A DNA stretch of 63,425 nucleotides, the filler included, from Octopus bimaculoides (lineage: Eukaryota), in NCBI RefSeq assembly GCF_001194135.2. It is 9 parts of 9 records of this genome, joined end to end, with 100 filler letters (N's around TTAATTAATTAA, not from the genome) between each part and the next. Parts side by side here need not be neighbours in the genome. Positions count along the whole stretch, not along the records: positions 1 to 4,835 come from NC_068986.1; positions 4,936 to 24,333 come from NC_068988.1; positions 24,434 to 35,901 come from NC_068983.1; 6 more parts are not named here. One strand, written 5' to 3'. Both the position numbers and the translations under genes were made by a program. Positions 1 through 63,425 of the stretch are shown here, one piece after another. The notes below the pieces were generated by a model. That model searched no databases. It was not told where the DNA came from and saw nothing but the letters and a program-made list of their open reading frames with translations. Within the stretch, counting starts at the first letter, position 1, and every line of letters begins with the position of its first letter.

Positions 1-256
1 TCCGGCAGGGGATGGTGGCGAACCCTACTGTACTCTTTCACCACAACTTTCTCTTACTTCCTGTTTCTGTTGTGCCTGTAATTCAAAGGGTCAGCCTTGT
101 CACACTGTGTCACGCTGAATATCCCCGACAACTACGTTAAGGGTACACGTGTCTGTGGAGTGATCAGCCACTTGCACGTTAATTTCACAAGCAGGCTGTT
201 CCGTTGATCGGATCAACTGGAACCCTCGTCATCGTAAGCGATGGAGTACCAACAAC
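1..256 (+). mobile_element. 3' half of a SINE-like interspersed repeat ending in a CAA tail
   Basis: GC-richer non-coding block ending ...ggagtaccaacaacaa, recognised by eye as a common cephalopod-type SINE tail. Family name not verified. Confidence 0.5.
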
Positions 257-299
257 AATTGCAGTGTATTTGCCTTTAGCAGTTGATATATGTGACAAA

Positions 300-3200
300 C
301 ATATTTCAACTAACCTAAATTCTGCATATATATATATAAAAGAGGTGAGAACCGAAATCCTTCAAAGGGATGTCAAGCATTCAAGTCTGCCAGTACAATC
401 CAAGTAAAGAATATATATAAAAATATATATTCAGTATTTGCAAAAACAGTAAAAGAAGTATAAGGAAAAGAAGTATAAGGAAAGGAAAGAATTATAAGGG
501 TAGATGGACTTTAATTCAATTCAAATCCAAGTTGGTACAAAACCAATATACATTCTACAAATTGTTTCAGAGTCTAATTAATTCCAAAGACAAAGAAAAA
601 AACTCTTCATGGAATACAAATTGGATTCCTCATCAGGAATTACATACTGGTATGAATGATTACAACCAATAAAAATATACAAAGACCTTTCATAGCCCAG
701 ACATGAAAAAATAAATAAAAGATAACAAGAACGCCAGATATTCAAAACAAGAATGCGGAGTGTATCTTCTGTTCTCAACATATGAATGAAAAAGGAAGGG
801 GCGAATAAAGTAAAAGACAGCCATTCAACTCTGTGTGAGTATATGCATATACGTGTGTATATGAAAAAGTGAGGTATGTGAATGTTTGAGTGTGTATGCA
901 CGTGCATATCTGTGTGTGTGTGGGAATGTGTGAGTGTGTGCATGTGTAATGGAAACATTTCCGTGCGTGCATAATGGAAACATACAACTCTGAAGATAAA
1001 AACTGAGATCATTCCAATTTTGTTTGAGTATGTGTATGTATGTGTGTGATTGGAAAATATTTGAATGCTTGTATCTGTGTTGGTTCTGTTCTTCATTTTG
1101 TATCTTGTTTAAATAACAATTAACCATCAATTATAAACAGCACGGGGTCAGCTAATAAATAAATGTAGAAATAACAAAATGTTAGTAAGATAATTAAATC
1201 CACCGTGTCACAAAACAAATGGACCGAAATTAAAATACTCACAATATCTTTAAAAAAAACCAAAAAACAAGTTAGAGGAACCAACTAGAGTAGTAAAGAA
1301 CCAAAAGGTGAAACCAAAATTATCAAATTCTCAAAAACCACTATTTCATCTAATAAAACACTTATAATAGACAACCTTATTTAAAATTTTTAAACACGCA
1401 TTTATTCTTATGAACACTGAAAAAAAAAACCCCTTTCAGATTTAGAGTTTAGCAGCCTTTTTCTAGAAAATAGAATCAAAAATAATTCCTCGGAACAAAG
1501 AGAGCAGAACCTATTACCAATCCTATAAGCCGGGGCCGCCCCTAGAATGCTCCATTCAATAAAGTACATTTTATTATTATCTTCAAGATTCCAGATGAAA
1601 TTACTAAGACTAGTAGAAGAAGTCCTATTTCTGTTCCTAAAGGAATAGTAATGATTCAAAACCCTTTCCTTAATATAATTGGTAGAAGAACCAATATAAA
1701 AGTAATCATTACCTTCAGAAATAACTTTAGCTTGATAGACGACTTCCTTACGCTTACAAAAATTACCAAATAAACAATTTTCTTTGTTTCTACAATCATA
1801 AAGGGAATTCTCACCCCTATTTGCACCTTCATAAATTGAATTATCATTAAGTGAAAGGCTATTACCTCCACTATTATTGAAACTTATAATAGAAATAGAA
1901 TTCAAACTATCCCTGCCAAACTGGCTATTAGGAAAATCATTAACATTGGTACTCATAAAATGAGTCTAGTTAGTATTAACTAAGTTATCTTGAAGATAAA
2001 AACTGGATAATTTCTTTTCATTAATAGAAGAAATAATCTGAGATAGATTCCTAGAGACTGAAAAAGCAACTTTAATGGATCTCAGATTCTAAATCCCATA
2101 ATGTCTACTTTTTTTTATTGAAGTGCTTTAAAAACAATTTATACACCGCCCCAACTAAGTTACTAATGTTACTCTTGTCCAAAACTAAATTAGAATGACT
2201 TAAATTATTCACATTATAGACCAACTTCAAATTATAACCTTTTATCACATAATTATATTTATATTTGTGAACATTAATATCTGGAACTAAAGGGTTACTC
2301 TCACAGTAGTTATGCCCACTTCCTGATTTATATTTACCGTTTAGATTTGGGACATTTAAAATCAAATCCATTACCATTACTAGTAAGTTTCGATTTATCA
2401 GTATAATCATTGTTAGGAGTATTTAGGTATTCAATTTTCTTATTGCAACCAGCCTTTTTAAGGGCTATATTATAGTAATCAGCATTCCTATCAAAAACTA
2501 CCTTACAAGAAGATAATACAGAAATTCTAGAGATATTGTAAATTTGAAATTTTTTAACACTGCCTGGATGATTACTTTCTGAATTAATATATTTCAGATT
2601 AGAGTTAGACTTATGATAAAGTTTGTAAATATCAGTAACATCTATTCATGCTCATTTACTATGGTGATAGAAAAACTGAAGCTAACTCTAAAAAACCAGT
2701 AAAACTTCTTATATAGAGCCAATTTCCTATTTGTAACATTCTTAACAGTGAACAAAGAGTCATTGCAGTATAAATCCCCTGCAAGTTCCGGAAGCTCACA
2801 TCCTAACTTAAACAAAATGTAACTACCTACAATATCCATAACCTCAGCAGAATCCCCGGAATATCAAAGCCATCATAACTATCACTTCTAATCCAAAACT
2901 TATTCTCAAATTCAATAACAGATCTTCTAGCCACCAAAATGATCTTAATTTCATCCATACTTAAGTCAGAATATTAGGGCCTTGTTTAAAATGACTTGAT
3001 TGATAGAAGAATAATAGTTATTAATATCTATTTGAATAAACCTATTCCTACCCTTATCTTCAATTTTATTAAACCAATTGATAACCTCATAGGAGTTAGA
3101 CCAAAGATACAACTTAATCTTATTCTTAAGAATTGGAATATACTTGCTTTAAATGGCCTTACTGAGTCTCCGAATCTGATTTCCCTGGGTAAATCAGGCA

Positions 3201-3743
3201 CACTGTAGGATTACAATAAAAGTTTTCCTTATGGATTTAAAAAAAAAAAATTAAATCTTTTAGGGACCATTGGTTCAGTTCTATCATCCAAATGATCATC
3301 CTCCAGAATACATTTAGCAATTAAGTTATGAGTCCTCAAAATGTTCTGGTCAGCTATTTTGTAAGCTTTGGTAATTTCCTTTTTCAATAATTTGTGATAC
3401 GGATTTAAGTCAAGATTATATAAGTTTCTGGTCTTATCAGAATGAACAATGATGCCTTTCTTTTTTTTCTTAAGTCAGAAACAATAGATTTCAATTTCAA
3501 TAAATGTTTCTTACCAAAGTGAGGGAATTTTTTAAACTTAACGTTCTTTACAAGGTCCTATAATTTATTTTCAAAACTGGTAAGATAACTGTTCAAAGGT
3601 AGAAATTTCATAGTTTAAAAAATTTTCTTATATATATTTTCATTTTCATTAACAGCTTCTAGATCAATATCTGGTGACTCAGTCCTTCTATCAAAATAGA
3701 ATGTTTTCCTTCTGAGTCGATGAATAAATTCAGTAGTTTTTAT

Positions 3744-3745
<2 letters not shown>
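300..3745 (-). mobile_element. Penelope-like retroelement PLE-1: near full-length decayed ORF (N-terminal region, RT, GIY-YIG) plus 3' UTR
   Basis: Minus-strand frames give [15 protein letters not shown] (N-terminal), DIVGSYILFKL...GDLYCNDSLF (degenerate YRDD RT core, 2642-2839) and VVYQAKV...FYIGSSTNYIKERVLNHYYSF...EWSILG...CSLCSEE (GIY-YIG, 1408-1956). Many stops and frameshifts. Confidence 0.85.
551..641 (-). ncRNA. Degenerate minimal type I hammerhead ribozyme in the PLE-1 3' UTR
   Basis: Minus strand reads AAUUC-CUGAUGA-[61 nt, GGAAUCCAAUU...AAUUAGACUCU]-GAAAC-AAUUU-GUA-GAAU. Helix I is AUUC/GAAU; the core is intact. Confidence 0.65.
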
Positions 3746-3826
<81 letters not shown>

Positions 3827-3899
3827 ATATATATATGGATATATATATATGGATATATATATGTATACATATATATATATGCATATATATGTATATGTA

Positions 3900-3940
<41 letters not shown>

Positions 3941-3962
3941 TCATCATCATCATCATCATCAT
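3746..3962. repeat. Compound microsatellite (GT)n/(AT)n/(CAT)n
   Basis: Direct reading. Confidence 0.95.
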
Positions 3963-4830
3963 CGTTTAACGTCCGCTTTCCATGCTAGCATGGGTTGGAC
4001 GATTTGACTGAGGACTGGTGAAACCAGATGGCTACACCAGGCTCCAATCTGATTTGGCAGAGTTTCTACAGCTGGATGCCCTTCCTAACGCCAACCACTC
4101 AGAGAGTGTAGTGGGTGCTTTTACATTTCACCCGCACGAAGGCCAGTCAGGCGGTACTGGCAATGGCCATGCTCAAAATGGTGTATTTTATGTGCCATCC
4201 GCACAAGAGCCAGTCCAGGGGCACTGGCAATGATCTCGCTCGAAAAATCCTTACACATGTGTCACAGGCACAAGTGCCAGAAAGGCGACGCTGGGCACAG
4301 GTGCCATCCCGATTTCGCTTGCCCCAATAAGTCTTCACAAGCTGAGTTTCGTGTCCAATGAAGGAAAGGTATGCATAAGTGGGCTGGCTACACCCCTGGC
4401 AGAGGCCTTGGGTTTAGGTCTCACTTGGCTTTCCGGGTCTTCTCACGCACAGGATATTTCCAAAGGTCTTGGTCAGAAGTCATTGCCTCGGTGAGGCCCA
4501 ATGTTCGAAGGTCTTGCCTCACCACCTCAGCCCAGGTCTTCCTGGGCCTACCTCTTCCATGGGTTCCCTCAACTGTTAGGGTTTGGCACTTTTTCACACA
4601 GCTATCCTCATCCATTCTTGTCACATGTCCATACCAGTGCAATCGTCTCTCTTGCACACCACAACTGATGCTTCTTATGTTCAGCTTTTCTCTCAAGATA
4701 CTTACACTTTGTCGGGTATGCACACTTACATTACTCATCCATCGGAGCATACTGGCTTCATTCCTTACGAGCTTACACATGTCCTCAGCCGTCACAGCCC
4801 ATGTTCCACTGCCATGTAGCATGGCTATAG
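3938..4830 (-). mobile_element. RTE-clade LINE 3' end (ORF C-terminus plus 3' UTR ending in a (GAT)n tail)
   Basis: ORF 4421-4822 contains RRLHWYGHVTRM...GRGRPRKTW...DQDLWK. The UTR continues to ...gcatggaaagcggacgttaaacgatgatg. Confidence 0.9.
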
Positions 4831-4969
4831 ATATANNNNNNNNNNNNNNNNNNNNNNNNNNNNNNNNNNNNNNNNNNNNTTAATTAATTAANNNNNNNNN
4901 NNNNNNNNNNNNNNNNNNNNNNNNNNNNNNNNNNNATTGATGTTGTTTTATTGTCTATTTTGATTTTTG

Positions 4970-5008
4970 GGAGATATTTATTATTTATTATTTATTATTT
5001 ATTATTTA

Positions 5009-5085
<77 letters not shown>

Positions 5086-5195
5086 CATTATTATCTGCAT
5101 CATCACTAATTTTATTGTCATCATTATCGTCGTCATTGTCATTATTATTGTTGCTGTTGTTGTTGTTGTTGTTGTTATTCATCATCATCGTCATT
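4970..5195. repeat. (ATT)n/(GTT)n microsatellite
   Basis: Direct reading. Confidence 0.9.
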
Positions 5196-5530
5196 TAACG
5201 TCCGCTTTCCATGCTAGCATGGGTTGAACGATTTGACTGAGGACTGGTGAACCAGATGGCTACACCAGGCTCCAATCTGATTTGGCAGAGTTTCTACAGC
5301 TGGATGCCCTTCCTAACGCCAACCACTCCGAGAGTGTAGTGGGTGCTTTTACGTGCCACCAGCACGAAGGCCAATCAGGCGGTACTGGCAACGGCCACGC
5401 TCAAAATGGTGTATTTTACGTGCCACCTGCACAGGAGCCAGTCCAGCGGCAATGGCAACGATCTCGCTCGAATGTCTTTACACGTGCCACCGGCACAAGT
5501 GCCAGGAAAGTGACGCTGGGCACAGGTGCC
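5190..5530 (-). mobile_element. Non-autonomous or 5'-truncated copy of the RTE 3' UTR
   Basis: Near-identical to 3960-4305. Shorter copies occur at 50870-51015 and 61690-61850. Confidence 0.85.
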
Positions 5531-5548
5531 ATATTATTATGATTGTTA

Positions 5549-5610
<62 letters not shown>

Positions 5611-5613
5611 GCT

Positions 5614-5828
5614 AAGGTGGCGAACTGGTAGAATTGCTAGCATGCTGAATAAAATGCTTAGTGGTATTTTGCCCATCACCACATTCAGAATTCAAATTAC
5701 GCCGAAGTTGACTTTGCCTTTCATCCTTCGAGGTCAATAAAATAAGTACCAGTTGAACATTGAGATCGATTACATCAGCTCATCCACTCCCCAAAATTAA
5801 TAACCGTGTGGCAAAATTTGAAACTATT
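5614..5828 (+). mobile_element. tRNA-derived SINE, family A
   Basis: Head aaggYGgcgaRctggcagaa...gttcaaatt...gtcgactttgcctttcatcc recurs at more than 10 sites in the window. Confidence 0.8.
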
Positions 5829-5852
5829 ACTATTATTATTACTATTATTATT

Positions 5853-6050
5853 AAGGCAGCGAGCTAGCAGAATTGTTAGCACACTGTACGAAATGCTTAG
5901 CAGTATTTCGCCAATCATTATATTCCGAGTTCAAATTCTGCCAAGGTCTACTTTGCCTTTCATCCTTTCGGAGTCAATATACTAAATACCAGTTGCATAC
6001 TGGGGTCGATCTAATCAACTGCCCAACTTCCTTAAAATTTCAGGCTTTGT
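5853..6050 (+). mobile_element. tRNA-derived SINE, family A (tandem neighbour of the previous copy)
   Basis: Same consensus as 5614-5828. Confidence 0.8.
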
Positions 6051-7150
6051 GTCCATATATACAATTTTTCTTCAGTGAAAAGTTGACTCCATTAGATTAA
6101 AATATCAGTAAGACATTCATGTGACTAATCCATCCATTAAATTTTCACATTTAGAAAGGATGGTCTGGCAACATTTTGTACATCAAACCTTTAACCAGCC
6201 AATGCCAATGTAGGCTTTAATTCAAGGAGTTACATAATAGAAGTTAATTTAAAAAGTTGAATCCATGTGTGTAATTTTCTGATGAGTGATCACTTCAGCC
6301 AATGCTTTATATTTGTTTTGGTCAAGGTGCTTGCTTCTATGGCTTAAACTTCTTTTGTTTCCTTGATAAATTGATTTAACCAACTCATTGCATTATTTTT
6401 CTTTTATTATCCTCTTATTTAAAAGGACAGTGCCTATCTGCATTTAGAGGATCCTCAAGACTGGAAAAATGTATCCTCAGACCTAAGACCTGATCAGAAT
6501 GCTTATAAGGGTGAAAACGCTGTTAAAATTATTCAAGATGCCACGTGGTGGGGCAGTTAAACTGGGTGACAGATTAAATCTACCACCCAAGTAAACCATG
6601 GTAAGATTTGAACTCTGAACACAAAGAACCAAGGCAAAACTCACAAAGCACCTGATCCAATGGTCTTACAGATCTATTAATTTACTTCCCTTAAGTTATG
6701 AAATCACTTCTATCAATACTGAAAGTATGAAAGGTGCAATTGACCTTGGTAGGATTTGAACACAGAGAATGCATGACATTCTATCTGATGCTCTAATAAC
6801 TATATCATTCCACCAAGTTTTTGATCAATAAAACTATAAACGGATTGTATTCCAGAGGAAATGGAGAGGTATGCTCGAAACACTTGAAGCATAACTTAAT
6901 TCAGAAACAGACTCAGAATAATCCTGTATGTGACAAGGCAGGTTCTTTTAACTACATGTTCAACCTATCCAATGGATTTTATGGGATAACCATGTTATAT
7001 CACTTGGCTATAGTAGCTCACATGTATAATACATCTTACCTCTCTATAATAGTACTTTGCTATGATGGTTCCTAGCTATAAGGTACCTCTCTATGATGGT
7101 ATCTTGCTTTAATGGTAACACGTAAAATGAAAACAGAACACAAAGGATTC

Positions 7151-7251
7151 CACGGTACACGTTTTTCAAGCTTTATACACAAACAGTCGTTGCATCATTA
7201 TATGAGTATATAATTGATAGAAAGGATGGTTTAAAGCTATCTTCAGCCGCA
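7151..7251 (-). ncRNA. Hammerhead motif, PLE-2 3' copy (helix III broken)
   Basis: UGCGG-CUGAAGA-UAGCUUUA...UAAAGCUU-GAAAA-ACGU-GUA-CCGUG. Helices I and II pair; GAAAC is changed to GAAAA. Confidence 0.6.
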
Positions 7252-9397
7252 AACATTTCCAGTCCCAAGATTACATCACAAAGAAAAAAGAAAAAGAGAG
7301 AAAAAAAGGAAAAGTCCACTTAGTATTATCCATTGTAATATGCTTATCCTTTAAATTGTTATATCTACATAAAAGTTCCTTGGTATTCAAAAATCTGTCC
7401 AAATTGTACCACAATTCAGGGTAGAGTGAATGATAAATAAATATAACTAGCGTATATGAGATAGAAGGAGAAGATAAAAAATGAAAGAAGTTAGAGGTTA
7501 AAACAATATAAAATATGAAAAAACAATATAAAATAAGAGATAAAATACAAAAATAATAGAAGTCAAATCGAGAGTAATATAAGAAAAAATACGGAAAGTA
7601 AAGTAAGATGCATATAAAAGATTTAGTAGGGTTGGAATAAGATAATAAAGGAAATAAAGGAATTAGGATAAAGAAATGGAGAAATAAAAAAATGAAATAA
7701 AAGAAGTAAAGAAAAAGAGGAAAAAGAAAAGACCTAAAAATAGAAAAAGAGATAAAGAGAAATAAAGAGATAAGATCCTAAATGGTAGAAATACATGATG
7801 CTGTCTTGGCCAGGAATAGTGGGGTGGGGGATCATATATAATTTCTTAGCTAGACTAAGGTTGAAATATATCCTTCTGATGAGTGGTCAGTCTACCCAAA
7901 GCACACCACTACAACTTAAGTATATGAACTTATCTATTATACTAGTACATACACTTACTTAGAAGATAGATAAATAAATAATAATGATGGAAGTGGTAAA
8001 GAGTAATTAGAAAATATAAAAACTAAAAAAAAAGAAAAATTAGAAAATGTAAAAAAAAGGTTAGAAAATATAAAGAGGAAAACTAGGGTTGAAGTTAAAA
8101 ATTAAAAAAATTAAAAGTATGGGGAACAATTATAATAGTAGTAATATAATAGTAATAATGTATTACATAATGTAATAGTAATAAAAAATAACAACAATAA
8201 CAATAATAATAATAATATAATGGTTTGAAAAAGTACATTGATTGGAAAAATATTGTGATTGGGGAAGTTTCAGCTTATCTATTTGTGTAAATTATATGTC
8301 ATAGAGCAACTATTACAATAATCGTGTTGTAATCGTTTGGGTATTGCTATATGAAGTTAAAGGACTCTGGGTTTGTATCTCCTAATGAATACTAGTATAA
8401 TCTTAATATATAAAGCTGAAGTTGTGTGTCTGTGTGAAGCCTTTTTAAAAGTTTATAGAAATCCACATTTTCCACTTTTTCGTAAAAACTTTTACATCAA
8501 TGGAATTTTCTCGATGTGAACTTTCCAGTGCAGTAATTAGATTTTTTAAATTCCGTTTATTTTGTGTGATTTAAGGGAGATTTGGCTGTTGTTTCTAGCA
8601 ACTTTTATATTTCTTCCCTTCTACCTGGAACGCCGTNNNNNNNNNNNNNNNNNNNNNNNNNNNNNNNNNNNNNNNNNNNNNNNNNNNNNNNNNNNNNNNN
8701 NNNNNNNNNNNNNNNNNNNNNNNNNNNNNNNNNNNNNNNNNNNNNNNNNNNNNNNNNNNNNNNNNNNNNNNNNNNNNNNNNNNNNNNNNNNNNNNNNNNN
8801 NNNNNNNNNNNNNNNNNNNNNNNNNNNNNNNNNNNNNNNNNNNNNNNNNNNNNNNNNNNNNNNNNNNNNNNNNNNNNNNNNNNNNNNNNNNNNNNNNNNN
8901 NNNNNNNNNNNNNNNNNNNNNNNNNNNNNNNNNNNNNNNNNNNNNNNNNNNNNNNNNNNNNNNNNNNNNNNNNNNNNNNNNNNNNNNNNNNNNNNNNNNN
9001 NNNNNNNNNNNNNNNNNNNNNNNNNNNNNNNNNNNNNNNNNNNNNNNNNNNNNNNNNNNNNNNNNNNNNNNNNNNNNNNNNNNNNNNNNNNNNNNNNNNN
9101 NNNNNNNNNNNNNNNNNNNNNNNNNNNNNNNNNNNNNNNNNNNNNNNNNNNNNNNNNNNNNNNNNNNNNNNNNNNNNNNNNNNNNNNNNNNNNNNNNNNN
9201 NNNNNNNNNNNNNNNNNNNNNNNNNNNNNNNNNNNNNNNNNNNNNNNNNNNNNNNNNNNNNNNNNNNNNNNNNNNNNNNNNNNNNNNNNNNNNNNNNNNN
9301 NNNNNNNNNNNNNNNNNNNNNNNNNNNNNNNNNNNNNNNNNNNNNNNNNNNNNNNNNNNNNNNNNNNNNNNNNNNNNNNNNNNNNNNNNNNNNNNNC

Positions 9398-9718
9398 TGC
9401 AGGTTATTTTTGAGAAGTGTTCCCTACTCGGTGGTGTTTCGGAGTTATGTATAATCAGGGCAGCGCAAAAAGTTGTTTTGCACAAGCATTTCTATAGCCA
9501 ATTAGATGGATGAAATTTACGTACGCTTAATAATGTTATGCAAAACAGCCTTCAGACTTTCCCTATTAATTTCATCGTCTTTTGAATTATGAACATATTT
9601 ACATCACAAGGGTATTTTCGTTGTAAGGCTTTCTTTTTTAGTTGATTTTCACCTAGCAAGACTTATCGTAGATGGCGTAATAAGTCACACCCGGACAAGG
9701 TCGGGTTATACTGCTAGT
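9398..9718 (+). mobile_element. Helitron 3' end nested in the PLE-2 3' UTR
   Basis: Subterminal hairpin acccgga-caagg-tcgggt followed by tatactgCTAG|T at 9714-9718. The 5' part is lost in the N gap. Confidence 0.6.
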
Positions 9719-10893
9719 ATTATTATAAAAACATTGAAATGATGAGTGTTATTTAATGTTACCTTTGTGTATTCTAGTGTTATTCGAAATTTTAGAGCCA
9801 GTGACTAAATAGTTTAATAATTTTCCTCTAAAAATGGGATTAGGGATCTCGGGTTATTAAATATGTGTGTATTATATGAGGTCAGAATCTAGCTATGTGA
9901 GGGTAAACTGAATAATTAAAGTAAATAGTTAAGTTGTTTGGGGTAGAGTACGGGCTTCGTTAATTCAATGCCTGAATGGTGGCAGGATGGATCCGACGAG
10001 GGAATTACCAATGAGAGAAGATGATGAAGTGATTATAACTTAAAAGTGGGGACTTAAGGATTATAGTATTTAAAGGTTTTAATCGTTTTATGTATACAAG
10101 ATGGTTTGAATTCTGATCTTTTATTAATTAGCTTGTTCTTTTCAGGGAATCCAATGATTTTCAATAGTTCTAAGGAACAAAACTGGCAACCAGTTCTATT
10201 TTTATAAGTTGCGGCCGATCCAACTACGGACTATCTAAGGTTAAAGTTAATATTTTCGTCTTTAAGTTCCCATATTCTACATGATAATGAAGTGCTACTA
10301 GCCTTATGCCTGAGTCTAAATGATTACCTATGGTTATAGAACCTAGATTTCCAGGAGGAAGAGCACCCAATGTACGTGAGGTCATTCGTTTCAGTAATTA
10401 TTTCGCAAGAATAGACTATGTTTTTGCTAGGCAGTTTCCACGTAAAGGACATATTGATGTTGTTACACAATTGCACCCAACTTTATAATTGTTATGCCGT
10501 CTTATGCTTGCATGTGGAGAGTAACTGTTTATAGGATTGTTATCTTTGTTAGTTCTCGGGTGGTTAAGGTTTACGCCTACATTGCTGTTACTATTATTGT
10601 TGTTACCTCTATTGGGGTTGTTCAAAGTTTCACTAGCTCTATTCTTCCTGCCGTTAACACTGGTACTATATTTATTATTTCTATCAACAATATTATTAAT
10701 TATATTGGAATTGTAGCTCGTATAATTATTGTCTTGGTTACTCTTTGAGGTGGAGTTGGATACCAAGGAACTTTTATGTAGATATAACAATTTAAAGGGT
10801 AAGCATATTACAATGGATAATACTAAGTGGACTTTTCCTTTTTTCTCTCTTTTTCTTTTTTCTTTGTGATGTAATCTTGGGACTGAAAATGTT

Positions 10894-10994
10894 TGCAGCT
10901 GAAGAGAACTTTAAACCATCCTTTCTATCAATTATATACTCATATAATGATGCAACAACTGTTTGTGCATAAAGCTTGAAACACGTGTACCACG
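10894..10994 (+). ncRNA. Hammerhead motif, PLE-2 inverted pLTR copy (core and helix III intact, helix I mismatched)
   Basis: CUGAAGA 10899-10905, 72-nt helix II segment closed by GAACUUUA/UAAAGCUU, GAAAC 10978-10982, ACGU loop, GUA 10987-10989. Confidence 0.7.
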
Positions 10995-11240
10995 GAATCT
11001 TTGTGTTCTGTTTTCATTTTACGTTTTAATATATTCTTTCACCTCGACCACTATCTGGCATATACAGGTGCTTACACTTATCAAGTATTATCTCTAAAAT
11101 TTAATGGTAACACTATAGATTGTTGGACAGGGTTCTTGTTAGTCATATGTTGTATCTAAAGAAACAGCACAAGAGAATTTTAATTTTTGTCAGCCTACTT
11201 CTTACAAAACCAGATTTCATCTTATTATCAAATAATAAAA

Positions 11241-11425
11241 CAAGGTGGCAAGCTAGTAGAATTGTTAGCATGCCAGGTAAAATGCTTAGTGATATTCCAT
11301 CCACTACATTGAAAGCTCAAATTGCACTGAGGTTGACTATCTTTCATCCTTTCAGTATCAATGAAATAAGTACCAGTTAAGGACTGGGATCAAACTTGCT
11401 GGCTTTGTGCCAAAATTTGAACCAA
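11241..11425 (+). mobile_element. SINE family A, diverged
   Basis: aaggtggcaagctagtagaattgttagc... matches the family head. Confidence 0.7.
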
Positions 11426-12974
11426 TTCTCAAATAATTAAACAAATATTTTACACAGAAGCAACAGGTTATTGAATTTGAAGATGTGAGGCACAAATATT
11501 CACTTGCAGTACAAACATATCACAGCTATTTTGTGACATATATTACACTAGACTACCTTACACTAAGCTACATATTGTTGTCTTGTATTTAAACATACAG
11601 CACCAACTAACAGTACTACTGCACTATCTTTTACTATTCTCTCAAACACTACATTACCTTATATTATACCATACTACTCTATATTATTCTATGCATACTT
11701 CTCTGCAGTATCCCATATTGCACTAAACTATACTACCCCGTAATACCAATCACTATACTACATTCTACTACTCTATACTCCTTTACCTTCCACCATGCTC
11801 TATTACACTCTACTTCTGTACACTGTAGTGCATTATGCCCATTGATGCTAGACTACACCAATAGACAATAGTAATAGTAGTGAGTATGAATATTCATTTG
11901 GCTCTTAATGCACAACGGAAGATATTGTGTTCAAGGAATATAGCCAGTCACAGAAATCTAATTCTAACAAAAATGACAAAGCAATCACACTGTGTTGTAC
12001 TGTTCTAAAACGTTCACAGTTTTGTCCCAAGTAGCATCTTCAATATTGAAGTTAAGATAGCTCAAGGACACAGTTGATAATATATATCTATCCGGTATAT
12101 GCAACTTCAGCAGTATTACATTAAAATAGTGATATATTCTACTTATTGTAAGCACACTGTTGATAACCTAGTTACTTCTGTGTTTGTCTTAAGGTAACAT
12201 CTCCTATGGACTTGCTATGTTAAAAAGTCCAATAAATATAAGAGGGAGAGGAAAATTTATCCCTGCAGTAGCCAGTGAGAACACATGATGCATTTTGTCT
12301 ATTTTTGGCTTTTTCAGTGACATGTAGTTGCAGCCAGCCACATGCTTGAATGGTTATTCATTACTTTTTGCCCCATCAGTAAATATTTTATTCATGTTTC
12401 ACTGTATCAAAGACAGCAAATTCACATCCGAACATGTAGCAAAAACCTGAAAGGCATCTGGCATTTTCACTGGCTGCTGCTAAGAGGGATTATGACTCTC
12501 TCTGATATTGTACATTTTTACACAGCATATTCATGAGATATGATCTAAGGACAAATAGCATAGTAACTGGCCTATCAACAGTGTGATTGTTGATGGCTTA
12601 TATACATACATATATACCTACATACAAGCATATGTATAAACACACACACACACACACACACCATGTGTCAGTCGGTATTTGGAAATATGAGTAATCAGGC
12701 AAAATGTTTTTAATCACACAAATGAACACAGTCATATAAGTGATCTAAAGAGAATTTTATGCTGAAACTGACCAAATTTCTAGCTGGAAGCAATCTGAAT
12801 TTTGGATCATGGAACCAAAAGAGTTAATATTTGTCATCAAAGTATCGAAGTTCTTGTGTTATATTGATAAAAATATAGAGAAAAATTCAAAACTGAAAGA
12901 TAGTCACAGCCTATATTACCAAAGTAGCTCAAACTACTGGTACATAATAAAGCACACTGTACACAGCTAGATAT

Positions 12975-13057
12975 ATATGTGCATACTTGTGTGTGTTCAT
13001 ATGAATGTATGTGTGTATGTATGTATGTATGTATGTATGTATGTATGTATGTATGTA

Positions 13058-13135
<78 letters not shown>
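12975..13135. repeat. (GTAT)n/(GT)n/(AT)n microsatellite
   Basis: Direct reading. Confidence 0.95.
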
Positions 13136-13138
<3 letters not shown>

Positions 13139-14333
13139 GGGCTGGACAAGCATCATAATTTTGAAATATCTATAAAAAAACAAGGTTGTGTGCTTGCCCC
13201 CACCCTATTTGGCTTCTTCTTTGCAGTCATGCTGAAACATGCATTTAGGACATCAACTGATGGTGCTTATCTCTACACCAGATCAAGCAACAAATTGTCT
13301 GGTCTGTCGAGGCTAAAAGCAAAATCCAAAGTGTGCCAGGTACTCATCAGAGAAATGCTGTTTGCAGATGATGCAGCACCGATAGTGCACTCTGAAGAGT
13401 AAATGCAGCACCTCATTGACAAACTTTCAAAGGCCTGTCAGGAATTCAACCTGACTATCAGTCTGAAGTAGACCCAAGTAATGGGTCAAAGTGTCAAACC
13501 TGCCTCCACCATCACCATCAACAGCTACAAGCTGGAGGTATTCCTGCAATTCACCTATCTCAGCTCTACCATCTCTGATGACCTCTCCCTGGACCCTGAG
13601 ATCAACAGGCAAATCAGACAAGCATCCCCCACATTTGCTAGGCTCACAAAGAGAGTCTGGAAAAGCAAACAAACTGGCTGCAAACACTAAAATTGGTGTC
13701 TATAAGGTGTGCATCCTTAATAAGCTACTTTATGGCAGTGAGACAGGAGTGGCATCTAAATATCTTTCACCTTCTTAATATGAGACACATCTTGGACATC
13801 AATTGGACTGACCACATCACCAACACTGAAGTCCTCAACCAAGCCAAGATACCCAGCACACACATCTTGCTCCAGCAGCATCGTTTGTGCTGGCTCAGTC
13901 ATGTTCATCACAGGTCAGATGGAAGGATTCCAAAAGACCTTCTATATGGGGGAAATGGTCACTGGCAGAAGAACACAAGGACAACCTCATTTTCGTTTCA
14001 AAGACGTCTGTAAGAGGAATATGAAGTTGCTTGATTTGGACGTCCTAAGATGAGAAGAGAAGACAAATAATCACCCACAGTGGAGGCAAATACTGCAAAA
14101 GGGAATGAAGACAGCAGAATAAAAACAGGAACTCACCATCAAAGAAAGCGCACTCAATGGAACAAAAAAATCAGTAGCACCGGCAGAGAGCTCCTTCAAA
14201 CGCGGTCGCTGTATGCATGACTGCCACTCCTGTGTGAGCCTGTACAGTCACAACAGATGCTGTACCACCATCAGCAGCTGACATGGTTTCTTTGGGGGCA
14301 GATCCATAGCTAAGACCAACGGATGCCTACTAT
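13136..14333 (+). mobile_element. RTE/BovB-like LINE, 5'-truncated RT and 3' end
   Basis: KQGCVLAPTLF...EMLFADDA, then FTYLSSTISDDLSLDPEINRQI, then RLCWLSHVHHRSDGRIPKDLLYG. Frameshifted; ends ...acggatgcctacta. Confidence 0.9.
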
Positions 14334-14348
14334 ATGCATGTATATGTA

Positions 14349-14419
<71 letters not shown>

Positions 14420-17400
14420 AGTGGGGACAAATATGTTTTCTGTGTGTGTGTATTCATACTGATAGAGATATTTCACTCAAGCTATTTATAGTGCATTAAA
14501 CAGTTTTTGTTTTTGTTTTTCATGCTAATTTAAACATTCTATTTAATCTGAGTTTCCACCTCATTTCAGTTAATTTTGCTATCCTATCAAGAAGTAAACA
14601 CCAAATTCTAACTGCCAAAGGAAACATTGTACTTATAGTCACAAGAAAGAGTTTGATGACTTGAAGAATCTTATTTGTATATAAAACACATTTGCCAGTA
14701 TCTAGGTCGATTCATAAAGTAATAATTTGTTAAGCTACATGTCTAAAAATTTGAAACAATTGAGTTTTAATACAATATCTCCATCAACAGAAAAAGAGAG
14801 ATTGGTAATAATTAGGCTTTCGATTCTTTTTTGGAACCTCTCCAAAAACTGAGTACCTGCCTCTAACAGTTAGCTCAACATTTAGATTTAATTTTAAAAG
14901 CTTAAAATGAATGTTGGTATATTAGCATGCTAAGACATACACTGTGTAATACATCATTATCTGAGATATATATTGAAGACGTCTCTAACACCAAACATTT
15001 GGGTGGCTCCAAAAGAACAAAAAGAGACAGTAAGACAGAAAAAATGATATATGTACACTTATGTTTGTGTGTGTGTGCATGTGTGTATGAGAACTGCATA
15101 TTCATGTGTGTATGTCTATGTGTGTGTTTGTGTATGTGTGTGTATGTTCAAACATATTTATGTTCTTATACATGTATACTTGTATATGTGTGTATGTGTA
15201 CACATATACACATATACAGATATACTCACACACTACTTTACATACATATTTGATATGTTCGTATGTGTGTATGTAAGTATAAATGTATTAGAAGTGATAC
15301 ATTTTATTGCAAAATCTTTGATCAGTTTAATTGTCATCCATAAAAATTATTGTTGTTGTTGTTGTTGTTTACTTTATTTCTTATTTTGTGTACTTACCTC
15401 TAAGAAATCAATAACTTCTCATAACATTGGAAATTTTGTGTAAGTTGTAGTGTGGAATAGACTTGAGAAAACTGATTTTTTCTGTGTTGTTTTCTCAACA
15501 GTAATATGTTTTGTTGTTCCTACTTCATAACAACTAGTCTTCTACCAAGAAAATGATTGCTTCACAATATCTAAAGTTGTAATGGCATTTAACAAAAATA
15601 TATATATCATTTCCGAACCGAGCAATCACAATGCAATCAAATATTGTTTACACTGTATGAAATAATTCTTTAAAATTGTTCATGTAGTTGTTGTTGTTGT
15701 TGTTGTTGTCGTTAGTAGTAGTAGTAGTAGTAGTAGTAGTTGGTTGGGTGAAGCAATAAGTGCTGAATTGATGTAAATTAGTTGTCAATAATATACGTAT
15801 AGATACATGCCTACTTATGTACATACACATACATACATTTATGTGCATGTACTGTAAGGTATATATGTATATTGATATAGATATGTACATTGATATATAT
15901 ATATATATTTATGTATNNNNNNNNNNNNNNNNNNNNNNNNNNNNNNNNNNNNNNNNNNNNNNNNNNNNNNNNNNNNNNNNNNNNNNNNNNNNNNNNNNNN
16001 NNNNNNNNNNNNNNNNNNNNNNNNNNNNNNNNNNNNNNNNNNNNNNNNNNNNNNNNNNNNNNNNNNNNNNNNNNNNNNNNNNNNNNNNNNNNNNNNNNNN
16101 NNNNNNNNNNNNNNNNNNNNNNNNNNNNNNNNNNNNNNNNNNNNNNNNNNNNNNNNNNNNNNNNNNNNNNNNNNNNNNNNNNNNNNNNNNNNNNNNNNNN
16201 NNNNNNNNNNNNNNNNNNNNNNNNNNNNNNNNNNNNNNNNNNNNNNNNNNNNNNNNNNNNNNNNNNNNNNNNNNNNNNNNNNNNNNNNNNNNNNNNNNNN
16301 NNNNNNNNNNNNNNNNNNNNNNNNNNNNNNNNNNNNNNNNNNNNNNNNNNNNNNNNNNNNNNNNNNNNNNNNNNNNNNNNNNNNNNNNNNNNNNNNNNNN
16401 NNNNNNNNNNNNNNNNNNNNNNNNNNNNNNNNNNNNNNNNNNNNNNNNNNNNNNNNNNNNNNNNNNNNNNNNNNNNNNNNNNNNNNNNNNNNNNNNNNNN
16501 NNNNNNNNNNNNNNNNNNNNNNNAGATCCATTATTTAGGCAGAATGGTATACATATAAGATTCCAGTACCTTGTGAGTAAATTCCAATAGTATTTAAAAT
16601 TGGTCATTCCAAGTATAGAGTTTGTACACGGTGTTATTGAATTGAGCATTTTATTTAAAGTGACTTAAAAGTTGGGAATGTATTTGTAAGGTCAAATCGA
16701 AAACAGGAAGAGAGGAACAAAGAAAAGAAAAAATAGAAAAGAAAAAGAAAAGCAATGAGAGAGATAATAAAGAGATGAAGAGAGGAAAAGTGTACCAGTT
16801 AGTGGTCAGTCAAGATAAATTGATAGAAGGAATGGGGATGTGACAGTGACAGAGAGAGAAAGATATGAGGTTATAAAAAGATGATAGGGTAAAGAGTAAA
16901 GGAGTGTCAGAAAGAAGGAATGGGGGTTGATGGGTGATAAAGAGTGAAAGGTATGAGAGTGTAAAGAGTAAAGGAGTGTCAGGTATGTAGTGATAGAGCC
17001 TAAGTGAGGGGCAGAGAGAGTGGGGTAGGTGTAGTAAAATAGTGAAATGAAGAATTTGGGAATATAGGTTAGGTTGGTTAGGAATTATGTACCCCATTAC
17101 CATTGAGGAATACAATAAATTCATAAAGAAAGATCTCAACAAATCCTACAAGCTGGCACCAACATCTGCCCTAAATGAAATTAACACCAACCACTGCAAA
17201 CTTATGAGGAAATTACAAGTAGATGACTGAACGGAACCATACTGCCCTACACCTCCACACTTTAACCTCAATGATCACAAGGACTTTATTACCAAACCTT
17301 CAATACACCTAATATGCCCCATCAAATCTGACCTAGGAAGGGTAAGCAAAAACATTTTAGACAAAATAATATCAATCGTCAAGGACAAATTAAATGTTAA

Positions 17401-19289
17401 TCTATGGTACCACACTTGTGAAGTTATTACATGGTTTCACCTTCCAAAAATCGAAAACTCATATTCCTTTCTACAATTCGACATAAATGGTTACTACACT
17501 TCTATTACTCCTAAACTTAGCTTGGAACCTTACTAACCTAACCCCACTAGAAATTAACATAATACTTAATGCCCGCAAACCCTTATTTCTTTTGAAAACA
17601 AACTCTGGTGCTGGGTCAATCACCATAGCAACCTATTCTACATAACCATAAGCTCATCTGATTCAGCTCAGGTCTCTGACTTAGTTGGACTATATATACT
17701 TCACCAGCTCCATATACATTTCCCTAACATCAAGGGAGACCTATACAGGGATGACGCCTTATTAGTTACCAAAAGCATAAATAAATCCTCCTTAGAAAGA
17801 ACTAGAAAGGATCTACATAAATTCTTCTCTAACCTAAACCTATCTATCGCATTCGAAAATGCTCACAAAACTGCTAACTTTCTTAAAGTAAGTCTAAACT
17901 TATCAACCTCTCAATACTCCCCTTACCACAAACCTAACCAATATCTTAAATACCTTAACATCCACTCCAACCACCACAAATCCACTTTCGATAACATAAC
18001 CAAGGGCATCTCAACCCGCATATCCGACCTCTCTTCCGCTGAGGAAATTTTCAATAATCCCGCATCATGTTACAATCAAGCACTCGCCGCTAGCGGCTTT
18101 TCCCAACAAATAAAATACATCCATAACACCAGGCTCAAACAATATATGTCTCAAATCACATCTTAAAGACACACCAACCATCACAATTGCAACCAACCAC
18201 ACACACTCGTCGATGGAACCCTGGAAGGTCTTACACCTAGGCAACCTAGACCCCCTACACATACATTTAATACTAGGTTAAAACTAAAACAACTAAAACA
18301 GCTAACAACAACAGGCCTCGCCACCACATCCATTCTCCAAAAATATAGATAGCACTGCTTTATCTAAAAACTTAGATAGCACTACTCCCAGACACCCTAA
18401 AAAAAGCGGCGGGTGCTCTATTCTGTGGTACATACCCCCATTCTGATTTAAGAACTTAGCTAAATCCTTCTTTAAAATACTAGACTCTAACTTCTCTCGG
18501 CAACATAAATATCATTCTATCTTTAATAGATTCACTCTGAAACTATCTTATTCTGCCCCACCCAACTTCGAATCTATTCTTGCAATCTCTAATAAGCAAA
18601 AGCTTTCTCTTTACTATCAAAACTCACATAATTACAACTCTAGTCATGCGAACTGCAACTGCAACTGCCCGGAACACCACCACAATCTCCATCACTTTTA
18701 CAAATAGTACAATTAATAACAACAATGGTAATAATAACGTTAATAATACTAATAATCTAGAATTTTCTACCCACTTCTCTAACCTCTCCTTGACAATATT
18801 ACCTCCTCCATTCCTTAACACAATAAATAAACATAATGAGGCACTAAGCACATGTAGTCACCGCTTTTTTCATACATTCAAATTCTACCACAAATCCAAA
18901 TGCCTAAATGACCACACAGTATATATCCACAATACCCCTTAGGTAATCCCAATAACCTTATAAATCTACATTTTAACTCCTAATTCCTCTTTCATACTTG
19001 AATATCACAACCATTTAATTATATTCGTATGTATGTGTGCATACGTATATGCGCGTGTGTGCATGTGTGTGTATGTGTGTGTGTGTGTGTGTGTATGTAT
19101 GCAAGGTAGCTGTGTGTGCAGGGGTGACAATACATACAGATACACGTATGTATGGGTGTAAGTATGTACATATACATATGAGTACGTGTTGTATGCGTAG
19201 GTGTTGATATGTATAAATATCTATAGACATGTTTAATATATGCATGTGTATATATCTTCACATATATATTTCGTATGTGTATTTCGTGT

Positions 19290-19605
19290 GCAAGATTCTT
19301 GATGTGGATACGTGTGTTGAAAGAAATGTAGTCTACAAAATAAGCTGTATGGATGGTGAGTGTAAAAACAGAAACACCACATACATAGGTGAGACGGCAA
19401 GAAGTTTGGCTGAGCGTGTAAACGAACATTGGAGGGACTATAATAATCAAAAACAAACCTCGGTGCTCTACCAGCATGCCAAAGAACAACATGGTGGTGT
19501 ACTGGACAGAATTAACATAGAAATCCTGTCTAGACACCCCGGTGACGCATCTTTGCGACAAATACAGGAGTCGGTCCTCATAACTGAAACGCAACCAATT
19601 TTAAA
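19290..19605 (+). mobile_element. GIY-YIG endonuclease fragment of a different PLE subtype, open frame
   Basis: CVERNVVYKISC...TYIGETARSLAERVNEH...LYQH...RQIQESVLI. Runs into the N gap. Confidence 0.85.
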
Positions 19606-20885
19606 NNNNNNNNNNNNNNNNNNNNNNNNNNNNNNNNNNNNNNNNNNNNNNNNNNNNNNNNNNNNNNNNNNNNNNNNNNNNNNNNNNNNNNNNNNNNNNN
19701 NNNNNNNNNNNNNNNNNNNNNNNNNNNNNNNNNNNNNNNNNNNNNNNNNNNNNNNNNNNNNNNNNNNNNNNNNNNNNNNNNNNNNNNNNNNNNNNNNNNN
19801 NNNNNNNNNNNNNNNNNNNNNATAAATTAATTAAAAAGTCTCTATCTGATCTGATATAAACGAAATTGTTACAAACACACATATGGACGCACATACTTAC
19901 ATATAAGAACGAATACATAAGTGCGTGCACACATATGAGCGTGCACACATACGAGCTTGCACACACTCACATGCTCATACCAAACAGTTTCGAAACAACG
20001 CCAAAACAACGCCAGATCATATATTCAAAATAAATGGAAGTGGAGAGACAAGTTACTGAAGAGATTGCAAGAGTGCAATGAAATAATTTAACAAAAAACT
20101 ATATAAATTAATAAAGGACTGAACCAGTGCGTGTGTTCATTACCGGCATAATGCCTCTCCCAAGGTTTAATTGTATTTCACATATATATATTCTCCAACT
20201 ACTAAGCACTGACCTGTCCTCTAACCAACGTAACCTATATTCCCAAATTCTTCATTTCACCATTTTACTACACCTACCCCACTCTCTCTGCCCCTCACTT
20301 AGGCTCTATCACTACATACCTGACACTCCTTTACTCTTTACACTCTCATACCTTTCACTCTCTATAGCCCATCAACCCCCATTCCTTCTTTCTGGCACTC
20401 CTTTACTCTTTACCCTATCATCTTTTTATAACCTCATATCTTTCTCTCTCTGTCACTGTCACATCCCCATTCCTTCTATCAATTTATCTTGACTGACCAC
20501 TAACTGGTACACTTTTCCTCTCTTCATCTCTTTATTATCTCTCTCCTTGCTTTTCTTTTTCTTTTCTATTTTTTCTTTTCTTTGTTCCTCTCTTCCTGTT
20601 TTCGATTTGACCTTACAAATACATTCCCAACTTTTAAGTCACTTTAAATAAAATGCTCAATTCAATAACACCGTGTACAAACTCTATACTTGGAATGACC
20701 AATTTTAAATACTATTGGAACTTACTCATAAGGTACTGGAATCTTATATGTATACCATTCTGCCTAAATAATGGATCTACAGATGCAATATCACTGCATA
20801 TCTCACGTCTATTTTCATTCCTCCACTTCACTCTCTATTTCATATCTTCTCTAAAATAACTATTGCTTAACCATTTTCTCACACC

Positions 20886-20933
20886 GTCTCGGATGAAGGG
20901 ATATATAAAATATCCCAGAAACAGCTGTAAAAC
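20886..20933 (+). ncRNA. Compact minimal type I hammerhead motif at the PLE-3 3' end (core U4->G lesion)
   Basis: GUCU-CGGAUGA-A-GGGAUAU-AUAAA-AUAUCCC-A-GAAAC-AGCU-GUA-AAAC. Perfect 7-bp helix II and palindromic AGCU loop. Confidence 0.75.
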
Positions 20934-21074
20934 CTTCTATTTATAAATGTTCTAAAATCTTTCACAGCCTTGGATTTTTATCCCATTCAAAAATTTTTTT
21001 TATATGTACACTGATATATGACCTATGTTGGATTCCTCATTCGCATAATCACCAAACCAACTAGCACTTACTCA

Positions 21075-21860
21075 GCATTACCTAAAAAAATATCCCTGGT
21101 TTTTACAGATGAATCAGGTACATGAAATGCTTTCACTGCAAAACTAAGTGCTCATCTTGAAACAAGCCCTCATTTTATAAAGTACAATGCATACCTTTTG
21201 TTTTGTTGAAAAGTTGGCATAATTGAACCTGTGCAATATTCTGAATGAGTCACTCTCATAATTGCTGTTGACCAACTTATTCATTTGTGTGAAGCTTACA
21301 AAATAGGAGTTCCCTAAACTGATGATATGTACGCACATTTCGGTCGGAACCAAAAATTTACCAAATTTAGTTAAGATCTATATTCTTACAGGTGTTACCT
21401 GATCTCTGCATGCTCTGAACCAGGAAGACATGGATTATTATTGATCACTAACAAAAACATGCACGAGACAGAGAGCAGCTAAACAGCATTTAAATTGGTC
21501 AAAATTGGTGGTATAAACTGTCATGTTTTAGGCAAATATTGTTCTACTTTCATGCACTTTAATGATGATGAGCACACACTAACCTTTGCAGCTTGTGTTC
21601 ATGAGGACTATGATGGTCAGTATGTATCGGCCATCATAGCTCCCAGCATAGTCATTTCTACTGATGTAATGATACCTTTGCCTGATACAGTGACAGAGTG
21701 ACAGCTGTGCACCTTTCTCACAATGTTACCATCAATTTGAGACCACCACATGTAATTTTGGATGAGAGCCTTCTTCTAGATTATGCCAAAAGAACACTGA
21801 TAAAACTAGTACAGAAAGACTACAAGGTAATGCTATTAGTAGCAGAGGTTGGGAAGATGA
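21075..21860 (+). mobile_element. Decayed Ty3/Gypsy pol (RT region) remnant
   Basis: KYPLVFTDESGT*NAFTAKL, GIIEPVQYSE*VTLII and TDDMYAHFGRNQKFTKF match the Gypsy RT N-terminal motifs. Similarity after about 21480 is weak. Confidence 0.6.
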
Positions 21861-21904
21861 CAGGAGAGAGTAAGGTGTATACATGCAATAGGTCTCATCC
21901 ATGT

Positions 21905-21920
21905 ATCTATCTATCAACCC

Positions 21921-22006
<86 letters not shown>

Positions 22007-22010
22007 ATAT
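21905..22010. repeat. (TATC)n microsatellite
   Basis: Direct reading. Confidence 0.95.
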
Positions 22011-22542
22011 NNNNNNNNNNNNNNNNNNNNNNNNNNNNNNNNNNNNNNNNNNNNNNNNNNNNNNNNNNNNNNNNNNNNNNNNNNNNNNNNNNNNNNNNNN
22101 NNNNNNNNNNNNNNNNNNNNNNNNNNNNNNNNNNNNNNNNNNNNNNNNNNNNNNNNNNNNNNNNNNNNNNNNNNNNNNNNNNNNNNNNNNNNNNNNNNNN
22201 NNNNNNNNNNNNNNNNNNNNNNNNNNNNNNNNNNNNNNNNNNNNNNNNNNNNNNNNNNNNNNNNNNNNNNNNNNNNNNNNNNNNNNNNNNNNNNNNNNNN
22301 NNNNNNNNNNNNNNNNNNNNNNNNNNNNNNNNNNNNNNNNNNNNNNNNNNNNNNNNNNNNNNNNNNNNNNNNNNNNNNNNNNNNNNNNNNNNNNNNNNNN
22401 NNNNNNNNNNNNNNNNNNNNNNNNNNNNNNNNNNNNNNNNNNNNNNNNNNNNNNNNNNNNNNNNNNNNNNNNNNNNNNNNNNNNNNNNNNNNNNNNNNNN
22501 NNNNNNNNNNNNNNNNNNNNNNNNNNNNNNNNNNNNNNNNNN

Positions 22543-24332
22543 TGTGGTGCAAGTTTTTTTGCAACGGAGTTCTGCCCTGTGTGGCATATTTCCAGATTTT
22601 AAAATTGATTTCGGCTTTCTAGCCATTTTTTGTTTTGGACGATGGCGTTTTCTAGCCATGAGAAATTTCGTCAAACGAATGCTGAATTTTGCAGCGTGTC
22701 GTTTGACGTTGATTTCCCTGCATTTGAACGAAGGAATGAAGAAAAGGGAAAGGGTCAACACACACACATATGCAGGTGTTAACATGAAAATTAACACCGC
22801 CACCACCACCAACAACAACAAAAACAAAACTGTAACCAAGGTTACAAAACCATGCATAAAAACTAATAAAAAACCATCATATACAAAGTAATAGATACTA
22901 AAAGTAGAAGGCCAGACAAAATTGAAAAATGCCTAAATTTAATATGGTCTCATAAAATATACATCACATCGTGGCATAAATATGCACATGTCCAAGTGAT
23001 TTTTCGAAATGAAGAGTTAGCGAAGAAATTTTCAACGCTAACTCTTCAAACACCAGAAATAACAATGATACCTAGTTACCTTGGCCAAAATGTAACAAAG
23101 GTAACGATAAAGCATGCACCTCCAACAACAATACACACACTATGGTTGCTATCGGCCATATGTGTCGACATGAACAATATTAGTATCCTCCAAATCACCG
23201 TTGGAGAAAGCAACTGGACAGGAAAAACCATACAAATTCTGTTCCACACAAACGAACAAGAAATACAAAAAAATCCGCCTTACATCCGTATGTCACCAAA
23301 CCAAAAATTACATGTAGTGGTAGAGGGCAGGCGGCCTCGCTGTTACTTATGCGACAGCGAGGCACACCTCAAAAAGGAGTGTCCGACTGCCCTAAAAACA
23401 CAACGACAACAACAACAAGGACTAACTAAACCCATAAAAAAGCATTGCTGCCCACACCGCCATCCACACAAAAAACAACAAAAACAATATCAACAACATC
23501 AACGAAAGAAAACACTACAAAAACTGCAAAATTAACAAACAAAGAAGACGAAAAAAGGAAAGACAATACAAAAACTGATACCCCTTCCCCACATCACTTA
23601 CACCACAACCAAAAATTCAACAACCAACAACAACAAAATCAACAACACAACCACTTACACAAGCAAACACAGATCCATACAACATGCCCCTACCCACTTC
23701 CGATTCCTCAGATATTTCGTCTGAAGACGAGGAAAGTAATGAGGAATGGCAAATAGCCCAAAAAGGAAGGAGGGGCAAAAAAAGAAAAACAAACAACAAC
23801 AAAGCAGGGCGATTCAAATCTCCTGAAAATACTCCCAAATCCTACACAATCGACACCAATATTAACATACCTAAAACAATGCTCACAGCAATAGACACTA
23901 CAAACACAGAGTTGATGAAATACATCACCTCTAAATCAAACATCACAAATAACGACATCAAAACAAACAATCACCCACACACAACACCGCCAAAACACAT
24001 AAAAATATATCACGTAACACCAGCATTGCACCACAAAATAAAATCCCTCTACCCCAATGCGGTAGGTGGATGTCAAAAATATTTGTGCAAGAAATTGTAC
24101 AATAGCCTCCTTGGTGAAAAATCCAAGGAGGAAGCAAAACTTTCAAACAAGTAGGTAACTCTCTGTTCCTTTCTTTTTGTACTCTAAAGCACATATTTCA
24201 ATAGAGTCATGCTCAAAATTGGTTGTGTAAATGCGCGTAGCTTGGGGTCCCCTTGGAAACAAGGGTACCTCTTAAATGATATCAAGTCACATAACTTGGA
24301 AATCATAGCCATAAGTGAGACCAGAATCCATG
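22543..24332 (+). mobile_element. 5' part of an L1/Tx1-type LINE: UTR, decayed ORF1 with CCHC knuckle, start of ORF2 APE endonuclease
   Basis: ORF1 has GRRPRCYLCDSEAHLKKECP. ORF2 starts at ATG 24209: MLKIGCVNARSLGSPWKQGYLLNDIKSHNLEIIAISETRIH, cut off by a gap. Confidence 0.8.
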
Positions 24333-24599
24333 ANNNNNNNNNNNNNNNNNNNNNNNNNNNNNNNNNNNNNNNNNNNNTTAATTAATTAANNNNNNNNNNN
24401 NNNNNNNNNNNNNNNNNNNNNNNNNNNNNNNNNGTTTCCATACTTTTTCAGATATACCCAATTTTAAAATGATGTAATATAACGATATCATTCACCCGGA
24501 ATGTGTTGAAACAATTTAATTCAACACAAATATATGTTACTTTACATATAATTTATGTGTTAATTCTATTTAATAAAAATTGCTAAAAAGCATATTATG

Positions 24600-25850
24600 C
24601 TTTAAAGTAGTATCTCCTTGTAGACACAATTGTCAGTAATCATACTGTTCCCATTTCTCTCAGCCAATATTTTTGCATTAGCCTTCTTTCAAACTCTAGA
24701 TAATGCAACATACAGCTGACCATATGAGAAGAATTGTGTCGGAAGATATACTCCAATTTGTTCAAAAGTTTGTCCCTGTGTCTTGTTGCACGTCAAGGCA
24801 AAAGCTGGCTTGAGAGGAAATTGTTTGAGTGTAAATGTGAATGGAAATTCCATTTCTTGAGATTCATGTGGTATTCTTCTGATTAGCAGAGTTGATCCTG
24901 CATAAGGACCAGAAGCAACCTCAGCCTCAATAACATGATCATGTTAACTGAATGTGATGTAGTGTGTGCCATTGCAATGTCCATTAGTAGCATCTAAATT
25001 TCTCAGAAGCATCATGCATCGTTTTTTCTTCAGTTTAAGAATGTGTGGTGGAAACCCTGATGGTGTAAGTTTGTTGATGAACTCGATTGGGTACAGAGTT
25101 TCATTATCAACTGTATCTGAACATTTTTTACATTATTTACATTTGACGGATATTTGTCTTCATCTTGTTTGTTTTTAACACAGTTTCGGCTGATATACCC
25201 TCCAGCCGAAAACGTTGTTAACAACAAACAAGATGAGGACAAATATCCGTCAAATGTAAATAATGTACATAATTCATCATCACTTAAATATAGAACTGTA
25301 TCTGAGCTTCTGTATATTTTTAGCTCCCCAGACAAAATGTGCTGCTTCATTTGTTGGTGTAACAATGGTTCTATTTGCAAGCCACACAGGGTTTGTGAAG
25401 TTATTTTTGAGGTCAGCATATACAAAATCACATAGACCTGAAAGAATACCACTTTCAAGGCAAAGGTCATTGGGTAATTTTATCTTGAATCCACCTAGGT
25501 TTTGCTCAACAGAAATGTTACCATGTCCTACATCAAGAAGATAATTAGCAAACTCTTTCATCAGAATGACCTTTTGTAAGAAGTCTTAGATTGGTTGTCA
25601 ACTCCACTACTTCCACATAATCGCAAAGAAAAGATCACTTTAGTGTTGCATCAAGAACTTGTGATCTGACACTATTATTTTGAAGTAGAATATTCTTCTC
25701 TCGAGACACCCTAACCACTCAGTCGTGTGTAGCGGAAACAGAATCATGTCTACGTCTCCGTGCATATTCAGATATCTTTTTCGTTCACTTTGCCCTGGTT
25801 TCATCTAATTTAGTTGCCTGCCTTTCTCTCTGTCATTGTGCCTTTGCTGC
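24600..25850 (-). mobile_element. Helitron RepHel remnant (PIF1-like helicase C-terminus, internally deleted)
   Basis: KEFANYLLDVGHG, IVTPTNEAA, LYPIEFINKLTPSGFPPHILKL, MLLRNLDATNGHCNGT, KQFPLKPAFALTCNKTQGQTFEQIGVYL...SYGQLYVALSRV, NCVYKEILL*. Confidence 0.9.
25121..25293. mobile_element. Foldback (hairpin) insertion with 12-bp flanking direct repeat inside the Helitron helicase
   Basis: Arms 25129-25192 and 25203-25267 are reverse complements. AACTGTATCTGA occurs at 25109-25120 and 25294-25305. Confidence 0.7.
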
Positions 25851-26099
25851 TAAATTTTCTTTTTCAGTTGCATATTATATATAAATGAATGCTCGTTAAA
25901 AAACTATTTTGTTAAGATGCTAGAAATAGCAGCGATAACATAGTTATTATTGTAAGGCTTATAGCGCTCTAAGTAGCCATTCCAACAAAATCACTTCTTC
26001 ATTAAAAATATATATATACAGGTATATTAAAGAATTTTCATTTTATCAAAAATATTTATTTAACGAGCTCCGGAAACTGATAATATTCTTGAAATTGTG

Positions 26100-26312
26100 A
26101 GGCAGCGAGCTGGCAGAAACGTTAGCACGCTGGGCGAAATGCTTAGAGGTATTTCGTCCGTCTTTACGTTCTGAGTTCAAATTCTGCCGAGGTCGACTTT
26201 GCCTTTCATTCTTTCGGGGTTGATAAATTAAGTACGAGTTGCGTACTGGGGTCGATCTAATTGACTGGTCTCCTCGCCAAAAATGTCGGGTCTTGTACCT
26301 AGAATAGAAAAG
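26100..26312 (+). mobile_element. SINE family A with 18-bp TSD
   Basis: AATATTCTTGAAATTGTG at 26082-26099 and 26313-26330 flanks a near-consensus copy. Confidence 0.9.
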
Positions 26313-26852
26313 AATATTCTTGAAATTGTGCCTCGTATCAAAGTTATAGATATTTTGTATAATAGCATGCATTCATTCAACACAAACTCACTTAAAAATT
26401 ATACCGGTATATCAAAAAAGTTTCACTTTATCAAAAATATTCATTTAACAAACTCAGGAAATTGATAATATTCTTGAAATTATGTCTCGTATCAAAATTA
26501 TATAGCTATTATTAAATTATCATTAATGAGAATAGAGGCGAGGGAGAATGAGAGACTGTTGCAAATAAAAACGTAAAATGTTGCCTGCAACTCCGCACTA
26601 CTCCGCAGTGAATGCAATGAATATTTAAATTTGCGAGAATTTGGAGTTTAAAAAATTCAATAAACTTCAGAAATCGAAATTATAGGCAATTTCTTAGAAC
26701 ATGATTTTATAAAAATATTTCCAGACGGTCAAGCTTTTAATATTGATTCCTTTTAGTACTTTTAGTAGTTGTTACATACCTAATTAATAAGCAGCTTTCT
26801 TCAGTTGTAGTGTAGATTATCATTGTTATCATTGTTATCATTATCATTATCA

Positions 26853-26884
<32 letters not shown>

Positions 26885-27207
26885 TTCATATACACTCATA
26901 TCTACTCAAGCTAACTCCACGCAGTCTTCTACTGATATTAACCCTCTTCCACCATCCTTTCTAGGTTAGTATAATCTTGCTACTCTTGCCCTTGGGTGGA
27001 GTCCTCCATTCATATTGAATTTTTTCCTAGTTCTTCTGTCTAGCCTTGCTAATCCAGGTTTTGTCCAATCTACAAAAGCTGCTTGAGTATCTAAGTAATG
27101 AAACTGCCCAAGGTTTTACAGCCTCCACTAGATTCGGACCATTTAACTTTGACTTCATTAGCGTCCACACCTTTCTGATGTACTACTCAATTTTCGTTTT
27201 CATTTCT

Positions 27208-27241
<34 letters not shown>

Positions 27242-27245
27242 CATT

Positions 27246-27460
27246 AAGGCGGCAAGCTGGTAGAATCGTTAGTACACCGGGCAAAATGCTTAGCAGTGTT
27301 TCGTCCGTTTTTACGTTCTGAGTTCAAATGCTACCGAGGTTGACTTTATCTTTCATCCGTTCGGTATCGATAAAATAATCGCCAGTTGAATATTGAGGTC
27401 GATATAATCGATTAACTCCTTCCTGATAAAATTGCTGACCTTGTACCAAAATTTGACACC
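27246..27460 (+). mobile_element. SINE family A
   Basis: Consensus match. Confidence 0.8.
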
Positions 27461-27538
27461 GTTTTTATAATTATTATTATTATCGTTGTTGTTGTTGTTG
27501 TTGTTGTGGCTGCTGCTACTGCTGCTGTTACTGCTGCT

Positions 27539-27569
<31 letters not shown>

Positions 27570-28450
27570 ATGATGATGACGTTGCTGATACATCAGATTT
27601 ATTTTCGAACTCTCAGAGTAAGTCCTGTTTAAAATTATTGTTTCTACCTAATTGGGTGAAACATCAGAGAAGATGTAAACATCGAAAACAATAAACACTA
27701 CGTACACACCGATGGACTAAACAATACTTACTGTTTACTTCTTACTACTCAAAACACACCAAATTAAATACAGAGCTTAATCTAGCATGAAGAATATGAT
27801 CAATTGTTTTGTGTTTTGTAATTCAAAACGGAGGACTCCAATATTATCCTAATAAGTTTTTTTTGTGTGTTGTTATTGAGCAAGACACTTTATTTCATGT
27901 TGCTCCAGTTCACTCAGCTTTTTCCTTTTCCTTGGCTAACACTGGTGGTGTGGGGAGAGGAGGCTGGTGTGCATGGGCGACTCCTGGCCTTCCACAAACA
28001 ACCTTGCTCGGGCTTGTGCATCGAACGGTAAGTTTCTAGGTGCAAACCCAGGGTTGCTCATGACTGAAGAGGTCTTTACCCTTTAAGTTTCTTTGAGACT
28101 CAGTTTCAATTCCAAGTTAGAATACGATTATGGTTTATATTCATGGCTTTATTTAAGACATGATTGTTACACCTCATATTGAATGTCTTTTATTACTGTA
28201 AAGCTTTTCCCTTTACTCATATGAATGCGTGAATGTATGTGTGTGGAAAAGTGTACATTAATTTCTGATCCTTTACAATGCCACTCTGCTTTGATCATTT
28301 CCTTCAAAATTATCAAAATTTATGTTTTAATCATATAAAACTACTCAGAAATGCGCATGCATAAACACTCTCACGCTCACACATACATATACTCAAAAAC
28401 GCGCACGCACACACACAAAATACACATTTTGTTAATTATGTATGTATAAG

Positions 28451-28499
<49 letters not shown>

Positions 28500-29159
28500 T
28501 ATACATATATATGTATATGTCTATGTATGTGTATGTGTGTGTATACATGTATATTGTTCTATATATGTGTATGCGTGTGTGCGTGTGTAAACGTATTGCG
28601 TGAATCTTTTTCTTCATCAGACAAAGATTCTATTCAAGTTATTTTTCCCACAAGTCTTTCATCGCCATAAATCTCTTAAATCGTTTCGTATTTCCCAGCG
28701 GCCACCCACAGTCACCACCACAACCACTATCATTACAAGTGTCATTATAACTATCATAACCACCGTCACTACTACCACCAGTACAAATATTATCACTACT
28801 GCTAATACTTTCATTATCATCACTGCAACTAACAACTTTACTACTAACGACAACCACCAAAGCAAGACAAAAACAACACCAACAACTACAGTAAGAATCA
28901 CAACAAAAACTGAAGCTACAACAATGTATTTACAGTCGAAAAGTAACTACATTGTTAATTAAACAGATTACAATATGAAACAATCACAACAGCATCGGCA
29001 GCAATACACAGCTAAAGCTGCGTGTTTGCTCGTGTACATGTGTGCATGTTAGTGCATGTGTGGTGTGTGTGTGTGTTATATGAGTGTAGTGTGTGTATAT
29101 GACAACTCAAACACACCAATAATCATTTTAGAACCAGACGTCTTTTCACACACACACAC

Positions 29160-29920
29160 TATCATTCGTAAGCGTAACCAAGAGCCCACTCCCAGCTGTA
29201 ACGGTTAAAACCCTGAAACTTGCCCACTTGACCAGACATATATGATAAACTCCTTTGTATATAATGCAGAAGTTACAGCAACGCTTCAAAATAACGTAAC
29301 CGAAAAGAAAAATTACAATTAGTTAAGAGAAAGCAATTTCAAAAGATGCTACGCAAACTACCTACCTTCATTCCGGTACATTGACAAAAGTAAAGCCTCT
29401 AACTTAGCTAGCTTCTGATGAGGTTTGAAAAGCAACTGCACACCACATACAAACAAGTGGGGAAATCCATGCCATATGCTAATGGGTCTAAGTGATGCAA
29501 ATTATGCATAGTAGAAAGATCGCATATTCTTTTTAGATATAAGAATTCCACTGCACTACTAAATCCCAGACTCGAAATTTTCAGAAATGTAAACATAACA
29601 ATTTTTTTAATTTTTATGGTGAACTGAATGACATGACCCTCTTCAGATTGAGCAGCTGTCTCGCAGACTTTGGACCCCCTCCTGCTGAACTATTCTTCAA
29701 CAACTAGCTTAACTACGACTTTACGATCAAAGGGGACATACCTTTAATTTTATTTCTTTTCCTTTTCCGTTTCTATTCACCCTTCCACTTTTTGTATCCA
29801 GCTTCTAGCTTTTTTTCAGGATTTCTCTTGTACCAGCGTCCTGTTTTTTTTTTTAATTGAATAGACCATGTCTCAGAGCCTGAGGCTCGGTCAGAAACAT
29901 AAAGTGTGTAATAAAAACCT
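29160..29920 (+). mobile_element. PLE-4: decayed GIY-YIG 3' fragment and UTR
   Basis: SCNG*NPETCPLD...FVYNAEV...NFKRCYANYLPSFRY...LCIVERSHIL...LLNPRLEIF. Confidence 0.7.
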
Positions 29921-30003
29921 GCCTAGACACGCATCTCCAATGCAAGAAACTACTAGTAACACATATCTTTATATTCTGCACTATAAATTAAATATATATA
30001 TAG

Positions 30004-30058
<55 letters not shown>

Positions 30059-30109
30059 TATGTGTGTATGTGCATTTTTTCAATGTGTACAAGTAACACG
30101 GAAAGATAA

Positions 30110-31164
30110 ATAAATAGTTACCCGGGTAGCAAAAGTTCATATAAGTACCAAGGGTGTAACAGCCTACTTATAAAGGCAGAAATTCCGGAGTTTAGTGAAA
30201 TGTGTTGGAATGACATATATAAATAAATAAAGGGAGTTAAACGCAGGTGTTATTCAAATCTTTATACTTCCGACATATGCTTCGAAGAAAACATTGGTAT
30301 TGTTCCAGAAGGAATAAAATGATGTAAAACAATGCAATATTCTCATCAGGGAAAGAAAGAGAAACAAAACGCATCAATAAGACATTTTAACCGAATGTGA
30401 TTACTACATATATGTTGAAGGGAACGCTGGTAAGTTATTTTTTAAAAAACCGTTAATAGATATAACGTCATTCGTTTCCTTGGCAGTAATTCTAAGTCTA
30501 GAAACTCTATTTATCAATGTAAAATTACTCCCGGTTCTGTCGTCTTTTTTATATAGGTAGTTCTTCATCTCAGTTGTACAAAAGAACATCTAACCATTAC
30601 TCTACATTTAGACGTATCAATAAACGCAACAATATTGGACTTAGCAAATTAATTTGGTCTCTAAAGAACATAATAAGCAATTTGATTTGGAATGGAATAT
30701 TTTGTCCAGGTCCTTTCCTTATGATAAAGGTAAATCTTTTTGTTCGCTCTGTAACGGTGAACTGTATTTCATCCTGTTCTCTGAGAATTCTCTTGTAAAC
30801 ACGTTTAAAGAACGCGTTTATCGTTGCAAACATTGGCAAAAACATAACTTTAGTTCTACTTGTCTATAAAATTCGACCTATAACTGTCATTTCCACTAGA
30901 TGTATCTATTTCCACACCTTTAACCTTTATTCCTATTCACCTATCACACTATCTTTCTCCTCCTTCTCTCTCTATAAATTGCTTTTGACATTATATCTAT
31001 TAACGGTTTTTTAAAATAACTTACCAGTGTTCCATTCGTCATATATGCAATAATCACATTCGATTAAAATGTCTTATTGATGCGTTTTGTTTCTCTTTTC
31101 TCTCTGGTGAGAAGATTGCATTGTTTTACATCATTTTCTTCATTCTGGAATAATACCAATGTTT
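30110..31164 (+). mobile_element. PLE-5: short Penelope-like 3' fragment with inverted pLTR
   Basis: GIY-YIG C-terminus 30560-30870 (NHYSTFRR...LSKLIWSLK; FDLEWNILSRSFPYDKGKSFCSLCNGEL). 30288-30470 is the reverse complement of 30986-31164. Confidence 0.8.
30267..30355 (-). ncRNA. Hammerhead motif in the PLE-5 inverted pLTR (GAAA->GAAG lesion)
   Basis: CUUUCC-CUGAUGA-[59 nt]-GAAGC-AUAU-GUC-GGAAG. Helix I pairs over 5 bp including one G-U; palindromic AUAU loop. Confidence 0.7.
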
Positions 31165-31249
31165 GTTTGTGTGTGTATGTGTGTGTGTGTTTGTGTGTGC
31201 GTGCGTGCGTGATTTAATAAGCACATGATTTAAATGTAAGCTTACAAAA

Positions 31250-31675
31250 TTTCATGTTCTGTAAGCGCAGTTACGTGGCGAGTTTCTTTAGCGTGCTGTG
31301 TAGTATCCTGCACTTTTCAGGTACAAATAAGCATGACTGCTCTCTTAGAAAAATGGAGAAGAAACGAGAAAGAACAAGAACAAAAAGGAAAAACAAGAAA
31401 GAAATGCAAAATAAAACGATAAAGGAGTTAAAATTTGTGTCCTTTTTTCTCATTAGAATGGGAATTAACAACGCTTCGAAGAGCTGATATGACGAGAAAT
31501 GATTAAAGCTTGTAAGAGTGTATACCTAGCCCAGAGTGAGCGTTGTTCACTAGTTCGATAGCAGACGCTGACATACTTACATTTTGTGAAAATTTGCGAT
31601 ATCATGTTTAGTAGGTCGGTGGAGTTCTTAGATTTAAAAAGGATATTATTTCTTTCAGCTATACACAACTCGGAG
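31250..31675 (-). mobile_element. PLE-6: GIY-YIG C-terminal fragment and UTR, related to PLE-4
   Basis: LCIAERNNILFKSKNSTDLLNMISQIFTKCKY parallels the PLE-4 C-terminus. Confidence 0.6.
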
Positions 31676-32540
31676 GTACAGACACATACACATAAATGCG
31701 CGCGTACACATACATATTATATATGTACACTCACACACACGCACAGATGCAGATTTCATATTTTATTTTAATATTGAGTTCCAGAGATCAGTTACACGTT
31801 TTGAGTGATTTTGTTCAGGAATGAGACCAAAATCGGGGTTGGCTATAAGTGCGTGTGTGTGTGTGTATGTGTGTGTGTGTGTGTGGTGTGTGTGTGTGTG
31901 TGCGTGCGTGTGTGTGCGTGTGTGCGTGTGTGCGTGTGTGTGCGTGTGCGTGTGTGTGTGTAAGGAATTTGATTAGGGTGATAGAGTCGAAAGACCTTCA
32001 CAAAGCCTCAGCAGCGAGCTAAGAACAATCCTCACATCTATGCGCCAAATGGAAAAACAAAAACTTAGTTTATCGACAAATTATAAATTGCCCCAAATAA
32101 TGCAGAAACTTGTCCTGATGAAGAAGCGTAAACGCCCAACGTAGCCTGACGTAGACTGACTTGGAATAAAATAATTTGAATTCACGACTGGTGCTTTCGG
32201 GCGATTACGGTCTCTGTCAGTACATATGTATACAATTACATGCTTTAACTACAGCATTTGAGCTCTTCAGCTCTTATTTCTAGCAATGTAGGTGTTCTAA
32301 CGCCCTAGTCACATTTAGTGACAATTATAGTTTTCCTTTTCGGTAAAACATTGCACAGGGCTGCCTATATTAAATTATATATAAGATTTTAAGACGTTCG
32401 TTTCACAGCCACCTGGTTTTAGGCTTGATCCTTCAGTGCGACACAGATGTGCCTTCTGCTATGGCTATGATAGGTGAAAAATTATCTGGGATCCCACCGC
32501 GGATATATAAATAAAAATGTGTGTGTGTGTATGTGTTTGT

Positions 32541-32585
<45 letters not shown>

Positions 32586-33649
32586 CGCGCGCATGCACGT
32601 GCACGTAGCTGAGTTTATGCCTGTGTGTCGGAGTGGGGGGAAGAAGCGCTCGCATGCATATGTTTACTAACATTAGTACCAGATATTGATGACTTTACGC
32701 TAGGCTTGAACTTAACTGAAATGAACAATTATCACTCTTAAATCTGTTGCCAGTGACCTCCTGAACCATTTCTTAATGACCTTAATTGAACTGGCCCTTT
32801 GTGGCTTTAATGAAAGCAATCATCGCCAGTACTACGTCATTCTTAAACAACCCAAGTCCACCTTACTCCGCTTCATATGCTCGTTCATTCAGAAGCCCTT
32901 GTCTGGGGAGAATGAGAGAGACAGAGAAAAGATGTCCATTTTAATCCCAACAGACCGCTAATCACGGCTTTTTTCAACCTGAAGGCTTTTTGGCTCTTAC
33001 CCAGAATGCATCTTTCTTCCGGTAAAATTTAGTCCCATGCAGCAACAGATTAGAACTCGTCATAGTCTCCAAGGAGAAAACACTCGTGAAATTATCTGTG
33101 TATGTTCGTTTGTAGGCATCTATGTGTGTGTCTACATCAGCGTGTATGTGTCTGTGAGCAGAGGTGTGTGTGCGCGCGTGCGTGTGTGTGTATTGCACAC
33201 ATGCGTGTGCGAGCGTGTCTATGTGTTTTGTAGATTCTTGTCGATTGTATTATTGCACTACAAATGTTTTAGGGCAATTGAAACACATTGACGTATACAT
33301 AAGACTAGAACTAGCACAACATATAAGTACACACATGCACATACACTGAAAGCGGAACCCACAGATGTATGTTTATGGAACAGCACACAGGTTGACAGTC
33401 AATTAGAAAGGCAGATTGATAAACAGATAAACAATCAAATAGATAAATATGTATCTGCGTACTTTCATGTNNNNNNNNNNNNNNNNNNNNNNNNNNNNNN
33501 NNNNNNNNNNNNNNNNNNNNNNNNNNNNNNNNNNNNNNNNNNNNNNNNNNNNNNNNNNNNNNNNNNNNNNTATAGTGTGTGTGTGTGTATAAGCATATAT
33601 ATATTTACGAACATATATATACACATACACATGCATATAAATACATACG

Positions 33650-33681
<32 letters not shown>

Positions 33682-33834
33682 TACAGGACGTCACCAACTG
33701 TGTAAACAACATGAAATACGTAGACAAACGAGTTAAATACATAAACAACGAGAGAAAAATGGAAAACAGGACATGTAATATATATTGGAACTTTAGTTAA
33801 ACGAACCAACCTCAGTGCTTATTTTTTAAAAGCC

Positions 33835-34080
33835 TGATACTTATTCTATTGGTCTATTTTGACAAATCACCAACTTACGGGGATGTAAACACACTAAAAC
33901 AGGTTGTAAAGCGGTAAAGGGAACAAACACAGACCCAAAACACACATACATAGCTATGTATACTTATATATACGACAGGCTTCTTTCAATTTTCGTCTGC
34001 CTAATTCACTCGTAAGGTGGTACGCAGGGGCACGAAACCCGGAACCATGTGTTTGGGACGCAAATCGTTACCACAAATTA
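33835..34080 (-). mobile_element. tRNA-derived SINE, family B (diverged)
   Basis: Reverse complement matches the family B head gtggtaa...cacatggttccgggtt. Confidence 0.7.
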
Positions 34081-34094
34081 ACAAGCACATATAA

Positions 34095-34540
34095 GAGTGA
34101 GTGTGTACTAAGAAACTTACTTCCCAATCATATGGTTCCGGGTTCAGTCCGACCAAGGCTTTGGTAGACGGGAACTAAAAGAAGCCCGTCGTATATATAT
34201 ATATATATGTGTGTGTATGTATGTACGTATGGTATGTATATATATATATATATGTGTGTATGTATGTATGTATGTATGTATGTATGTATGTATGTATGTA
34301 TGTGTGTGTGTATGTATGTATGTATATGTACTTTTTGAGTATGTGTTTGTCCCCAACTATCGCTTGACAACCGACGTTGATGTGTTTATATCCCCGAAAC
34401 GTAGCGGTTCGGCAAAAGTGACCGATGGAATAAGTAGTAGGCTTGCAAAGAATAAGTCCTGGGTTGATTTGTTCGACAAAAGGCGGTGCACCAGCATGGC
34501 CGCAATCAAATGACTGAAACAAGTAAAAGAATAAAGGATA
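34095..34540 (+). mobile_element. SINE family B with internal microsatellite
   Basis: catatggttccgggttcagtcc...gaagcccgtcgtatata...ggtgcaccagcatggccgc...aaacaagtaaaaga. Confidence 0.8.
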
Positions 34541-35463
34541 ATATATATATATATATATATATGAGAGTAAAAATAAATACAAAAAAGGTGGGTTTTTTTG
34601 TATGATTGTGTATAGAGGAATATATTATTTAGTTTAAAAGAGTTCCAACACTGTCTGTTTTTTATGTTTTATTTATATTCCTGCAGAACCAATGTGGGGT
34701 ATAGAATATGGAATATACAATATATAATATAATATACAATATATANNNNNNNNNNNNNNNNNNNNNNNNNNNNNNNNNNNNNNNNNNNNNNNNNNNNNNN
34801 NNNNNNNNNNNNNNNNNNNNNNNNNNNNNNNNNNNNNNNNNNNNNNNNNNNNNNNNNNNNNNNNNNNNNNNNNNNNNNNNNNNNNNNNNNNNNNNNNNNN
34901 NNNNNNNNNNNNNNNNNNNNNNNNNNNNNNNNNNNNNNNNNNNNNNNNNNNNNNNNNNNNNNNNNNNNNNNNNNNNNNNNNNNNNNNNNNNNNNNNNNNN
35001 NNNNNNNNNNNNNNNNNNNNNNNNNNNNNNNNNNNNNNNNNNNNNNNNNNNNNNNNNNNNNNNNNNNNNNNNNNNNNNNNNNNNNNNNNNNNNNNNNNNN
35101 NNNNNNNNNNNNNNNNNNNNNNNNNNNNNNNNNNNNNNNNNNNNNNNNNNNNNNNNNNNNNNNNNNNNNNNNNNNNNNNNNNNNNNNNNNNNNNNNNNNN
35201 NNNNNNNNNNNNNNNNNNNNNNNNNNNNNNNNNNNNNNNNNNNNNNNNNNNNNNNNNNNNNNNNNNNNNNNNNNNNNNNNNNNNNNNNNNNNNNNNNNNN
35301 NNNNNNNNNNNNNNNNNNNNNNNNNNTATATATATATACATGTAGGTATGTGTGCATATATATGTTATGTATGTATATATATGCTAATATACATGTATAT
35401 ACATGTGTGTATGTATATATATAAATGTATGTATATGTGTATATGCATATATATGCATGTATA

Positions 35464-35513
<50 letters not shown>

Positions 35514-35608
35514 TGTGTGTGCGTGCGTGTATGTGTTTGTTAATTTTACTGTCTCTATGCCTTAACATCAGGCAATGGTAGTTAGCTTTGGTGTCATGCA
35601 AGAAGTAT

Positions 35609-35840
35609 GGCGAGCTGGCAGAAACGTTAGCACACCGGGCGAAATGCTTAGCGGTATTTCGTCTGCAGTTACGTTCTGAGTTCAAATTCCGCCGAGGTCG
35701 ACTTTGCCTTTCATCCTTTCGGAGACGATAAATTAAGTACCAGTTACGCACTGGAGTCGATGTAATCGACTTAATCCCTTGTCTGTCCTTGTTTGTCCCC
35801 TCTATGTTTAACCCCTTGTGGGCAATAAAGAAATAAGAAT
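35609..35840 (+). mobile_element. SINE family A, near-consensus
   Basis: Full head, body and tail readable. Confidence 0.85.
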
Positions 35841-36573
35841 TACCCTTTGTTTCCAATCTTCTATGTAAACATGTATGGGCATGGTGAAATATTACTTGAA
35901 ANNNNNNNNNNNNNNNNNNNNNNNNNNNNNNNNNNNNNNNNNNNNTTAATTAATTAANNNNNNNNNNNNNNNNNNNNNNNNNNNNNNNNNNNNNNNNNNN
36001 NATATATATATATGGAGAGGCTGCGTATATCTGAGATTGAAGTGTGCTTGTCTGTGAGAGTTCACTTTTGCTGAATACATAAAACGCAGACATTACCGCA
36101 ATATTAACGTTGGCATGTTTTAAGAACTTCCTAATAGTTAGGTAGTTATTGGTATTTTTATGTCTTAAACGTCATATGTACCTTGATGAATGTTGTTAGA
36201 AGGTCTTTCTCTTTTTCTAAACGTATGCTACTATGCATTGTATCTTAACGGCTAATTAGAAACTGATATATTAGCTATAATTCGAGTAACAAATATATGG
36301 ATACCATAGAATTTGGGAAACCGGTCTCATGGACCCACGATACGGGAAGGGAAGGATTTTTGGTCCTTTATTATTATTTTTAAAAACACACGAGATCGAC
36401 TTGGCCTTTCATCCTTTCGGCGTCCATAAAATAGGTACCAGTCAAGTACTGGGATTGATGTAATCAAATTCTCCCTCATCTCAAAATCTCCTGGACCTGT
36501 GCCAAAATTGGAAACCATTATCGTTGTTATTGTTGCTGTTTTTGCATCGTTGATTATTATTATTATTATTATG

Positions 36574-36618
<45 letters not shown>

Positions 36619-36758
36619 ATTGCCGTATCTAATTCAATAAACCTTTTATTTATAGTCTTTCGTGCAGTTATGGTTTTATTCAGAAATACTTGTCTTGGAT
36701 GTGTGAATGTGTTCATGTGTATAACTATGTGTGTATGTATAGTATGGTGACCGTAGAG

Positions 36759-36824
<66 letters not shown>

Positions 36825-37111
36825 ATAAAAACAAAATGAACTGCAATTCAGACATTTTCAGACATATTTAAATAAACAAAAAGATCGAAATACCCCCAGT
36901 CCTGGCAAAATACATGATTTTTTTGAAAGTAGAGAATATTCAACGACATGATTAATAAATATCATCTTTTTTTTTTTTTGCTATGCTCTAGAAGGAAAAG
37001 AGTAAAATACACATACATAAATACATACATACCTCCATACATACACACACACATACGTATAAATAAATATATATATACATACGTACATATAAAATATATA
37101 TGTACATATGC

Positions 37112-37165
<54 letters not shown>

Positions 37166-37261
37166 NNNNNNNNNNNNNNNNNNNNNNNNNNNNNNNNNNN
37201 NNNNNNNNNNNNNNNNNNNNNNNNNNNNNNNNNNNNNNNNNNNNNNNNNNNNNNNNNNNNN

Positions 37262-37310
<49 letters not shown>

Positions 37311-37507
37311 ATATTCCATTTGGGTTTTAACCTTGAAGCTTACGTTATAGATTCACAAACGCACCTACGTCCTTATAGACACAAATACAAACACGCATGA
37401 TGTTATATACAAATACGTACACAAACGCAAACAGTTCTACACATGATGTTACAGGCTGTCAATCAGAAGGCTTTTAACAAGCAGCACGAACAATAATAAC
37501 AACAACA

Positions 37508-37557
<50 letters not shown>

Positions 37558-37574
37558 AGTAGCAGCCAACGGGT

Positions 37575-37765
37575 GAGCTTCATAGTGGTCGTTCGATGTG
37601 CCAACAATTGCAGCGAAATCTCTCTCCAATCGATTCAACCGTCTTGAAGCGGAAAGATTCACTGCATAATACCTAGGTAGAGAATTAAGTTCGGATAGTC
37701 ACGGTTGGAATGCATTTGATGATAGGTCTGTTCAGTCATGGCTGACCTGCAGCTAAAAAAATAGC
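37575..37765 (+). mobile_element. Old dispersed SINE-tail-like repeat
   Basis: Similar by eye to 56550-56760 (+) and 40690-40860 (-). Confidence 0.4.
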
Positions 37766-38039
37766 ACCGATAATAGTGACAATATTAGCCGTAGTAGTTA
37801 TGGTGGTAGTGGTGGTGGTGGTGGTGGTTGTGGTGGTGGTGGTTACGTTAGTGGATCTCCGTCGTTGGACGATGAGAATTCAGTTATTCGATCGAGTGAA
37901 TTATCTGCTCTTGAGTTAACGCGTAAACGATTGGGAATGTTCATAGCCAGGCATACTTTTAACGTAATTCACAAGCAGAATCAGCGTGACAGTGTGTAAC
38001 AATGATCTACTTTTTGAACAACAGACAGAATGTACCCGA

Positions 38040-38200
38040 CGTGGTAACGCGCCGTTTTTATTCCCAGTTTCACTCGCAAGATATCAGTCGATTCGATGGT
38101 AGAGAAAATGGCACTTACCCAAGATCGAGGTTCAAAATAGAGTGAACCCGAGACGTCGTGGTTATAAAACAAATTTCTTAACCATTCGGCCACTCTGCGC
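38040..38200 (-). mobile_element. Highly diverged SINE family B head
   Basis: ggcgcagagtggccgaatggttaaga...cgggttca resembles the tRNA A/B boxes of family B. Confidence 0.5.
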
Positions 38201-38705
38201 CGACCTGCAGCAACAATATTGACGTATAGAAGCAACAACAGCAATTACAATAACAGAAACACCAACTAAAACAGTAACAAGAAAGTTAACATCTACTACA
38301 AATTCTAAAAGCCACAATAACATAAACGTCACAAGCAACACGGCTAAACAACAAGAGTAAATGTAAACAAGAACAGCAACGCCATTAAAAGCAGAAAAAT
38401 AAATAAACGATCGGAAAGGCAAAAGCATAATCGCCACAAACAGCAACACAGGCTAAAGAAACAAAAAAAAAAACAAACAAACAGAGCGGCAGCGACAACA
38501 ACAAAAACAAAAACACCTGCAGCAGAGTAGCAGCAACAACAACGACTGCTGAAAAACGATGGTAATAAATGAGCAACGAAGCGACAACATAGAAGGGAAA
38601 AATGGCGTCAAGCAGGGCAAATTGTAAGAAGCAGCAGCAACCATTACAATATCTGCAGAGTAGCCATAGCAACAAAAACAACATCTGCAACAAGAGAACG
38701 GTTAA

Positions 38706-38761
<56 letters not shown>

Positions 38762-39013
38762 GCAACGACGACCACAACAGCAACAACTACCGGGGTAAGT
38801 GTAACATCGACTATAACAGCATTAAGTGTTTGCTGCAAAACAACAACAGCAACAACTACAACTACTACAGCAGCAACAATAGCAACAACAACAACAACAA
38901 CAATAACAGAAACTGTAGCATCACTAAACGGCATTTAATTCATCAACTCAGGTTAAAGTCCGCCCATCAATGGGGCTTCAACCACAACTTTGATTTTTAG
39001 CTTTAGCCTGTTC

Positions 39014-39082
<69 letters not shown>

Positions 39083-39744
39083 CGCATACACACGCTCATG
39101 TATATTGTTTATTTACTCGATTTGATCGGCAAATGACCAACAGAATCAAACAAGCGGCAGATTCTATCTGTACAGTCGTAAGAAAAATAATTTGCTTCTT
39201 TTGTCTCAGAGCATCAAAATAACTCTCTAAATGTTTGTCAAAAACTTGATTTTATTTGGTTCTTTAAATCTCTGATGGCTTCTCCCAATTTCTTTTTTCT
39301 CTTTCCTTCTTTTTTTTTTCTTATTGCATTTCTGTCTGACTTATCATTCATGTATTTTTTTATGATTTTAGGAGGTCTTTTCTCATTTTCGTTTTATTCT
39401 GATGTTTAATAAATCACTTTTGTATTGTAAGTGGCAAAAAGAACGAAAGATTTTTGTGAACCATACTTACAACAAGGGTTCTATTCCTGGTTGAGTCTCT
39501 TCATTTCAAAAATTCTCCGAACGGCAGATAAGTGTCATTAACGGACTTGGTATTGGCGGTCTACAAGTTGATGATTGTGTTAAAAGTATTCACTTTGTCA
39601 TATTCTCTTCGTTATATCTACCTTGCCCTTCAACGTTGAGCTGTATTATAGACAAGATATTTAATACGCAGAAGCTTGGTCTTCGGGTTTTTTCAGCAGG
39701 CAAAGTGAGAAAGGATAGCGTCCACCAGGAGGACAATAAATTAG

Positions 39745-40065
39745 TCAATTTTAGTTTGGACGTTTCAATGATTTCACACGACCACGCCATCGTTCACGGT
39801 ACCCCGTGCATGTTCTTAATTCGTGAGCATTTGTCATTCGACTGTCCTGGAGCAAGTTGTCCACATAGGTTAAACGTTTTATCCCCCTGTTGGTTCTTCC
39901 TTCAACTCATTGTCATATGACCAGTTGACATACGCTTCCTTCTGGGTTCCTGACGCAATGACCAGCAATTCTAATTCTTTGCTGAATACTTTCAGTCGCT
40001 TTGGGCAGATTTTGATAAAGCTGTTTGTTGGTTATGTCGGCTAATTGCCTTGATACCCTGTATTA
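39745..40065 (-). mobile_element. RTE-type LINE 3' fragment
   Basis: ITNKQLYQNLPKATESIQQRIRIAGHCVRNPE...GRTNRG...LTYVDNLLQD...RERWRGRV. Confidence 0.75.
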
Positions 40066-40183
40066 ATGCTTTGGTCCCTTGTCGTACTGACAGGGAGACC
40101 TCCAATGAATCCTGTTAAAGCAAATGATAGCTATTCTATCTCCACTGACTTGCATTATTTCCCGCAATATTAGAAAGAACGAC

Positions 40184-40330
40184 GGCAGCGAACTGGTTAA
40201 AGCGCCGGACAAAATGTCGTGCATATTCGTTACACCTCTTTACGTTCCGTGTTCAAATCCCCCTGAAATCAACTTTACTTTTCATCCTTCCGAGGTTGAT
40301 AAAATTCCAGTATCCATGATTAGTTTAATA
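40184..40330 (+). mobile_element. SINE family A, diverged partial
   Basis: ggcagcgaactggttaaag...gttcaaat...tttcatccttccgaggttgataaa. Confidence 0.65.
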
Positions 40331-40919
40331 GCTGGAATTACTAGGATTTGATCTGGGAAACCGGATTTACTGTGAACCCATGAAAGAGTAATAAACTTGT
40401 CTTATCTAGATGACAAGATGATGTCTTGTAAAATAAAACACCCGAAGAAAGTCAACGATAAACTAGCTCTATTTTCTCCCTTAGTAGTAGTCAAAGGTGT
40501 CGGTATCACCAGAGGGCGTTCACGATTATATGGTACATGAAGTAGAAATTGAGAACAAAAACATCACTAGTTTCAAATCTAATACTCAATACAGTTGGAA
40601 CACATTTCACGTCTGATAAAATTCATGTCGAGCAGATTAGAGTCACTATTGTTGCAGTTGTTGTCGTCATCGTCGTTGTCATCGTCGTCGTCGCTGTTGT
40701 TGTGTAGCCCATGATCAATCTATAATCAAAGGTTATTCAACATGAACACCAAATATCTTACACACACGTAGAACTACGTTTCTCAAATATCTTTATTCCT
40801 TAAAGACAATATCGATGGTTTTTGAAAGAGAGATTAAGCCAGGAGTCGACAAACGTCTTATATCATTGACTCCTTTATAGAACCATTGACAATTTATCGA
40901 CCCTCATCATTTTCGCTCG

Positions 40920-41165
40920 TTTTGCTTCACGCTCTTGCTTGATGGACCAGAGATTATCCCAGGTTAGTGGCCCCAGAGACGTCATCACGCGTAGAGCCGA
41001 CCAGATCCAACAGTACTCTCCATCGCCGCCGGTCCCGTGCCAGTCCCTCTACAATCTCCAAAGTGGCGTCGAGCCTCTAGAGACCTTCCTCAACCACATG
41101 CAGCCTTCTGGTGCGATGCCTGCCACGAGGCCTCTTGCAGCCCACAGCTGCTGCGTCGGATGAGA
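40920..41165 (-). mobile_element. RTE-type LINE extreme 3' end
   Basis: GCKRPRGRHRTRRLHVVEEGL*RLD...LARDRRRWRVLL. Confidence 0.7.
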
Positions 41166-42316
41166 GTAAAGCCCTGATAAAATTATCTAGCGGGAGACAG
41201 AGAACATGTCTGTGCAGGCGCATGCGACAAATAGCTATGAGGTGAGAGGCTGCGTGCTGATGCGTGTACGTATGCAGTTCTTTGTACCATCTGATGTTCT
41301 CGATGATTCATCATAAATTTCTAAGATAAAATTATAAAATATGATTAAGAAATATTTCTTGACTTCAAAGCAATAACCCTTGGTTTTTATTTTCTTTTTC
41401 GCGTCATTATCACTTTTTAGCAAGATATTTAAAACAAAATTTAATGAAAATGCTTAACGAATATTGACACAGGACAATAAAAGTTCAGTCATATTCTATT
41501 GATATATAATTGAAATATTTAAAGTCTATCGTCTCCTTGGATGGTCACAGTGACAGCTTCAATGGGCCAATACAGACCACTTTGGCAGCGTCTCGATTCG
41601 ACTGTTATTTTTAGCTAGCGAGTCTGCCACATAAAGGCTCCCTCTTGTTGGCTCAGTATTGAGGTAACTGATCTTAGGTACGAAGGGAAGTGGAATGTTA
41701 GCTCAATGTTGCTACGAGATTTCAATTCTGTTTTCATTTTCCATTGTCATTGCAAACATGCCTGCTTTTAACGACCACCTCTCCAAACAAATCTATGTCG
41801 CAAACAGAAAAAGTTTGGTGTCGGCGGCAGCGGTGGTTGCGAAGGTGGAGGCGCTGAAATTAAGGTGAACGTAGTAAGGTAATGGAGGTGGCGGCAGTAA
41901 CTGTGACGGTGATGGTGATGGTAGTGGTGGAGGGCATGATGGTGGTAATGGGGAAGTTGAAGAAGATGTTGGTAATAGTAAGAGCGAAGGTTGTGATGTT
42001 ATTGGTGGCGTTGGTGGTGGTGATGCTGGTGTTGATGTCGGTTGTGGCGGTGGTGGTGGTGGTGGTGGTAGTTTTGATATTGTAGACGGCGGCGTAGATT
42101 AGTTTGTCGCATTTATAAGAGCGTCGTCATCGTTGTTCATTCGTATCATCGTCATCATCATTATCATCATCCCGTACAGCGCGCGTGTGTATGTGTTTGT
42201 GTGAATGTGTAAGAGTGAGTGTATGAGTGTTTGTGTATGTGTGTATACACACTCACACACAAGCATATATATACACACATAAATATATGTATATATATAT
42301 AATATACATATACATA

Positions 42317-42479
42317 GGCGTAGGAGTGGCTGTGTGGTAAGTAGCTTGATAACGAACCACATGGCTCCGGGTTCAGTCCCACTGCCTGGCACCTTCTGTC
42401 TTCTACTATAGCCTCGGACTCACCAAAGCCTTGTGAGTGGATTTGGTAGATGGAAACTGAAAGAAGCCCGTCGTATATT

Positions 42480-42524
<45 letters not shown>

Positions 42525-42752
42525 GCATCTGTGTGTATATGTTTGTGTGTCTGTGTTTGTCCCCCCAACATCGCTTGACAACCGATGCTGGTGTGTTTAC
42601 GTCCCCGTAACTTAGCGGTTCGGCAAAAGAGACCGATAGAATAAGTACTAGGTTTACAAAGAATAAGTCCTGGAGGTGGATTTGCTCGACTAAAGGCGGT
42701 GCTCCAGCATGGCCGCAGTCAAATGACTGAAACAAGTAAAAGAGTAAGAGTA
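42317..42752 (+). mobile_element. SINE family B, full length
   Basis: aggcgtaggagtggctgtgtggtaag...aaacaagtaaaagag. Confidence 0.9.
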
Positions 42753-42789
42753 AAGAGTATATATATACACATACATACACACACACACA

Positions 42790-42819
<30 letters not shown>

Positions 42820-42820
<1 letters not shown>

Positions 42821-43233
42821 GTTTTGTCTTGCTATAAAAATGGGCTCCTGCAAATATTCTGTTTAGTACCAGATATTTGTTTGTCAGCTGAGCATGTCCC
42901 TTAGTGGCTGACAATATGTGCATCTCTGATAACGAGCAGGAGTATTGGGGGAGCATCATAGTCATATGTTGAGAGGAATTCTTTGGGGTTGGAATAATTC
43001 ACCTCTGGAAACATGGGTGTTTCATTCATCATCCTTAAACAAACCTCATTCAGGGACCTTTTGTGCGAGATGGGCTACTCAACCTAAAGAAAATTTTAAG
43101 TATTCCCCTAAATGAGCTGTTTATCTTGATATGAGATCACAGTGATGCGCACATGTGATTGTGATGCACACATGTGATTGTAATTATCAGACGATAGGTG
43201 CATGGGGCATGTTATATTTTACCCCAGTGTCAC

Positions 43234-43235
<2 letters not shown>
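42820..43235 (+). mobile_element. Dispersed non-coding repeat, family D
   Basis: Homologous to 55415-55935 and 60623-61155. Confidence 0.75.
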
Positions 43236-43286
<51 letters not shown>

Positions 43287-43622
43287 NNNNNNNNNNNNNN
43301 NNNNNNNNNNNNNNNNNNNNNNNNNNNNNNTTAATTAATTAANNNNNNNNNNNNNNNNNNNNNNNNNNNNNNNNNNNNNNNNNNNNTGTTGTTAAAAATA
43401 GTTCCAAAAATCTGTTATGAATGATTTGTATCTTCTAAAAGACAGTCAAATCATTTTTGCTTTCTGAAATATATTTTTTTCTTGTTAAATGGTCCGTTCT
43501 ATGGAAACACATTTACATGATTCCTACTTAGTTTTCTCTTCGCATTCCCAACACATTTCCATGTAAAATTTTTACTCCATTCTATTTCATTTATATTCGT
43601 GAGTTTGTATGTGTAGGTATGT

Positions 43623-43676
<54 letters not shown>

Positions 43677-44016
43677 CTGTATTTGTGTTTGTCTGTATAT
43701 GTGTGTGCGTGTGTGTGTGTCTCTCCCCGTTTAGCATGTATGCATATTCGTATAAATACATACGCACTAACATAAATACATAATTGTCACATACATGCAC
43801 ACACACACGCACACACACACACATTTGTTGATGCATCTGAACATGTTTATATGTGAGTTTACAAACTTTACCTCCTTGATATAACTTGCTTACTGCATTT
43901 TAACATATATACATAGAAACATACTTAAATTTACATGTATATATATCTATATGAATATATCATATATGTGTACGTCCATATTTACATATACGCATATGTG
44001 TGTGTGAGTACATATA

Positions 44017-44071
<55 letters not shown>

Positions 44072-45060
44072 NNNNNNNNNNNNNNNNNNNNNNNNNNNNN
44101 NNNNNNNNNNNNNNNNNNNNNNNNNNNNNNNNNNNNNNNNNNNNNNNNNNNNNNNNNNNNNNNNNNNNNNNNNNNNNNNNNNNNNNNNNNNNNNNNNNNN
44201 NNNNNNNNNNNNNNNNNNNNNNNNNNNNNNNNNNNNNNNNNNNNNNNNNNNNNNNNNNNNNNNNNNNNNNNNNNNNNNNNNNNNNNNNNNNNNNNNNNNN
44301 NNNNNNNNNNNNNNNNNNNNNNNNNNNNNNNNNNNNNNNNNNNNNNNNNNNNNNNNNNNNNNNNNNNNNNNNNNNNNNNNNNNNNNNNNNNNNNNNNNNN
44401 NNNNNNNNNNNNNNNNNNNNNNNNNNNNNNNNNNNNNNNNNNNNNNNNNNNNNNNNNNNNNNNNNNNNNNNNNNNNNNNNNNNNNNNNNNNNNNNNNNNN
44501 NNNNNNNNNNNNNNNNNNNNNNNNNNNNNNNNNNNNNNNNNNNNNNNNNNNNNNNNNNNNNNNNNNNNNNNNNNNNNNNNNNNNNNNNNNNNNNNNNNNN
44601 NNNNNNNNNNNNNNNNNNNNNNNNNNNNNNNNNNNNNNNNNNNNNNNNNNNNNNNNNNNNNNNNNNNNNNNNNNNNNNNNNNNNNNNNNNNNNNNNNNNN
44701 NNNNNNNNNNNNNNNNNNNNNNNNNNNNNNNNNNNNNNNNNNNNNNNNNNNNNNNNNNNNNNNNNNNNNNNNNNNNNNNNNNNNNNNNNNNNNNNNNNNN
44801 NNNNNNNNNNNNNNNNNNNNNNNNNNNNNNNNNNNNNNNNNNNNNNNNNNNNNNNNNNNNNNNNNNNNNNNNNNNNNNNNNNNNNNNNNNNNNNNNNNNN
44901 NNNNNNNNNNNNNNNNNNNNNNNNNNNNNNNNNNNNNNNNNNNNNNNNNNNNNNNNNNNNNNNNNNNNNNNNNNNNNNNNNNNNNNNNNNNNNNNNNNNN
45001 NNNNNNNNNNNNNNNNNNNNNNNNNNNNNNNNNNNNNNNNNNNNNNNNNNNNNNNNNNNN

Positions 45061-45102
<42 letters not shown>

Positions 45103-45465
45103 GCACACACACATATACTCTGCGTTCATTTTAGTGCATTTAAGATGGTGGACAAAAAAAGAAAGTGAATAAAATAAAGTTAAATATATAAAAAAATATA
45201 TATATAATGAAAATAGATTCATACTCACATATTGATATATGTAGTTGCAGATATATATGCATGTACCTAATTCATCTGAATCTAAATTTTTGCTATATAT
45301 ATATATGTATATGTATATGAGTATATATATATATGTGTGTATATGTATATATATATATATATGTGTATATGTATATGAGTATACATACAGGCATTCATAC
45401 GAGTGCAAACAAAGATACATATCGGAATTTGTGTGTGTGTTTATGCATGCATGCATGTATGTATG

Positions 45466-45542
<77 letters not shown>

Positions 45543-45769
45543 CTATGTATACATCAAACTGTGCGCCATTTGAAGCAATTTGTCGTTTGCAGCCATCTTG
45601 TCAATATATGGCAGCTTTTAAAATAGACAGTTACCATGAAACAAACCAGTTTTATATTGATGAACAAGATTCTTCTCGCTAGAATACAACCATTTGCCAT
45701 GTCAGTTTATTCTCTTTTATATATGCCTTACTGATCTCATTGCTGTTGATGTTGTTTTTATCATTAGTA

Positions 45770-45831
<62 letters not shown>

Positions 45832-45984
45832 GATGGCGGTATTGTTGTTGTCGTTGGAATTGCTGTTGTTCCTTTTCCTTTTCATACAATAGTTCATTTG
45901 TTTTTTTTTTCATCACAAACCCTTTCCTCAGTGGGTTTCTTTATCGTTTTGTTTCAAATTCTTGTATTTGCTTATTTTTTATTT

Positions 45985-46105
45985 CTTTCTTTTACTTGTT
46001 TCAGTCATTTGACTGCGGCCATGCTGGAGCACCGCCTTTAGTCGAACAAATCGACCCCAGGACTTATTCTTTGTAAGCCTAGTACTTATTCGATCGGTCT
46101 CCTTT
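45985..46105 (-). mobile_element. SINE family B 3' tail
   Basis: Reverse complement of the family B tail. Confidence 0.8.
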
Positions 46106-46169
46106 TGAAAATAAATTATAGTAGTTGAAGAAAATTGTTATTGTTTCATTAAAACAACCAGATCTGTTA

Positions 46170-46617
46170 TGGTTAGCTAATTAACATGCTTAAAATGCTG
46201 CTTGTCCTGTTCAATACAACGCTGAACCAGCGACACTTCTACAAATGTTTTGACACATTTAAATGTTGATGCCAGAAAATTTGCCAAGAATCGCTTGTGC
46301 TAACTTAGTAATTGGTTTTGATTGGGCCTCTGTGCAACACTTTCCAGCACACTTCACAAGAACTCAATGGTGTTAGATCTGGTGATTGTGATGGCCACTC
46401 AATTGCACCACGCCTTCCTATCCACCTGCGCGCATAATTGAGATTTAAACACTATCGAACACTTTATCCATAGTGAGTGAAATAAAGAGAAAGAAACGAT
46501 ACGTTAGAATATATATACAAAATCATATACTATAAAACTATAAAGTAGTAGAAATTTATATAGTAGAAAACTATAAAAACAAATAAAAAATGCAGTTACT
46601 TCTATCGCACCCTGTAC
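46170..46617 (-). mobile_element. Tc1/mariner transposase 3' remnant with TIR-like end
   Basis: RWIGRRGAIEWPSQSPDLTPL...QRCIEQDKQHF. Minus strand reads TA-CAGGGTGCG at about 46606-46616. Confidence 0.7.
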
Positions 46618-46664
46618 ATGCATACATACATACATACATACATACATACATACATAAATAAAAT

Positions 46665-46915
46665 AAATGCGCCCTTTTAAAGCCTAGCCAGGCTCATGGG
46701 CCCCGTTACCCGGTTTCATTGGAGAATACGTTCCCAAGCTGTACGGGACGCCAGTCCATCGCAGCGTTACTCATTTAAGCCAGCTGAGTGGACTGGAGTA
46801 ACGTGAAATGAAGTGTTTTGCTCAAGAACACAACGCGTCACCCGATCCAGGAATCGAAACCACAATCTTACGATCATGGTGCTGACACCCTAACCACTAA
46901 ACCACGCGCCTCCAC
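46665..46915 (-). mobile_element. tRNA-derived SINE, family C
   Basis: ggaggcgcgtggtttagtggttagggtgtcagc...ggtttcgattcctgg (A/B boxes). Second copy at 53003-53125 (+). Confidence 0.8.
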
Positions 46916-47146
46916 ACATACATACATACATGCATACATGCATACATACATACATACATACATACATACATACATACATACATACATACATACACATATG
47001 TAGAAGAAAAACACCGAGTGCTCCATTTGTCGTTCGGCTGCAATCATCAGCTGAGCGCCGTGCTTCGCCGAGATTTCGGCCCATTATGCACAGTATTTCT
47101 CCACACGGTGGGCCCGCAACAGCTGGACGTACTGCGTTGCAACCGG

Positions 47147-47177
<31 letters not shown>

Positions 47178-47245
47178 TGTATGTATGTATGTATGCATGT
47201 ATGCATGTATGTATGTTTGTATGTATTCATTATTACAAAACAATC

Positions 47246-47460
47246 AAGGCGGCGAACTGGCAAAGTCGTTAGCAGGCAGGATGAAATGCTTAGCGGTATT
47301 TCGCCCGTCGCTCTCGATCTGAATTCAAATTCCGCCGAGGTCGACTTTGCCTTTCATCTTTTTGGAGTCGATACATCAAGTACCAGTTGTGTACTGGAGT
47401 CGATCTAATCAACTGGTCTCCTCCCACAAAATTTCAAGCCTTATGCCTATATTGAAAAGG
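47246..47460 (+). mobile_element. SINE family A
   Basis: Consensus match. Confidence 0.85.
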
Positions 47461-47689
47461 ATTATTACAAAGAAAACGATGCCTGTGATTTCAAGTTTCG
47501 GCTAGCTCACTGTCATCGGGCTGTCTGATGACAGTGAGCAAGCCGACACTTCGAAGTTACTGACAACCTTTCCTTATAAAACTTTAACAAGAGTAACTAT
47601 ATTAAAAAGTATTTAGTAATCCTTCAGTTAAATTGCCTTTATATATAATTTGACATAATTAATAAACATTACGACTGTGATTAGTGATG

Positions 47690-48137
47690 GTCATAGTGAA
47701 GCTGATGATAATGATGATGGTGATGACGATGATGACGACGATGATGACGACGACGACGACGACGATGTTGATTTTGGTGACGATGATGATGATGTTGATG
47801 ATGATGTTGATGATGATGATGATAATGATGATCATAATCATACTGATGATGACGACAACGACGAACACGATGACGGTGACAACGGTGACGACGGCGATGA
47901 TGATGATGTCGATGACGACGACGATGACGATGATGATGCCAACGAGAGAGATGGCGATGACAATGATGACAACGTCGACGACATAGGATGATGTTGACGA
48001 TGCTGTTGATGATGAAAATTATGATAATCTATGTGAAGATATTTAGAATGATGGTTGCAGTATGAGTGTGATGGCGATGATGATGATGACTAAAAGGAAA
48101 ACGACGAAAAAAGATGATGACGATGACGATGAAGGTT

Positions 48138-48187
<50 letters not shown>

Positions 48188-48365
48188 GGTGGTGGTGGTG
48201 GGGATGATGGTGATGATGATGTTGGTGGTGGAAGTCGTGTAATGGAACGAACCAGCACCAGCACCAGCATCAATACCAGCAGCAGCAGCAGCAGCAGCAC
48301 CACCACCACCACCACCACCACCACCACCACCACCACCACCATCACCACCTCCACCACCACCACTA
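47690..48365. repeat. Compound trinucleotide low-complexity tract (GAT/GAC, GGT, CAG, CAC)
   Basis: Direct reading. Confidence 0.9.
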
Positions 48366-48939
48366 CAAAACAAAAAAATAACTAGAGAAAAGCCGATGAA
48401 GTAAATGCTAAACAACAAGAACTGCAAAGAAAAGCTTTACAAAAAATTAAAAATCATATAAAGAAAAAAACAAACAAACAAACAAACAAATGAATGATAG
48501 GTTGGTTTGCGGTGTATTGGTGCGATTGAACAGTGGAATGGTTAATAGAATGGGAGGAAGAGGTGTGGCAGAAGGATTTGCATTAATAAATAATTGGTAG
48601 CAGTGAAATTTAGCAGAAATCCATTTGTTTACGTCACTTCCGATAGCTTGCAAACTTTTGACAAAAACCGGCCATTTTAGGTTCACTCGCCGTATATGTT
48701 TTGTTTGTTTCTCGTTTATAGATTTTATTATGGATCTTGTTGTTGTTGTTTTTATTGCTGACTATATTATTATTATTTTTTTTCATTTCGCCATCAGCTG
48801 GTTTTATTGTTTCTAGATTTTAAATCGCTTTATAGACAGAGCTAAGTAGCACCAGTAAGGTCTACGTGTTCGTCTGCTTCTTTTCCTTCTTGTATTTAAA
48901 ACACCTTGCTTTCTATCGTATTCATGCATTGCTTTCACA

Positions 48940-49109
48940 TACATACATACATACATACATACATACATACATACATACATACATGCATGTATATCTATGT
49001 ATACATATATATGTATATATACGTGATTGAATATATCCATATAATATATATATATATATATATCTATACACACACACACATATATATACATATATATATA
49101 TATAAATAT

Positions 49110-49164
<55 letters not shown>

Positions 49165-49308
49165 CATATATATATGTGCGTGTATGTATTGTTTTATAGA
49201 GACTTTCACTTTTTATCCATCAAACTATCTATCTATCAAGCCTTCTATATCTACCCATCTATCTATTTATCCATCTCTCTCTTTCTCTCTCCGTCTCCCC
49301 TCCCCCTC

Positions 49309-49374
<66 letters not shown>

Positions 49375-49385
49375 CATCTCCATCT
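48940..49385. repeat. (CATA)n/(AT)n/(TATC)n microsatellites
   Basis: Direct reading. Confidence 0.9.
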
Positions 49386-51019
49386 CCATGTAATATAGAA
49401 ACATTTTTTTGTGAAGATATTTTCCTAAGTAATAATGCACTCCATTTGTTGTATTAGATATATTTTAACTATGAAAGGCTTTTAAAATTCTTATCGAAGA
49501 CTTATTTAGTAAGAGTCATATTATATTTCCTTTTATTTATTTACTCATTCAATGCACAATCCTTTAGAAATTTATGGATGCTGAAAATAAATCTTACTAC
49601 GTTTATTTACGCCTTTCTTTATTCCTTGATTTATTTTTAATCTTCATGATATTGTTGATGTTGTCGAGAATGGTGATTGCTGGCTAATCCCCGTCGCATC
49701 AACTTGGTTGCCCCGACGATAATTTTTTAATGTACAAGGGAAACCTCAGGCTACATAGGTCAAGAAGGTCAACAGTATTATTTTTCTGATTAAAAATACA
49801 CACACACACACGCACATAGACACGCCACACACACATACACACATACGAACACATATATATACACACACACACACAGACGCACATATATAAACATGTATGT
49901 GTGTGTGTATGTATTTCGGTGATGCAATGTAATGCGTTGAGTAAGATACGAACTCATTACCTTCCAGCAACAACATCTTCCCTATCTTATAGTTTTTATT
50001 CATTGAGTATTTTTGCTTTTAAATCATAATTGAGGTAGTCATGAAGCCTTCTTTCACAGCTCGAGATAAGCGTCAGAATTAATAAGACATTGATGGTCTG
50101 CTTGTATCGGCTAGAATCAAATTAGACGCTTCGGAAAAAAGAGTAAAAAAAGAGGCCCGGAAAAGTGTAAGCTAGCTAGTGTGCTGAGCAATCAAAATAG
50201 AGATTAATGTTGTGGGTTCCATCCTTTACCGTAGACATCCACTTGCTTCAGTATTGACTATCTAACGATATCATAGACAATGTGAGACTGGGTAACTATT
50301 TCGTATCATATCATTTGTAGTGTGATGTGTTTCCTAAAACTGTGCTTGTTCAAAGTATTTTCATAATATTGTCCTAAACAGCCATGCAGTTTTCAGACTT
50401 GTTTCATGATGTACTGAGTAATATAAAGCTTTCATTTCATAAGTCCCAAGTTAACTGGGAATGAATATCATATATGATGCATGGATGCCAGGGAAATATC
50501 TCCTGCGTATCTCATGTCATACACAGGACAGGCAAAGGGTTAAATGATCATGAACAATTTCGGCTGTTTATTAATTTACGCATCCGTTGTGAAGTGGTGG
50601 TGGGGGACAAACACAGACACAAAGACGTCGCTCATGTATATATATANNNNNNNNNNNNNNNNNNNNNNNNNNNNNNNNNNNNNNNNNNNNTTAATTAATT
50701 AANNNNNNNNNNNNNNNNNNNNNNNNNNNNNNNNNNNNNNNNNNNNACGACGTCCGACATGACCATTGAAGTCTCCAGCCACAAAGAGAAGGTCCCTGTC
50801 ACTCGTCGACGAGGTAGTTTGCAAGAGGGTGTCATAGAATTGGTCTTTCAGACATATGTATCATCATCATCATCATCGTTTAACGTCCGCTTTCCATGCT
50901 AGCATGGGTTGGACGACTTGACTGAGGACTGGTGAAACCGGATGGCAACACCAGGCTCCAATCTAAATTTGGCAGAGTTTCTACAGCTGGATGCCCTTCC
51001 TAACGCCAACCACTCATGC

Positions 51020-51051
<32 letters not shown>

Positions 51052-51229
51052 GTACATATATATATATATTATGAAGGTTAATCTGATTACAATGCATAAA
51101 ATGCAAAATATTTTATCTTTTTGTAGATTAGGTAGGCATAATTCGCCCCTGCTTTTCAATCTCACTATTTAATCTATGCATATACATGTGCTCTGTACAC
51201 TCCTACAACACCGTTTTCTTTACGTGCTA

Positions 51230-51612
51230 TAGGCGTAGGAGTGGCTGTGAGGTAAGTACCTTGCTTACTAACCACATGGTTCCAGGTTCAGTCCCACTGC
51301 GTGACACCTTGGGCAAGTGTCTTCTATTATAGCCTCGGGCTGACCAAGGCCTTGTGAGTGGATTTGGTAGACGGAAACTGAAAGAAGCCCGTTGTATATA
51401 TGTATGTGTTTGTGTGTCTGTATTTGTCCCCCCCAACATCGCTTGACAACTGATGCTGGTGTGTTTAGGTCCCCATAACTTAGCGGTTCGGCAAAAGGAA
51501 CCGATAGAATAAGTACTAGGCTTACAAAGAATAAGTCCTGAGGTCGATTTGCTCGACTAATGGCGGTGCTCCAGCATGGCCGCAGTCAAATGACTGAAAC
51601 AAGTAAAAGAGT
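51230..51612 (+). mobile_element. SINE family B, full length
   Basis: Near-identical to 42317-42752. Confidence 0.9.
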
Positions 51613-51789
51613 ATAAAGGCAGAAGTAAATCTGCCTTCAACTCAGTCACATGCTTGTGTTTCACTTATTTTTTGTGTGTTTTACTACATAAAGGTCACCA
51701 ACTGCCTACCCTGTGTTATTACTGATGCCACATGCCTGATATATACATATAAAATCTGAATACATAAGCAAAAATGCATACTTTCAATA

Positions 51790-52485
51790 ATTTTTTTCAA
51801 CTACGTTAATAGATAACATTTTCAACAAAAATTCCATCATTAGTGATGCAAAGTTTGGTGGGCTTTGCAAGATTCTCATAAACCCAATGCTGTAACTCCT
51901 CATTTCTGTCAGTTTGAGCACATTCATTCGTGATGCATTCCTTCAGATGATTCATATCTGTGATTTTTGTTGTGTTCACTTTCTCATTAAGTATACCCAA
52001 GAAAAAAAGTCAAGATGAACATCTTGTGAGTAAGGAGCCTATTCCACAAGAATATTAGGGATATTTCCCATGTAGCCAGATTTTATGGTCATCTAGTAAT
52101 ATATGTATACATAGTCGCAGGTGTGGCTGTGTGGTAAGAAGCTTGCTACCCAACCACATGGTTCTGGGTTCAGTCCCACTGCATGGCAACTTGGGCAATT
52201 GTCTTCTACTATAGTCTTGGACCGACCAAAACTTTGTAAGTGGATTTGGTAGACAGAAACTAAAAAGAAGTCTACCGTGTATGTGTCTCTGTGTGTGTAT
52301 ATATACATGTGTGTGTCTGGAGGCCATGGTTGAAGCCAATGGCGATTTTATTGAATAAATTTACTCTTTGGTATTTCAAGATATTTTTATGTATGTTTGG
52401 TATATATATATCTGTTAAAATAAGACGTCACTGTTATTTTCATTTTTGTGTAATTTAGACGACAGTTTATTCACCGCACCCTGTA
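51790..52485 (-). mobile_element. Tc1/mariner remnant with nested partial SINE B (52113-52290)
   Basis: APYSQDVHLDFFLGILNEKV...HLKECITNEC...CITNDGIFVE. Minus strand reads TA-CAGGGTGCGGTG at about 52472-52485. Confidence 0.65.
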
Positions 52486-53305
52486 TATATACATACACAC
52501 ACTATCATCATCAAAAATTCAGGTGCAAGTGTGATAATATTGTTAATCAATTGAACTTGGAAATTAACAGGACAAGAAAAAGTGGATGCTTAAAGTATTG
52601 CAGCTGAAGTTGGAACTGAAATAAAAAGAAATATGCTGCTTGTAGTTTCATTCAAATGTGAGGGTACAATAGTGTAGGTATGCCTGGAGTTGTTTACAAC
52701 TATTTCCATTACATTTGAGATGATGGGAATCATGTTATCTTTGTAGTATTAGAGTAGTTGGTATAATCAGATAGATTGTCTAAATTGGAATAAATAAAAC
52801 CTTTTGTGTTTCCCTAGACTGAGGTAGGTGGAGATAAAATAGTAAGACTGGTCAGTGTCCAAAATCGAATTCAGTATTTGCAGGAGGAAATTTGATTTTT
52901 AATATGGATGATGCATGAATTATTTAATATCTCTGCAATTCTTGTTTTCTCTTCAATATAAATGTACAATTTTCGATGAATATATAGTTTAAGGTAAAGG
53001 CTAGTGGTTAGGGTGTCAGCATCATGATCGCAAGATTGTGGTTTCGATTCCTGGACCGAGCGACGCATTGTGTTCTTGAGCAAAACACTTCATTTCATGT
53101 TGCTCCAGTCCACTCAGCTGGCAAAAATTCATTGCTATACTCATTGCTGAGTTTCACTTTATTGACAGCACCACGGTACATGGCTTGACTGGTTCTCACC
53201 AACCACAAGATATGAGACTGAGGGATGGTGTCAAAGACTTTCTCCATCCTGACATATACAAACACAGATTTATGCAGTATAACAAATAAGATGTAACAAT
53301 ACAGA

Positions 53306-53390
53306 CTAGCAGTACCCGTGGGAATTCCATGGTTATTTTCAAAATTGTATATTTTTCTGAAACATTTGAATGTTTAGAAGATATGAAAAT
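53306..53390 (-). mobile_element. Helitron 3' terminus (duplicated at about 54563-54647)
   Basis: Minus strand accatggaattcccacgggt-actg-CTAG|T: weak hairpin plus CTAG. Confidence 0.5.
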
Positions 53391-53539
53391 GCTGGCAAAA
53401 ATGAGTATATAACACGTATGTATATGATACATATACAATACAAAACCACATTAAAATACAAGTCCAAAGCAGAAGAAAACACAAACATGAGTGGGGAAAG
53501 GTGAGAGAAAGAAAGAAAGGAAAACGTGAATTCTATACT

Positions 53540-53665
53540 CTTTTCTACTCTAGGCACAAGGCCTGAAATTTTGTGGGGAGGGGCCAGTCGATTAAATCAA
53601 CCAGTACGCAACTGGTACTTAATTTATCGACCCCGAAAGGATGAAGGGCATAGTCGACCTCGATG
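53540..53665 (-). mobile_element. SINE family A 3' part
   Basis: Reverse-complement match to the family A tail. Confidence 0.7.
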
Positions 53666-54919
53666 AATTCTATACTAAGTGAATCAATTGGTCAAACATC
53701 ATAAGGTTCAACGGAACCTATTGACGCAGGCTAACGGTATTACCGCGTGCGATGGCAAGGTTAAGGCTTTGGAACAACCAAGCACCCTCACGGGCATTAC
53801 CTGATTTCGGTAGAGCGAGTCGCCAGCGATGACAAGAGCATCGCTGTTAACGGCCCAGCCACCGCATACGTCTCAGGAATGGTTCGCTGACAAGTCCCGA
53901 TCCAGCTGATGACTGAAATACTTCTTTATATATTTCTCCATAAATTTATCGTTCGAGTTTTTCATCCCCAATCTTCGTTTATTGAGGTGAATCTATACAT
54001 TTCATGTTGTCTATTTTTACTTCTGATAATTTGTTGTTGTAAGGGATATTTGAAACATAACATTACATGAATCATTTTCTTTCTTTGTTTCACTTCAATT
54101 TCACTAAATAAAACAGCGATATGGAGAAAACGAAACGATCTAAAACCTCGTGATATTATCATCTGATGTCCTTTTCATTTGCAGTACTTACTTTTGAGAA
54201 ACTCATTCTTTGAACACTTTTAAAGTTCGTTCGATACTTCATTATTTTCCAGAAAAAATATTCAAGATATGACACTGTAACAAGTCTACCGGACATCGCA
54301 GATAGAGAAATTTATAGAATCCCTTTGTTTTTGTATTTTANNNNNNNNNNATATATATACTTCTTGATTAATCTTTTACAAATAGTACATTTATATTTTT
54401 CTTGGCGCTTGTTCACCGTTTGTGTTTCCGAGTCGACTTTTGTAATTTCTATTGTGAGCAATTACTTTTGGTTAAATTGTGTTGGCAATAAGATTTGGTT
54501 CAAGGTATTTCACTACAAACACAGATTTATGCAGTATAACAGGTAAGATGTAACAATACAGACTAGCAGTACCTGTGGGAATTTCATGGTTATTTTCAAA
54601 ATTGTATATTTTTCTGAAACATTTTAATGTTTAGAAGATATGAAAATCCAAATAGGCAGTATTGAAGGGCAATCTATCTATATAAAAAATTGTGGAGAAA
54701 AAGTATTCAGGGAAAAATTCATAGGAAATACAAAGTTCTGCAGTTCTATTTTTCGTGGGAACTTTAAAAATAAAGCCTTTTTGTGTGTGTGCGTGTTTGT
54801 ATGTTAACAAAAAAAATGTACGAGTATATCTAAACCGGTTAATGTCTTTTCTTGCACTTTTGGTTATCCTATTGATAGATAATGCGTTATATTTATGTGT
54901 GACAGAAGAAGATGGGAGT

Positions 54920-55140
54920 GTTGTAGTCGAGGAATAGACCCGACGAAAGCCTCCTTAAGTCGATCAACACTGACAGTCTCCCATGAATGTTCAAAGCCAA
55001 ATACTTTTAATACACTATACGGGCCGGAATAATCTGTCTGCAAGAGATGCTTAACTGCATTGTTGCATATAAAACGTGAGTCCCGGGATTGATATTGTGT
55101 TGAAGAAAAGTCGGCGGAGGTAAAGAATATGCGCACCACC
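54920..55140 (-). mobile_element. Ty3/Gypsy integrase C-terminal remnant
   Basis: HLLQTDYSGPYSVL...ETVSVDRLKEAF resembles the GPY/F-module end. Confidence 0.6.
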
Positions 55141-55333
55141 CATTTTCGGCGTAACCCAAACCCTAAACACCGGATGTGCGTATTCTCTAGCTTTGTTTGA
55201 AAGTCTATCGACTGCTGTCTCAGCCGATGAATANNNNNNNNNNNNNNNNNNNNNNNNNNNNNNNNNNNNNNNNNNNNTTAATTAATTAANNNNNNNNNNN
55301 NNNNNNNNNNNNNNNNNNNNNNNNNNNNNNNNN

Positions 55334-55391
<58 letters not shown>

Positions 55392-55414
55392 TGAGTAATA
55401 TTAATAATGCAGTA

Positions 55415-55935
55415 GCAGACAGTGGCCCTCATGGCTTCTGATCTTAACTGATTGGAAGTGTTATCATGTACATTGTTTTGCTTTGGTATAAAACATGAGC
55501 TACAGCAAATATTCTGCTCAATACCACAGATTTGCTTGTCAGTTGCTTGACCTTAACCAGTGGAGCATATCCCTCAGTGACTGACAATATGTGCATCTCT
55601 GATCACAAGCAGATGTAGTGGGAAAACATCATAGCGATGTGTTGAGAGGAATTCTTTGGGGTCTGGATAATTCACCTCTGGAAACAATGTTTCATTCAAC
55701 ATCCTTAAAGAACCTTTATTCAAGGACTATGTGAGTGGGATGGGCGACTCGACCTGAAGAAAATTCTAACTGGGCTCCAATTGCAAGGTCATGCGTTGTT
55801 TCTCACTATATGGCGCACATATGGTTGTGATGCATGTGGCTGGTGTCCCCTAACGAAACAGGTAGTCATGACGGCTATACTGGGCTTCACATATTTTACC
55901 TCAGTATTAATTTGTTGGCATGCACTGCTCTCTCT
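55415..55935 (+). mobile_element. Family D repeat
   Basis: Homologous to 60623-61155. Confidence 0.8.
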
Positions 55936-55941
55936 CTCTCA

Positions 55942-55995
<54 letters not shown>

Positions 55996-56039
55996 GATAA
56001 TAATGATGATGATAATGAGAATGAGAATGACTTCAAAGT

Positions 56040-56244
56040 TTGTCACAAGAGCAGCCATTTTGGACGAGGAGGTGAGTCGATTTCATCGATCTCAGTGTTT
56101 CACTGGTACTTAAATTATCGACTCCGAAAGGATGAAAATCAAAGTCGACCTTGGCGGAATTTAAACTCTGAACGTGAAGACGGACGAAATGCCGCTAAGC
56201 ACTTTCTCCAGCGTGCTAACGGTTCTACCATCTCACCACCTTGT
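56040..56244 (-). mobile_element. SINE family A
   Basis: Reverse-complement consensus match. Confidence 0.8.
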
Positions 56245-56267
56245 TAATAATAATAATAATAATAATA

Positions 56268-56329
<62 letters not shown>

Positions 56330-57597
56330 AAAAAGAAGAAGTAGCAGAAGAAGAATTGTAATGATGATAACTATTTCTAGCATAAGCAAAAGTATAGAAA
56401 TTTGCGTGATGGAAGTTAATCGACTAAATCGGAAACAACACTTGCCCGATACTTTATTTTAGCGACCCTGGGCGGAAGAAAGGCACATATTCAAAATATT
56501 GAGCCAAACAACATAAAGCAAAGTGTGCCACTTAGGTAGTTGTGTCCCTTAGGAAGCTCTGTATGAAGTTGATCAACTTGCATAAAATAGTAACCAACAT
56601 CCCTCAGCTCATACACGTCTCTCTTAAAAAAAGGTAGGAGACATTAGACTACGCCCGCTACATATTCTGAATGAAGGAATCATTACGGTTGGAATATCTA
56701 TAGTTACTGTACATGCCTCTGAAGTCAGACATGATCTTCGAGTAAGCAGCAACAGCTACAATCAATAGGAATGTTCTTCTAAAGGTAATTGAGCAATGTA
56801 GTTTCATCTTCCAAGAGAAGCTAGTTTCCCCAACTGCTAGTGCAGCATGCTTGAATTTACTACTTACTTACCTTTTTTGTTTGCCATGCCAACTCTCAGA
56901 AAAGGAGATTGCATAAATATTTATTAGACATTATATCAACAGGATGGAAACGAGAATTCTGAATTTTGATATATTTCTCTAGGGCTCTTAAGGTGTACGT
57001 TCCTATTACTTTACCCAGTTACGTCATGTCCGGTCTGATCTATGATAAAAAAGATTAAAGTATGAAACTTCTGTCTCTTTTTCAGACAAAAATTATATAA
57101 GGGTCTCTTATTTGATATATCTTCTTTCATTTAAGACGATATCATTGGATTTGAGGGAAATTTGGATGTTATTTCTAGAAAGTCGACTGAAAACTTAGAG
57201 GTCCCCACTTTAGCACGTTTTCATTATAATTAGTGGGGGGGGGAGCATTTACTGTTGAGACCAACCCAAAACTCTGTACTCAGTACATTTGCATCCAACA
57301 CATCATCTTGCCTCAAACCTCGCTGCTTTGAGTAAAAGAGCCGTCTCAATAACCCGAGCAGATTCAAACGTGATGCTGTTATTTTTTAATTGCGAATGTA
57401 TTGTCCTAGCCACACAGCAATGTGAATTTGTAACTCTATATTAAGCTTCTTGCGGGAATAACAGATGATGTGAGTTTCAGTTCGACTAGCTGCGTCATGA
57501 GTTCAAATCGCGCCAAGATCAATTTTGCCTTTAATACTTCCTAGTCAATAACATGAATAGTAATCAAGGACTAGTGTCGATATTATCAGCTAAACAA

Positions 57598-57810
57598 AAG
57601 CGTCGAGCTGGCAGAGTCGTTTCTACGCCGGGAAAAATGCTTAGAAGCATATGCTTTGTCTTTATGCTCTGAACTAAAATTCCACCGAGATCGACTTTGC
57701 CACTCTTCCTTTCGGTGGAAATAAAAATAAGCACCAGTTGAACACTAGGATCGATGTAACAGACTAACCAGCCTCCCCCGAAATCGTCGGTCTTGCGCCA
57801 AAATTTGAAA
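57598..57810 (+). mobile_element. SINE family A, diverged
   Basis: cgagctggcagagtcgtt...aaatttgaaacc. Confidence 0.7.
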
Positions 57811-57980
57811 CCGATGCTATCGGCTACACCAAGGCAGCAAGCTGGCAGAAACATTAGCACTCCGGACAGTGTGCTTAGCGTATAAGTATAGGCGATATTG
57901 TACCATGTCACTTACGAAGATAATACTTTAATGTAGTTTGCAGGACAATAGTTTAATATGAATCGCAGACCTTTACTTAC

Positions 57981-58151
57981 CATACAGATTGGGATTATCT
58001 AGCTTGCGCCTCTCATAAGAATGTAAGGGCAAACAACTCTCCTGAAAGAAATACATATTTTGCTGTTTCACACAAGTACCCCAACATACAGAGGGAAGGT
58101 TAAATTGATTTATTTTGTTAGGGAATTCACTTCGTAGTAATTTTATAGAAC
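57981..58151 (-). CDS. Candidate internal coding exon of an unidentified host gene (171 nt, phase 1-1)
   Basis: Acceptor ctttgcttttcccttttgcag|G, donor G|gtaagt. Open frame SIKLLRSEFPNKINQFNLPSVCWGTCVKQQNMYFFQESCLPLHSYERRKLDNPNLY. Non-repetitive; protein not recognised. Confidence 0.5.
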
Positions 58152-58314
58152 CTGCAAAAGGGAAAAGCAAAGATGATAGCAGAAATCTGAACTCAGAACA
58201 TGAAGAGACCGAGTTCAATAGTGAAAGGCGTTCTGTTTCCTATTCTAACTTTATACTCAACAGAATATAGACACACATACACAACTCCCTCTTTCTCTCT
58301 CTCTGAATACCTCA

Positions 58315-58379
<65 letters not shown>

Positions 58380-59289
58380 NNNNNNNNNNNNNNNNNNNNN
58401 NNNNNNNNNNNNNNNNNNNNNNNTTAATTAATTAANNNNNNNNNNNNNNNNNNNNNNNNNNNNNNNNNNNNNNNNNNNNTTACCCATTAAAAGTCAGTTT
58501 CACTTTTACTTGCTTGCAATGTTAGTCAGCAAAACTGGTACATAATAGGAAAATACCATGAATTAAGTTTACCCTGAAATGTTAATACGAATCAAATGAA
58601 ATAAGTTTCGCGTAAATCGGTAAAGTAGTTCTCAAGATATTAGAGATTTTCGGGTATAAATACTCAAAACGGTGCATAATGGGAAAATGTTCCGAAAATA
58701 ATCTTCATCGCGGAAGGGAAGAAACTCTTATCTTTCTATTAGACTGAGTTTTTTTTTTTTTTTCTGAGTGCATTCAACGTATTTGGCTGCTATTTCTAGA
58801 ATGCCCTGCTACCACGTAACAGTTATTTGCGATAAAGGACCAGAAATACTTGTTATGTAGCAGCAGAGCGTGCAAGAAATAGCAGCCAAATCTTCCCTTT
58901 TCTGGAGGAAGTGACCATTTGCATGTGATTTCGATGTCACATTCATTGAAAGCATGTGAAATAACCAGGAAAAGGAAATAAAAAACCCACAAAACAAAAC
59001 TCTATTGCTGGGAAACTCAGAGTTTCCCAGTGATCCAACGGGTCACAGGTAGTCTAGTCTCTAATATCATAAGAACAAGGAAATAATTTTTTTTAAAAAG
59101 CCCAAATATTTATTAATTGTATGATACATTACTAAATATAGTACACTGCTTAACTTTTCATGGTCAGATGTGTTGGTCAAAACATTTAGTTCAGTAGACA
59201 GGAAGGAAATTAGTTATTCACTGTAGTGCAGTTCATTTAATTTTAATTGCATAAACAAAGCAAAAAGCATTGGCGTTGGGGTTGCATAA

Positions 59290-59800
59290 AGAGTGGTGGT
59301 GCCACATCAGAAGCACTGGTGCTGGCACCATGTAAAAAAGCACTGGTGCTGGTGCTACATAAGAAACGCTCTTGCTAGTACCACATAAAAGGCACTGGTG
59401 CAGTGTCGCACAAAAAGTGTCAGTGCCACCTAAAAAGCACTGGTGCTGGTGCTATATAGAAGCACTGTGCTGGTACCATGTAAAAAGTTCTTGTGCCATG
59501 TAAAAAGTACTGGTGCCACATAAGAGATACTTGTGCTGGCACCATGTAAAAAGTGCTGGTGCCACATAAACAGCACTGGTGCTGGTGCCACATGAAAGGC
59601 ATTAGTGCTGGTGCCATGTAAAAAGTACTGGTGTCACATGAAAAGCACTTGTACTGGTACACATCAAAGGCTCCCGGTGCACTCTGTGAAGTGGTTGGCA
59701 CTAGGAAGTGCATCCAGCTGTAGAAACCATGCCAAAACAGATAATGGAACCTGGTGCAGCTCCTGTCAAACTGTCCAGTCCATGCCAGCACGGACAGATG
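59290..59800 (+). mobile_element. SINE-like element with expanded internal minisatellite and RTE-UTR-like tail
   Basis: About 15 variants of GGTGCCAYRTAAAAAGCAC(TGGTGCT), followed by gtggttggcactaggaagtgcatccagctgtagaaac. Confidence 0.75.
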
Positions 59801-60025
59801 AAAGATATAACAAATGTTGAACAGTGTCAGCTTATCAGTTGTCATATCTATTTTACTTGTTTCCATAGATTTCACTATCTTACCATGTTGTATATTTATG
59901 TCTGCATAAAAAATACGAATTTAAATTTTAAAAAATACATTAAATCCTTTAATTTTTCAACTTTTTATTATGTTTCAATCTTTAATTTCGTTTGCTGTTT
60001 ATACTTTTGATTTATTCTTTTATAG

Positions 60026-60157
60026 GCTTGTGCAGACAAACTGAAGAGAGAAATAAGGATGTTTGGTAACCCACCCAACTTTCCATTGGAAGAGGAAGCT
60101 GTTGAAGAAATTGAAATCACTTCACCAGCAGCAGTTGACAAAACTAAAGGAAAGAAG
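60026..60157 (+). CDS. LARS1: Coding exon of cytosolic leucyl-tRNA synthetase (132 nt, phase 0-0)
   Basis: ttcttttatag|GCT...AAG|gtaaag encodes ACADKLKREIRMFGNPPNFPLEEEAVEEIEITSPAAVDKTKGKK, matching the conserved eukaryotic LeuRS segment ACADKLKRE...GxPPxFP...KxKGKK just after the HIGH motif region. Confidence 0.93.
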
Positions 60158-60622
60158 GTAAAGTCTGGTTTTCTAGACTTTAACCCTTTAGCATTTAATC
60201 TGGCCATATCCAGCCCAAATATTCTACCTGTTTTATGTCTAAATTCACCAGATCCAACCTCTCACACCTACCATACAATGTCATTCTAAAACTAAACAAT
60301 CACATAATAGAAATCTCAAGTCACCAAGATAATACATGATTAATTCAAAACAATGTGAATAAATAAGCATTGCATTTAACAGAATAATCTGAATGCTGAA
60401 GGGTTATACATACACATACATTGGTAATTACTAAGGAATTTTTTCCAAACATTTACTGGTTTGCTCACAGTTAGGTATTCAAATTAGGTTATTCAACAGT
60501 TAAATTTTTGTATGATAAGAATGTAAGGATATATTCTGTTGGATTATTCTAAATATATTACCTTTAACTATATAGGTTTTCTAGAGTATTTAATATCACT
60601 AATAATAGTAATAATAATAACC

Positions 60623-61155
60623 AGGCAGTGGCTCTCATGTCTTCTGATCTTAACTGATTGGAGGTGTTATCATGTACATTGTTTTGTCTTGGTATAAAAA
60701 GATGGGCTACAGTAAATATTCTGCTCAATACCACAGATTTGCTTGTCAGTTGTCTGACCTTAACCAGTTGAGCATGTCCGTTAGTGGCTGACGATACGTG
60801 CATCTCTGATCATGAGTAGAAGTAGTGGGGGAGCATCATAGCCATGTGTTGAGAGGAATTCTTTGGAGTCTGGATAATTTACCCTTGGAAACATGGGTGC
60901 TTTGTTCAACATCCTTAAACAACCCTTATGCAGGGACCTTTTGAGCGGGATGGGCTACTCAATCTGAAGAAATTTCTAACTGGGCCCCACCTGCGAGGTC
61001 ATGTGCTGTTTATCTTGATATGAGATCACCATGTCTTGCACATATGGTTGTGATGCATGTGTCTGGAGTACCCTTATCAGACGGTTAGTCATGATGGGTA
61101 TAATGGGCTTCGTATATTTGTACTCCAGTGTCACTTTGATGGCATGCACTTCTCT
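60623..61155 (+). mobile_element. Family D repeat, longest copy
   Basis: aggcagtggctctcatg...ggcatgcac, shared with 55415-55935. Confidence 0.8.
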
Positions 61156-61449
61156 CTCACTCACCACCTCCACCACTAACAACAAAAAGAATACCTAACC
61201 TGTCCAACAAATTCCAGAAGAGTGTTTATTTGTGCATTTCCATGGGTTATACCCTGATAACTCCTGTTCCTGGCAGCTCCTGGTTTGCTTCCTTGGCATT
61301 GCCAGAATAGTCAGGAAAGTATTAGATAGCTGAAAAGAATGGATAGCATGGTACCATAGGCTCCAGGTAGCAATATTGCTATGCATGCAAAACTCCTGGA
61401 GCTCCAACAAAACCTGTGATAAAGAAAAATGATAATAATAATCCTTTCT

Positions 61450-61650
61450 ATTATAAACACAAGGCCTGAAATTTGGGCGAGAGAGACAGTCAATTACCTT
61501 GACCCCAGTACTTGACTGGTACTTAATTTATCGACCCTGAAAGGATGAATTGCAAAATTGGCGGAATTTGAACTCTGAATGTAAAGACAGATGAAATGCC
61601 ACTGCTCAGTTTACTCAGAGTGCCAACTATTCTGCCAGCTTGCTGCTTTA
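61450..61650 (-). mobile_element. SINE family A
   Basis: Reverse-complement consensus match. Confidence 0.75.
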
Positions 61651-61653
61651 ATG

Positions 61654-61685
<32 letters not shown>

Positions 61686-63387
61686 CATCATCATCATCAT
61701 TGTTTAACGTCCACTTTCCATGCTGGCATGGGTTGGACGGTTTGACTGGGGACTGGTGAGCCAGATGGCTACACCAGGCTCCAATCTGATCTGGCAGAGT
61801 TTCTACAGCTGGATGCCCTTACTAACGCCTACCACTCCGAGATTGTAGTGATGATAATAATAATAATAATTAATTCGTTTTATTGGCCACAAGGGCTAAT
61901 ATCAATTAAAGACATATAAGGACAAAGACAGGACGGAGGTTACAAAAGGTTTTGTNNNNNNNNNNNNNNNNNNNNNNNNNNNNNNNNNNNNNNNNNNNNT
62001 TAATTAATTAANNNNNNNNNNNNNNNNNNNNNNNNNNNNNNNNNNNNNNNNNNNNAATCTTGGTCACAAAACGTACACTGAAAATATGTATATGCTGAGA
62101 ATGCCTTGATTTAAAAATGCTCTCAGTAAGACTATAAAGCAACTTTTATTATTGCTGTTGTTGTAAGCTGACATTTCAGCACAGTAAAAAAAACTATTTT
62201 TAAAGGCATATACTGTTTAGAGGACATGTAATTTTATTGAGAAAGTTGCATAGAGATCAGGGGTCATTTGTAGAGGGAATGTTAGGTTTTCCTTATTAAG
62301 TCTAGCTAGAGAAGAGGCGAAATTGTCTGTGCAGCCATAACTGACTTTTAGGTTACATCTATTAAAAATTTAGTGAAATTTATGACTGGTAGGGAAATGC
62401 TTGCTTACTAAACTGCAAGGTGAGTTGTACCATATAATTTTTCTTTTCCTGGTTTTCTTATCATTTGTATTTCCTAACTGAAGAATATATTGTATTGTTT
62501 CGTTAAAGGCTTTTCTTTTCAGGGCCACATNNNNNNNNNNAAAAATTATCTACACAGTTAAAAGTTTCTTTATTACATGAAATGTTAGTTATTCCTTTGC
62601 TAATGTTTTCTGATAAGTTCTTGATAATATTAGGTAGATGATTAGANNNNNNNNNNTGCTAATGTTTTCTGATAAGTTCTTGATAATATTAGGTAGATGA
62701 TTAGAATTTTTATTTATATAACATATGACCTTATTGTTTTTTTAAGGGCTGTAACAGTAGCAGCTTGTGTATAGGCACTAAAGAATTGCAGCACCCCCTA
62801 TTTCCACTTGATATTATCGATAACATTCAATATAATNNNNNNNNNNNNNNNNNNNNNNNNNNNNNNNNNNNNNNNNNNNNNNNNNNNNNNNNNNNNNNNN
62901 NNNNNNNNNNNNNNNNNNNNNNNNNNNNNNNNNNNNNNNNNNNNNNNNNNNNNNNNNNNNNNNNNNNNNNNNNNNNNNNNNNNNNNNNNNNNNNCTGTTG
63001 TACATATACTCACATGTTTGAGATAGGGAGAGAGAGCACTGCACGAATGACAGTGCCATCCCAGTGTCCCAGTAGTGTTTCTTTTTGACTCCACGTGTGT
63101 TGTGCTNNNNNNNNNNNNNNNNNNNNNNNNNNNNNNTAAAATTAGATTATTATCCTGCTTCCAGTTTCAGTGTTGCTGCCAGGATTTGATAAATAGGGCA
63201 CATTTCCTCACCACTTATTTTGTGATTTAGGGGGATTTTTGAAAGACGTGTACAAATTACACACACTACCCAGCAGTGGCTAAAACACGAACTGATCAAG
63301 TTTATGTATAAATTTTCTTTTTATCAGTTTGTTTCCTTTTACACAATATTAAAACAACAGCTAAAGTAAGGCTTGATATGTATACAT

Positions 63388-63425
<38 letters not shown>

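What the first reader, a model, noticed from the sequence alone, without database searches (positions are those of the whole stretch)
551..30355. Four divergent Penelope-like elements each carry a minimal hammerhead ribozyme with a different palindromic helix III loop
Seen: the same architecture (helix I, CUGANGA, helix II, GAAAC-NNNN-GUH, helix I') lies downstream of a PLE ORF at 551-641 (-), 7151-7251 (-)/10894-10994 (+), 20886-20933 (+) and 30267-30355 (-). Helix and flanking sequences show no similarity to each other by eye, yet the loops are ACGU, AGCU, AUAU and AAUU(U), all self-complementary. Established: PLE pseudo-LTRs in other animals encode minimal type I hammerheads whose 1-2 bp helix III and palindromic loop let them cleave as dimers. 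Inference: loop covariation across lineages means selection for dimeric self-cleavage during PLE RNA processing in this genome. I cannot tell whether these families are already described.
Basis: partly seen in the sequence, partly recalled or inferred. Interest (0 to 1): 0.82.

Follow-up and report, generated by a model that had tools for sequence, protein, structure and literature searches.

The report
Long-armed hammerheads in octopus Penelope retrotransposons
Four decayed Penelope-like retrotransposons, likely from an octopus, each carry a hammerhead ribozyme motif whose palindromic third stem would likely let two copies cut RNA together; this is already published for such elements, but three of the four have an unusually long second arm.

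Summary
The motifs are real: a relaxed descriptor finds exactly the five sites, against 0.21 per resampled window. They belong to four decayed, 33-46% identical families of Hydra-clade Penelope-like elements (PLEs), in an apparently octopod sublineage. Details need correcting. Four of five copies have a core, helix III or helix I defect. Two sit in inverted 5' copies, antisense to their ORF. They are not 'minimal'. For family 4, reads from three organism labels show that most copies have the intact GAAAC and better helix II pairing. In 43 clusters of related Hydra hammerheads, 46 of 57 helix III pairs that cannot form within one hairpin are Watson-Crick, which supports dimer pairing. PLE hammerheads with palindromic helix III, the dimer model and a Hydra-1_Obim hammerhead are published (PMC4209133, PMC8557442). 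What looks new: three families have a 59-72 nt helix II region (10-25 nt in the 43 clusters, 11-26 in the published Hydra table), outside the published descriptor, and three have perfect 8-nt palindromes. A further compact hammerhead at 20052-20092 was missed. Cleavage is untested. Verdict: a structural variant of a known kind.

The parts
550..642 (-). Family 1 hammerhead: helix I 4 bp, core 1 at 636-630, 61-nt helix II region (629-569), helix III 565-557 (9-nt interrupted palindrome), cleavage site after 556
   Evidence: covariance model E 0.0011; base stem of helix II pairs 8 of 10
1411..3653 (-). Element 1: frameshifted Hydra-clade RT and GIY-YIG ORF; ends about 775 nt upstream of its hammerhead. 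The link to the hammerhead rests on strand and distance only
   Evidence: tblastn; DKT motif and endonuclease without CCHH
7116..7390 (-). Element 2 sense pLTR copy with hammerhead 7149-7253 (helix I 7 bp, 72-nt helix II region, 15.2 mismatch)
   Evidence: 95% inverted match to 10756-11028; the minimum-energy fold gives helix I and the long helix II unaided
8401..9717 (+). Helitron-like insertion (TC start, hairpin plus CTAG end; label recalled) interrupting the 3' region of element 2; holds a 760-N gap
   Evidence: termini read
10057..10482 (-). Element 2 linker (CxCx5C) and GIY-YIG endonuclease, frameshifted, 5' truncated
10756..11028 (+). Element 2 inverted 5' pLTR copy with hammerhead 10894-10994 (intact cores, palindrome ACACGUGU, damaged helix I and helix II base)
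16524..17081 (-). Element 3 inverted 5' pLTR copy, running into the N gap 15917-16523
   Evidence: 98% inverted match to 20221-20778
17087..18671 (+). Element 3 Hydra-clade RT, broken and 5' truncated; endonuclease region interrupted or decayed
   Evidence: 83% to an O. bimaculoides protein; tblastn
19322..19603 (+). GIY-YIG with CCHH-type cysteines of a second PLE of another clade, nested in element 3
   Evidence: Pfam PF01541 E 3.6e-4, below the curated cut-off; 856 relatives at E<=0.001; clade not settled
20052..20092 (+).
   Evidence: 0 of 200 resamples give such a hit; fold; model E 0.54
20221..20933 (+). Element 3 sense pLTR with hammerhead 20886-20933 (U4 changed, compact 7-bp helix II, palindrome ACAGCUGU, helix I 3 of 4)
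30215..30470 (-). Element 4 inverted 5' pLTR copy with hammerhead 30267-30355 (59-nt helix II region, A15.1 changed in this copy, loop AUAU); many family copies end near 30215
   Evidence: majority letters and loose ends
30523..30866 (+). Element 4 Hydra-clade GIY-YIG fragment, frameshifted
30986..31164 (+). Element 4 sense pLTR copy, cut off by a GT microsatellite before the second core
   Evidence: 90% match to 30289-30470; alignment

Best explanation
These are decayed copies of four Hydra-clade Penelope-like retrotransposon families whose pseudo-LTRs carry type I hammerhead motifs, and in intact parent elements two identical motifs would likely pair through their palindromic helix III to cut the RNA at both ends. 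Steps. Shown: the ORF fragments are Hydra-type; the motifs lie in repeated pLTR copies (families 2-4); most family-4 copies have an intact core; related intact elements carry the same motif on both sides of the ORF, 2.4-2.8 kb apart. Inferred: a 2-bp helix III is unstable alone (+2.1 to +2.5 kcal/mol), while the 8-9 nt palindromes of two motifs form a shared duplex (-4 to -11 kcal/mol), completing two active sites that cleave after H17 and release a unit-length RNA, probably helped by the element's own protein. Inferred: in this sublineage three families lengthened the helix II region to 59-72 nt while keeping a paired base next to the core, which hammerhead chemistry tolerates. The window's own copies are likely inactive: they are mutated, and with an inverted 5' repeat each has only one sense motif.
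For: Non-random motifs. Hydra features in the ORFs (compared with PMC8557442 section 11). Family-4 majority letters: T at 30280 restores GAAAC (125,933 of 127,770 summed depth in X1, 59,865 of 61,246 in X13, 164,756 of 167,150 in X17; 35 of 37 and 35 of 50 RNA reads in X21); C at 30339 and A at 30302 add helix II pairs. The two family-2 copies complement each other's defects. Survey of 92 related loci: 75 motifs, 43 clusters; 46 of 57 monomer-impossible helix III positions are Watson-Crick; in 9-mers 21 of 24, with all four pair types, against a partner-shuffle mean of 7.2, reached by 0 of 10,000 shuffles. 11 of 13 loci with motifs on both sides have the same motif in direct orientation. Helices I and II covary in 39 aligned motifs (145 cells changed on both sides against 39.8 shuffled). 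Published: Schistosoma PLE motifs cleave weakly as dimers and not as monomers (PMC4209133); the Anolis PLE hammerhead needs the element protein (PMC11167929).
Against: No cleavage was tested. Majority letters were obtained for family 4 only; only 40 of 323 difference rows were shown. Families 1 and 3 rest on one decayed copy each. Whole-motif folding z-scores are weak (-0.2 to -1.6), and only 7148-7254 among the five folds into the hammerhead shape unaided. The covariance model misses 3 of 5 sites. The 43 clusters are not phylogenetically independent, and in 10-mers the central pair is Watson-Crick in only 8 of 14. A helix III of 2 bp plus tetraloop is described as typical of invertebrate retrozyme hammerheads, most of which cleave efficiently (PMC7229834). 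In Anolis, hammerhead mutants still insert in vitro, and no RNA-seq ends were seen at the cleavage site.
Confidence: 0.7

Rival explanations
1. The motifs are true hammerheads but work as monomers, held by the element protein or by a contact made by the long helix II arm; the palindrome is a retained ancestral trait or only lengthens helix III.
For: 2-bp plus tetraloop helices III occur in efficiently cleaving invertebrate retrozymes. The Anolis PLE motif cleaves in a single-motif RNA once protein is added. The window's insertions have only one sense motif each.
Against: Complementarity is kept, with changing letters, at positions that leave loops of 0-2 nt and so cannot pair in one hairpin: 46 of 57. 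All three 8-nt octopus loops are perfect palindromes with different letters. (In the protein-assisted assay two RNA molecules could still pair in trans.)
Confidence: 0.17
2. The motif acts mainly as an RNA dimerization or protein-binding signal for packaging or template switching, and cleavage is slow or dispensable.
For: Low in vitro activity of metazoan PLE motifs; cleavage-dead mutants insert normally in vitro; Naiads spread without canonical hammerheads; no read-end pile-up in one RNA run (a library type that does not record natural ends).
Against: Catalytic-core letters are invariant across the 39 aligned motifs (partly by construction of the search), and the family-4 majority restores A15.1.
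Confidence: 0.1
3. The long-spacer sites are chance pairings of a CUGANGA and a GAAAC in AT-rich decayed repeats.
For: No Rfam hit; weak folding z-scores; the descriptor was tuned after seeing the sites.
Against: 5 observed against 0.21 expected, all in PLE pLTRs or just 3' of a PLE ORF; an independent model finds site 1; majority letters improve core and stem at three positions.
Confidence: 0.03

Closest known systems
Hydra-clade PLE hammerheads (Craig et al. 2021, PMC8557442, File S2), including Hydra-1_Obim of Octopus bimaculoides
   Same: C-terminal GIY-YIG without CCHH, DKT motif, CxCx5C linker, hammerhead in the pLTR, inverted 5'-truncated copies, interrupted palindromic helix III, U/U or G/U next to the core.
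   Different: All 26 published Hydra rows have 11-26 nt between the cores and 9-10 nt helix III (my count). Here three families have 59-72 nt and three have perfect 8-nt palindromes. By eye, none of the four motifs matches the Hydra-1_oBim motif, and the RT fragments differ from its protein. ORF-to-motif distances here are 236 to about 1490 nt; in related loci 45 of 47 are 77-518 nt.
Minimal and variant PLE hammerheads (Cervera and de la Pena 2014, PMC4209133)
   Same: Type I topology, extra nucleotide after A9, short helix I, palindromic positions 15.2-16.2 and loop 3, proposed dimer action; listed loops include AGCU, CGCG, GGCC, GUAC and AU.
   Different: The published min-HHR descriptor allows stem II of 3-7 bp, loop 2 of 3-10 nt and no loop 3, so it fits none of the five sites. 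No cephalopod is in its alignment.
PLE-X1 hammerheads of Selaginella (PMC8557442 File S2)
   Same: PLE hammerheads with long loop 2 (about 30 nt), marked as deviating from the canonical structure: a precedent for long helix II regions.
   Different: Plant, endonuclease-less, rDNA-targeted elements of another clade, with different helix III.
Non-LTR retrozymes and newt or axolotl satellite hammerheads (PMC7229834)
   Same: Type I motifs with 1-2 bp helix III and palindromic tetraloop; dimers shown to cleave much better than monomers in axolotl.
   Different: Short non-coding tandem repeats with canonical loop 1-loop 2 contacts that yield circular RNAs; here the motifs flank RT-endonuclease ORFs and no tandem array is seen.

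Membership tests
Type I hammerhead ribozyme | Core C3-U4-G5-A6-N7-G8-A9, G12-A13-A14-A15.1 and U16.1-H17 | tested here: met
   Met in copies 636-, 7246-, 10899+ and in the family-4 majority. Not met in copy 20890+ (U4 changed; family majority not tested) or in copy 30349- itself.
Type I hammerhead ribozyme | Three helices round the core with helix I open-ended | tested here: met
   Helix I 4-7 bp at sites 1, 2a, 4; damaged at 2b and 3. Helix II base 5-10 bp. Helix III 2 bp.
Type I hammerhead ribozyme | Match to an Rfam hammerhead model | tested here: not met
   No hammerhead family among 142 matches at E<=1. The compact site at 20052 is also missed, so these models are insensitive to PLE variants.
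Type I hammerhead ribozyme | Self-cleavage after H17 | not testable with these tools
   Needs an in vitro assay or end-capture sequencing.
min-HHR sensu Cervera and de la Pena 2014 | GAAA-NN-UH with no loop 3; stem II 3-7 bp, loop 2 3-10 nt | tested here: not met
   Descriptor; the five sites have 4-5 nt loops 3 and spacers of 21-72 nt. They fit that paper's 'variants with small palindromic helix III'.
Hydra-clade PLE | C-terminal GIY-YIG lacking the CCHH motif | tested here: met
   [quoted passage not shown] Not readable in element 3.
Hydra-clade PLE | DKG motif changed to DKT | tested here: met
   Element 1 reads SDKT; the region is truncated away in elements 2-4.
Hydra-clade PLE | CxCx5C linker; CxxC and CxH around the conserved E and N | tested here: met
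   Element 2 has CNCVTTSIC; elements 1, 2 and 4 have CxxC before E; elements 2 and 4 have CxH after N. The linker is degenerate in element 1 and cut short in element 3.
Hydra-clade PLE | N-terminal RWK motif | tested here: inconclusive
   Not read in the window fragments; the nearest full-length relatives have RWR, RWM or RWK.
Hydra-clade PLE | Phylogenetic placement with named Hydra families | tested here: inconclusive
   Trees held only Hydra-like loci, no named references or outgroup. Window elements group together (RT support 1.0 for E1, E3, P0002; endonuclease 0.90 for E1, E2, E4) and with one of two Argonauta hians proteins (node support 0.13).
Hydra-clade PLE | Insertion into (TA)n | tested here: inconclusive
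   TA-rich runs lie near elements 1, 3 and 4, but the window is full of them and junctions were not mapped.
Naiad or Chlamys PLE | N-terminal endonuclease and no canonical hammerhead | tested here: not met
   The endonuclease follows the RT in element 1, and hammerheads are present.
Non-LTR retrozyme | Short non-coding tandem repeats, each with a hammerhead | tested here: not met
   Self-comparison shows only single inverted pLTR pairs round ORF fragments.

The most novel reading that the evidence does not exclude
An octopod sublineage of Hydra PLEs carries a high-copy class of long-arm hammerheads, invisible to published descriptors and Rfam. In them a 60-70 nt structured helix II domain would do its own job (binding the element protein or replacing the loop 1-loop 2 contact), and family-specific 8-nt palindromes would act as a code that lets each family's RNAs pair and cleave only with their own kind. 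The 'half-core' motifs reported in Naiads, including Naiad_Ovul, might be the same kind of long-arm ribozyme.
Probability: 0.2. Interest if true: 0.62.

Novelty: new variant of a known kind. Interest (0 to 1): 0.36.

Why it matters
The core claim is a decade old, so the finding adds members, not a principle. Two things are useful. First, the long helix II variant falls outside the published descriptor and Rfam, so hammerhead counts in cephalopods, and perhaps the reported absence of hammerheads in some PLE clades, may be underestimates. Second, the role of PLE hammerheads is still open (PMC8557442, PMC11167929). A set of families with different perfect palindromes, plus the count of 46 of 57 pairs that cannot form in a monomer, gives ready natural variants to test the dimer model by swap and rescue experiments.

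Tried and rejected
No genome is held for this window, so no genome-wide count or family alignment was possible. Rfam: no hammerhead. Pfam: GIY-YIG hits only below the curated cut-off; nothing for the two RT pieces. The endonuclease alignment A2 was too diverse for the metagenome and genome scans and gave one weak viral locus, L001, which was left out of all counts; A3 found nothing in viral contigs. No RNA holder was listed among indexed runs. One RNA run (about 6% read) gave 342 reads, none at 99% identity or more, on both strands, with no end pile-ups; these come from other copies and say nothing on cleavage. I first took the elements for Nematis from memory; rejected, since the features match the Hydra description. 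The site-1 energy used wrong coordinates; one search replaces it. 34 of 92 related loci gave no motif: many end soon after the ORF, several hold a decayed or short-helix motif, and none showed a long spacer. Over all loci one sense hit had a spacer above 30 nt (L021, 64 nt, 4-nt helix III, far from the ORF, probably chance). No motif was found 3' of the fifth Hydra fragment at 62295-62741. The clade of the nested endonuclease was not settled. Three look-ups of earlier findings were empty. Literature searches showed no paper on long helix II hammerheads in octopus PLEs; the library lacks most subscription journals, the Terminon paper (Arkhipova 2017) was not among the hits, and Repbase and Dfam entries could not be checked.


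Full report
Setting. The window is a gapped, microsatellite-rich animal scaffold (4,803 N, 36% GC). The RT piece at 17570-18163 is 83% identical to a protein that NCBI labels Octopus bimaculoides, so the host is likely an octopus. No genome is held.

Observation. All five sites exist. A relaxed descriptor (at most one core mismatch, palindrome of 8-10 nt with at most one mismatch, helix I and II pairing, at most two defects in all) returns exactly these five. One hundred local Markov resamples give a mean of 0.21 and never more than 1. That descriptor was written after seeing the sites. A palindrome-blind, exact-core descriptor, first used on other loci, finds 636(-), 7246(-) and a new site at 20056(+), against 0.165 expected. 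Rfam finds no hammerhead. A model built from 39 related motifs finds site 1 at E 0.0011, 20050-20094 at E 0.54 and 7150-7252 at E 4.6, and misses the other three. 7246(-) has GAAAA, 10899(+) has a broken helix I, 20890(+) has CGGAUGA, and 30349(-) has GAAGC. Spacers between the cores are 61, 72, 72, 21 and 59 nt.

The elements. tblastn maps broken RT or endonuclease pieces at 1411-3653(-), 10057-10482(-), 17087-18671(+), 30523-30866(+) and 62295-62741(-). They show the features that PMC8557442 (section 11) gives for the Hydra clade: C-terminal GIY-YIG without CCHH, DKT, CxCx5C linker, CxxC and CxH round the conserved E and N. The four families are 33-46% identical where they overlap (decay lowers these values). 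In trees with the fetched Hydra-like loci the window elements group together: RT support 1.0 for elements 1, 3 and P0002; endonuclease support 0.90 for elements 1, 2 and 4. Their nearest named relatives are from O. bimaculoides and Argonauta hians. The trees had no named references or outgroup, so 'octopod sublineage' is a suggestion. Elements 2, 3 and 4 each have an inverted, truncated 5' copy of their 3' end (7116-7390 with 10756-11028; 16524-17081 with 20221-20778; 30289-30470 with 30986-31164), a known PLE arrangement. So 10894-10994(+) and 30267-30355(-) are upstream and antisense to their ORFs. For element 1 the tie between ORF and motif rests on strand and a 775-nt distance.

Family test. 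I could lay reads once, on 30100-31160, at 80% likeness: contigs of three DNA runs labelled organisms A, B and D, and one RNA run of organism A. At 30280 most of the depth shows T, which restores GAAAC (125,933 of 127,770; 59,865 of 61,246; 164,756 of 167,150; RNA 35 of 37 and 35 of 50). At 30339 most show C, which lengthens the helix II base next to the core to 5 bp (66,499 of 68,380 in X1). At 30302 most show A, which adds a pair to the inner hairpin (109,162 of 110,228). The sense copy at 31102 has the same letters at the last two places. Only the 40 best-supported of 323 difference rows were shown; none falls in the palindrome, the cleavage site, helix I or core 1, where depth is high, so I infer that the majority keeps the AUAU loop. 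More than 120 contigs cover the motif and depth peaks over it; the tool warns that this is no copy number. In family 2 each copy has what the other lacks, and copy 7148-7254 folds unaided into helix I plus a long helix II (helix II region z -3.0; whole motif z -0.2). Family 1's helix II base pairs 8 of 10, both mismatches one transition from a pair, but its minimum-energy fold is not the hammerhead. Family 3 rests on one copy with a core change.

Covariation across lineages. A full-length Hydra-like alignment fetched 78 metagenome loci (the best 80 of 525 matches, so biased towards P0003 and away from the octopod group) and 14 loci from genome contigs, probably animal DNA in bins. The palindrome-blind descriptor found 75 motifs near the ORF in 58 of 92 loci, in 43 clusters at 75% identity. 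Helix III, counted from 15.1 to 16.1, is 9 nt in 24 clusters, 10 in 14, 8 in 1, 6 in 3 and 4 in 1. Of 57 positions whose pairing would leave a loop under 3 nt, 46 are Watson-Crick. In 9-mers it is 21 of 24 with all four pair types, against 7.2 when partners are shuffled (0 of 10,000 reach it). In 10-mers the central pair is weaker, 8 of 14. Clusters share ancestry, so this is not a formal p-value, but it is the pattern expected if two RNAs pair. Helices I and II covary as well. In 11 of 13 loci with motifs on both sides of the ORF, the same motif recurs in direct orientation 2.4-2.8 kb apart (collapsed-repeat assembly may contribute). Spacers in all 43 clusters are 10-25 nt although up to 120 were allowed.

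Mechanism. From established hammerhead chemistry (my knowledge): the core cleaves 3' of H17 and leaves a 2',3'-cyclic phosphate and a 5'-OH. Computed: the 2-bp helix III hairpins cost +2.1 to +2.5 kcal/mol, while self-duplexes give -10.3, -11.1, -7.6 and -4.1. Inferred: in a parent element with tandem pLTRs, or between two transcripts, two motifs share an 8-9 bp helix III and cut out a unit-length RNA. Published tests temper this. Schistosoma PLE motifs cleave weakly as dimers and not alone (PMC4209133). The Anolis PLE motif needs the element protein, and its cleavage is not needed for insertion in vitro (PMC11167929). Invertebrate retrozyme motifs with 2 bp plus tetraloop mostly cleave well (PMC7229834). 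The window's copies are relics; PMC13282606 dates a PLE expansion in O. vulgaris to about 56 million years ago.

Comparison with what is known. PMC4209133 already reports PLE hammerheads across metazoans with 'small and palindromic Helix III', lists loops AGCU, CGCG, GGCC, GUAC and AU, and proposes dimer action. PMC8557442 calls canonical hammerheads universal in the Hydra clade and tabulates 26 rows, among them Hydra-1_oBim. By my count those rows have 11-26 nt spacers and 9-10 nt helix III. The four motifs here do not match Hydra-1_oBim by eye. Differences: 59-72 nt helix II regions in three families, perfect 8-nt palindromes in three, and long 3' regions. The published min-HHR descriptor caps loop 2 at 10 nt and has no loop 3, so it would miss them. 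Long loops 2 have a precedent in two Selaginella PLE-X1 motifs. Eight searches showed no report of long-arm motifs in octopus; Repbase, Dfam and subscription papers were not available.

What I saw of each paper. PMC4209133: main text parts 1-2 of 4 and the whole supplementary PDF. PMC8557442: passages, sections 3 and 11, supplement part 2 of 59 and searched passages. PMC11167929: passages. PMC7229834: passages and section 14. bioRxiv 10.64898/2026.07.22.740005: part 1 of 5 and passages, supplements not seen. PMC13282606: passages. Others: search listings only.

Verdict. Real, correctly classed in outline, mostly known. A new structural variant (long helix II, 8-nt palindromes) in new families of a described clade. 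Interest 0.36.

Noticed in passing
window 20052-20092 (+): A further compact hammerhead with intact cores and a 5-nt palindromic helix III, about 450 nt after a CCHH-type GIY-YIG (19322-19603) of a second PLE nested in element 3; 0 of 200 resamples give such a hit. It has G after A9 and then an A-U pair, as in the published Hydra-1_oBim motif.
   Followed up: partly
window 62295-62741 (-): A fifth Hydra-type ORF fragment (end of RT and the region after it); no hammerhead found 3' of it.
   Followed up: partly
window 8401-9717 (+): Helitron-like non-autonomous insertion (TC start, GC hairpin and CTAG end; label recalled) inside element 2.
   Followed up: partly
window 7116-11028, 16524-20778, 30289-31164: Three of four Hydra insertions are 5' truncated with an inverted copy of the 3' end joined directly to the truncated ORF.
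   Followed up: partly
L002-L093: In related loci the 5' motif lies a fairly fixed 140-250 nt before the start of the protein match, so cleavage would set the 5' end of the ORF-bearing RNA.
   Followed up: no
L083 1268-6312 and L087, L088, L090: Contigs of one bacterial bin in the genome collection hold several animal-type Hydra PLEs with hammerheads on both strands, likely host DNA in the bin.
   Followed up: no
L084 3001-4828: A Hydra-type PLE ORF with an upstream hammerhead lies in a 491-kb contig titled Denitrobaculum sp. MAG; misassembly, mis-binning or a real insertion was not examined.
   Followed up: no
window 4421-4879 (-), 13392-13700 (+), 22870-24154 (+), 25033-25564 (-): Other mobile-element remnants by eye: an RTE-like LINE tail, another LINE RT piece, an ORF1-like frame with a CCHC knuckle, and a Helitron helicase-like stretch (labels recalled).
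   Followed up: no
P0001, P0026: Hydra PLE proteins of O. bimaculoides and Argonauta hians are named 'GATA zinc finger domain-containing protein 14-like' by NCBI, probably because of their Asn-rich linker.
   Followed up: no
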